From NCBI GenBank assembly GCA_964502045.1, contig CAZCVC010000001.1:1-30885 (forward strand): a stretch of DNA of 30,885 bases. Reading direction: 5' to 3'. Position numbers and translations under genes: made by a program. How positions within the stretch are numbered: position 1 is the stretch's first letter; each line of letters begins with the position of its first letter. The stretch comes from an uncultured Planctomycetia bacterium (GTDB taxonomy: Bacteria > Omnitrophota > Gorgyraeia > 2-02-FULL-51-18). Positions 1 through 30,885 of the stretch are shown here, one piece after another. The notes under the pieces are model-generated. The model was not told the DNA's origin, did no database searches, and was given only the letters and a program-made list of their open reading frames with translations.

Positions 1-720
1 GGCGGCCAGTTGCTCGGCGATCTTGTCGGCTTTTTTGTTGTCGCCGAGATGGACGCGAAAAGGGCCGGCGAACTGCGTCGGATTGTCGTCGTAAGCTTGG
101 ATCAGCTGCGGAAACTCCATCGTCGTATAACCCTGCACGTCGAAATAGTCGATAGCGCGGGTGGCGTAAGCCGCGCGCGCTGGGCCATCCAGCTCGTCCC
201 ATTTTTTATGATCGGCGGCAGCGAAAGCTTTCGCGCGTCCGGTGATGAAGCCGCCGTGCTGGGACGGCAGGGCCGCCCAAAAACGGGAGAGTTCGTTGGA
301 TTTGAGTTCGAGCGCCTTGACTTCTTCGGGCGTCAGCACGAGCATGTACATCGTCGTCATCTGGTTTTCGATGACCGGCGCGGCTCCGTCGTTCGTCGTC
401 ACGTTGACGCGGAAACTGCCCTGCTTGTCGACGCGGATCAGGCGCTCGACGTCGACCGGCGTACCGAGGTTGTCGGAAAGGCGCGCAACGGCGGACTCTT
501 CAAAACTCGTGCCGGCCGCCACGTGGCCGCCGACGAAATCGAACGCACCAGGGTACGTCTTTTTTTTCGCCGATCTTTTCTGGATGATCACGTGCCCGGT
601 TTCGGGATGGACCAGGATGATGCTGACCCCTCGATGCAGCGCGCCGGTGATATGGGCCTGGTCGATGTCCATCTGTCCGATCTTGCTTTCTTTTTCGTCG
701 AAAATATCGATGAGCTTGAC
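1..720 (-). other. Nudix-fold domain copy 3 (IDI/YfcD-like), degenerate Nudix box
   Basis: LIDIFDEK..GALHRGVSIILVHPETGHVIIQKRSAKKKTYPGAFDFVGGHV. Box at 460-528 reads GHVAAGTSFEESAVARLSDNLGT and lacks the REUXEE glutamates. Confidence 0.8.
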
Positions 721-3700
721 AGCCAGGCGGCCGCCCTGCGTTTCGGCCAGCCGCGCGCCCACGCCGGGGCGCATCTTCACCGGCATCTGCTGCGCGCGGA
801 GCGTGTCCGGGAACTTGCGGATGTCAACTTTGTCGGGCGACAAGCTCTGCGACGCTTCCAGCAGACCCGCCGTCGCGAGATATTCGACCTTCGGTCCGAT
901 CTTGGCATAAAGAAGGCCCGGAAACTTTTCGGGCGCCACATTGGCCACTTTGGCTTCTTTTTCTACCATGCCTACGTAATCGTCCGTATGAATGCGGTTG
1001 GGGTCGAACGCACGCGCCAACAGGTACGCCCGCGTATCATCGTCGATATACGCGGCACTGAGAAACTTGCCCATTTCGGAGCGAGTTTCGGGGTTGTACT
1101 GGTATTGCTGAGCCGATTCATAGCTCAGCCGCCAGGCCAGCTCGGCGTTGATGGTTTGGTCCGGATTGCGGAAAAATACGCGCATGTTATTCAGCAGCGC
1201 ATAGTGAAGATAAGGATTGATCGGAATGTCGTTCGGCTCCCCGGGCTCACCTTCGATGTTCGCGTCGTAAGGCGCATCGGGAAAAGCCGGCCGGCGGCGC
1301 GTAACGCGGCGCTCTCTTCCCTCGCCCTCGACCCGCACGATGTAATAGTGAGGATCATCCGGATCGGCCGGGGAAGTGGAAACGTAGACGTCCTCAGGCG
1401 TGCCACCGACGCCGGTCGCGCGCGTACGCATCGGATTGGTCGAATTGTCGTAATACGGCGTCCCGACCGGCTCGCCGTAAGGGTCCGTGGGATGACGCTC
1501 GTCTTTCATGCCGGCCTTAAGCTTCCGGTCGATCCGCGTTACGAAATCTTCATTAGCAACGATGTCGTCGAAAATGTCACGGAAACGGATGAAATAGCGG
1601 CCGCTGTCGTTGTCTTCGAAATAGGTCTCCTCGCCGGACACCGGATCAACGGCTTTCTTGTAGGGCCTACCTTGCGCCGCCGAGATCTGCCGGACGAGAT
1701 CCTCAGAGATCATCAGCGCCTTCGAAAAATGACGCTCATAGGCCTGGATCGCGCCGACGTTGCGGTTCATAGAACCATCCGGCATGTCGGCGCCCGTCGA
1801 TTCAGTCATGTGCACATGGTTCATGATGAAGATGCCGGTCAACGGAAACTGGTAGGACTTATCTTCTTCGCGTTCGCCGATAGTCACGTTTTCGTCGGGG
1901 CGCATCCAGTCCCTGATCGGCATTTTCATGCGCCGCCGCAGGATGTGCTCGACGACTTCGGGATGGAACTGCGAAAGAATGCTCGCGGCCGTGCTTCCGG
2001 CGCCGCAGGTGAATACTTTTGCCTGCTGGAAATTGAGCATCGTCTGCCATGAGGCCGACGGCGTAGACGTGAAATCAGGCTTCCCGTCAGGACCGATCCG
2101 GTAGACGCCGAAGTCGACCATGTAATTATCGTCGAGATAAAGGTTGTCTATGACGCCCTGACTGACGGCCACGTTCGGTTGGCCCGCCAATTCGCCGGTG
2201 GCCCTGTATTTCACGTTCGCCGGATGCGCCCAGTCGATCGGATGTTTATAGCGCGCGACGAGGACGCTCGGCTGTATCGTGGAAACGGAAGTGCCGACGA
2301 CTTTGCGGCTTGTCGTTTCCAAGCCCAACATCGTGGGCAGCACGTAGGACAGCACCATAAACTGCTTTTCTTTGTAATCCCTTGTCGCCTGGTCCCAATT
2401 GAGCACGCGCGTTTTGAAGCCCATCGCCAGCTCGTAGAGGTTGCGCACACTGTTTTCTTCGATGACGGCCTTTCTGAAAAAGTCGGGCATTGCCGGACGA
2501 TTGCCGGCATCTTTTAGGTCGATGAAATCATTGTCGATGATGCGTGCCGTGTTAAGCAGGTTGGCGATGAACGATAACGGCAGGTGCTTGGCTTCGGCGC
2601 GCAGCAGGTTGACCGTGTTGTCGATACGGTCTTCGGGTTCGCGCAGCCTCCAGTCCGATGGAATGTCGCGCGCGGTCCTTTCAAGTTCGGCCTTGATCAC
2701 GTCGACATAATGCTTCTTGTCGCCGTGGTCCTTCGCGCTGAGGCGCAGCTCGAAAATCCTCGCGAACGCCGAGTGCTTCGACGCGAGCGCCTCGACAGTT
2801 GAAGGCCGCTTGTCTTCGAGCATCAGGTTCAACATCTGTTCGCGGTCGCCGACGCCATAGACGGGTCCAAACACCGGCCGCACGGCGGCGTTCTGCTTGC
2901 CCGATCCGCCGCCCGAATCAGTGCCGGGAGACGAAGTGCTTTTTTTTCCGAGCGACTTCACGTAATGGAACAGCGTGCCCTCGAACGTCTTCACGAGCCC
3001 GCCGCCTCCGCCGATCATGATGATGTCCGACGGCGGGGCACGGCCGCTGAGAATCAGCTGTTTGATCTGTTTGTAGGTCGGGAAAACTTGCGGCACCGGC
3101 AGCGAACGACCGGGGAAATACATGCCCTCGGCGTCGACCGGATAATCGCCCAGGATGACCTGCGCGACCGATTCGCGCTTGAAATCGGCCTCCTGGTGCA
3201 ACGCTTTCAGGAGCTCGTCGTCGGCATCACGGGCAAGCTTGAGTATTTCATTGCGTGAGGACGCCGCTAGGTCTTTGCGCTTGAGCGCAGCCTGCTTCAC
3301 CAGGTAGAGCCTCTGCATCGCTTTGAAGTTGTCGCTCATGAGCGCATGCACGTGCATCGCGATACGGTCGGCATTGTTGCGCCCTTTTTCGAAATATTGT
3401 CGCGCCGCATTTTTTAGACCGTCCCTCTGGCCATCTCCGAGCGTGTCGTAATCGATAACACCATTCCTCGCCGCGAACCAGCGGGCCCTGGCCTCGACTA
3501 GGCGTTCTTTTGCATCCGCATCGCCGATCTTTTGGTAATCATCAATTTCCTGGCCCTGAAAATAGGTGTTGAACACCGATGAAAACTGCCCCTGATTGTG
3601 GTCGAAACGGCTTACAGCCTCCGTGAGCTTCATAGCTTCATAGCCGCGGACGTCGAAATAGTCCCTCGCTCTTTCACGCAGCTCTGTTTTCTGGCTGTCG

Positions 3701-6700
3701 GGTAGCTGGTCGAAATGCTTGATCCTGTTTTCTTTTGCAGGCTTGAAAAACTGGCGCGCCTTTTGTTCGATCATCCCCGCCTTGTCGGTGGTGGCGGACC
3801 AGAAGCGGTTCAGCTCCTCGTTCTTGGAGTTGAGGAAACGCACTTCTTCGGCCGTCAGCATGACCATGTAGAGCGTGCCGATCTGGTTATCAATGAAATC
3901 GCCGTCGGCGCCGCTCAGGCGGATATACGTCGCGAACGACGACTCTGCCTCGACCTGCACGAGACGCTCTATCAAGATCGGATCCTCGAATGTCTCCAAT
4001 AAACGGTCGACAGCCGCCTGCCTGAAACTGCTTTTGGTACCTACGTGTCCCCCGACAAAATCGAGCCGGTTCGGATATGTTTTTTTGCCGGGCGCGCGTC
4101 GCTGCAGGATGATATTGCCGGTATCAGGATCCACGAGAATGATGTTCACGTTGCGATGCAGCGCGCCGGTGCGGTGCGCCTCTTCAAGGGAAACGGCTGT
4201 GCCCGTGAAAACACCGTCGGCGTCAAGCACATCGACGGTCGTGACGGCGAGGCGCGCGCCTTGCCTTTCCAACGAGGCGGCCGTGACGACTTTCAGGTTC
4301 ACGGTCCTCAGGAAGTCCGAATGTCCTGCCTGGCCGGGCAGTCCGTAGCTGGTGACGATGTTGAAATCCCGTTCCGCGCTGGCCGCGACTTCGGCGCGGA
4401 AAATTTCGATCTCGGTGTATTCGACGTAGCGGGTGAACCGCTCGAATTCTTTCGGCTCGTGGCTGATCAGGACGGGAGCGACGCCGGGCAGGATGTTCAT
4501 GCGGCGTGCGGTCACGGCACTCGGCGTGATCATGATGAGGCGGACGCCGAGCTCGAAAAGACGCTGGGCCGTGGCGCCGGTCTGGCTGAAAATGACGGTG
4601 CCTTTCGCGTTGGAGATCGCCGCACGGTGCGCGACCGAATAAGTGCCCTGCCACAAGAGTGAGGAAGCGATCATTTCCTGGTCCTTCTCGAACCTCTCGC
4701 GCACAAGTTTGTCCTGGCGTTCCTTGAAATTGACTTTTTTCTCGGCTTCGCCGATCGAGGCTTTCAGCGCGCGGATCACAAAACCGGTCTGAGTGAACCC
4801 TTCGTCTCCGTTCGCGTAGCTGACGAGGCCCGCGCCTTCGCTGATCGACGCTTCGAGGCTCTGCGGGTCAGCCGGGTCATGGTCGACGATGCTCAAAGCA
4901 CCCGCGGCCAGCGTTTTTTGAAGGAACGTGTTGCGTACCAGGGGATAATGCTGAGATCCGGCTTCCTTCGATATCGCCTTCTTGTCGAGCCAAACGCCGT
5001 CCAGCGAAGGCAGCACGCGCTCGAGGTTGTCGAACGCTTCCTGCGTGCCCACTTTCGCGAAAAGGAACGCTCCGTTCGTGATTTCCGCGCGGAACCGAGC
5101 GAGGTCGCGGCTCTTGCTGCCGAGAGGCACGACGACGCCGTCCACGTCGAGCTCTTTCATGCCGTAGGCGATGTCCGCCGTGTCTTTTTCGTCGGTCTTG
5201 CCGCCGAGTACCTGTACGACCGTGACGAGGCTGCGCGTTTCGGCCGCGATCTCGCGGAGGCGCTTGACCGTGTCCTTGACCCACTCGCGATGGTCTTCGG
5301 TAATATCGGTAAAATCGAAACTCGCGGACTTCATGCCGCTCTTCAGAAGTTCGCGCAGCGCCGTGTCGGAGCTGAGCGAGGGCGTGATCGCGACCATCAC
5401 GCCGGCGCGGTTCCCGCGATGCGGCGACGACGCCAGGATCAGCGGCTCTTCCTGCAGGATCTGCACGCCCGGATGCGGGATAACGGTGTCGAGTCCGGAT
5501 TCCAGCAAGAGTCGCGCTTCGCGCGAACCGAGATTTTTTTCTTTCAGCACGTCGAGCACGACAAGGCGGTCTTCGGGACGCACCGCGAGCCTGTCCATAA
5601 TCGAGGTGAATGCCGCCGTGTCCTTCAGCACCGTCGGTTTTTCTATCTTGTCGCTGTCTCGGCGGCCGATGTCGACGTTCACGATGTAGGCGACATTGCC
5701 GATCTTCACGCGGTAGGACTTGATGTCGGGGTTCGTGTTGTTGATCGGCATCGCATCGTCGGGACGATCGAGGAAATAGCGGTTCAAGCGCTTGCGGAAC
5801 CATTCTCCTGCGAGGAAATCGTTCGCGCGGCGGTCGCCCTTCATCGCCTTCTGCAGAACGGCCACCGGGTCCCGGTAAGCGGCCAGCGCGTCGCTGACCG
5901 TCGAAAGGTTCGCGGCAGCGGTCATCAAGTGTCCGAGCGGACGGCTCAGCTTCACCGAGGCTACCTGATAGGCCGCGAAATCGTCGGGACGCTCGTGGCG
6001 CAACTTTAAGCACCAGTTAAAAACGGCGCGGAAATCTTTTTCTTCGGGCCCGTTCGGGATCAGCACGTTGCCCGAGCCGGGTACCGTGCGGTCGAGCACG
6101 ACGCCGTTCAACTGCGTGATGCCTTCGATCCAGGGCGCGGCGATCATCAGGGCGCCGTTGACGGCGCTGTCGGACTCCGTGAATTCGGCGGCGCCGGTCG
6201 CGCGCCTTGAAACCATCACCTGCACGTCGAAGATTGAAAGCGCTTTCAGTTTTTCCCTCGGGCCCCAGCCGGTCACGACGATGAGGCCGCCAGGGACCTC
6301 CTCGTTGACTTCTTTTTCCAGGGCCTTCAGCCTGAGCAACATTTTGTGGCTGTCCTCGCTGGGCTGGACGTTCACCATCAGCACGACCTGGCCGCCCGCG
6401 CGTTCGTCGTTGCTGCGCACGATGTCGAGGATGTTGTCACGCGTCCATACGGTCTGCTCGTCGATCTTTTCGGGCACGAGGCGCGCGACGATGCCGAACG
6501 TGGTCTTGTTTGGATCGAGCTTGGAGAAAAGGGGATTATAATCGTTCAGCGTCTCGTCGTCGCGCGCGGCTTCCTTGGCCAGGACCTTGGCGCTCTTAAA
6601 CTGCGTGATGGTGGGACGCTCGAAATCGACGCCGGCGTCGGCCGCTGTCAGGTGCTTGCGGAATTCGGACTGAGATTCGGGCCGGTTGTCGCCGTTCGTG

Positions 6701-9700
6701 TTGGCCACGGCGGGCGTCGCCGTCGGATCCAGGTGCGCCAGATCGTCCATATGAGGGCCGCTGACTTTCGAATTGGCGTCGGCGGTGCGGATGGCGCCGC
6801 TGGTGTCGTCGGTGTCGGTGATGCGTTCAAAATAATGGTGCATGTGCTGTGGGATGCCGGCGCGGTTCAGCGCTTTGCGGCCGTCGTTCAACGGATACGT
6901 GCCGCGGTTCGGGTACGTATGGGAAACGTGCCAGAAAAACGCGTCTTTCAGGATGTGTTCTTCTTTACGCCTCTGCGAATTTTCTTCTTCGATGCGGCGG
7001 TAAACGAACAGTTTGCCGATCTGTCCGTCATTACCGACGACGACGGGCGCCTTATAAGCCGCTTTCTTCGCTTCTTTATCGCGTTTTTCGAGTTCTTCGA
7101 TGAGCTTCAGCGACGCGCGGCTGAAAAATTCCGAAAATTCCTGCCAGGAGCCGGTGCCGTATTTCTCGTACTGGTACATCAGTTTCGTGATGCGGCCGTC
7201 CTTGTCGCGGATGAGCCAGGCTTCCTTGCCTTCCCGGTTGGTCCCCCGGAAAGCCTCCGCCGTGACGTCTACGCCCCCGACCTTGACCTGGAACGTCAGC
7301 TGGGGTTCGGGCTGTAAGTCATTGGCAGGCCACGGAAGAGTGCTGTAATCGAACGGTTTGGGCTCGAAAACGTTCAGCTTTGTGTTGGGATCGACGACCG
7401 GGTGGCCGGCGGCGTCGCGGACGAGCTCGAGACGCAGGCGGTACATCGGCTCGATCGTCACGACCTGCGCCTTGCTCTGCATCAGTGTGGTTTCGCCGGA
7501 AGAAACGAACTGCAGCACGGGTCCCAGCCCGCCGCCCACGAGCGAAATTTCGGGCGAAATATTGTAGACGGTGCGCCCCTCGAGTTCGGGCGCGAACCTT
7601 TCGAGCCAGTTATCCCGGACGATGCCGAACATCATCAGGATGCGGTCGGCCAGCACGCTCTTGGCCAGCGCCGGGGACGCCGACTCCTGGATCAGCTTCA
7701 GCACGGTTTCCTGCTTCGCCTTGTCCATGATCGCGACGGCCCGCAGCACGGGCTGATAGCGCTCGACCGGGTATTGGTGAAGCAATTCGATGGTGTCGGA
7801 ATATTCGAGCAGTATTTCGGTCAGTTTTTGTTCGGGAGCGCCAGAGGCCAGCGCGTCATCCAGGACTTTTTTGATATATTCGACACTGTTGGTCTTCACG
7901 GCCAAAAGCGGCTTCGGCACGTTCAGCATCAGCCCTTTGCCGGCTTTTTTCAGGAGGCCGATGCGCTTCATGCGCTCGACGAGAAGTCCGATCTCGGTCT
8001 TGTCGGTCTGCAGGCCGAACGCTTTGAGCCGGTCCTCTATCAGCGCGACCAGCACGGTCCTATCCACCGGCGCTGATTCTTCCTGCGCCAGAAAGATGGA
8101 ACCGATGATGTTCATGCGCTGCCAATTAGGCCTCAAGTCCCAGCGGCCATCCGGCCATTTGTCGCCGACGCCTTCCCAAAGCCTTTCGAGATAAGTCGGT
8201 ACCGCGGCGACGAGGCGTGCGCCTTCCGCTTTCAAAGTTTCTGCGAAATCTCCGGCTTCCGTTTTTTTCCGCGGCGCAACGGCGGCCATGCGGGAAGCAG
8301 CCACGATTTGTTTGTCCAGCTCGAGACCCCGGCCGACTTTGTACTGCAGTATTTTCCAGACCAATCCGCGTTCCGTCATCAGCGCGCCGATCTCTCTCTC
8401 GGCCTGCTCCCGGTCGGTATTCTCTTTCAGGAACACGGCGCCGACGCCGCCTCCGAAAGAGCCTGCGCCCTTCTGTCCTTCCACGTAGGAGGGCATTGCC
8501 AGCACCAACGCGTTCCAGTCGGCGTTGACATACGTCGGCGAATTCACGGCGAACGCATTTCCTTCTTCGATAGTCAGTCGTATCACTTCGTTCAGATCTT
8601 GGCGGGCAAGCGCGGCGATAAGGGCAGCGGTGCGATCGGCGCCGGTATCACGCGTGCGCGGGAAGCTCTTGGAGCCGCGCAGACGCAGCTCGATCAACGG
8701 TTCGAGGATTTTTTGGGCGCTGGTACCGGCAACGCGTATGCCTGTATCGATGAGTATCATGCGGTCCGCGAGGCGGCGCGTGATCTGGTCTTTCAGGTCG
8801 GACGAAAGTCCCAGGCCGATCTCCTTCAGTGTGTCGATCGTGCCGGCCCCCTCAGTGCCGATCAGGTTCAGTCCGGCAAGGATCGTACCGTAAGGGTCCT
8901 GCCATCCGCCGGTGGAATTATCGGGGTTGCGGCTGCCGAGAAACGCTTCGACGGCGGCCGCGCGCAGCGCGATCTCGGCGTTGGTGCGCGGCTGGCCCGC
9001 CAACTCGAACAGTTCTTTCAAAAATTCTGCGGCCGCGCCGCCCGAGCCTCCAAGACCGTTCGGAAGCGGCTTCGCGCAGCGGATCTCGAGACCGTTCATC
9101 GGGGCCGTCTTTCCCGCCTCGGTGTTGTTGTAGGCCAGGAAGAAATCCCGAAGGCGGGCCGTAAAAGTTTCCTGTGTGTCCGTGAGTTCCCCGCTTTCGT
9201 TGCGCTGGATGTAGCCGGCCTCGGCCAGAGACGCGACAGCATAGGCGAATTTTGGATCGTCGAGCTTCGAGAAAAGCTGCTGCACGTCCGCGGTTTCGAG
9301 CACGGCGCCGTTGTCCGCGATGATGCGTATTTTTTTCTCGGTGATGGGCCGCATCGAGGCGCCCTCCTCGTAACCCTCGATCTCGATCGCCATGTTCACG
9401 ACTTTACCGGGCACGCCGGAAACCACATCGATGATGAGGTCGCATGCGAGCGCGCCGTGCGTCAGATCGAAGCGTCCGGAGCGGCGCGCTTTCAATGATT
9501 TTCCGTAAAGGTCAGGCGCCAGCGCGAACGGCCCTGCGTAAGGCTGAATGTAGCTGCGCAGCTGCGTCTCGAACGTGCGGTAGATGAGCTGGTTGCGCAT
9601 GCGGCGGTACCTCACCTGCTCGGTGGGGCCGTCGGGCGCGAGCAAATGCAGGTTGTCGCCTATCTTCGAGAACTCGCGAAAATAAGCGGAAGATGTACGG

Positions 9701-12700
9701 TCGAAAAGGTCCGCGAGAAACTGCATCGCGCGCAGGCGGAACTGGATCGCCTGCGATGGGTTCGTCGAAGTGCCGACCTGGTCGTTAGTAATCTTCACCA
9801 TGATCTCGTGCGTTTTTTTCAGCATCTTTCCGAACGTGGCCGGGTCACCGTTCTCGGTCTTGCGTATCAGGTCGTTCATCATACGGCGCGTGTCGCGAGT
9901 GCGGATCAGGCCCTTCATGATGTATTCGTGGATCAGCAGGTTGCGCGTCGCGTTTTCGATCGCGGCGAAGTTGGCGTTGCCCTTTACTCCGAGCTCCAGC
10001 CACCGCAGAGCCAGCGTGATCAGCCCCGAGTTGTCGCCGTCAGCCTTCTCGGCCTGGATCAGTCCGAGTCTCTTTTCTAGGTCTTTCATCGAAGCGACGT
10101 GAAGCTCGAGCTGCGAGATCTTGTATTTCAGCACGCTTGGGTCGATGATCTCGGCGCCGGCGTTGACCGTGTAATACTGCTGGATAATGCCGTTGATGGT
10201 GCGGCCGAGGGCCCTGTCATCAGGTTTCGCGTTACTATATAGGAAGACGGTGTCGGCCTTCTGCTGGCTAAGGACGCTGGCCAGCGCCTGGCTGAAGATG
10301 ATCTGACCGAGCTTTTCGAACGTTTGGTCGCCTTCGTTCCACGGATTCACGAGCGTGTACGTGTATTCTCCGCTGCGGTTCATTTGTTCGACCGCGTAGT
10401 TCAAGCGTGCTTCGAGACGGGCGGCCGGCAGTACCTCGTCGAGCTCCTGGCCAAGCAGATGGCTGCGGTTCTCGATCCGGAAACGAGTCTCGGCTTTGAT
10501 GACCGCTTCTCGCGCCAGCTCCTTATAGACGACGTCGCGCGCGCGGCCGCTGGTGCCGATGCGCTTCGTGACATCGTCGTCGGTGGGCTTGTCGCCGTTG
10601 TCGAGCATCGTGATGCGGTTGTTGATGGTCTCTTCCGAAAGCGGCGTGAGAAATACCGAAATGGGTTGGAAGCCGTATTTGGCCTGCACGTACTCACGAA
10701 TCTTCTGCGCCGCGTTGTTTCCGACTTCGATCAGCGAAAGATGGTCTTTGTCGAGCGCCTCGTCGAGCGACTTCAGGTCGATGCCGTGAAGGTCGCCGCC
10801 GAGCGGCTCTTTGATCAGCAGGATCTTGCCTTCGCTCTCGAGCTGGCGCAATTCGTCCTCGCTGCGGAAATAATATTCGACGCCTTCGTTCTCGCCGGGT
10901 CTCTTGGCGCGGCTATTGTAGATGACGAGGCGTTTTACCGCCTCGCCATGCACGCGCTTCATCTCTTCGAACCCGATCGTTCCCTTGCCGGCACCCGACG
11001 GGCCGGACAGGATGATTAGCTTGTTCGCGCGGCCCACTTTCGAGAAGCCGACCGACCCGACGAGATTCTTCATCTCGACGCTCGACATCATTTTCATGAT
11101 CTCGAATGTAGAGCCGGTCTCAAAAAAGTTCTTCGGCTTGTCCGTGACGAGCCCGAACAGCTTCGTCAGGAATTCCTCTTCGGTCGCCGTGTCAAAATTG
11201 TAGCCGACGAACGCGTGTTCGACCGCCATGTCGCGGACGATGTCCTGGCGGCTCATCTTCCTCTTTAATACCAGCGGGGTCTTCGCGACGAACTGGGCCA
11301 GTCGGGCCGCCAGCACGGTTCCGCCGCTGTCGCGGGCCGCGGCCGCGATCAGGTCCGCGCGCGGACGAGCCGCGTTAGCCTCGAGGCTCGCGACGGCCTT
11401 CGTCAACGCTTCGCGCAGTTCCGGATAGATCAGTTCGAATTGAATGCCGCCGTACTCGCCGGGCTTGCTCAGCACGTCCGCAACGACGGCGGGCCACGGC
11501 ATCCATTTGGACTCGGAGGCCTCGCCTGCTTCGAGCTTGGTCTGGGCGCCGGGCGGCAAAACGACGAAATAAATGCAGCGGTATTGGTTGACGGATTGAT
11601 CGCCGACGTGCACGTAGCCGGTGCCTTCGAACCCGGGACCGGAATCGGCTTTCTTCACGCCGCCCTTCGTCTCTCGGATCTTCCATCCTTTTGCGGGGCC
11701 CAGACGGATCATCTGGCTCTTGGGGAACGGGACGGCTGTTTCTTCCAGGACTTCGCGGCCCGCGGCATCGTCGAAAGCTTCGCCGGCCATGACATTGCCG
11801 GCGGCCGCGACGTCCCAAGTGTTCGGGAAGGCTTTCTTCGTCGGGCTGCGCTTCTGCAGCATCATCTCGACTTTGCCGGCGTTATTGAGGCGGAACATGA
11901 AGACGTTGACGCTGCGGTGATAGGTCTCGGTGCCAATCAGGTATTGGCGCTCTATCGTGTGGCCCGTCACGTCGCCGTCGTTGTCCAGAATATCGGCTCT
12001 TTCCACGGCCAGACGGGCGGCGGCGGTCAAAGGGGCCGGCGCGTCGGATTCGTCGTCGGCATTGAGCACTTCGGCGGGACGGGCCGCGGAATCCGGCATC
12101 GTGCTTTCCCCGTCAAACCAAACGACGTCCTTGCCGCGGACGCGTTGGCTATAGGCCTTAAAAAGGATGTCGCCGAGGTCCGGTGGGCTCAGCGCCAGAC
12201 GGTAGCCGCGCTTGGCCGCGGCATCATAAAACGGAGTGTAGCGGTCCACGATCAACTTGATGTCGGCCGGCGGAACACGGTTCTGGCTGAACACGGCCTT
12301 GTAAGCCAGCAGCAGCTTCGCGATCTGGTTCTTCGCCTCATCGCGCGTCAGCTCTCCGTTGCCGAGCATGTTGTTGAGCTTGAACGAAAGATAAAAATCG
12401 GAGTCCTTGAACTGCTCCTCGTATTCGCGGGGCTTCTGCGTCAGGATCGCGATGTAGGGACGGTCTTTTGATTTTTCGTCGAATTTCGGCATCACGATGA
12501 GGTACGAGAGCTTCTCGCCGTCCATCAGGGACGAAATGCCCTCGGAGTGGAAGCCGCCGGTGATCAGCGCCGCGACGCGCGCTCCTTCTTGTTTCATGCG
12601 GGCGCGCGTGTTTCGGATCAGCGCCTCATTGCGGCGCGAGGCCAATTCGTAAAACTTCATCGCATCGGGGATCGACTCCTCGAGCACCGAGAAATCGACG

Positions 12701-14013
12701 TACTGCAGCGCGGGCACGCCGTATTTCGTTCCGAGCGCCTGCAGCGTGTTCTTGATCTCGGCGACCTGGCAGGCGCTCAGGTTCTTCGTCAGATATTCGT
12801 AGTCTTTCGAGGTCAGCGCCGTGTCCAATAATTGCGAAAAGATAGACGCGCAGCGCGAAAGCGCGGCCAGCCGGCGCTCCTCGTCCGAGCGGAACAGTTT
12901 TTCGCGGACATCGTTTTCAAAGCCTTCGGACTCGTCGAAGATGGAGATCAGGTCGATGCCTTCGTAAAGACGCACGTATTCGGAATAAAGGATGATGTTC
13001 GCGTAGGTGAGCGGATCGATGCCGGCCCTCTGCGAAAATTCGGCGAGCGCTAGGTGGAACTTGCCCGGCGTCATCTTGTTCTGCTTGAACGCGAGCATGA
13101 GCGCGACGAGCTTCTGAAGGTCGGGTTTCGCGAGCTTGCGGTTCAACTCGGCCATCAGCGCCTCGCGTTCGAGGCCGGCCTTCTTGAAGTCGATCCCTTT
13201 TTCGAGCGCGACCGTATCCGCCAGTTTTTTTAGGTTTGGGTACTTCGAAAAACCGACGCCGTTCGCGGCCGCCGTCCGGGTGAAATATTCCCAGTACTCG
13301 GTGAATTTCACCGAGCCGGTCCGGTGCAGCAGCTTGTGGCGCGTCAGCTCGGCCAGTTCGAGGGAATAGACCTTGTTTTCGAGCTCGCGCAGCGCGCGCT
13401 TCAGACCCTTCAGTTCCTTGCGGACGCGGACCTTCCGGTCGACGATCGATTTGAAGACCGCGAGGTTTTCGTCGTACAGCTGGGGGTCGTCGACGCCGTA
13501 GAGTTTGACCGGCGCTTCCGTGATCATCGAATAAAATTCGCCGGCCGAGATCTTGCCCTCTTCCATCAGCAGCGTCGCGGCCTTGCGGCGGACCTGTTCG
13601 GACGGAAAGCTCTTCACGATCGACGTGTCGATGAGGTCGTAGCCGCCCTCGAGCGCGATCAGGTTCAGGTTGTAATTCTTGACGAGCGAATCGAGGATCT
13701 TGGAGATGGATTCCTGGGCGCCGAGGTTGGAGTGAGCATCCTGGATGTTGATGATGAGTTCGTCGGTGTTTTTCGACACGTTCTTGCGGGAGATGCCTGA
13801 TTCTTCGGGAATAAGGACACTGTTTAACGCGTCGGGCGTCCCCTGGACCTTCACGTCGGTGACGCGCGACCACACCGGTGCGCCGCCTTGGGCCTGGACG
13901 GCATCGTGGCACGCGAACGTGAATACCAGCGCGGCCGACAAGGCGCGGATCTTCCATCCGTACGAAGTGCGGAAAGGCGGCTGATTGTTTTTTGTTGAAC
14001 TTCCGTTGTCCAA
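1..14013 (-). CDS. Giant multi-enzyme, probably exported protein (gene B), at least 4,671 aa, 3'-truncated by the window edge
   Basis: Manual translation of the minus frame from TTG at 14013 (MDNGSSTKNNQPPFRTSYGWKIRALSAALVFTFAC...) to position 1 shows no stop codon. AGGGGA Shine-Dalgarno 7 nt upstream. The ORF track lists no minus-strand ORF in this frame, consistent with no stop. Many recognisable enzyme motifs lie in frame. Confidence 0.95.
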   Translation of the reverse strand, partial: MDNGSSTKNNQPPFRTSYGWKIRALSAALVFTFACHDAVQAQGGAPVWSRVTDVKVQGTPDALNSVLIPEESGISRKNVSKNTDELIINIQDAHSNLGAQESISKILDSLVKNYNLNLIALEGGYDLIDTSIVKSFPSEQVRRKAATLLMEEGKISAGEFYSMITEAPVKLYGVDDPQLYDENLAVFKSIVDRKVRVRKELKGLKRALRELENKVYSLELAELTRHKLLHRTGSVKFTEYWEYFTRTAAANGVGFSKYPNLKKLADTVALEKGIDFKKAGLEREALMAELNRKLAKPDLQKLVALMLAFKQNKMTPGKFHLALAEFSQRAGIDPLTYANIILYSEYVRLYEGIDLISIFDESEGFENDVREKLFRSDEERRLAALSRCASIFSQLLDTALTSKDYEYLTKNLSACQVAEIKNTLQALGTKYGVPALQYVDFSVLEESIPDAMKFYELASRRNEALIRNTRARMKQEGARVAALITGGFHSEGISSLMDGEKLSYLIVMPKFDEKSKDRPYIAILTQKPREYEEQFKDSDFYLSFKLNNMLGNGELTRDEAKNQIAKLLLAYKAVFSQNRVPPADIKLIVDRYTPFYDAAAKRGYRLALSPPDLGDILFKAYSQRVRGKDVVWFDGESTMPDSAARPAEVLNADDESDAPAPLTAAARLAVERADILDNDGDVTGHTIERQYLIGTETYHRSVNVFMFRLNNAGKVEMMLQKRSPTKKAFPNTWDVAAAGNVMAGEAFDDAAGREVLEETAVPFPKSQMIRLGPAKGWKIRETKGGVKKADSGPGFEGTGYVHVGDQSVNQYRCIYFVVLPPGAQTKLEAGEASESKWMPWPAVVADVLSKPGEYGGIQFELIYPELREALTKAVASLEANAARPRADLIAAAARDSGGTVLAARLAQFVAKTPLVLKRKMSRQDIVRDMAVEHAFVGYNFDTATEEEFLTKLFGLVTDKPKNFFETGSTFEIMKMMSSVEMKNLVGSVGFSKVGRANKLIILSGPSGAGKGTIGFEEMKRVHGEAVKRLVIYNSRAKRPGENEGVEYYFRSEDELRQLESEGKILLIKEPLGGDLHGIDLKSLDEALDKDHLSLIEVGNNAAQKIREYVQAKYGFQPISVFLTPLSEETINNRITMLDNGDKPTDDDVTKRIGTSGRARDVVYKELAREAVIKAETRFRIENRSHLLGQELDEVLPAARLEARLNYAVEQMNRSGEYTYTLVNPWNEGDQTFEKLGQIIFSQALASVLSQQKADTVFLYSNAKPDDRALGRTINGIIQQYYTVNAGAEIIDPSVLKYKISQLELHVASMKDLEKRLGLIQAEKADGDNSGLITLALRWLELGVKGNANFAAIENATRNLLIHEYIMKGLIRTRDTRRMMNDLIRKTENGDPATFGKMLKKTHEIMVKITNDQVGTSTNPSQAIQFRLRAMQFLADLFDRTSSAYFREFSKIGDNLHLLAPDGPTEQVRYRRMRNQLIYRTFETQLRSYIQPYAGPFALAPDLYGKSLKARRSGRFDLTHGALACDLIIDVVSGVPGKVVNMAIEIEGYEEGASMRPITEKKIRIIADNGAVLETADVQQLFSKLDDPKFAYAVASLAEAGYIQRNESGELTDTQETFTARLRDFFLAYNNTEAGKTAPMNGLEIRCAKPLPNGLGGSGGAAAEFLKELFELAGQPRTNAEIALRAAAVEAFLGSRNPDNSTGGWQDPYGTILAGLNLIGTEGAGTIDTLKEIGLGLSSDLKDQITRRLADRMILIDTGIRVAGTSAQKILEPLIELRLRGSKSFPRTRDTGADRTAALIAALARQDLNEVIRLTIEEGNAFAVNSPTYVNADWNALVLAMPSYVEGQKGAGSFGGGVGAVFLKENTDREQAEREIGALMTERGLVWKILQYKVGRGLELDKQIVAASRMAAVAPRKKTEAGDFAETLKAEGARLVAAVPTYLERLWEGVGDKWPDGRWDLRPNWQRMNIIGSIFLAQEESAPVDRTVLVALIEDRLKAFGLQTDKTEIGLLVERMKRIGLLKKAGKGLMLNVPKPLLAVKTNSVEYIKKVLDDALASGAPEQKLTEILLEYSDTIELLHQYPVERYQPVLRAVAIMDKAKQETVLKLIQESASPALAKSVLADRILMMFGIVRDNWLERFAPELEGRTVYNISPEISLVGGGLGPVLQFVSSGETTLMQSKAQVVTIEPMYRLRLELVRDAAGHPVVDPNTKLNVFEPKPFDYSTLPWPANDLQPEPQLTFQVKVGGVDVTAEAFRGTNREGKEAWLIRDKDGRITKLMYQYEKYGTGSWQEFSEFFSRASLKLIEELEKRDKEAKKAAYKAPVVVGNDGQIGKLFVYRRIEEENSQRRKEEHILKDAFFWHVSHTYPNRGTYPLNDGRKALNRAGIPQHMHHYFERITDTDDTSGAIRTADANSKVSGPHMDDLAHLDPTATPAVANTNGDNRPESQSEFRKHLTAADAGVDFERPTITQFKSAKVLAKEAARDDETLNDYNPLFSKLDPNKTTFGIVARLVPEKIDEQTVWTRDNILDIVRSNDERAGGQVVLMVNVQPSEDSHKMLLRLKALEKEVNEEVPGGLIVVTGWGPREKLKALSIFDVQVMVSRRATGAAEFTESDSAVNGALMIAAPWIEGITQLNGVVLDRTVPGSGNVLIPNGPEEKDFRAVFNWCLKLRHERPDDFAAYQVASVKLSRPLGHLMTAAANLSTVSDALAAYRDPVAVLQKAMKGDRRANDFLAGEWFRKRLNRYFLDRPDDAMPINNTNPDIKSYRVKIGNVAYIVNVDIGRRDSDKIEKPTVLKDTAAFTSIMDRLAVRPEDRLVVLDVLKEKNLGSREARLLLESGLDTVIPHPGVQILQEEPLILASSPHRGNRAGVMVAITPSLSSDTALRELLKSGMKSASFDFTDITEDHREWVKDTVKRLREIAAETRSLVTVVQVLGGKTDEKDTADIAYGMKELDVDGVVVPLGSKSRDLARFRAEITNGAFLFAKVGTQEAFDNLERVLPSLDGVWLDKKAISKEAGSQHYPLVRNTFLQKTLAAGALSIVDHDPADPQSLEASISEGAGLVSYANGDEGFTQTGFVIRALKASIGEAEKKVNFKERQDKLVRERFEKDQEMIASSLLWQGTYSVAHRAAISNAKGTVIFSQTGATAQRLFELGVRLIMITPSAVTARRMNILPGVAPVLISHEPKEFERFTRYVEYTEIEIFRAEVAASAERDFNIVTSYGLPGQAGHSDFLRTVNLKVVTAASLERQGARLAVTTVDVLDADGVFTGTAVSLEEAHRTGALHRNVNIILVDPDTGNIILQRRAPGKKTYPNRLDFVGGHVGTKSSFRQAAVDRLLETFEDPILIERLVQVEAESSFATYIRLSGADGDFIDNQIGTLYMVMLTAEEVRFLNSKNEELNRFWSATTDKAGMIEQKARQFFKPAKENRIKHFDQLPDSQKTELRERARDYFDVRGYEAMKLTEAVSRFDHNQGQFSSVFNTYFQGQEIDDYQKIGDADAKERLVEARARWFAARNGVIDYDTLGDGQRDGLKNAARQYFEKGRNNADRIAMHVHALMSDNFKAMQRLYLVKQAALKRKDLAASSRNEILKLARDADDELLKALHQEADFKRESVAQVILGDYPVDAEGMYFPGRSLPVPQVFPTYKQIKQLILSGRAPPSDIIMIGGGGGLVKTFEGTLFHYVKSLGKKSTSSPGTDSGGGSGKQNAAVRPVFGPVYGVGDREQMLNLMLEDKRPSTVEALASKHSAFARIFELRLSAKDHGDKKHYVDVIKAELERTARDIPSDWRLREPEDRIDNTVNLLRAEAKHLPLSFIANLLNTARIIDNDFIDLKDAGNRPAMPDFFRKAVIEENSVRNLYELAMGFKTRVLNWDQATRDYKEKQFMVLSYVLPTMLGLETTSRKVVGTSVSTIQPSVLVARYKHPIDWAHPANVKYRATGELAGQPNVAVSQGVIDNLYLDDNYMVDFGVYRIGPDGKPDFTSTPSASWQTMLNFQQAKVFTCGAGSTAASILSQFHPEVVEHILRRRMKMPIRDWMRPDENVTIGEREEDKSYQFPLTGIFIMNHVHMTESTGADMPDGSMNRNVGAIQAYERHFSKALMISEDLVRQISAAQGRPYKKAVDPVSGEETYFEDNDSGRYFIRFRDIFDDIVANEDFVTRIDRKLKAGMKDERHPTDPYGEPVGTPYYDNSTNPMRTRATGVGGTPEDVYVSTSPADPDDPHYYIVRVEGEGRERRVTRRRPAFPDAPYDANIEGEPGEPNDIPINPYLHYALLNNMRVFFRNPDQTINAELAWRLSYESAQQYQYNPETRSEMGKFLSAAYIDDDTRAYLLARAFDPNRIHTDDYVGMVEKEAKVANVAPEKFPGLLYAKIGPKVEYLATAGLLEASQSLSPDKVDIRKFPDTLRAQQMPVKMRPGVGARLAETQGGRLAVKLIDIFDEKESKIGQMDIDQAHITGALHRGVSIILVHPETGHVIIQKRSAKKKTYPGAFDFVGGHVAAGTSFEESAVARLSDNLGTPVDVERLIRVDKQGSFRVNVTTNDGAAPVIENQMTTMYMLVLTPEEVKALELKSNELSRFWAALPSQHGGFITGRAKAFAAADHKKWDELDGPARAAYATRAIDYFDVQGYTTMEFPQLIQAYDDNPTQFAGPFRVHLGDNKKADKIAEQLAA
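1690..3030 (-). other. YvcK/GlmR (UPF0052)/CofD-like domain with large insertions
   Basis: DIIMIGGGGG (2998-3027), TDSGGGSGK (2896-2922), GDRE, NSVRNLYELA, CGAGSTAASIL (1975-2007) and IFIMN (1819-1833). These match in order the YvcK motifs IVVIGGGTG, DDGGSSG, GDIR, HSLGNL, GPGSLYTSIL and VYVCN. Confidence 0.75.
3500..4245 (-). other. Nudix-fold domain copy 2, degenerate Nudix box
   Basis: VDVLDADG..GALHRNVNIILVDPDTGNIILQRRAPGKKTYPNRLDFVGGHV. Box at 3982-4050 reads GHVGTKSSFRQAAVDRLLETFED. Confidence 0.8.
4270..5400 (-). other. Pyruvate kinase-like module (barrel plus C domain, no lid domain), probably inactive
   Basis: VMVAITPSLSSDTALRELLKSGMKSASFDF; DEKDTADIAYGMKELDVDGV; LFAKVGTQEAFDNLERVLPSLDGVWL (cf. 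[31 protein letters not shown]); C-domain AKGTVIFSQTGATAQRL...TARRMNILPGVAPV. Confidence 0.75.
5420..5720 (-). other. Possible alpha-amylase/GlgE-type C-terminal beta-sandwich
   Basis: VKIGNVAYIVNVD...RLVVLDVL...GLDTVIPHPGVQIL resembles the VVVNLD...VRDELTG...VRLDP pattern of GH13 C-terminal domains. Judged by eye only. Confidence 0.35.
5870..7600 (-). other. GT-B glycosyltransferase domain, alpha-glucan phosphorylase (GT35)/glycogen synthase (GT5)-like
   Basis: TVYNISPEISLVGGGLGPV (GGGLG at 7522-7536), VVVGNDGQ, WHVSHTYPNRG, ANTNGD, TFGIVARLVPEK, VMVSRRATGAAEFTESDSAVNGAL (6154-6210), all in canonical GT35/GT5 order. Confidence 0.75.
8320..9500 (-). other. GHMP-superfamily sugar kinase domain (L-fucokinase/HddA-like)
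   Basis: SGRFDLTHGALACD..GKVVNMAIEIEG; PLPNGLGGSGGAAA (9028-9069); TGGWQDPYG; MILIDTG; GQKGAGSFGGGVG. Confidence 0.85.
10290..11020 (-). other. Guanylate kinase-like domain
   Basis: LIILSGPSGAGKGT P-loop; YNSRAKRPGENEGVEYYF; ISVFLTPLSEE; ARLNYAVEQMNRSGEYTYTLVN. Confidence 0.85.
11400..12000 (-). other. Nudix hydrolase domain copy 1 (IDI/YfcD-like), near-canonical Nudix box
   Basis: YHRSVNVFMF..MMLQKRSPTKKAFPNTWDVAAA, then GNVMAGEAFDDAAGREVLEETAV (11731-11799), which fits GX5EX7REUXEEXGU apart from one G to A. Confidence 0.9.
12470..13770 (-). other. N-terminal EreA/ChaN/TraB(Tiki)-like domain with long helical insertion
   Basis: IINIQDAH (QDAH 13732-13743), LIALEGG (ALEG 13645-13656), LYGVDD..Y.EN, RN (12628-12633), ALITGGFH (GGFH 12547-12558), SYLIVMP. 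The order matches the H/E/RN/GxxH layout of this fold. Confidence 0.65.
13891..14013 (-). other. Sec signal peptide-like N-terminus of gene B
   Basis: Basic region (FRTSYGWKIR), hydrophobic ALSAALVFTFAC, then DAVQA|QG as a candidate SPase I site after residue 41. Confidence 0.55.
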
Positions 14014-14019
14014 GCGTTT

Positions 14020-14026
14020 TTCCCCT
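14020..14026 (-). promoter_or_regulatory. Shine-Dalgarno site of gene B
   Basis: Minus strand reads ctaaAGGGGAaaaacgcTTG. Confidence 0.8.
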
Positions 14027-14153
14027 TTAGAACTTAGTCTAGTAGATAAGAAATATTTATATGAACCGCGAAAAAAATTTCTTTAGAAAAAGGGCAAAGC
14101 CATCGGATGCCGGGAATAAGAGAAACCGATCCCGCCGGTCGATTATTCAAAGA

Positions 14154-14182
14154 AGTATACAAGCCAGCCCTGTCGAATTCAA
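14154..14182 (-). promoter_or_regulatory. Sigma70-type promoter for gene B
   Basis: Minus strand TTGAAT (14182-14177), 17-nt spacer, TATACT (14159-14154). Implies a leader of about 135 nt. Confidence 0.6.
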
Positions 14183-14257
14183 GGCGAAATCAAGCGTTTG
14201 AGGCATTTTTATTCCCGTAATTTCAAGCATTTATGAGAAAACTGCGTTTCAAATAGA

Positions 14258-14275
14258 CGCTGAAGAGAATCAGCG
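14258..14275 (-). terminator. Weak hairpin about 85 nt downstream of the gene A stop; possible terminator or processing site
   Basis: CGCTGA-TTCTCT-TCAGCG on the minus strand followed by tctatttg. Short stem and poor U-tract. Confidence 0.2.
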
Positions 14276-14357
14276 CGCTTTTGTAAGATTACTTCTCATT
14301 CTGTTAAAATTGTTAACTATTTCATAAGAAACAAAAATTTTGATAAGCCAAATAACC

Positions 14358-17300
14358 TTAAGCGGACTGCGCCAGCGCCCTCGCCAGACGCGTGGCGGCG
14401 CGCAAAGCCCGGTCGATGTCCAGCGAACGCAGCCAGCGGATCACGGTGCCGAGGCGCCCGCCTACCTTTTTTAGGAATGTTTCGTCCTTGAAACCGATGC
14501 CGACGTTTTCACCAACGAAATAGCCCGCGAAGAAAAGTACCGGGTCCCGGTAACCGTCTTCGGCGACAACCATGAACCTCGAAAGCGGCGGTTTTTCGGC
14601 GCTGATCCTGCCGGAAACCGCCTCCGCTGTGTCCCCGCTTCCTGCCGAAAACGCGAACGCGATATTTTCGGGCGGCACACCGGCCTTCGTCAATGCCGTG
14701 ATCGCCGCTTTGCGGTCGGGAGAAATGTCATAGCGGACCCTCGAATCGATGCCGGCGCCCGATTGGCCGATGACGCGCAGGCGCATGCCCTGCTCCTGGG
14801 TCTTGGCCGCGATCTTCCAGAAAAGTTCCTTTTGCGGGCCGCTGTTGATCTTCGCAATCATCGTCTCTTCGATCACCATCGCCGATTTCGCCGGCACGAT
14901 GGCGGCTTCCGTCGCTGAAAGTCCGCGGAACGCGCGCATCGCGCCGCCCTCCGGCATCCCGGCGCCTTCAACCCCGAACAGGGCGTCGAGCTGTTTCAGG
15001 ATCTCGGCCGGCTCGAGCGCTTCCTTTTTGATCAGCAGGCTCGTCTCGTTCCAAATACGGCGCGTTTCCTCGAGGTCAACGGCGTCGAGCGCCCCGATAA
15101 GCGAGCGGATCTTATTCAAAAAGAGCAGGTCACGAGCATCGGCCAGCGCGAGGCCGGCCGCGGCCTTCAGTGTAAGGCCCGACGCTTGCGGATCCAAAAT
15201 GCTTTCGGCCGCGTGCGGCTGTCCGGACGCTTTTGACCGGAGCTCGCTCAAATAAACCCGCGCGGTGTCGCCTCCGCGGTCTTCGGGAGCCCGGCGGATC
15301 GCATAAAAACTCACCCCGGCGCCAAAATTCGAAGATTCCAGCGCCTTCAGATCATCGGGCGAAGCGCCGATGACGCCGACAGCGATGGGCTCAGCAAACG
15401 CCGGCGCCGCGAGCCTGGCGGCCTGCGTGTCAGGTTCCAGAAAATCCTTCTTCATGGCGGCGATGACGGCCGGGATGTCGAATGGAGCGTCCGCCCGATA
15501 AAAGACGATGGAATAATGAACGAGGCCTTCGAAGTCGAGCTTGGCGATGAGCTGCGCTTCAGGCGACGCGGCGTCCGCGGCCGCGGCCGTCGCCAAAGCC
15601 AGCGTCAGGTCCGTCGTCACCTGAACGAGCCCGGGGTCCGGCGCGGCGGCGTCGTCCGGCTTCGGAAAATGAAGCTGATAATAGGCCTCCAGCTGAGCCA
15701 GGTCGCCGGCGGTCAGCGTCAGGATCTCCGCCAGCTTGGGGTTCGCCGGAAGAGCGTCATCCGGCTCGTCGTCGGCGTCCCCCTGCGCAGACGGATCCAT
15801 AGCCTTGATAATCATGTCGAGCGGGTGCGTCTGAAGCGGCGTGCCGCTCTGCCGGAACAGGTTCGCCTTAGTGAGCAGCGACGACAATTTGGTCGTCGGC
15901 GGAGCTTTCAGGACCACTTTGACAAGATACGCGCCTTCCTCGACCGCGAAACCGAATACGCCAAACGCGTCGATCAGCTGCGACGGATCGGCGCCCGCGG
16001 CGGCGATAAGGTCGGAAATTTTAGCATCCGGCAGAGGCGCGGCCGGGACTTTCGATCCGGCCGCAATGACGCCGCCGGCGGCTTCGAGCTTCGCGCGTAT
16101 CGCTTCGGCCGCCTGGCGCCTTTCCGTCTCGAAACGGTGCCGCTGAAGCACCAGACCCTTGATCTTTTGGGCATCTCTCTGGTCGGGCCCTGTCTTTTCG
16201 ATGACGTCCCGAACGACGCGCTGCAGGAGGTCGGGGCTCACCTTAGAGTCCGGTATGTCGGTCAGGATGGCCGCCATCACTTCGGAGATCAACGCGCCGG
16301 CGCCCTTATTCGCTTTCAGAGCCTCGAAAAAGTCCGCGATTTTTTTCCGGTCGGAGGCGAATACCTTTTCGACGCCGACGATCGTCGCGTCATCTGGCAG
16401 CACCGCCTGCACGATCTCGATGACTTTCGCGTCCGGAAACGCCGCGTCGGCAGTTTTTGCCATGCGCACGACCTCGAACAATTCGATCGGATGCAGGGCG
16501 GCGATCGACGTCTTGTTCTGCACGGTCGTGAACACGAAGCCGGCGAGCGCGGCGCTCAGAGGATCGCTGTGACCGAAAGCCTGGAAAAAAATGTTGAGGT
16601 CGCCGGGTTTATCGCTGAAAGCCGCGGCGAGCTTTTCTAGCGTCGCGTCTTCGGTGAATTTCACGCCGTCTTCGTCCTCCACCATCAGGTTTTTAGCGAT
16701 CAACGTCGGGCGCACAAGGCCGAACAGGTCCTGCAGGCGGCGGTGCTCGACGATCTCTGCGACGAGGACCGGGATCGTCTTGCCGGCCGTGTGTCCGTCG
16801 CGGGCCATCAGCATGAATTCCATAGGATGCTGGGTCGCGGCAGCCGCTTCAGGCAGCGCGAGCGCAAGCTCGGCCATAAAGTTGCCGAGGCCGACGTTGT
16901 CGTCCTCGCTTTCGAAAAGAAGCGCAAGTTTCAGAGGGTCGGAACCCAACGCTGTCCGAAGCGCAGCCACGTTAGCTTTTTCGATCTTGTCGGCAAAGTC
17001 CAGGCTGTCGTCAGGACCGCCGGGCCCGCGTTCGATGACGCCGGCCAACAGGAGCGCCGCCTGGATCGCCGGTCCGATCGCGCCGTCTCCGAGCAGCTGC
17101 GCCGCTATCGCGGGCGCCTCCTTGCCACCGGCATGCGCGGTGCGCACCAGGAGCATGAATTCGAAAGGAGTCATGTCCTGCAGGACCCCGTCCGGCAGCG
17201 CCGCAGCCACTTCGGCCATGACCGGACCGAGGCCTTTATTCGGCTGATAGGATTCACAAAACGCCGGCAGCAGACGCACGTCGGGCGCAAGGCTCGCGCG

Positions 17301-20300
17301 CACCGCGAGCATGTTCGTGTTGCTATTCATCAGATAAACGCCGGGAACGGGGTTCGCCATGAGGCCGGCCTTCGCCAGCTCGGCGCGCGCCAGACGCTGC
17401 CGCATTTTGGCTTCCACGTCCTTCGCGGTCGCGTCCGCGTTCTTGCCCTCGGCTTTCGAGGTCTGCACGGTGCCGGTGAAATCGAGCGGGTGCGCGGTGT
17501 CGCGGTCCGCTTTCGTCAAAAGGCCGGCGACTTGCATCAAGAGAGGCCCGAAGCCGTCGTTGGCTTCGTTGAACAATTCGAAAAATACGGCGAGCTTGCC
17601 GGGCTCGGGCGCGAACTGGTCCGTCAATTTTGTGATAGTGACATCGTCGGCGAGCACCCATTCCCCTTTTTCGGTAGGATGAGGTACGTAAATGTTCGCC
17701 GTCTTCAGCTCCTCCATCAACGCGCGCTGCGGCACGGATCGTTTGGCGATCTCGACGATGGCTGCCTCGTTCTTTCCTTTTTTATTGGCTTCGGTTACCA
17801 AAACCATGAATTCGAACGGTTTGAACGCCGCCGCGATGTCGTCGGGGAGCCCCCTCGTGACGTTCGCCATCAGCGGGCCGAGACCTTTGTTGACTTTGTA
17901 ATTTTCGAAATACGCCGGCAGAAGCCTGGGGTCGGACGCGAGCGCATTCTTCACTTTCAGCATATCGGCGTCGGCGGCAGGCGCCGCGTTGTCGTCGGCG
18001 TCCGTCACGAAAACACCGGCGTCCTTCAGCGCGTTGAGCGCCAGCACCGGCAGCACTTCCTTTTCGACCTCTTGGACAATCCCGGCGTCGTCCTTGCCGT
18101 CGGCGTGGGCTTTCGCAACGGTAGTCATGAAATAACCGGGCGGACAGATGTCCGCGGAATTCTTGGGCAGCAGACCCGCGATGCGGGCCATCAAAACGCC
18201 GAGGCCCGTATTGGCGGGGTTCCAGGTCTCGAAAAAGTCCGCGATCTTGGTCGGATCGCCGCCGAGCGCTTCCGTCAACTTCGTCATCGTGGCGTCCGGC
18301 GCTAACGAGATGCCGCCCGATTTGTCCGGGCTCTCGACACAAACAGCCGCCGCCTTCAAGAGTTCGAATATTTCCTGCTGGCGAAGCGCCAACTCGATCT
18401 CGGCGGCGGCGCCGGCAGCGTCTTTTCCGGCTTTGTGGAACTCGCGCGCGAAGTACATGAAACGTCCCGGGTGAAGAGTGCCCCGGACCGCCGACGAAAG
18501 TTTTCTCGCCGCTTCGTCCATGAAAGCGCCCAGGCCTTTGTTCGCATCGTTCCACCATTCGAAGAACGCGGCCATCCTGAGAGCCTCGTCGTCAAGCGCG
18601 GCCGCCGTCTTGGCCAGCGTCGCGTCGTCAGCGAGCACCAGCTGGTCCTTCTCGGTCGGGTGTTTTACGATGATCCCCGCGTCTTTCAACATCTCGACCG
18701 TTTCCTCTTGGCGTGTCGTGTCATCGACGTATTTCGCGATGCCGGCCGCGTCCTTGCCCATTTTTTTGGCCTGCAAAGCGACGCTCATAAAATGAATGGG
18801 AGAGATCAGATCAACCAGCGGCTTGGGAAGAAGCAGCGCGGCCTGTGCGAGCGCCTTGCCTGAACCCCGGAAAGTGGCGCTCCAGCCGTTGAAGAACGCC
18901 GCCATCTTGATCTGGTCGCCACCGAGCGCGGCCAGGAAATCCGTCATCGTGGCGCCGTCGCGTATCCTGATGCTCGAGGCGTCATCGGGCCGAGGGACGA
19001 GCAGGCCGGCGTCCCTCAACAGCTGGCGCGCCGCATCGCTTTCCTTCCGGTGAGTCGGTTCGAAACGCGGTTTCGTGCCGGCAGGCTCGACGCCGGCCCC
19101 GGGGACCAGCAGCGCCGGATTTCCGGTGAAACGCGCCATGTCGAGTGCGGCCCAGTCGACCGTTTTGACGACCGTCGTGCCGACCGTCGTGGTGAGCGTA
19201 AACTTTGTTTCGAGCTGTCCGCGGACCGTCTCGACCTCGTCGCCGTAAAGGCCGTAGTCCGAACCTTTGCCGGCCAGCGCCATGTATTCGCGGACCGCGG
19301 AATCGCCCTTTATTTCCCGAAGCATTTCCCGCGCCCTCCATTCTGTGAGACCTTCGCTGAGCTCCTTATTCTGAAAATCGACCGAAAGATGCCCGCCTTC
19401 ATGCAGCAGCAGGCCCAACAACTGGTTTTCGGTGACGGTCGGATCGGCCGGCAGCAGCACAACGCCGGCGCCCCAAAGCGCGATTTCTTTGATCCCTTTC
19501 TTCACCGACTGATATTTAATGCGTCCCTTTTCGTCCGGCACGGCGATCTGCAGCTCGTCCCAGGCTTTGGCGCTGATCGGGACGAGCTGCTTGTCGAAAT
19601 CGGGAAATTCGCCGAGGAACGCGGCATCCTCCTTGCGGCCCAGCGCGGCGGCGCGGTCCCGGGCGCCCTCGTGGATCTCCTTGAGCTTTTTCTTCGCGGC
19701 GGCCACCGCGTTCATGTAAGCGGACGTTTTTTTGAACTCGTCGTCCTGTAGCGCGTAGTACTGTCTCAGCGTGATGCAGTCAGCCTTGATTTCCTGGAAC
19801 ACGCGTGCCGGCTGAATGCCCTGGTCCCGTATCAGGCGGGTCGCGATCTCGATGCGCCTGTCGATGTCATAATTGAAGCGTGTTTTCAGCACGTTCGTGA
19901 TGTAGTCCGAGGTCACGTCCCTGTCTTTGGCCGCTTCACGCGCCGCGTCGTCAGGCAGCTTGGCGAGCTTCTCAGCGTTTTCCTCTTCATAGACGTCGTT
20001 AGCGACTCCGGCCAATGTTTTTGAGACAATTCTCACCACCCTCTGCTCGACGTCGTCGAGCGTGACATTGACCGGCACATAATTGACCGGAGAACCGTCC
20101 TTGAAGATCAGCAGCGGGTCTTCGGAAGCGTTGGGCAGTGTTGCCGCGTACAAGCTATGGCCCGAAGTGACGCTGAGCGACAGAAGAGATCCGTCCAGAT
20201 CCATCGAAAACTTCACCTTCCCCTTGTCCGTGATCTTTTCGAACTGCTTGAACCATTCAGCGACCTTCACGCGGACGCCGTTGACCATCACCGTCTGCTT

Positions 20301-23300
20301 CTTTTCGTTCCCGAACAGATTCATTACGGCCGCGAGCTGCTCGGCGCCGGTGCCGGTCTTCAAGATGTCCGCGAGCTTGGTCGCCCATTCGGAGAGACCG
20401 TACTCGGGGCCTTTAGAGTCTTTCGTCGGGCCCTCGGAATCTTTCGCGGCGACCTTCAGCTCCGACGGCTTCGGGACCTTGTTCTGTCTTTTCTTGATCT
20501 CGGCGCGCGAGTCGGCAGTCCGCGCCTGCGTCCTCCAGCGCTTGAACCTGCCGGCCGCTTTCAGCTGCCGCTCGTCATCGCGGGTGATTTGGTCGTCGAT
20601 CTTTTTATCGAGCTTGTCGTGCTCCTTATCGAGATAAGCGGCAGCCTTCGCCAGCGCGCCGGCGGGATCGTCGGGATAGCCGGCGAGAATGCTCTTGGCC
20701 TGCGAGTAGAGCCCCGAGAGTCCCGGGTTTTCCGTGCTGAGGTCGTCCAGCAGCTTTTCGAACTTGCTGATCAGCGAAGCATGCACCAGTTTTCTGGCGA
20801 GCTTGCCCGGCAGATCACCGCCGGCGACGACGTCGGTCATCACGGCCGGGTCTCCGGCGAAAAACGAGACCAGCACGTCCGTTTCGGTCAAATTCTTGTC
20901 CAGCGCCTTCGTTTCGATACCGGGTATTTTGTCCAGAATACCGCTGGAACCGCGCGTGCGCGCCTTGTCGCGCGCAAAACGGCGGTAGGCGGTCTTGGAA
21001 CCGGCGGCCTCGAGATAAACCAGCGGCAGGAGCCCATCCCGGCTCTGAGACGGCGCATTCAGCAGCAGTCCCGCTTCGATCAGGTCTTCTTCCGCTTTCT
21101 CGGCGTCGTCGCCGCTGACGATCACGATGCCGAAAGCGCGGCGCGCCAGGTCGATCGTGTCTTTCAAGCGTTCCGTATCCGCGCCGGCTTTGAGCGGGAC
21201 GACGCTGCCTTTCATGGAAAGATAAGCGTCTTTGTTTCCGGAGTGCCCGAATCCGAGACGCGCGGCGGAGATGCCGGCCGCGCCGGCGGCGCGCTTATAG
21301 ACAGTTTCGACTTTGAGGTCGGCTTTGTCCACGACGGCTAGAAATCCGGCGTCTGTGGTCTTCGCCCAGTCAATATCGTCGACGATGGCGGCCAGCTTTT
21401 TGATCGCGTTGGCGTAAAAATTGACGATGTCGTCGCGCTGGAGATTTTCGGTGGATACTTCTTCGGCCAGCGCCAGCGCCTGGCGGCCCAGGGCCGCATT
21501 GAGCCTTTTCCAGAACTCTTTGTCGTCTTCGTCGACGGCCGGGACCGCCATGCCCATCATCGCGTAAAGAACCTTCCGGATCCTGGCGTCGTCCGGCTTT
21601 TTCCCGGGCGCTCCGCCGGCAGCCGTGTCGAGCGGGGTTTTTGGGAAAAACTCCGGGTCCCACGGCAGGGCGTCATCATCGCCGGGCGGGTTCAGAAGCT
21701 CGCGGTCGAGCACCGCGCGCAGCGCGGGCAGGATGTGCGAGTCAGCCATTTTTTGCACGTCCTCGATCTGGTTGTCGAGAGGAAGCGCCGCTTTGAGCGT
21801 GGGGACCTTGCGCATCGGCGCGTCTTTAGTGTCCAGGCTAAGCGTCGCGAAGTCCAGCCTAGGCTCCCCCTTCTCATCCGCCTTATCATTCAAGATGGCC
21901 TGGACCGTGGTACGGAATTCTGTGCCGCCATCGCTCTCGAAAATAGATACGAGACCCATCATGACGTTGCGCATCCCTTCGAGATTTATTTCCTTTTCCT
22001 TGTCGCTCAGCGAAAAGCGGTCCACGCTGTCGGTAAAATCCAGCACCGGCGGTTTGCCGTTGATCTTAGGGGTGTCCGGGTGCTTCGCCCACGCTTCCAG
22101 CCTGTCCTTGAATCGGCCCTTCAACTTCTGCATGATATCGAGCGTGGGGATCTTGTAGCTTTCTTTCCACCCGTCCGTGTCGGGGGCCATCGAGTGATAG
22201 CCGTAGATCTGCTCGAGCGCCATCAGGCCGTCGCGGCCCAGCATCGACACCAGATGCGCGATGAATTCCTTGTCGCCGCTGGAAGTGCCGCGGTAGGCGC
22301 GGGAGCCGATGTTCAGCTGGTGCAGTTCGTGGCCGAATTCGTGCGTGGTCAACATGTTCATTTCGGCTTTGAGGATCGCGTCGAGCAGCGCCTTCTTGTC
22401 ATTCTTCAGGCTTTCGAAATCACGGCCCGCGGCGTCCTTGATGATGCGGCGGAAAAGCTTGGTCCTGAATTCGGCGTCCTGCTGCAGTGAATTGATCTTC
22501 TCCCGGATCTCCTTGGCCTCCGCGGCGAGATCCTTCTCAGCGATCTTTCTCTTGCTGCGCGCGCCGATCAGCGCCTGGTTGATCTGCGTGACGAGCCCCT
22601 CGATCTGCTCGCCGCGCTTGCGCGCAAACACGTTGATCATATATACGGGGATCTGCAGGACCCCTCCGACCGTGTACTCGGCGCGGATGTCCCGCTTGAA
22701 ATCGTCTTCGAATTCCTTCCAGTTGTACCCGAGGTTATTTTCCGTCGTCAGACGTATCAACCCGTTGGCTCCTTTTTCGCGCACGGCGGGAGGGGCGCCC
22801 GGCGCGGCGGGCGTCTTGGGGGCGGCCTGGACCTTCCCCACCAGCTCCTCATAGTCCTGCCATATCTGTTCGAGCAGCGCCGTAATCGTGCCGTTAGCTT
22901 TGTCCAGCATCTGGTCGCGGACGTTGTCGCGGATCTTGTCGACGTAGATCGGCACGAACTTGCCGTTGCCTTTGCTTTCAGCGACGTTGATCGAAGCATC
23001 GAGTTCGTCGGGAAGGCCGTCCAGGTTTTCCCAGAATACCGCTTCGACGGACCTCACGTTCTTCTCGGGCCCGCAGACGAGGTCGCGCTTCTGGCGCGCG
23101 TCGACCTGCTTGACGCTCAAAAGAGTCGTGCCTTTTCCGGTGACGCGCACGTACAGATAGAACGGCTGGCCGACTTTCTCGAAATAATCGTTCAGCTGGT
23201 TCACCTCATGCTCGACCTTGTCCTCGACGTCGATGCTGTTGCTTTCCATGTAATTGAGAATGCGCCGCATCGCGTCGCGGACGTAGCGGTCCTCGAGCCG

Positions 23301-26300
23301 CGCGATCATCGCCAGGACCTGGCGGCGTTCGACGTCGTAGGCGTTTCCCGAATGGTATTTCGCGAGCATGAAGGCCAAGCCGTCACGGCAGAATCTTTCG
23401 AATTGGTCGCTCAGGAACTGGTCGCGGGCGACCTCGTCGTCGGGCATCGTCGGAAGCGCATCCATGTACCCGGGAGAAAAACGCGACGTCGTCAGCGCCG
23501 AATCGCGGCGGTAGGCCGCGAGGGCCATCACCTCGTCACCTGTCAGCGAGCCGAAAGTGACGACCGTTTCGCCGGTGAGCTGGACGAAATCGGACTTTCT
23601 TTCCTCGATCAGTTGACAGATATTCTCGAATGGCTTCTCGCTTGTCGTCTGGGAAGGCGCGAATGCCTTTTCGAACTTCGTGTGCAGCGCAGCCATCTCG
23701 GCAAAATCACGGGCGTTACCCGCATGACGGCCCTCGTCCGGCTCAGGCAGGCGGTCGAGGCGCCTCTCGATCGATTCGAGCTTGTTGCGGCCTTCGAGCA
23801 GGATCTCTTTTATCTTCGGGCTGGCGGTGATGTCGTTTTCACTGCCGATGAAGTCCTTGTACAGCTTTTGCGCGCGCGCGATCACGCCCTCGAAAACGAC
23901 CTGGGCGGTTTCAAGGCCGGTGCGGGCGCGGTTGGAGAGGTTGATATCTTCGGTGCTGCTCGTGTTGCCCTCTTTGACGAAAATTTCGTTGTTCATCCCT
24001 TCCAACTGCTTGATGAGGCTGGCGTTTCCAATGGGATCCTCTTCCCTCGCAGCGACGAGGGCGCGCACGACATACTGCGTCACGCCCGTGTACATGAGGC
24101 CGGCCGTCCAAAGCCGCATCATCGCCTGGTGTTTCTTCTGGATCAGGTTCCATTCCGACTGGAAGACTGTGCAATCGAGCTGGTTTTTCTCGTCCAGCAG
24201 AACCTTCAGGGCCGTCTCCTTGTCCATCCGCGCGAGCTTTTCGAACAAAGCGCGCGTCTCGAGGTTGAAATACGGGCCGGCCACGAACTTCAGCATCGCT
24301 TCCTTCATCTGGAAAAAATCGTTCAGCATCGCGCTGATCGTGCTGCCGTCGATGACGTTGGCCCAGGCGACGTTGTACGTGCCGCCCTTCGACATGTCAA
24401 AGCGGCCGCCGCGGCCGAACAGCTGCATCAGTTCGCCTCCGGTGAGGCGCTGGTTCACGTTCACGATCAGCAGATCGGACTGATAGTCGTTGCCGCGCGT
24501 ACCGACGAGATCGGTGAAAATGATGCGGCGGCCCTTCTTCACGTTTTTTACGGTATTGTCGGACTCGCGGGCGTCGCTGGTCTTTCTGCCGTCGATCATC
24601 TCGAGCATGTCCGAATATTTCCCTCCCTTCGAATGGATGTAATCGGCCAGTCCGGCCTTCAGCGCGTCGTCCATTTCGTTGAACGAGATCAGGATCGAGG
24701 AATCCGTGCGCAGATCCCCTTTCTTCCGCGCCACTCCGTTCAGGTCGACTTCATCCTTCTCGTGGCGGATCAAATCGCCTTTGAGGAAGCCTTCTCCGCG
24801 ACGGACGCCGTTCTCGTCTAACACGTCGTCGGCGTATCGGGGACCTTCCTGGGAGTTGAGGAAAAGATCGAGCTCGTTCTTCAAAAACTGCATTTTTTCG
24901 GCAAACGTCGAGCGCTCGAACGTGCGGAAACGCTTCGACGGCGTCTCGAGCGTCCGCCCCAAAGCGTCTTTGTCCATCATGCGGTCCCGGAAACCCTTCC
25001 AAAGGTCGAAGCCGACGCTTTGAGTTATGGTCTTGAAATTGTCGACGTCGAACACGCCCACGCCCTGCATCAGCAGACCGAACTCCACGACCTCTCCCTG
25101 CGTGGCGCTGGCCATGCGGATGAAGTTTTCGTTATCGCGCCGCCACGTCGTCCTGGTTTCCTTGATCCAGGCGGCATTTTTGGCCTCCCATTTTCTGGCC
25201 CACTCTTCTTTCGCGGCGGCGTCGTCCCCGAACTCTTTTTTCTCCATGTCTTCCTGCATCTTCTCTTCGATCTTCTCTTTACCGGCTTCTCCTAGCTCCC
25301 CTACCACCTGCTTCATGAATGCTTGATTTTTCTTCTCCCACTCCGCGACCCACGCCTTTTCCGCGGCCTCGGTACCGAACACCTCCTTCTTCAGGTCTTT
25401 GGCATATTGCCTGCCGATCCTCTCCTCGACGAGTTCCGAGATGCCTTGCTTGCGGAAAAGCTCGAAGCCCGAAACGCCGCCCGACGTATCCAGCACCTGC
25501 ACGCTGTTGAAATCTTCGGCAAAAGTGAGCTTGGATTTTTCGACCGCGTCGGTGGTCTCGAGGTTCAACTGCGTGCGGCGGTGGTTCAGCGCCTGGAGCA
25601 GCTGCAGGTCGCCGGGTATCTGGCTCGTCTTCAGCTGGCCGGACGCGACGTAGATGAAACGGTTCTTTTCCTTTTCGAACGTCACGTGGCGGAAGCCGTC
25701 CACTTCGCCGGCGCTCAGAAGGGACACCGCCACGACGGTCTGTAGATGTCCGCGGTCAAGGCCGTCCAGTCGGAAACCCCTGTAATCGTCGTCGGCGCCG
25801 ATCCTGAGCCGCTTGTCCTTCCTGAAATATTCGGTGACGCCCTCGTTGATGAGCGTCTCGCGGTCGCTCAGTTTGATATAAACGATCGGTTTGGCGGAGT
25901 TGTCGTAATTTTCCTTAAAATACTGCAGGTCGTCCGTGACTTCGACGTTCAAGTTGGCCCATATCCCGACCTTCGTGCCGTCGAGCCTTTCGACGGTCGC
26001 ATTGCGCTCGCCGCGCACGTCGATGCCCTTCATCATGAGACCGTTGACTTCAATGCGGATGTTGTTCTGGTCGATCGCTTCGCGGCGGCGGCGCTTCATG
26101 ATCGCGACCTTTTCTTTCTCTTCAACCGTCATGTCTTTCTCTTCCTTCTCGCCAATGGAACCGACGTAATCCGAAAGGTTGGTGTAGAGCGAGTCGCCCT
26201 CGTCGACGTATTCGATGATAGTCTCGAGCTCCTCGCATATCTCGTTGTTCAGCGTGCGGCTGTTCTGCCTCAGAAATCCCGCTGACTGCATGTCGATGAC

Positions 26301-29300
26301 GAAGATCTTGTACGGCGTGGCCTCCTTGAGCGTTCCGGTCTCACCGGTCTTGGCGGACAGATCCGTTCCCGCGCCGGCCATTTTCTCGGCGCCGTCCTCC
26401 GCCTTCGGGCCCCGGAGAAGCCTCAGCACGCCCTCCTCGTCATGATCTTTCTGCAGGCGGTCCAAAAGCTCGGTCTTGCCGTCGCCGAGGCGCGCTTGCC
26501 CGCCGGTCATCATGCGGATGAAGCGCTTGTGCTCGTCGCTCGAGAGGAACTGCTCGCCGATGGCGAGGTTCGGCACGTTGATGAACACGGCGCCCTGCTG
26601 CAGCGTACGGCGCCCGTTGATCATCCGCACTACCTGCTGCGCCGCCGCGGCCAACTCAACGAACGTTTTGCCGGTACCGGTGCCGGCTGCGAGATTGTAG
26701 TCGCGGATCTTCGCGATCGAGACCAGCTGCTTGTTCATGAAATATTTTCCGGTGGCACGCTTGAAGATGAACGCTGTCATGATCGTTTCTTCCTGTTCGG
26801 TCAGGTTGAAAAATGAGTTGGGGATCTCGGACTCGTTGCGGTTGGCCAGAGCCGCGGCCAGGTTCTTTCGCGTGCTGTTTTCATCCAGCTGGACGTCAAG
26901 CTGTATCATGCGTTCGAAGAGCGCATACGTCACGTCGTTGACCGGTACGGCGTCCTTGAATTTCAGCTTGCCATCGCGCAGCAGGTCGAATCTTTTGCCC
27001 ATCGACTCGGCCGCGAGCTTCTGCATCATTTCCAGCACGCCGTATTTCCCGTTTTCCTCAGTAGAGGATTCATCGCCGTACACGAGCCTTTCGACGTCGG
27101 GCGCGTCCTTTTCTTTCGAGGGCACTCTGGACCGGATCATTTTCTGAAGCTCTGCCAGCTGTTCGGCCGTGACGCGGCCCGACAGGAAGTGTTTCGTGTA
27201 AAAACCAAGATAGTCGGCGCCCGCATTCGCGGCAATGGCTCTTTTGAGGGCGCCTTCCGCCGTCGCGATCTCCGCGTCGGTCGCCAGATCGCGCGCTTTG
27301 CGGGCCTTCATGATGTCGCACTCGAGCCGCGCGATCTCGACCGCCATCGCTTTTTTCTCGTTAGGGTCGAGATCCTTCATCGCGATCTGGGTGTTGGCGG
27401 GCCCGTCCAGGAATTGCTTCGGACTGGCGGGGTCGAGCGTGAGCTTCCTGAGCCTTTTTTCGAGCAGTTCGAGCGAAGCGATGTCGGCAAAAAAGGAAGC
27501 AAGCGCGCTCCTGACCGCGTCAGGGTGCAGTTCTTTGTCGTTTGCCACGTCGCGATCCTTGTGATAGACGAAGGGCCCCGGGGTACGGTCCTCTCCGAAC
27601 TTCTGGAACTGGGCGGCAAACGCTTTCATCTCCGTTTCGTTTTTGGCGTTCTGGAAGCCTTCGATCAGGGCGTAGGCATCCTTTTCGTCCTCGCGGAGCA
27701 GCTGACGCTGGGCACCGAGACGGCTCAAGCGGTATGTCTTCGGCACGCCGTCGGTGTTGTTGAACGTCACCTCGAGCTGCAGGCGCTCGTTCTCGCCGGA
27801 AGCATCCATCACCGTTTTGCGGATCTGTTTCTTGTCGACCTGTTTGAACCACTCTTCCACGAGCAGACGCTGCGTGTCAGCCTGGTACTCTTCCAGACGC
27901 ATGCGCTCCGCCTCGAGCTTCTGCGTGAGGTCGAGGTTCGAGCTGCTGTGCAGCCAGCCCTGACGGTATTCCAGGCCCTCGAAAACACGCGTGCCGTCGG
28001 CCGCGACTCCGGTGAAAAGTTCCAACAGAAGGTTGTTATATACCTTCAGATTTTTATCGGCGATTGCCTGTTTCATGCGGCCGATCAGCGCTTTGACCGG
28101 CGCGCTTGAGAAAAACTTGTCAGTCTCTGTTTTCGGCGTCCCGTCGGCCACGGCCTGCATGGCGTCCAGCAGCACTATACAATCGTTGACGACGGCCTGG
28201 TTCTCGGTGTCCTTCTCGCCGAGACCCCGCACTTTCAGGAATAACTCGTAGCGGGCCTTCTGGTTGACCGCGTCGTCGGGCAGAGAATCGGCGCGGCCTT
28301 TTCCCCATTTGATCAGCTTGGCCCGGAAAACCCCGACCGCCTGGCGCAGGTGCTTGAGCAGCGCCTGTATCTGTTCTTCAGGGAGCCCGGTACCCTTCAG
28401 CTGGTCGCGGAAATTGATCTCGCTGATTTGGCCGTGTTCGTTGATGAGATCGAAGATGATCTCGAAAAGGAGGGCCGCCGCTTTTTCCCTGTCGGTCGCG
28501 AGCAGCCTTTGAAAATCGAGCAGACGGTCGTAAAGGGCGGACGCCGGGGGGGCCGGGGTGACGTCCTGGGCGGTTTCGTCCAGTTTTTCATTTTCTTCGG
28601 CGGTATCGAGCTTGACCGGAGGCGAACGCGGTAAAGACGGGACCGGCACGCCGTCATCGGCATCCGCCCGGTCTTCGACAACGGGCCCCGGCACGGGAGG
28701 GCCTGAGTCCGCGTCCGCGGGCGCGGTATCAGCAACATCCGCGTCGGCGCTCGCGGAAGGGATCAAGCGAAGTCTCGACAGTTCGGCGAATGCCGCACGC
28801 GGTGTGAACATGGTGTCGGCTCCGTCCGCGTCGTCGAGGTTGATCCGAAAATCGTCAGAAAAAATCGTGAGCCATACTGTCCAGGTCTTTTCGTCCGCGC
28901 CGTGCTTCAGTTCGAGCGCGACGGCGACGGCGCCGGACGCTTCTTTCTGCAACGTCGCAAACTCGGCCAACCCTATCAAATTCACCGCCAGCGCGCCTTC
29001 AAGGTCGAGAATCACATCGTAAAGTTCAAGCAGTGTCGTGGCGGCGGCGATGCGGGCGCGGATGAACTCGGGCGTCACCGCGGACTTGGCGCTGAGATCA
29101 CCTGACGGCCGGCGGTCTTGGACTACAGGCGCTGGGGCGGTCTGCTGCATTTCCTGTCCGGCCTGCTGCTGATCGGCGGCCGTCCACGTGCCGTCGAGGA
29201 TGCGGCCGGCGATATTCTGCATGAGGCGGGCGCGGGCCTGGATCTTTTCCGCATTTTGCCGGATACCGGCGGCATCCAGTTTTTTTGAAAGATTGTAATA

Positions 29301-30884
29301 TTTGACGGCGTTGCCGGCATAGGCGACCGCCAGAAAATGGCGCGCGTCCCCGCGCTCGCGTCCGATCTGGGTGATGATGCCGACGATATCCTCCGCCGTG
29401 AAGCCGGCCTCCGTCAGCTCGCGCAAGACCTGAACCATCGGCGCGATCGCGCCCTGCATTTCGGCCATGTCGGCGTCGTTCACGTCGCTGCGCGTCTCAC
29501 GGTAGGCTTTGGGATAGCCGGCAAGCCGGTTCCGAAAAGATGCCCAGGTCTCCTGCGTCATGGCGCCTTCGGATATCATCGCCTGCAGTTCGTCCAAAAG
29601 GCTGTTCCAAGAGGAGCTGGTGCGTGCACCGTTCCGGTTCAGGTCCGCGTGGGCCCTTTCATGGCGCCGCGTACGCGCCGAGGCGTCATCCGAGACCGAT
29701 TCGCTTCCGTATTCGAAAGCGATGCTCAGACCCAATTCCATCGCGATGACCGTCGAGGCGCCGAACGCTTCCCGGGTTTCGCCGAGTTCCTGCATGTGCG
29801 CTTTCATGACGACGTCTCCGGACGCGTAGTCGGCGGTTTCCCAGTAAACCGTGCCCGTGGCCAGGTCAAACTTGGAGTTTTTCAACGCGTCAGTCATCAT
29901 CGCCTCGGTGACAAGGAAAGTACCCGAACCGTCCAGCGCGTCGACTTGCACGCCGGACCCGCAGATCTTTTGCAGGATCCCGCGATAGACCGTTATTTTA
30001 AGAAATTCGACGGCGCGCGCTTTCACGGCGTCGTCGCCGCTGTTCAGGCCGTTCAGGATGCGCCGGATACGCGCGTCGAATGCGTCGCGCAGGATCTGCA
30101 GTACGCGCCGCGAGGCGACGTCGGCGTCGGACTCGCTCATTCCGTAGCCGCCGGCCGTGCCCGCGGCTTCGAAGCGGGTACGCATTTCCGGAAGGATGCG
30201 GTTGTGAAGCGACCTCAGGATGTCCGTCAGGTATTTTTCGGTCGCAGCGCTGGAAAAGGATTCAAGGCCGTCGATGATCGCGGCGATAAGCTTGATGGCC
30301 GAGACGATGTCTGCGGAAGTCCAGCCGTTGAGCGCGCCGTGACGTCCGATCTTTTCTTTGAAAAAACTCAGAAGTTCCTGTTCTTCGGTCAGGGTCAGGG
30401 CCGTGCCGGTTGCCTTTTTATCGCCGATCAAACGCAGGAACCCGCCCAGCTTGGCCAAGCGTGCGGCCGCGTCGTCCGGCGCCTCGCCGGAGGCATCCGC
30501 ATCCAAAATCGCGTCAGTGCTTACGGTCAGTCCTTTGACGCGCGCCAGTCGCCGGACTTCTTCGACCGCCGCGGACGTCAGCGTGTTGTTGACGCGCAGC
30601 TTTCCGGCGGCGTCATTGCTCAGCACATTGCCGATGATCTCGCGCAACGCGCGTGCCGAATCTGTTTCGCCGGCCTTGAGCGGCTTAAGCTCTCCGGTTT
30701 TGAATATCTCCGAGGCCTCCGCGAGCGCGGATGTGGCGGCGTCGCCTTTCAGCGCTTCCCCTTCGAACACGACCTGCCCCTCCTTCAGCACGGTCCTGAA
30801 AAGACGCGGACCCTTGTCCGTGTCGAAATAAAGCAGCACTTTGCCTTTCGAGTAAAGGACCCGCTTTCCTGCAGCGACGGCCTC
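14358..30884 (-). CDS. Giant multidomain protein (gene A), at least 5,509 aa, 5'-truncated; three HExxH motifs, SecA-like ATPase, ~110-aa tandem repeats
   Basis: ORF track 14358..30839 (5493 aa). The frame stays open for 15 more codons upstream of the GTG to the window edge (EAVAAGKRVLYSKGK), so the true start is outside. Stop TAA at 14358-14360. Confidence 0.96.
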   Translation of the reverse strand, partial: EAVAAGKRVLYSKGKVLLYFDTDKGPRLFRTVLKEGQVVFEGEALKGDAATSALAEASEIFKTGELKPLKAGETDSARALREIIGNVLSNDAAGKLRVNNTLTSAAVEEVRRLARVKGLTVSTDAILDADASGEAPDDAAARLAKLGGFLRLIGDKKATGTALTLTEEQELLSFFKEKIGRHGALNGWTSADIVSAIKLIAAIIDGLESFSSAATEKYLTDILRSLHNRILPEMRTRFEAAGTAGGYGMSESDADVASRRVLQILRDAFDARIRRILNGLNSGDDAVKARAVEFLKITVYRGILQKICGSGVQVDALDGSGTFLVTEAMMTDALKNSKFDLATGTVYWETADYASGDVVMKAHMQELGETREAFGASTVIAMELGLSIAFEYGSESVSDDASARTRRHERAHADLNRNGARTSSSWNSLLDELQAMISEGAMTQETWASFRNRLAGYPKAYRETRSDVNDADMAEMQGAIAPMVQVLRELTEAGFTAEDIVGIITQIGRERGDARHFLAVAYAGNAVKYYNLSKKLDAAGIRQNAEKIQARARLMQNIAGRILDGTWTAADQQQAGQEMQQTAPAPVVQDRRPSGDLSAKSAVTPEFIRARIAAATTLLELYDVILDLEGALAVNLIGLAEFATLQKEASGAVAVALELKHGADEKTWTVWLTIFSDDFRINLDDADGADTMFTPRAAFAELSRLRLIPSASADADVADTAPADADSGPPVPGPVVEDRADADDGVPVPSLPRSPPVKLDTAEENEKLDETAQDVTPAPPASALYDRLLDFQRLLATDREKAAALLFEIIFDLINEHGQISEINFRDQLKGTGLPEEQIQALLKHLRQAVGVFRAKLIKWGKGRADSLPDDAVNQKARYELFLKVRGLGEKDTENQAVVNDCIVLLDAMQAVADGTPKTETDKFFSSAPVKALIGRMKQAIADKNLKVYNNLLLELFTGVAADGTRVFEGLEYRQGWLHSSSNLDLTQKLEAERMRLEEYQADTQRLLVEEWFKQVDKKQIRKTVMDASGENERLQLEVTFNNTDGVPKTYRLSRLGAQRQLLREDEKDAYALIEGFQNAKNETEMKAFAAQFQKFGEDRTPGPFVYHKDRDVANDKELHPDAVRSALASFFADIASLELLEKRLRKLTLDPASPKQFLDGPANTQIAMKDLDPNEKKAMAVEIARLECDIMKARKARDLATDAEIATAEGALKRAIAANAGADYLGFYTKHFLSGRVTAEQLAELQKMIRSRVPSKEKDAPDVERLVYGDESSTEENGKYGVLEMMQKLAAESMGKRFDLLRDGKLKFKDAVPVNDVTYALFERMIQLDVQLDENSTRKNLAAALANRNESEIPNSFFNLTEQEETIMTAFIFKRATGKYFMNKQLVSIAKIRDYNLAAGTGTGKTFVELAAAAQQVVRMINGRRTLQQGAVFINVPNLAIGEQFLSSDEHKRFIRMMTGGQARLGDGKTELLDRLQKDHDEEGVLRLLRGPKAEDGAEKMAGAGTDLSAKTGETGTLKEATPYKIFVIDMQSAGFLRQNSRTLNNEICEELETIIEYVDEGDSLYTNLSDYVGSIGEKEEKDMTVEEKEKVAIMKRRRREAIDQNNIRIEVNGLMMKGIDVRGERNATVERLDGTKVGIWANLNVEVTDDLQYFKENYDNSAKPIVYIKLSDRETLINEGVTEYFRKDKRLRIGADDDYRGFRLDGLDRGHLQTVVAVSLLSAGEVDGFRHVTFEKEKNRFIYVASGQLKTSQIPGDLQLLQALNHRRTQLNLETTDAVEKSKLTFAEDFNSVQVLDTSGGVSGFELFRKQGISELVEERIGRQYAKDLKKEVFGTEAAEKAWVAEWEKKNQAFMKQVVGELGEAGKEKIEEKMQEDMEKKEFGDDAAAKEEWARKWEAKNAAWIKETRTTWRRDNENFIRMASATQGEVVEFGLLMQGVGVFDVDNFKTITQSVGFDLWKGFRDRMMDKDALGRTLETPSKRFRTFERSTFAEKMQFLKNELDLFLNSQEGPRYADDVLDENGVRRGEGFLKGDLIRHEKDEVDLNGVARKKGDLRTDSSILISFNEMDDALKAGLADYIHSKGGKYSDMLEMIDGRKTSDARESDNTVKNVKKGRRIIFTDLVGTRGNDYQSDLLIVNVNQRLTGGELMQLFGRGGRFDMSKGGTYNVAWANVIDGSTISAMLNDFFQMKEAMLKFVAGPYFNLETRALFEKLARMDKETALKVLLDEKNQLDCTVFQSEWNLIQKKHQAMMRLWTAGLMYTGVTQYVVRALVAAREEDPIGNASLIKQLEGMNNEIFVKEGNTSSTEDINLSNRARTGLETAQVVFEGVIARAQKLYKDFIGSENDITASPKIKEILLEGRNKLESIERRLDRLPEPDEGRHAGNARDFAEMAALHTKFEKAFAPSQTTSEKPFENICQLIEERKSDFVQLTGETVVTFGSLTGDEVMALAAYRRDSALTTSRFSPGYMDALPTMPDDEVARDQFLSDQFERFCRDGLAFMLAKYHSGNAYDVERRQVLAMIARLEDRYVRDAMRRILNYMESNSIDVEDKVEHEVNQLNDYFEKVGQPFYLYVRVTGKGTTLLSVKQVDARQKRDLVCGPEKNVRSVEAVFWENLDGLPDELDASINVAESKGNGKFVPIYVDKIRDNVRDQMLDKANGTITALLEQIWQDYEELVGKVQAAPKTPAAPGAPPAVREKGANGLIRLTTENNLGYNWKEFEDDFKRDIRAEYTVGGVLQIPVYMINVFARKRGEQIEGLVTQINQALIGARSKRKIAEKDLAAEAKEIREKINSLQQDAEFRTKLFRRIIKDAAGRDFESLKNDKKALLDAILKAEMNMLTTHEFGHELHQLNIGSRAYRGTSSGDKEFIAHLVSMLGRDGLMALEQIYGYHSMAPDTDGWKESYKIPTLDIMQKLKGRFKDRLEAWAKHPDTPKINGKPPVLDFTDSVDRFSLSDKEKEINLEGMRNVMMGLVSIFESDGGTEFRTTVQAILNDKADEKGEPRLDFATLSLDTKDAPMRKVPTLKAALPLDNQIEDVQKMADSHILPALRAVLDRELLNPPGDDDALPWDPEFFPKTPLDTAAGGAPGKKPDDARIRKVLYAMMGMAVPAVDEDDKEFWKRLNAALGRQALALAEEVSTENLQRDDIVNFYANAIKKLAAIVDDIDWAKTTDAGFLAVVDKADLKVETVYKRAAGAAGISAARLGFGHSGNKDAYLSMKGSVVPLKAGADTERLKDTIDLARRAFGIVIVSGDDAEKAEEDLIEAGLLLNAPSQSRDGLLPLVYLEAAGSKTAYRRFARDKARTRGSSGILDKIPGIETKALDKNLTETDVLVSFFAGDPAVMTDVVAGGDLPGKLARKLVHASLISKFEKLLDDLSTENPGLSGLYSQAKSILAGYPDDPAGALAKAAAYLDKEHDKLDKKIDDQITRDDERQLKAAGRFKRWRTQARTADSRAEIKKRQNKVPKPSELKVAAKDSEGPTKDSKGPEYGLSEWATKLADILKTGTGAEQLAAVMNLFGNEKKQTVMVNGVRVKVAEWFKQFEKITDKGKVKFSMDLDGSLLSLSVTSGHSLYAATLPNASEDPLLIFKDGSPVNYVPVNVTLDDVEQRVVRIVSKTLAGVANDVYEEENAEKLAKLPDDAAREAAKDRDVTSDYITNVLKTRFNYDIDRRIEIATRLIRDQGIQPARVFQEIKADCITLRQYYALQDDEFKKTSAYMNAVAAAKKKLKEIHEGARDRAAALGRKEDAAFLGEFPDFDKQLVPISAKAWDELQIAVPDEKGRIKYQSVKKGIKEIALWGAGVVLLPADPTVTENQLLGLLLHEGGHLSVDFQNKELSEGLTEWRAREMLREIKGDSAVREYMALAGKGSDYGLYGDEVETVRGQLETKFTLTTTVGTTVVKTVDWAALDMARFTGNPALLVPGAGVEPAGTKPRFEPTHRKESDAARQLLRDAGLLVPRPDDASSIRIRDGATMTDFLAALGGDQIKMAAFFNGWSATFRGSGKALAQAALLLPKPLVDLISPIHFMSVALQAKKMGKDAAGIAKYVDDTTRQEETVEMLKDAGIIVKHPTEKDQLVLADDATLAKTAAALDDEALRMAAFFEWWNDANKGLGAFMDEAARKLSSAVRGTLHPGRFMYFAREFHKAGKDAAGAAAEIELALRQQEIFELLKAAAVCVESPDKSGGISLAPDATMTKLTEALGGDPTKIADFFETWNPANTGLGVLMARIAGLLPKNSADICPPGYFMTTVAKAHADGKDDAGIVQEVEKEVLPVLALNALKDAGVFVTDADDNAAPAADADMLKVKNALASDPRLLPAYFENYKVNKGLGPLMANVTRGLPDDIAAAFKPFEFMVLVTEANKKGKNEAAIVEIAKRSVPQRALMEELKTANIYVPHPTEKGEWVLADDVTITKLTDQFAPEPGKLAVFFELFNEANDGFGPLLMQVAGLLTKADRDTAHPLDFTGTVQTSKAEGKNADATAKDVEAKMRQRLARAELAKAGLMANPVPGVYLMNSNTNMLAVRASLAPDVRLLPAFCESYQPNKGLGPVMAEVAAALPDGVLQDMTPFEFMLLVRTAHAGGKEAPAIAAQLLGDGAIGPAIQAALLLAGVIERGPGGPDDSLDFADKIEKANVAALRTALGSDPLKLALLFESEDDNVGLGNFMAELALALPEAAAATQHPMEFMLMARDGHTAGKTIPVLVAEIVEHRRLQDLFGLVRPTLIAKNLMVEDEDGVKFTEDATLEKLAAAFSDKPGDLNIFFQAFGHSDPLSAALAGFVFTTVQNKTSIAALHPIELFEVVRMAKTADAAFPDAKVIEIVQAVLPDDATIVGVEKVFASDRKKIADFFEALKANKGAGALISEVMAAILTDIPDSKVSPDLLQRVVRDVIEKTGPDQRDAQKIKGLVLQRHRFETERRQAAEAIRAKLEAAGGVIAAGSKVPAAPLPDAKISDLIAAAGADPSQLIDAFGVFGFAVEEGAYLVKVVLKAPPTTKLSSLLTKANLFRQSGTPLQTHPLDMIIKAMDPSAQGDADDEPDDALPANPKLAEILTLTAGDLAQLEAYYQLHFPKPDDAAAPDPGLVQVTTDLTLALATAAAADAASPEAQLIAKLDFEGLVHYSIVFYRADAPFDIPAVIAAMKKDFLEPDTQAARLAAPAFAEPIAVGVIGASPDDLKALESSNFGAGVSFYAIRRAPEDRGGDTARVYLSELRSKASGQPHAAESILDPQASGLTLKAAAGLALADARDLLFLNKIRSLIGALDAVDLEETRRIWNETSLLIKKEALEPAEILKQLDALFGVEGAGMPEGGAMRAFRGLSATEAAIVPAKSAMVIEETMIAKINSGPQKELFWKIAAKTQEQGMRLRVIGQSGAGIDSRVRYDISPDRKAAITALTKAGVPPENIAFAFSAGSGDTAEAVSGRISAEKPPLSRFMVVAEDGYRDPVLFFAGYFVGENVGIGFKDETFLKKVGGRLGTVIRWLRSLDIDRALRAATRLARALAQSA
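15795..19035 (-). repeat. About ten tandem ~105-115-aa protein repeats in gene A (eight full, two degenerate)
   Basis: Units begin LLRDAG, MLKDAG, LLKAAA, ALKDAG, ELKTAN, ELAKAG, LLLAG, LIAKNL at about 330-nt spacing. They share DAT...AL..D...FFE...N.GLG.LMA...LP...HP.EFM...GK...I. Confidence 0.9.
19340..19440 (-). other. Zincin (gluzincin-like) motif 3 in gene A
   Basis: LLLHEGGH (19389-19403) followed by SEGLTEW (E at 19353-19355). Confidence 0.7.
22255..22360 (-). other. Zincin-like motif 2 in gene A
   Basis: LTTHEFGHELHQ (HEFGH 22329-22343) with downstream DKEFIAH (E at 22266-22268). Confidence 0.65.
24330..26760 (-). other. SecA-like SF2 ATPase module in gene A
   Basis: Walker A AAGTGTGKT (26664-26690), YVDEGDSL (DEGD 26193-26204), SAT (25101-25109), TDLVGTRGND (24486-24515, cf. 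SecA TNMAGRGTD), QLFGRGGR (24402-24425, cf. QLRGRAGR). Confidence 0.75.
29480..29700 (-). other. Zincin-like motif 1 in gene A
   Basis: TRRHERAHADL (HERAH 29649-29663); candidate distal Glu in DMAEMQG. Confidence 0.5.
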
Positions 30885-30885
30885 C

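Follow-up and report, generated by a model that had tools for sequence, protein, structure and literature searches.

Giant genes are already known from the Omnitrophota, while the question of whether the encoded proteins function intact or as smaller, cleaved proteins is open in the literature. The authors of the giant-protein catalogues themselves ask whether such proteins get cut, and in the main paper on Omnitrophota giants, missing cleavage points blocked further analysis. The stretch of DNA analysed here, a window of 30,885 nucleotides, raises this question for two neighbouring genes. As originally predicted, two co-oriented giant ORFs on the minus strand take up the whole window: gene A (14358-30884; 5,508 codons plus stop, open at the 5' end) and gene B (1-14013; 4,671 codons from a TTG start, open at the 3' end, where it runs off the contig). 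They are separated by an AT-rich intergenic spacer of 344 nt with promoter-like sites (14014-14357), in which a ribosome-binding site, AAGGGGA (14021-27), lies 8 nt upstream of the TTG start of gene B. All features below are given in window positions and lie on the minus strand. The reading preferred here, with a probability of roughly one in two, is that A and B are independent neighbours from one Omnitrophota family, spread across the phylum, in which a head precedes the cargo, and that their products would be exported and then cut at short marks between modules.

Signal, head and cargo

Gene B begins with a predicted Sec-type signal peptide (13885-14013), read from the sequence by its basic n-region and 12-residue hydrophobic core, and the predicted signal site, V-Q-A then Q-G, lies near residue 41. 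Seventeen paralogues and orthologues begin with the same conserved pattern. Behind the signal lies the head (residues 60-545; 12379-13836), a region of about 490 aa whose AF2 model (pLDDT 84.6) has the TIKI/erythromycin-esterase/ChaN fold. In a fold search of 48,161 PDB chains, the top five matches were HopBA1, ChaN, EreC and two Bcr135-type proteins (Z 8.3-9.2), and RRSP was matched at Z 5.9; Foldseek alone gave no significant match for the head. Residues D92, H94, E122 and H489 are invariant in 39 head sequences. The spacing of 28 residues between H94 and E122 equals that of the catalytic His-Glu pairs of Bcr135 (His-85/Glu-113) and RRSP (His-3902/Glu-3930; PMC6254334). Based on the model, the head has the fold of the TIKI/Ere/ChaN/TraB superfamily, an alpha/beta core with a parallel sheet. 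It also has an invariant acid-x-His motif, a Glu 28 residues further on and a C-terminal GG-x-His. This set resembles the 2His/2Glu centre described for the superfamily and is a candidate active site with putative activity. In contrast to the superfamily, the head matches no Pfam or PDB sequence profile, its first acid is Asp and not Glu, its core is split by a helical insert of about 300 residues, and it is fused ahead of a giant cargo. PF01963 (TraB_PrgY_gumN) matched nothing in the genome, and PF04187 gave only a weak match (E = 0.018), in 2 of the 39 head members.

The head family comprises 7,913 protein clusters, and the head is N-terminal in all of the best 150 matches listed. Across the phylum, its profile was detected in 151 of the 201 Omnitrophota genomes sampled; this genome has 14 paralogues, and relatives have as many as about 30. 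Almost all named homologues and related loci come from Candidatus Omnitrophota/Omnitrophica MAGs, and this homology points to the Omnitrophota origin that had been proposed for the DNA. No published description of the head or of the junction motif discussed below was found.

The missing N-terminus of gene A was recovered from a second contig of the same genome (C76). The last 87 nt of the window (C1 30799-30885) overlap positions 1-87 of C76 with 84 of 87 identical, and C76 carries the predicted signal peptide and head of gene A, bringing its total length to about 6,120 aa. This head is 60% identical to that of the orthologue P0131. Because C76 supplies gene A with the same kind of head, A and B belong to one family, and the export signal predicted for both genes is found in the window for B and on C76 for A. 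A contig extending the 3' end of gene B was searched for and not found.

Beyond the head, gene B is a chain of enzyme-like modules, several of which are bordered by a five-residue peptide, the junction mark. The first mark, AARLA (residue 665; 12007-12021), stands at the border between head and Nudix, and homologous Nudix blocks in a relative (G026:C5) open at GARLA. It is followed by Nudix/IDI-like module 1 (11485-11949), with a near-intact Nudix box, a Pfam NUDIX match at 6.5e-11 and an NCBIfam match, and then by a second AARLA (902; 11296-11310), where the homologous block of G016:C22 opens at GARLA. A guanylate-kinase-like module (10552-11025; Pfam 1.1e-13; TIGR03263 4.4e-21, under the equivalog cut-off) and a fucokinase-like GHMP-kinase module (8437-9408; NF009948 2.4e-10; GHMP_kinases_N 3e-4) precede the mark GARLV (1931; 8209-8223), which reads AARLA in the G030 copy and at which blocks of G005:C32, G024:C112 and G018:C5 open with GARL. 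The next region (5434-7836) resembles starch/glycogen synthases (GT5), as a lead only, from language-model neighbours at 0.90 and without a Pfam match. A pyruvate-kinase-like barrel part and C domain (4303-5193; Pfam PK 5e-8, PK_C 7e-10) comes before the mark GARLA (3252; 4246-4260) and Nudix/IDI-like module 2 (3754-4236; Pfam). About 780 aa (residues 3640-4418; 760-3096) belong to no recognisable family, with zero matches in Pfam and Atlas, and end at a double mark, GARLA (4419) and GGRLA (4427), at 721-759. Nudix/IDI-like module 3 follows (307-714; NF002995 1e-26, under the cut-off; Pfam 3.8e-7), and residues 4424-4656 align to 3249-3485 as a duplicated module that begins at the mark. Overall, gene B contains five Pfam/NCBIfam families in addition to the GT5-like lead. 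Its three NUDIX matches and those to guanylate kinase, GHMP kinase and pyruvate kinase, all behind a signal-peptide-like N-terminus, agree with the originally proposed chain of enzyme folds. A search for full-length homologues of gene B returned a single, distant match.

The junction peptide and the question of cutting

Gene A carries three marks: AARLA at residues 140-144 (30453-30467), the first after the head; AARLG at residue 3207 (21252-21266), where the orthologue P0164 has GARLG at the homologous site; and AARLA at residue 5155 (15408-15422), which precedes the C-terminal module of 349 aa (14361-15407). In P0131, a mark at 5490 stands immediately before the homologous C-terminal tail. 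The pattern [GA]ARL[AVG] occurs five times in gene B against 0.13 expected, and three times in gene A against 0.20 expected. The shared peptide, noted at first in the two genes, was validated on independent sequence. Exact GARLA occurs 16 times in the large ORFs of the genome outside the window and not once in 408,000 aa of small ORFs, and G[ASG]RLA occurs 34 times in the former and 8 times in the latter. Among 112 family members GARLA ranks first of all 5-mers (36 observed, 1.35 expected), as it does in 27 named Omnitrophota loci. In the clade of the window the consensus is G/A-A/S/G-R-L/M-A/S, with GARLA the commonest form overall; within the window AARLA is as frequent. Three of the marks of gene B directly precede paralogous Nudix modules, and part of the count in the window therefore reflects module duplication.

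The position of the mark is equally informative. Local alignments to other giants open exactly at the mark at four borders. In most paralogues of this genome the first mark lies no more than a few hundred residues past the end of the head, and among 80 related loci examined, it lies 87-401 aa from the GGFH anchor in 20 of the 24 that bear a mark. By these alignments and counts, the junction peptide is genuine and is located at module borders, which supports the modular, polyprotein-like build of the original prediction. Head and mark are not strictly coupled, however, since the mark is present in just a fifth to a quarter or so of the head-led proteins and is missing from distant head clades. 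In the sample of these clades no single alternative mark was found, only Pro/Ala-rich strings. Among 100 representatives of the family, an RSExR-type mark is essentially absent (2 chance-level matches). At the DNA level, most genomes from the family to which the window belongs contain a GARLA-coding pattern far more often than a scrambled control. The excess is absent from head-less genomes and from some head-rich genomes of a sister family, where the pattern is blind to the AARLA variant found there.

A signal in the DNA itself, such as a recombination site or RNA element, was considered and rejected because synonymous codons at the mark vary; in addition, Rfam, tRNA and DNA tandem-repeat searches of the window gave zero matches. 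Judging from the codons, selection at the mark acts on the peptide and not on the DNA.

The giants may thus be bacterial polyproteins with candidate cut sites, an idea strengthened by the border position of the mark, its occurrence after the head, and the fold and invariant residues of the head. After export via Sec, the proteins would be cleaved at the marks into segments of ordinary protein size, either by the His/Glu hydrolase centre of the head or by a different protease dedicated to the task. Since the kinase, Nudix and ATPase modules depend on nucleotide substrates, these segments would work outside the producer, plausibly at or inside a host or prey cell. The cargo of gene B would deliver nucleotide- and sugar-active folds (three Nudix/IDI, guanylate kinase and GHMP kinase, GT5-like and pyruvate-kinase-like). 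That of gene A, with only three marks, would comprise the DEAD-like ATPase, the modules with the two conserved HExxH motifs and the array of nine repeats. In its full form, the TIKI-fold head or a partner would cut G/A-A-R-L-A between Leu and the final Ala, the freed enzymes would rewire host or prey nucleotide and sugar metabolism, and shuffling at the marks would generate a combinatorial effector repertoire, with each genome encoding at least a dozen of these genes. This full form is put forward tentatively, at less than even odds. TIKI-fold proteins include esterases and a haem binder besides proteases, which counts against the head as a protease. Co-folding of the head (46-545) with a 31-residue junction peptide (3238-3268) scored 0.00 and is not evidence either way.

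Alternatively, the giants may stay intact as tethered multi-enzyme scaffolds, with the pentapeptide as a cap or hinge at the start of a module or as a docking element. Linker character is no more than mild in the sequence flanking the mark, with proline about 2-fold enriched and hydrophobicity at 0.24 against 0.32. This agrees with an intact scaffold, as do the many head-led giants without a mark, the very low number of marks in gene A (three in 5,508 aa) and the treatment of these proteins as single polypeptides in the published catalogues. However, a strict string of five residues with unconserved flanks, kept between unrelated folds and across genera, would be odd for a passive linker, and doublets a few residues apart are hard to account for structurally. 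Permanent scaffolds are considered unlikely, though not far-fetched.

It is a good deal less probable that the mark is read by a factor other than the head, such as a separate protease, a chaperone or a targeting system, while the head is otherwise employed, for example as an esterase or amidase on the envelope or prey. One common reader would fit because head paralogues only 24-54% identical within one genome all stand ahead of cargo with the same mark, and a C39 peptidase domain is found within another giant ORF of this genome. Against this, all paralogues have the candidate catalytic set of the head unchanged, which makes one shared specificity of the heads equally possible, and no dedicated protease gene was identified beside A or B.

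For the polyprotein reading, a statistically solid, peptide-level mark at points of module exchange offers concrete candidate cut sites, and a conserved protease-like head in three quarters of the sampled genomes offers a candidate enzyme. Together they make the question of cutting directly testable. The mark also provides a rule for splitting the giants into units for structure prediction and annotation.

The motor of gene A and the integrity of the locus

Gene A has zero Pfam matches above threshold. The three HExxH motifs, ATPase motor and repeats originally listed in it are present, against 0.05 HExxH expected, but the first HExxH lacks a conserved counterpart and the motor is not demonstrably SecA-like. 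HExxH no. 1 (HERAH, residue 408; 29649-29663) lies outside all orthologue alignments and is possibly due to chance. P0131, P0164 and the G021 orthologue all retain the second, zincin-like motif (HEFGH, residue 2848; 22329-22343), and the G015 orthologue has an HExxH at about the same place; weak language-model leads connect this motif to metallopeptidase families. The third (HEGGH, residue 3828; 19389-19403) is retained by P0131, P0164 and the orthologue from G015. An array of nine diverged tandem repeats, each about 110 aa long (residues 3956-4894; 16203-19019), was detected by iterated HMM self-search with domain E-values of 1e-21 to 1e-41; the array has no Pfam match and no tandem repeat at the DNA level. 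One strain variant (n = 1) has a 1-nt deletion at 21711, inside gene A.

The motor itself (residues 1340-2200; 24285-26867) resembles SF2/DEAD-like ATPases, with Pfam DEAD (0.048) and Helicase_C (0.19) below their cut-offs. Motifs I, II, III and VI occur in order and are fully or largely invariant in six orthologue rows: Walker A, AAGTGTGKT (26664-26690); DEGD (26190-26207); SAT (25095-25109); and GRGGR (24402-24419). An insertion of about 360 aa separates motifs II and III. The region is 43-80% identical among orthologues, and its best PDB profile matches are DEAD-box helicases (E = 0.005). Its structure model is poor (pLDDT 57.5). On these sub-threshold matches, the motor can be called a generic DEAD-like ATPase only.

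SecA likeness, part of the original prediction, is not supported, as each SecA sequence test run proved negative. In a six-frame search of the genome, SecA_DEAD (PF07517) matched only the true SecA (on C114) and, weakly, C170, missing gene A; in relatives it matched other giants and not the gene A orthologues. The hhalign comparison with seven canonical SecA proteins gave a probability of 0.9% over 18 columns, covering motif VI only. SecA chains were absent from the motor profile search of the PDB at E up to 10, and an HMM comparison with the SecA_DEAD-bearing giants of relatives found no similarity to the motor.

These results also bear on the original model in which the two genes form a tandem system, with gene A as export and processing machinery (SecA-like motor, three peptidases and a stalk) serving gene B. 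The two genes are indeed adjacent and co-oriented, and gene A does possess an ATPase and two conserved HExxH motifs. Gene A is itself, however, a member of the signal and head family that bears junction marks, and in sequence its motor resembles neither canonical SecA nor the SecA_DEAD giants. The adjacency was testable in one relative, G002, which has a complete gene A orthologue with downstream sequence; there a spermidine-synthase-like gene follows. Furthermore, only modules of gene B are conserved, not gene B as a whole. The machinery model is thus very improbable, and two independent members of one family remain the preferred reading.

An assembly or frameshift artefact, or a pair of decaying pseudogenes, might be suspected from a fragmented MAG (298 contigs, 81% complete), a read depth of 2-8x and the deletion at 21711, but is a negligible prospect given the absence of in-frame stops from all 5,508 and 4,671 codons, a dN/dS of about 0.12 between gene A and its congeneric orthologue, full-length gene A orthologues in independent assemblies (P0131, P0164), and the same sequence in other assemblies, with contigs of three runs from two studies tiling the locus and its A/B spacer, one of them an independent contig of run X1 covering 13860-14636. 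Both giant ORFs are real, and gene A appears from its dN/dS to be under purifying selection. The locus was not found in the RNA runs searched.

Comparison with known systems

Published Omnitrophota giants include the 'Archaeovorin-type' (West-Roberts et al. 2023, bioRxiv 10.1101/2023.11.21.568195) and a 'multi-enzyme metabolic cluster' class (Nielsen & Lui 2026, bioRxiv 10.64898/2026.06.07.730766). Like them, the genes described here come from the Omnitrophota, begin with a predicted N-terminal signal peptide, are tiled with enzyme Pfams of unrelated kinds (NUDIX, starch synthase and kinases among them) and have peptidase motifs, helicase-like ATPases and repeats that are old at the DNA level. 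In contrast, gene A (about 6,120 aa) and gene B (at least 4,671 aa, cut by the contig end) fall under the published thresholds of 10,000 aa (Nielsen & Lui) and of genes >90 kb or about 30,000 aa (West-Roberts). No internal hydrophobic segment of transmembrane grade was found in either protein, unlike the published giants, and the motor of gene A is not Pfam SecA_DEAD. In a word search, TIKI, erythromycin esterase, polyprotein and linker were all absent from both texts.

In MARTX toxins, several effector modules of a very large exported protein are freed by inter-module processing (PMC6315884), and the effector RRSP shares the TIKI fold of the head (Z 5.9; PMC6254334). The proteins described here are likewise very large and built from unrelated modules, although their export and release are proposed only. 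They carry a predicted Sec-type signal at the N-terminus where MARTX uses type I secretion, their protease-like domain is N-terminal and of a different fold, and the producer is an environmental ultra-small bacterium. A search for the C80 protease domain (PF11713), taken to E = 0.1, came back empty for the genome (81% complete) and for both proteins, and neither protein contains RTX-type Pfam repeats. The originally suggested analogy to MARTX therefore holds as a functional likeness but does not extend to the cysteine protease or the repeats. A cut between Leu and Ala in R-L-A would agree with the MARTX protease, which cleaves after Leu.

Iyer et al. are said to have described, in 2017, polyvalent proteins of phages and conjugative elements. 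Gene A similarly joins an SF2 ATPase and zincin-like HExxH modules in one very long protein, with weak language-model neighbours in LPD1/LPD23 (all scores 0.85 or lower, leads only). Unlike these, it has no mobile-element context and is led by an export signal.

Viral polyproteins offer a further parallel, as they too consist of one ORF with many units of mature-protein size and a short conserved peptide at each border. In contrast, the genes described here form a cellular family that can reach dozens of paralogues in one genome, modules are shuffled among the paralogues, and cutting is a candidate only. If cleavage is borne out, these giants would represent a cellular equivalent of viral polyproteins and also a new format of effector delivery.

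Module content of gene B and position of the junction mark

The window constitutes the entire contig C1, the longest of 298 contigs in a MAG of 1.54 Mb that is ~81% complete. As originally predicted, it is filled by two co-oriented giant genes, both on the minus strand: gene A (14358-30884), with 5,508 codons without a stop and an open 5' end, and gene B (1-14013), with 4,671 codons, a TTG start and an open 3' end. The two are separated by an AT-rich spacer of 344 nt, which carries AAGGGGA 8 nt ahead of the gene B TTG; they are thus two genes and not a single gene broken by a frameshift.

Gene B opens with basic residues, followed by a hydrophobic core of 12 residues and a V-Q-A/Q-G site, a signal-type pattern that is shared by the N-termini of 17 paralogues and orthologues. 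Downstream of it, gene B contains no segment hydrophobic enough for a membrane helix. Both Pfam and NCBIfam recognize a Nudix/IDI-like module with a nearly intact Nudix box (residues 689-843), a guanylate-kinase-like module (997-1154), a pyruvate-kinase-like module (2941-3237) and a third Nudix/IDI-like module (4434-4569). The second Nudix/IDI-like module, from residue 3260, was found by Pfam, a fucokinase-like GHMP kinase (1536-1859) by NCBIfam and weakly by Pfam, and a starch/glycogen-synthase-like region (~2060-2860) by language-model neighbours at 0.90 only. Residues 3640-4418 match no recognizable family. The prediction of enzyme folds behind a signal peptide therefore holds. Every NCBIfam match falls under its curated equivalog or subfamily cut-off, the Nudix box is degenerate in two of the three copies, and the modules are divergent relatives, not orthologues, of housekeeping enzymes. 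The last visible module (window 307-759) comprises a junction mark, the Nudix domain and ~100 aa; it duplicates, at 40% identity, the module from residue 3249 (window 3559-4269).

The junction mark, a pentapeptide of the GARLA type, matches [GA]ARL[AVG] five times in gene B (0.13 expected) and three times in the sparsely marked gene A (0.20 expected). Because the motif was defined on the window, it was retested on sequence outside it. On the other contigs of this genome, ORFs of at least 1,000 aa (39,937 aa in total) contain exact GARLA 16 times and ORFs shorter than 700 aa (408,266 aa in total) 0 times; for G[ASG]RLA the counts are 34 and 8. An unbiased scan of all 5-mers was applied to the cargo of 112 public head-led proteins, that is, to the modules behind the ~490-residue head that follows the signal peptide. 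GARLA ranked first (36 occurrences in 19 proteins against 1.35 expected), followed by GARMA and GARLS, and it was again the top 5-mer in 27 named Omnitrophota loci. The junction peptide proposed for both genes is thus reproduced in independent sequence. Only ~1/5 to 1/4 of head-led proteins carry it, chiefly in the clade nearest this genome.

The marks coincide with module borders. In local alignments of gene B with giants of other genera, mark 665 is the start of two Nudix blocks of G026:C5, mark 902 that of a block of G016:C22, and mark 1931 that of blocks of G005:C32, G024:C112 and G018:C5, with AARLA in G030. Three of the five gene B marks precede paralogous Nudix modules, and the internal duplication (4424-4656 against 3249-3485) starts at a mark. 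The AARLG at residue 3207 of gene A corresponds to GARLG in its orthologue P0164. A mark is present in the cargo of 10 of the 12 head-led ORFs of this genome, in most of them first within a few hundred residues of the head end, and in 24 of 80 related loci, where the first lies 87-401 aa from the GGFH anchor in 20 of the 24. Marks are frequently paired, 2-14 residues apart (GARLA ... G[SG]RLA), as at window 721-759 and on contigs C23, C25, C175 and C181 of the same genome. If both marks of a pair were cut, a very short spacer peptide would be released; alternatively, each module might bring its own flanking mark. Codons at the mark are free to vary, and selection therefore acts on the peptide. 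The flanks are unconserved, and the upstream side is ~2-fold richer in proline, with hydrophobicity under average. Among the 46 marks in all large ORFs of this genome, arginine is encoded by CGT in 19, against 14% of arginine codons in the same ORFs; at the other positions codons follow genome usage.

The head domain and a proposed route of processing

The head (gene B residues ~10-545) is matched 14 times in this genome and as many as ~30 times in relatives, and heads ORFs of 0.5-14 kaa. Among 1.84 billion cluster representatives, 7,913 matched at E <= 1e-3 and 6,526 at E <= 1e-10; in all of the 150 best of the 7,913 matches the head is N-terminal. Of 201 genomes sampled from the whole phylum, 151 contain a match to the head profile, leading ORFs of up to 23,964 aa, and nearly all named records with the head are Candidatus Omnitrophota. 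Some head-bearing MAGs were deposited as 'Candidatus Eisenbacteria' or 'uncultured Planctomycetia' (loci L061 and L078 and many TPA records). Given the distribution of the family, these names were probably assigned to Omnitrophota bins by submitters or pipelines.

Sequence profiles of Pfam and the PDB gave no match to the head. When its confident AlphaFold model (pLDDT 84.6) was aligned against 48,161 PDB chains, the five best were HopBA1, ChaN, EreC and two Bcr135-type proteins (Z 8.3-9.2), with RRSP at Z 5.9; all of these are listed in the TIKI superfamily (PMC6254334). Foldseek by itself gave no significant match, as the core of the head is interrupted by a helical insert of ~300 residues. 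The invariant columns among 39 diverse members include D92, H94, E122 and H489. H94 precedes E122 by 28 residues, as His does Glu in the catalytic pairs of Bcr135 (His-85/Glu-113) and RRSP (His-3902/Glu-3930) (PMC6254334). Judged from these residues, the head likely has an intact catalytic centre.

The reading preferred here, with a probability of about one half, is that these proteins would be exported via Sec and cut at the marks, either by the His/Glu centre of the head or by a partner protease. Protein-sized enzymes would thereby be freed to act beyond the producing cell, with a host cell as a plausible site, because the kinases, Nudix hydrolases and ATPase need nucleotides.

A possible, less favoured explanation is that the proteins are intact scaffolds in which the mark is a structural linker motif. 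It is rather unlikely that the mark is read by something other than the head. On the side of this explanation is a Peptidase_C39 match (E = 7.5e-7) on contig C13 (939-1112, minus strand), deep in another giant ORF (3,614 aa, open-ended), which gives this genome a second candidate for a processing enzyme.

Gene A and the reality of both genes

No Pfam family matched gene A at threshold. A probable SF2 ATPase motor occupies residues 1340-2200, with the motifs AAGTGTGKT (1399), DEGD (1561), SAT (1926) and GRGGR (2157) and ~360 residues inserted between motifs II and III. The original prediction of a SecA-like motor is not supported by sequence comparisons. PF07517 finds the true SecA of the genome (contig C114) and not gene A, and in relatives finds canonical SecA and other giants (e.g., 9,719 and 13,654 aa) but not the gene A orthologues. 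Additionally, hhalign against canonical SecA gave a probability of 0.9%, the motor HMM recognizes no SecA_DEAD giant beyond the Walker A region, and the best PDB matches of the motor profile are DEAD-box helicases. A SecA_DEAD domain recognizable by Pfam is found in other giants of relatives (G025:C16, G015:C95, G027:C50 and G027:C55), and such domains in Omnitrophota giants are in the literature. These giants belong to a family distinct from the motor of gene A.

All three predicted HExxH motifs are present (residues 408, 2848 and 3828; 0.05 expected). Those at 2848 and 3828 are kept in orthologues despite local identities of only 38-60%, whereas the region of 408 has no detectable orthologue alignment. 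The predicted repeats are nine diverged units of ~110 residues at 3956-4894.

Gene A could be extended beyond the window. Its orthologue P0131 opens with the same head as gene B, and P0131 residues 1-634 are 60% identical to contig C76 of the MAG, whereas identity to other head paralogues is ~36%. C76 begins with 87 nt that overlap the window's closing 87 nt (84/87 identical), and the reading frame continues from one contig into the other. A contig from metagenome run X3, which extends 669 nt beyond the window end, shows the C76 variant at 30853. Therefore, gene A totals ~6,120 aa, and C76 holds its signal peptide and head. Also on C76, another large ORF of the same orientation (locus L017; 2150-6421, minus strand; at least 1,424 aa, 5'-open) ends ~200 nt of AT-rich spacer upstream of the gene A start, so that the giants form a row of three or more genes. 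This third ORF has no Pfam match and no junction mark.

The originally predicted tandem system, in which gene A supplies machinery and gene B cargo, is now very improbable. The complete gene A orthologue in the related genome G002 is followed by a spermidine-synthase-like gene, and conservation of gene B extends only to its individual modules.

Least credible is an artefact, against which speak a dN/dS of 0.12 (dN 0.15, dS 1.24) between gene A and a congeneric orthologue, full-length orthologues in independent assemblies (P0131, 5,840 aa; P0164, 4,738 aa; a complete copy at G002:C24), and contigs of three metagenome runs from two studies that tile 11000-30885, including the spacer. Both ORFs are real genes. 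At window 21711, one base is missing in one X3 contig, with roughly half the depth seen locally; either a strain with a gene A frameshift or an assembly error would account for it. The locus was found in none of the RNA runs searched, and Rfam, tRNA and tandem-repeat searches of the window gave no match. Plus-strand ORFs opposite the giants, of up to 537 codons (e.g., 23208-24821 and 16743-18305; ~60% G+C), look like shadow frames and have no support as genes.

Relation to known systems

MARTX toxins possess a C80 protease and RTX repeats. No C80 protease was found in the ~81%-complete genome and no RTX repeat in either protein, and identity with MARTX was rejected. The literature searched yielded no paper tying Omnitrophota to the head or the junction motif. 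In the two key papers (West-Roberts et al. 2023, bioRxiv 10.1101/2023.11.21.568195; Nielsen & Lui 2026, bioRxiv 10.64898/2026.06.07.730766), word searches for TIKI, erythromycin esterase, polyprotein and linker gave no hit; according to one of the papers, its analysis was blocked by missing cleavage points. As to enzyme content, the window proteins are smaller members of a published class, the giant multi-enzyme proteins of Omnitrophota in which NUDIX, starch-synthase, kinase, peptidase and helicase-like parts occur.

Follow-up and report, generated by a model that had tools for sequence, protein, structure and literature searches.

The giant genes of Omnitrophota rank with the longest known genes and raise the question of how the proteins they encode are exported, assembled or cut. 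We approached it through one locus, a stretch of 30,885 nucleotides (here, the window) of an uncultured Omnitrophota bacterium in which an open reading frame, ORF A, starts with TTG at position 14013 of the minus strand and runs for >4671 aa with no stop through to window position 1. A first-pass annotation had proposed that its signal peptide and EreA/ChaN/Tiki-like leader domain form a candidate autoprocessing protease. We show here that a very large Omnitrophota family has this module in common at its N-terminus: one exported head of ~500 aa, predicted to adopt a known hydrolase fold and intact in its active site, is found in thousands of giants. The best overall explanation, which combines a signal peptide, a superfamily head and a maturation mechanism, is plausible and is put forward tentatively.

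Published Omnitrophota giants (West-Roberts et al. 2023, bioRxiv 10.1101/2023.11.21.568195; 2026 preprint 10.64898/2026.06.07.730766) come from the same phylum as ORF A and resemble it in having a signal peptide followed by cytoplasmic-type enzyme Pfams (NUDIX, kinases, PPDK_N). According to these reports, the N-terminal regions of giants are generally without identifiable domains, C39 or S8 peptidases being the exceptions, and both reports are silent on a TIKI/Ere-like head and on an ARL junction motif.

Start and export signal of ORF A

A Shine-Dalgarno-like AAGGGGA, read from the sequence, lies at 14021 to 14027 on the minus strand, 7 nt 5' of the TTG start, within an AT-rich spacer of 345 bp that follows the stop (14358) of the upstream giant ORF B and also contains a promoter-like site at 14182 to 14154. 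The start codon (14011 to 14013) and a Sec-type signal peptide covering aa 1 to 41 occupy 13891 to 14013 on the minus strand. By inspection, the translation has the n/h/c layout of a Sec signal: a basic n-region (K8, R15, K21 and R23), a hydrophobic core of 11 residues (ALSAALVFTFA; the expected length is 7 to 15) and a c-region with small residues at -3 and -1 (V-Q-A), followed by QGG, which places the predicted signal peptidase I site between V-Q-A and Q-G-G. Neither a lipobox nor a twin-arginine motif was seen in the signal region. The predicted mature N-terminus is the motif QGGAPVWS (aa 42 to 49, 13867 to 13890, minus strand), which stands out in the homologue column frequencies and is unstructured in the models, with pLDDT values of <50 over the first ~18 modelled residues.

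This signal is a property of the family. The same layout is present in 12/12 paralogues with an intact N-terminus in this genome, a signal peptide precedes the head in 127 of the 132 complete homologues, and the homologues share a conserved signature that reads (R/K)x(I/V)(S/A)..L..(A/T)F(L/V)xQDxxxA up to the cleavage site and QGG beyond it. In addition, cysteine makes up 0.16% of the residues in giants compared with 0.98% in ordinary ORFs, a six-fold depletion. A Sec-type signal in front of many cytoplasmic-type enzymes had seemed odd at first; with the signal conserved family-wide and Cys depleted six-fold, export of the giants looks real and not like an oddity of annotation. We also considered a membrane anchor and rejected it, as a scan of ORFs A and B for transmembrane-like segments found none besides the signal core of ORF A, which is too short to serve as an anchor.

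Fold and active site of the head

The AF2 model of the head (pLDDT 86, pTM 0.80) has a TIKI/EreA fold with a core that is split by a helical insert of ~265 aa. In an exhaustive VIA search of 48,161 PDB chains, the five best matches were EreC (6xcq, Z 9.2), HopBA1 (5t09, Z 8.9), Bcr136 (2qgm, Z 8.8), ChaN (2g5g, Z 8.8) and Bcr135 (2rad, Z 8.7); RRSP (5w6l) was matched as well, with a Z value of 5.9. In a second structural look, the top seven chains were all superfamily members (Z 8.4 to 9.2), and PMT (2ebh, Z 5.4) was also found. The alignments to superfamily members span both halves of the core, and it is the insert of ~265 aa that keeps the Z values in the middle range. The structural comparison with Tiki, EreA and RRSP that the first-pass annotation had suggested therefore returned the fold it had expected, with this superfamily ranking first.

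A Foldseek search against the PDB gave no row with an E value of <0.05, the weak top rows being the same Ere/ChaN proteins, and sequence and profile searches of the PDB returned noise only. Pfam and NCBIfam scans of aa 1 to 671 found nothing relevant, with none of PF01963, PF04187 and PF05139 above its gathering score. PF04187 (ChaN) matched 3 of 39 family members weakly (best E value, 0.0038) and gave sub-threshold matches in seven large head-bearing frames of six related genomes; the matches in these relatives cover positions 141 to 205 of the Pfam model, mostly 158 to 205, which is its C-terminal GxxH region. Since the curated models remain below threshold, the head appears to be a new family of the superfamily and not part of an existing Pfam family. 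Judging by the model and its structural matches, it very likely belongs to the TIKI/erythromycin-esterase/ChaN/TraB superfamily as a divergent member that had not been catalogued before, and the superfamily would gain a large and architecturally unusual branch.

Within this superfamily, the best structural matches are to the Ere family (EreA/B/C, Bcr135 and Bcr136; 6XCQ, 6XCS, 2RAD, 3B55 and 2QGM; PF05139), with 153 to 183 residues aligned at Z 8.4 to 9.2. These enzymes also have an alpha/beta core broken by a helical lid, and the His and Glu of the head are 28 residues apart, as are H85 and E113 in Bcr135. However, there is no match at the level of sequence profiles, the lid of the head is much larger (~265 aa), and Ere enzymes are free-standing proteins of ~400 aa, whereas this head is exported and fused to the start of giants. 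The TIKI fold is likewise common to the TIKI/TraB/PrgY/GumN peptidases, RRSP (5W6L), PMT C1/C2 (2EBH) and HopBA1 (5T09).

Four motifs had been singled out after the signal-like sequence, and all are present where they had been placed: QDAH (aa 91 to 94, 13732 to 13743), ALEG (aa 120 to 123, 13645 to 13656), RN (aa 461 and 462, 12628 to 12633) and GGFH (aa 486 to 489, within TGGFH at 12547 to 12561). They are the most conserved columns among 161 homologues that share only 25 to 62% identity and hence are not a product of chance. The residues D92-x-H94, E122, R461 and H489 correspond to the superfamily set of two His and two acidic residues plus Arg, and each is conserved in at least 99% of the homologues (D, 155/156; H, 155/156; E, 157/157; R, 160/161; H, 160/161). 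Published pairs are H85/E113 in Bcr135 and H3902/E3930 and R4001/H4030 in RRSP (PMC6254334). The His-to-Glu spacing of 28 in the head equals that in both proteins, and the Arg-to-His spacing is 28 versus 29 in RRSP, such that the head matches the RRSP set (E3900-x-H3902, E3930, R4001 and H4030) in order and spacing. A difference lies in the first motif, which is x-D-x-H in the head and G-x-x-H or E-x-H in TIKI/RRSP relatives. In the AF2 topology, the active-site residues are located at the C-terminal ends of core strands, and from this arrangement they are predicted to cluster spatially. Assignment of the head as a hydrolase, predicted from the fold and the intact active-site set, is thus well supported. 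The fold does not fix the chemistry, as the superfamily also includes esterases and a haem-binding protein.

All parts of the head are encoded on the minus strand. The N-terminal half of the TIKI/EreA-like alpha/beta core (aa 64 to 176, 13486 to 13824), delineated by AF2 strands, conservation and structural matches, contains IQDAH (D92 and H94), ALEG (E122), E159 and YGVDD (13486 to 13500). Its predicted strands are at model residues 29 to 35, 42 to 48, 74 to 77 and 126 to 130 (pLDDT ~90), with each motif directly following a strand and conservation of at least 97%. Between core strands lies the all-helical insert, or lid, of ~265 aa (aa 177 to 440, 12694 to 13485), modelled as 13 helices with pLDDT values of 83 to 97. 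Two lid residues, E271 and Y346 (E227 and Y302 of the model), are each conserved in 160 of the 161 homologues, and the lid alone retrieved only generic helical bundles in a structure search. The C-terminal half of the core (aa 441 to 526, 12436 to 12693; AF2 elements H397-432, E436-442 and E459-465) carries R461-N462 on a long helix, then a strand and TGGFH (H489), and finally the last strand and RPYIAIL (12442 to 12462).

The conserved domain ends at about aa 544 (12382); the span assigned at first covered the right region, but its lower bound of 12470 (aa 515) omits the last ~30 conserved residues. An extra folded subdomain of ~90 aa continues to aa 642 (12088). In a second AF2 model it consists of three helices and a three-stranded sheet (aa 554 to 642, 12088 to 12354; model residues 510 to 598, pLDDT 84 to 96), and it is not conserved past close relatives, HMMER alignments to distant homologues ending at about model residue 500. 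The low-confidence linker that follows is rich in Pro and Asp (aa 643 to 693, 11935 to 12087; model residues 599 to 649, pLDDT 34 to 44) and includes the first AARLA at aa 665 to 669 (12007 to 12021). This site is 176 aa past GGFH, so that the ~150 aa estimated initially was roughly right. The head/cargo boundary is marked by the first cargo module, a NUDIX domain (aa 699 to 843, 11485 to 11919; PF00293, E value 3.2e-23). Further Pfam matches in the cargo of ORF A are a guanylate kinase (aa 997 to 1136), pieces of a pyruvate kinase (aa 2941 to 3236) and a sub-threshold GHMP kinase N match (aa 1634 to 1693, E value 0.0035, 18.0 bits against a cut-off of 22.3 bits).

Distribution of the head and the (G/A)ARLA motif

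A survey of whether this domain leads other giant proteins was positive and identified thousands of large and giant Omnitrophota proteins. The head matches 7,896 protein clusters and occurs in 117 of 151 sampled Omnitrophota genomes, in frames of up to 23,964 aa; in this genome of 1.5 Mb, it starts 12 to 14 ORFs, each with different cargo. It is N-terminal and single-copy in 150/150 best matches and N-terminal in every copy from this genome with an intact ORF start. The cargo ranges from ~200 to >20,000 aa of cytoplasmic-type enzymes, with paralogues of 748 to 846 aa in this genome whose short cargo leaves little to be processed, and in some cases the head is a gene of its own. The head can therefore be used as a family-wide marker for gene starts and for the classing of giants.

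The context of stand-alone heads was examined in three genomes. Two of the three are located directly upstream of signal-bearing multi-enzyme genes, the head gene being followed 4 or 64 nt on by signal-bearing fusions of glycolytic enzymes (aldolase/GlpX or PGK/GPI); the third adjoins the housekeeping gene GlmS, with no cargo gene nearby.

The ARL sequence, as had been suspected, is a real junction motif of the giants of this lineage. In ORFs of at least 1000 aa in this genome, (G/A)ARL(A/S/T) occurs at 33 sites versus 1.9 expected, a 17.7-fold enrichment, whereas shorter ORFs contain it at ~1x the expected frequency, and 32 of the 33 sites are exactly (G/A)ARLA. The sites lie at module starts in Pro-rich linkers with low pLDDT values (<45 at the first AARLA), with Pro upstream of the sites at 7.5% versus a background of 3.5%; this recurrence in flexible inter-module linkers is what would be expected of a candidate cleavage motif. 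In the cargo of homologues, GARL is the top enriched 4-mer, and in the near clade the first site follows the head by 20 to 273 aa. The motif is lineage specific: ARL sites are absent from 114 of 150 head-bearing homologues, and within this genome the complete C7 paralogue (2037 aa) has none. Of the other candidates, RSE-x-R gave 0 sites versus 1.0 expected in the giant ORFs of this genome and 5 versus 9.4 in distant homologues, and a pooled motif search in the ARL-less homologues yielded no other junction motif that stood out. The heads of this genome are only 26 to 61% identical to that of ORF A, yet all occur with the same motif, a pattern that a genome-wide factor would explain just as well as the head would.

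Possible functions of the head

In our interpretation, the head probably passes through Sec ahead of its cargo and folds beyond the cytoplasm as an active hydrolase. It could then act as a peptidase that matures its own chain, or co-exported partner chains, by cuts in the flexible linkers. In this lineage, (G/A)ARLA would mark such linkers and the chain would probably be cut after Leu, which would free both the head and the enzyme modules, much like the action of the cysteine protease domain in MARTX toxins. We prefer this peptidase-maturation (autoprocessing) mechanism, which is drawn partly by analogy, and consider it possible, if somewhat doubtful.

The MARTX cysteine protease domain cuts only after Leu (PMC2780291), and in MARTX and large clostridial toxins one inositol-hexakisphosphate-activated cysteine protease serves each modular polyprotein with inter-module cuts after Leu. 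Cleavage between the Leu and the final Ala of (G/A)ARLA is a working analogy to this Leu specificity. The analogy has its differences, in that the protease folds are unrelated, activation in the toxins takes place in the eukaryotic cytosol, and processing is proven there and hypothetical for the head. RRSP, too, is a single domain within a secreted modular protein of very large size. However, the TIKI domain of MARTX belongs to the cargo, as an effector, and processing falls to a separate cysteine protease; in the giants described here, the invariant head is itself TIKI-like and its peptidase role is putative. In the AF2 model of head plus linker, the AARLA region has low confidence and is not docked on the head.

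A simple link between head and ARL is made less likely by the lack of any ARL site in 114 of 150 head-bearing homologues while the active site of the head is invariant, by head proteins with only ~200 aa of cargo and by the stand-alone copies. These same observations would fit an active hydrolase with a substrate other than the giant, that is, an esterase or peptidase that acts outside the cytoplasm on the envelope, on prey or host or on small molecules and is simply one more enzyme module that happens to come first. The closest structures are esterases (EreC and Bcr135/136), the catalytic set stays invariant across lineages that differ in their junction motifs, and one stand-alone copy has no cargo gene nearby. 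Nevertheless, an ordinary module would not be expected to occur strictly at the N-terminus, and only once, in 150/150 proteins in which other modules shuffle freely, to be present as 12 to 14 paralogues with different cargo in one 1.5-Mb genome, or to stand directly upstream of signal-bearing multi-enzyme genes in two of three stand-alone cases, and we think this explanation rather unlikely.

The head could instead serve mainly for targeting, secretion or anchoring, much as the TPS domain does in two-partner-secretion exoproteins, with the "active site" acting as a binding site; after Sec, an outer-membrane or pilus-like secretion machine would recognize it, or it would hold the chain at the envelope. 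Its invariant place directly behind a signal peptide and a mature N-terminal motif that are both conserved and specific to the family agrees with this, as does the strong Cys depletion, a typical trait of proteins that pass through the outer membrane in an unfolded state. In addition, West-Roberts et al. (2023, 10.1101/2023.11.21.568195) reported type II/IV-like secretion loci in the vicinity of giant genes. Conservation of a complete hydrolase constellation at 99% or above argues for catalysis, however, and in the split forms the cargo carries a signal peptide of its own but lacks the head, which would make a targeting role in cis dispensable. Moreover, the neighbors of head genes on C6, C7 and C28 (Wzy_C, thioredoxin-like, DNA polymerase III delta', MetRS, aminotransferase, TatD and unannotated genes) include no conserved partner or transporter gene. 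Both forms of this explanation, recognition by a secretion machine and tethering, thus seem unlikely.

A noncatalytic, ChaN-like haem- or cofactor-binding domain is very improbable: ChaN (2G5G; PF04187), a haem-binding lipoprotein family, is exported like the head, is among its best structural matches and provides the sole superfamily Pfam model with weak matches, but these are sub-threshold and confined to the C-terminal GxxH region, and the head has no lipobox and retains the full, invariant His/Asp/Glu/Arg/His set with enzyme-like spacing.

Taken one step further, the maturation mechanism would make the head the resident maturase of an extracytoplasmic polyprotein system that cuts at lineage-specific pentapeptide junctions, (G/A)ARLA in the present case, a proposal that we regard as rather speculative. 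Under it, the head and dozens of Cys-poor, cytoplasmic-type enzymes would be set free in the cell's surroundings and could act there on prey or host, and lineages with split genes would reach the same end state without cleavage. The head is a concrete candidate enzyme and (G/A)ARLA a defined candidate substrate motif, which makes the polyprotein question testable.

A separate observation concerns gene order. Synteny of head genes with SecA was considered and dropped, as ORF B of this locus has no Pfam match and PF07517 has no match on this contig; in one other genome (G127), a SecA-containing giant lies upstream of a stand-alone head.

Fold and superfamily of the ORF A leader domain

The window, contig C1 of a 1.54-Mb genome (298 contigs, 81% complete), is filled by two giant minus-strand frames: ORF B (30884 to 14358; >5508 aa, 5′ end open) and ORF A, which starts at a TTG at 14013 and leaves the window at position 1 (>4671 aa). 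The 345-bp spacer between them is AT-rich and has a promoter-like site, and AAGGGGA lies 7 nt upstream of the TTG. Further giant frames, including one of 7359 aa that is open at both ends, are found elsewhere in the genome. Across all 5508 aa of ORF B, no Pfam family was found at E 1e-3, which leaves the SecA-like and HExxH peptidase modules proposed there by the first-pass annotation without Pfam support at this threshold; a SecA-type domain was likewise not detected in this frame, upstream of ORF A.

For the first ~515 codons of ORF A, the same annotation had named a signal-like sequence and four motifs, all of which are found in the translation: an n-region with basic residues, ALSAALVFTFA as the hydrophobic core and V-Q-A followed by QGG, and then QDAH (aa 91 to 94), ALEG (aa 120 to 123), RN (aa 461 to 462), and GGFH (aa 486 to 489), with the first AARLA at aa 665. 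In an alignment of 161 homologous heads, as we call this N-terminal region, the corresponding columns are nearly invariant (D92 and H94, 155/156 each; E122, 157/157; R461 and H489, 160/161 each), as are E159, G173, and P509. Since these heads are only 25 to 62% identical, the motifs are not due to chance.

The head is not recognized by Pfam, NCBIfam, or PDB sequence searches. An AlphaFold2 model of ORF A aa 45 to 560, based on a 39-sequence alignment (pLDDT 86, pTM 0.80), has an α/β core interrupted by ~265 residues of helices, and this insert holds two near-invariant residues of its own, E271 and Y346. When the model was compared exhaustively with 48,161 PDB chains, EreC (6xcq; Z 9.2) ranked first, followed by HopBA1 (5t09; Z 8.9), Bcr136 (2qgm; Z 8.8), ChaN (2g5g; Z 8.8), and Bcr135 (2rad; Z 8.7), all of which fall within the TIKI superfamily as defined previously (PMC6254334); RRSP (5w6l) scored Z 5.9 in the same comparison. 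The uppermost Foldseek rows are the same Ere/ChaN-type proteins, with weak E values of at least 0.055, and upon recomparison of the Foldseek candidates, seven chains of the EreC/HopBA1/Bcr136/ChaN/Bcr135 set led, with PMT joining them; RRSP and PMT belong to the TIKI superfamily as well. ChaN (PF04187) matches in relatives are weak and subthreshold and span the GxxH region.

The catalytic set of the superfamily comprises two His, two Glu, and an essential Arg, represented by E3900-x-H3902, E3930, R4001, and H4030 in RRSP and by H85/E113 in Bcr135 (PMC6254334). The equivalent residues of the head are D92-x-H94, E122, R461, and H489; the His-to-Glu spacing of 28 residues is the same in all three proteins, and the Arg-to-His spacing is 28 residues in the head versus 29 in RRSP. 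In the model, these putative catalytic residues directly follow core strands and R461 is level with the strand ends, from which we infer that they would lie on one edge of the sheet. The TIKI/EreA-type fold suggested at first pass is thus borne out by the model and the structural ranking, with the weak Foldseek rows in agreement, and the head very probably belongs to the TIKI/Ere superfamily by fold. We conclude that it constitutes a new, divergent family outside every existing Pfam family. It is also publicly undescribed and, in its architecture, an unusual member of a known superfamily. Every named homologue is an Omnitrophota "hypothetical protein" with no precomputed Pfam domain over the head, two having an unrelated family elsewhere (PF05170 and PF01451). 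N-terminal regions of giant genes are reported to have generally no identifiable domains except C39 or S8 peptidases (West-Roberts et al., 10.1101/2023.11.21.568195), the head is not mentioned in a 2026 preprint on Omnitrophota giant genes (10.64898/2026.06.07.730766), and none of the papers searched connects Omnitrophota with TIKI or Ere.

Distribution and export of the head

The genome holds 14 copies of the head, 12 of them at the start of a frame and a thirteenth whose start is lost at a contig end. The complete head-bearing paralogues have lengths of 748, 846, 1067, and 2037 aa; all others run off their contigs. The fourteenth copy lies on contig C19 (1 to 8199, minus strand), in a 2733-aa ORF that has four ARLA sites. 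At its start, this ORF retains just the C-terminal half of the head (model residues 292 to 482); either the head is truncated or there is a frameshift upstream, close to the end of the contig. On the plus strand of contig C6, an 843-aa head-bearing ORF (3684 to 6215) overlaps, in another frame, the beginning of a 2114-aa ORF with an HD domain and two GARLA sites (6158 to 12502); the two are probably one ~2,900-aa gene split by a frameshift or an assembly error. A third head on C6 begins at 15029.

When 1.84 billion cluster representatives were searched exhaustively with HMMER, 7,896 matched at an E value of ≤1e-3 and 2,288 at ≤1e-30. In each of the best 150 of the 7,896 (proteins of 388 to 7,834 aa), the head starts within the first 135 residues. 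It was present in 117 of 151 sampled genomes of the phylum (92/124 among high-quality genomes), usually in multiple copies, and the longest frame that it leads has 23,964 aa. The first-pass proposal to survey whether this domain leads other giant proteins with ARL motifs gave a positive result, in that it heads many large and giant proteins; 114 of the 150 homologues have no ARL site.

A signal peptide precedes all 12 full copies in the genome, ending in small-x-small (typically FA followed by AP), and signal-like N termini are present in 127 of 132 complete homologues. The signal peptide and first mature residues (13867 to 14013, minus strand) form a sequence signature conserved throughout the family, with the consensus (R/K)x(I/V)(S/A)..L..(A/T)F(L/V)xQDxxxA followed by QGGxPxWS. 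Sec signals are not usually conserved in this way, and the signature may point to a dedicated step of recognition or of N-terminal modification. No TM-like segments were found in ORF A or ORF B, and in this genome Cys makes up 0.16% of residues in ORFs of ≥1000 aa versus 0.98% in ordinary ORFs (250 to 700 aa); the 4671 aa of ORF A include 8 Cys, of which one lies within the signal peptide. Strong Cys depletion is typical of proteins that cross the envelope unfolded, such as autotransporter and two-partner-secretion passengers, and its occurrence in the giant ORFs fits export of the chains before they fold. Given the conserved signal, the lack of TM-like segments, and the Cys depletion, export looks real and, as judged from sequence, a selected, family-wide property. 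The Sec signal ahead of cytoplasmic-type enzymes, initially regarded as odd, is thus more than an oddity.

Junction motif and split genes

In ORFs of ≥1000 aa of this genome, (G/A)ARL(A/S/T) occurs at 33 sites versus 1.9 expected (17.7-fold), 32 of them exactly (G/A)ARLA; in shorter ORFs, its frequency is close to expectation. Sites are often followed, within 2 to 20 residues, by a second such sequence, GSRLA or GGRLA. Sites lie at aa 665, 902, 3252, and 4419 of ORF A and at aa 140 and 5155 of ORF B, as well as on contigs C2, C19, C23, C25, C50, C67, C95, and others, and among 4-mers, GARL and ARLA show the strongest enrichment in the 150 homologues' cargo. Pro is more frequent around the sites (7.5% versus 3.5% background), which lie in linkers where modules begin. 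The four in ORF A occupy stretches that separate Pfam domains, and three of them are directly followed by a NUDIX paralogue's N-terminal hairpin; a second AlphaFold2 model places AARLA in a low-confidence linker (aa 643 to 693) behind a confident ~90-aa subdomain (aa 554 to 642). In close relatives (≥45% identity), the first site lies 20 to 273 aa behind the head. Because of this enrichment, Pro-rich context, and linker placement, we consider the motif to be real and positioned where a processing site would be. A useful analogy is MARTX processing, in which the processing domain cleaves solely after Leu (PMC2780291). An RSE-x-R motif was not enriched, and a pooled search of the homologues that lack ARL sites found no alternative junction motif. 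The subdomain between the core and the first AARLA linker (12088 to 12354, minus strand; three helices and a small sheet, pLDDT 84 to 96) is conserved only in close relatives.

Stand-alone heads of about 500 to 550 aa also occur in the phylum. In genome G127 (contig C3, 1 to 8426, minus strand), a 4-nt gap separates a 531-aa head gene, which encodes its own signal peptide, from a downstream 1279-aa gene that likewise has one and encodes aldolase-like and GlpX-like domains; a signal-bearing PPDK_N gene comes after it. In G009 (contig C111, 48 to 5114, plus strand), a signal-bearing PGK and GPI fusion lies 64 nt behind a 523-aa head gene, and in G113 the stand-alone head adjoins GlmS. The cargo genes in G127 and G009 are for enzymes of glycolysis or gluconeogenesis, and Sec signals on central-metabolism enzymes are remarkable in themselves. 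Two of the three loci would thus encode separate exported chains matching the products expected if the fused genes' proteins were cut, and this ties the head functionally to multienzyme cargo.

Possible roles of the head

The head is probably an active exported hydrolase. That it cleaves the junctions or processes itself can be proposed only tentatively: the fold, the leader position, and the ARL motif of the first-pass interpretation stood, but the 114 homologues without an ARL site have an identical active site. Moreover, heads that are 26 to 61% identical to that of ORF A share the same motif within the genome, which a genome-wide recognition factor would explain equally well; a model of head plus linker gave no docking signal for AARLA, the linker being of low confidence; and the structures nearest to the head are esterases. 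Some paralogues have only ~200 aa of cargo, which together with the orphan stand-alone copies shows a role beyond polyprotein cutting. Junction cleavage has two main rivals. One, a hydrolase acting on an external substrate, we regard as unlikely. Still less probable is the other, a targeting or anchoring module, as the split genes show that the covalent link to the cargo is dispensable, which counts against a purely cis role.

Directly upstream of the stand-alone head gene in G127 (8975 to 14947, minus strand) lies a 1990-aa ORF with full SecA domains (SecA_DEAD, PP_bind, and P-loop).

What the first reader, a model, noticed from the sequence alone, without database searches (positions are those of the whole stretch)
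24330..26760. SecA-like motor embedded inside a giant protein
Seen: beyond the generic SF2 motifs, the long insert between motifs II and III contains FIYVASGQLKTSQIPGDLQLLQALNHR (cf. SecA PPXD [27 protein letters not shown]). It is followed by VLDTSGGVSGFELFRK (cf. TLASITFQNYFRLY). This points to SecA rather than a DNA/RNA helicase. Known: SecA is a stand-alone protein translocation ATPase. Inference: a built-in motor for export or unfolding of the giant protein or for engaging host SecYEG, or a toxin-like ATPase.
Basis: partly seen in the sequence, partly recalled or inferred. Interest (0 to 1): 0.75.

Follow-up and report, generated by a model that had tools for sequence, protein, structure and literature searches.

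The report
Divergent helicase-type ATPase in giant protein
A real but very divergent ATP-driven motor of the helicase/SecA superfamily sits inside a bacterial protein of more than 5,500 residues, but no test showed it to be a SecA, and embedded SecA-like motors in such giant proteins are already published.

Summary
Residues 1380-2230 (window 24195-26747) form a superfamily-2 (SF2) ATPase. All catalytic motifs are intact, and about 340 residues lie between motifs II and III.

The specific SecA claim fails every sequence test:
- No SecA Pfam model hits any of 14 family members, even at E<=1. DEAD, ResIII, Helicase_C and T1R_D3-like models do hit.
- The quoted peptide similarities to SecA are at chance level (p=0.36 and 0.99).
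- Profile-profile probability against SecA is at most 24%.

Fold and language-model searches put SecA among the best matches, but tied with RIG-I-like, Snf2, DinG and DEAD-box proteins, and the models are poor (pLDDT 55-60).

The module belongs to a small unannotated family. Its close members occur only in this genus and in a few metagenome proteins. More distant full-length relatives (hhalign 99.3%) sit in other giant ORFs of the phylum.

I read it as a giant-protein-specific SF2 motor whose place within SF2 is unresolved; a SecA origin is possible (about 0.3-0.4). The general idea, divergent SecA-like ATPases in giant proteins, was published in 2023. Earlier scan notes found concern this same window only, not other DNA.

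The parts
14358..30884 (-). Giant ORF (P0001), 5,508 residues, 5' end runs off the contig. It hosts the ATPase module.
   Evidence: Full-length homologues P0003 (5,840 aa) and P0005 (5,148 aa) carry the module at aa 1887-2629 and 1617-2374.
24195..26747 (-). SF2 ATPase module, aa 1380-2230: RecA1, an inserted domain, RecA2.
26661..26696 (-). Motif I / Walker A (aa 1397-1408; catalytic Lys 1406).
   Evidence: G, G and K are invariant in 14 sequences. Coordinates.
26547..26603 (-). Motif Ia (aa 1428-1446), of the helicase-like V-P-N...Q type.
   Evidence: This N-terminal part of RecA1 is where hhalign aligns the family to DEAD-box helicases.
26295..26417 (-). Lineage-specific low-complexity insertion (aa 1490-1530), absent from P0003, P0004, P0006 and P0007.
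26145..26222 (-). Motif II / Walker B (DEGD) with the conserved segment that follows it (aa 1555-1580).
   Evidence: D-E is invariant. Predicted as a beta strand in model 2.
25449..26144 (-). Conserved inserted domain between motifs II and III (aa 1581-1812).
   Evidence: Conserved across groups A and B. Mostly low pLDDT. No PPXD signal.
25131..25448 (-). Helical insertion with an internal duplication (aa 1813-1918). Full length only in this species and G004, shorter or absent in other members.
   Evidence: Predicted helices with pLDDT 74-85.
25035..25130 (-). Motif III (SAT) with the following helix and strand (aa 1919-1950).
   Evidence: The T is invariant. hhalign places it on SecA's motif III.
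24390..24707 (-). RecA2 core with motifs IV, V and VI (aa 2060-2165).
   Evidence: In-register Smith-Waterman alignment to a DEAD-box RecA2, p=0.007. eIF4A match at E 0.39. Helicase_C and T1R_D3-like hits.
23985..24389 (-). Conserved helical extension after motif VI (aa 2166-2300), including a predicted 51-residue helix.
   Evidence: Only the SecA rows of the VIA search extend over this region.

Best explanation
Residues 1380-2230 of the giant protein are a catalytically competent superfamily-2 (SF2) ATPase. The order is RecA1, a family-specific domain of 200-340 residues inserted between motifs II and III, a variable linker, RecA2, and a conserved helical extension.

The module belongs to an unannotated family that occurs only inside multi-thousand-residue proteins of this phylum. 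That includes a close group A (this genus and a few metagenome proteins) and a distant group B (other giant ORFs). By the tests that define the family it is not a SecA. Its position within SF2 is unresolved: its sequence motifs resemble helicases, while its domain topology resembles SecA.

Shown: the motifs, their conservation, the RecA2 fold, the position of the insert, and the family's distribution.

Inferred mechanism: ATP binding and hydrolysis at the RecA1/RecA2 cleft opens and closes the two lobes, and the inserted domain serves as a substrate clamp, so the module pulls on or remodels an extended polymer. The context is an N-terminally anchored giant protein of the same class as relatives that carry Pfam-recognisable SecA-type motors. 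[quoted passage not shown]
For: Motifs and their invariance.

The family is tiny. A whole-library phmmer search of 1.84 billion representatives returned 7 proteins at E<=0.001: P0003, P0004 and P0006-P0009 are family members, and P0010 is a spurious repeat protein. None of 300 other genomes of the class has the module. It is present in same-genus G004 (80% identity) and G002 (47%) but not found in G001, G003 (97% complete) or G005.

Group B: profile hits in 14 of 400 other genomes of the phylum, most of them inside open frames of 3,054-21,902 aa. Full-length homology by hhalign at 99.3%, E 4e-20, over 597 columns.

Pfam across 14 members: Helicase_C in 9, DEAD in 6, ResIII in 6, T1R_D3-like in 4, and no SecA family.

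Context:
- The N-terminal leader of about 500-640 aa is shared. The G008 giant protein, which carries a Pfam-detectable SecA_DEAD (PF07517) module, aligns to P0002 at 54% identity and to P0005 and P0003 at 39% and 36%.
- Five genomes with group B modules have only the canonical SecA by PF07517.
- In five genomes with PF07517-type giant modules, the only match of the family profile is one of those modules.
- Published work reports divergent SecA-like domains in most giant proteins (10.1101/2023.11.21.568195).
Against: SecA is the top or joint-top match in several weak searches:
- Foldseek: 3iqy at E 3.4e-4 and 4ys0 at E 1e-4, both with probability 0.99.
- Atlas fold search: the best TM by query, 0.42, goes to a cluster carrying all three SecA Pfam families.
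- Language-model features: the nearest named cluster is SecA_DEAD/SecA_PP_bind, score 0.88, 172 of 256 features shared.

Group B carries a SecA-like motif III (GMSGTA) and a T-N in motif V. hhalign's best alignment to SecA runs in register from just before motif III to beyond motif VI (P 8.6e-4). The module may therefore be an extremely diverged SecA.

Both AF2 models are poor (pLDDT 54.6 and 59.8), so fold evidence cannot settle the subfamily. No substrate evidence of any kind was obtained. No transmembrane segment lies in the 5,508 residues seen.
Confidence: 0.55

Rival explanations
1. It is a true but extremely diverged SecA: NBD1 with a PPXD-derived clamp, then NBD2, then a scaffold-like helix. 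On this view it descends from the same stock as the SecA_DEAD modules of other giant proteins, and it drives the giant protein or a partner through SecYEG or another channel.
Confidence: 0.3
2. It is a nucleic-acid-dependent helicase or translocase of the DEAD/ResIII type, recruited into the giant protein and acting on RNA or DNA.
For: Pfam hits to DEAD, ResIII, Helicase_C and T1R_D3-like. A weak NCBIfam hit to Csf4 (a DinG-type helicase), E 9.8e-4. The PDB profile search finds HsdR 3h1t (E 0.0011) and XPB. hhalign to DEAD-box RecA1 gives 60-74%. RecA2 aligns in register to a DEAD-box protein, p=0.007. The top VIA rows are Snf2, DEAD-box and DinG proteins.
Against: All these hits are below the curated cut-offs and cover only the generic SF2 core. 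Canonical SecA proteins of relatives also hit the DEAD model at 26-33 bits. No nucleic-acid-binding accessory domain was found anywhere in the protein. The family occurs only inside giant, N-terminally anchored proteins. No Fe-S cysteine cluster of the XPD/DinG type is visible between motifs I and II.
Confidence: 0.3
3. It is a decayed, non-catalytic remnant, or a chance set of motifs.
For: No curated family model reaches its threshold.
Against: All catalytic residues are invariant across sequences that share only 15-39% identity. The full-length homology has E 4e-20.
Confidence: 0.03

Closest known systems
SecA, and the 'divergent SecA_DEAD' modules reported in Omnitrophota giant proteins (West-Roberts et al. 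2023, bioRxiv 10.1101/2023.11.21.568195)
   Same: A two-RecA SF2 motor with a large domain inserted between motifs II and III. It is embedded in a multi-thousand-residue protein that shares its N-terminal leader with a relative's giant protein carrying a Pfam-detectable SecA_DEAD module. Like the published modules, it has no recognisable scaffold/wing domain.
   Different: It is not recognised by PF07517, PF01043 or PF21090, whereas the relatives' giant modules score E 1e-13 to 1e-52. There is no detectable PPXD similarity. Motif Ia, and motif III in group A, are helicase-like.
DEAD-box and ResIII / type I restriction (HsdR) SF2 ATPases
   Same: These give the best, though sub-threshold, profile matches for both RecA lobes. 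The module has SAT as motif III, T-D...R-G-x-D as motif V and G-R-x-G-R as motif VI.
   Different: Those families have about 30 residues between motifs II and III, not 200-340 (general knowledge of the families). Motif II here is DEGD or DE[IV]H. The module never occurs as a stand-alone protein in the collections searched.
XPD/DinG/Csf4 helicases (Arch domain inserted in the first motor domain)
   Same: A large insertion in RecA1 (that the Arch domain lies between motifs II and III is from my own knowledge). A weak Csf4 hit. DinG appears among the tied fold matches.
   Different: No Fe-S cysteine cluster is visible, and there are no DEAD_2 or Helicase_C_2 Pfam hits.

Membership tests
SecA | NBD1 recognised by the SecA_DEAD model (PF07517) | tested here: not met
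   No hit for P0001 or for any of 14 family members at E<=1. The search of the window's own genome finds only the housekeeping SecA on another contig. A SecA profile run with --max finds nothing.
SecA | A domain inserted in NBD1 between motifs II and III | tested here: met
   About 340 residues lie between motifs II and III in P0001, and about 195 in P0007.
SecA | That inserted domain is a preprotein cross-linking domain (PPXD; PF01043) | tested here: not met
   No PF01043 hit. No hhalign alignment over the insert. The insert scores at chance against SecA (p=0.98). Language-model search of the insert alone gives no SecA cluster. The fold of the insert could not be judged because its pLDDT is mostly below 50.
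SecA | NBD2 recognised by P-loop_SecA (PF21090) | tested here: not met
   Helicase_C and T1R_D3-like match instead. The Smith-Waterman alignment to SecA NBD2 is out of register, p=0.37.
SecA | Helical scaffold and wing domains after NBD2 | tested here: inconclusive
SecA | Overall fold closer to solved SecA than to other SF2 proteins | tested here: inconclusive
SecA | ATPase stimulated by preprotein or SecYEG | not testable with these tools
   Needs biochemistry.
Superfamily 2 (SF2) ATPases | Motifs I, Ia, II, III, V and VI in order on two RecA-like lobes | tested here: met
DEAD-box helicases | Pfam DEAD and Helicase_C above their cut-offs, a D-E-A-D motif II, and short II-III spacing | tested here: not met
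   The scores quoted with their cut-offs are all below them: DEAD 13.2 bits for P0001, 21.7 for P0003 and 25.2 for the G002 homologue, against a cut-off of 26; Helicase_C 17.9 against 23.5 for P0006. Motif II is DEGD. The II-III spacing is 195-340 residues.
XPD/DinG | An Fe-S cluster domain (four Cys) between motifs Ia and II, and Pfam DEAD_2 / Helicase_C_2 | tested here: not met
   No cysteine cluster is visible in that stretch of the translation, and there are no such Pfam hits.

The most novel reading that the evidence does not exclude
Giant, N-terminally anchored proteins of this phylum use two alternative built-in SF2 motors in the same kind of protein. One is the published SecA_DEAD-type module. 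The other is this unannotated family (groups A and B), which has its own 200-aa clamp-like insert. This second family either arose independently from a helicase-type ancestor or is a SecA diverged beyond recognition. Either way it would be a second molecular solution for handling a multi-thousand-residue polypeptide.
Probability: 0.3. Interest if true: 0.6.

Novelty: new variant of a known kind. Interest (0 to 1): 0.4.

Why it matters
How bacteria make, fold, anchor or export proteins of 5,000 to more than 20,000 residues is not known. The embedded ATPases are the most obvious mechanistic handle. This work shows that part of them are invisible to the SecA Pfam models used in the published surveys, so those surveys undercount the motors. 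It also shows that a distinct, conserved SF2 family exists whose insert domain has no recognisable relative. It also shows that motif-by-eye similarity to SecA is not evidence: the quoted matches are at chance level.

Tried and rejected
Sequence searches that gave little or nothing:
- Pfam and NCBIfam on P0001 in four pieces gave only a weak DEAD hit and a weak Csf4 hit.
- phmmer and profile searches against PDB sequences gave eIF4A at E 0.39 for the single sequence, and nothing useful for alignment A1. The A6 profile found AAA+ proteins through their Walker A motif, then HsdR and XPB.
- BLASTP and phmmer against the genome's own SecA, relatives' SecAs and giant SecA-type modules found nothing.
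- hhalign of A1, A3 and A4 against SecA aligned only the Walker A region.
- Two further homologous-protein searches with alignments returned only known members.
- The first search for related loci attempt with A3 failed because it had no conserved stretch. With A4 it found only the two same-genus MAGs.
- A local HMM competition among SecA, DEAD-box and other helicases gave scores of 10 bits or less, so nothing could be discriminated.

Structure:
- Both AF2 models were of low confidence, so the insert fold could not be judged.

Leads rejected or left open:
- The Smith-Waterman 'motif III versus DEAD-box' result (p=0.013) turned out to be an out-of-register alignment to motif VI. I do not use it.
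- P0010 from the representative search is a spurious repeat-protein hit.
- I looked for positional orthology between this module and SecA_DEAD-type modules by searching the downstream 750 residues in relatives. That region is also restricted to this genus.
- The language-model search of the insert alone pointed weakly at DUF4765 and ADP-ribosyltransferase-like clusters (score 0.83, low recognition). That is chance level by the tool's own calibration and no Pfam hit supports it.
- The phylum-wide PF07517 listing shows only the per-genome match counts and the best rows, which are all ordinary-length SecA genes; 359 further matches are not listed, so it could not be cross-tabulated by place.
Full report
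**What is in the window.** The window is one whole contig (C1) of a 1.54-Mb, 81%-complete MAG. It is filled by two co-oriented minus-strand giant ORFs. P0001 (14358-30884) has 5,508 residues and is open at its 5' end. P0002 (1-14013) has 4,671 residues and is open at its 3' end. The finding lies in P0001 at about residues 1376-2185. Both quoted peptides are there, at aa 1743-1769 and 1797-1812.

**Anatomy of the module.** Residues 1380-2230 carry, in order:
- Walker A (aa 1397-1408)
- a helicase-like motif Ia
- a lineage-specific low-complexity insertion
- motif II (DEGD)
- a conserved insert (aa 1581-1812)
- a helical insertion with an internal duplication (aa 1813-1918)
- motif III (SAT)
- a variable linker
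- motifs IV to VI (aa 2060-2165)
- a conserved helical extension

Coordinates are and the alignments. Compact relatives (P0006, P0007) lack the lineage-specific pieces but keep about 195 residues between motifs II and III.

**The family.**
- An exhaustive phmmer search of 1.84 billion representatives found seven proteins at E<=0.001. Six belong to the family and one (P0010) is a spurious repeat protein. No SecA or helicase was among them.
- Among species-representative genomes, the module is in same-genus G004 (80% identity) and G002 (47%, identical to P0004). It was not found in G001, G003 (97% complete) or G005, nor in any of 300 other genomes of the class.
- A profile of the family then found weak matches in 14 of 400 other genomes of the phylum, most of them inside open frames of 3,054-21,902 residues.
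- After I re-fetched those places, each showed one module with the same spacing of about 540-580 residues from Walker A to motif VI.
- hhalign gives full-length homology between this "group B" and the P0001 family: 99.3%, E 4e-20, 597 columns.
- In the joint 14-sequence alignment (A6), the catalytic residues of motifs I, II, III, V and VI are invariant at 15-39% identity. The module is therefore under selection as an ATPase.

**Is it SecA? Sequence tests say no.**
- Pfam gives P0001 only a DEAD hit at E 0.076, and NCBIfam a weak Csf4 hit.
- Across all 14 members at E<=1, Pfam reports Helicase_C (9 members), DEAD (6, best 4.9e-7), ResIII (6, best 2.7e-5) and T1R_D3-like (4, best 5.8e-5). It reports no SecA_DEAD, SecA_PP_bind or P-loop_SecA.
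- By contrast, genuine SecA-type modules in giant ORFs of relatives are found by PF07517 at E 1e-13 to 1e-52, and they align to a SecA profile over positions of about 86-555.
- The family profile searched against PDB sequences lists a type I restriction R subunit (E 0.0011, on RecA2), XPB and MDA5, but no SecA among the top 60.
- hhalign against canonical SecA gives 1.9% for the P0001 family. For the joint profile it gives 23.6% (P 8.6e-4; in register from just before motif III to beyond motif VI) and 9.4% on NBD1.
- hhalign against DEAD-box helicases gives 60-74% on RecA1 and 7.5-10% on RecA2.
- hhalign against giant SecA-type modules gives at most 40%. None of these comparisons discriminates.
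- RecA2 aligns in register to a DEAD-box protein (p=0.007) but not to SecA.

**Structure and language-model evidence is equivocal.**
- The two AF2 models were poor: pLDDT 54.6 for P0001:1380-2350 and 59.8 for the compact P0006:90-720. The insert is mostly below 50.
- Foldseek puts SecA first or second (3iqy at E 3.4e-4; 4ys0 at E 1e-4; probability 0.99). It is tied with RapA, RIG-I/MDA5/LGP2, Hef and DinG, and TM-scores are at most about 0.26.
- The Atlas fold search gives its best TM by query (0.42) to a cluster carrying all three SecA families, just ahead of a DEAD/ResIII cluster at 0.38.
- Language-model features put a SecA_DEAD/SecA_PP_bind cluster first (0.88, 172 shared features) and DEAD/ResIII/Helicase_C_2 clusters next at the same score.
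- The insert alone gives no SecA signal.

**Context that keeps a SecA-like role alive.**
- The full-length homologues P0003 and P0005 start with one hydrophobic helix and have no convincing transmembrane segment afterwards.
- Their first ~500 residues, and the first 635 of P0002, are homologous to the N-terminus of the G008 giant protein: 36-39% identity for P0003 and P0005, 54% for P0002. That protein carries a Pfam-detectable SecA_DEAD module about 220 residues further on.
- Five genomes with group B modules have only the housekeeping SecA by PF07517.
- In five genomes with SecA-type giant modules, the only thing the family profile hits is one of those modules (E 0.0025, covering the region upstream of Walker A plus Walker A itself).
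- This either/or pattern rests on few, related and incomplete genomes.

**Comparison with the literature.** West-Roberts et al. (bioRxiv 10.1101/2023.11.21.568195) already report that most giant genes of Omnitrophota encode divergent SecA DEAD and preprotein-binding domains without scaffold or wing domains. They propose a role in exporting the giant protein itself. A 2026 preprint lists a PF07517 architecture cluster among giant proteins. What is new here is that this particular motor is not one of those Pfam-detectable modules. It belongs to a separate, unannotated SF2 family. The record titles of two same-genus MAGs read "uncultured Planctomycetia bacterium". I did not establish the phylum.

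**Verdict.** My estimates are:
- about 0.9 that this is a functional SF2 ATPase of a giant-protein-specific family
- about 0.3-0.4 that it is SecA-derived
- about 0.45 that its substrate is polypeptide, against 0.35 for nucleic acid

Noticed in passing
window 12100-14013 (-), P0002 aa 3-635; also L016 (G008:C31), P0003 and P0005 N-termini: A shared N-terminal leader of about 500-640 aa, beginning with one hydrophobic helix, heads different giant proteins. P0002 is 54% identical over this leader to the G008 giant protein that carries a SecA_DEAD module. P0005 and P0003, the full-length homologues of P0001, match it at 39% and 36%.
   Followed up: partly
window 1-14013 (-), P0002: The second giant ORF is a chain of enzyme-like modules. 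Pfam finds NUDIX (2 stretches), guanylate kinase, and the pyruvate kinase barrel (below its cut-off) and C-terminal domains.
   Followed up: partly
window 25131-25448 (-), P0001 aa 1813-1918: A helical insertion just before motif III contains an internal duplication of about 23 residues. Its full length is present only in this species and G004.
   Followed up: partly
P0009 (413-aa metagenome protein): In this fragment, the RecA2 lobe and helical extension of the family are followed directly by what looks, by eye (GGEEF motif), like a GGDEF diguanylate-cyclase domain. I did not check it with Pfam.
   Followed up: no
window, P0001 aa 408, 2848 and 3828: Three HExxH motifs. The one at aa 2848 lies in the block conserved with P0006 and P0007, downstream of the ATPase.
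   Followed up: partly
genus level (G001-G005): The whole giant protein is patchy and evolves fast. It is 80% identical in G004 and 47% in G002, and was not found in G003 (97% complete) or G005. G005 instead has a PF07517-type module in a 1,141-aa open frame.
   Followed up: partly
P0006:236-470 (insert domain): Language-model neighbours of the insert alone are DUF4765/EspN and ADP-ribosyltransferase-type clusters at 0.75-0.83, with low recognition. That is chance level by the tool's calibration and is unsupported by Pfam.
   Followed up: partly
L028, L029 (same-genus MAG contigs): Record titles call these MAGs 'uncultured Planctomycetia bacterium'. Yet the genomes are 1-2.3 Mb and the phylum holds open frames of up to 21,902 aa, which looks more like what is published for Omnitrophota.
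   Followed up: no
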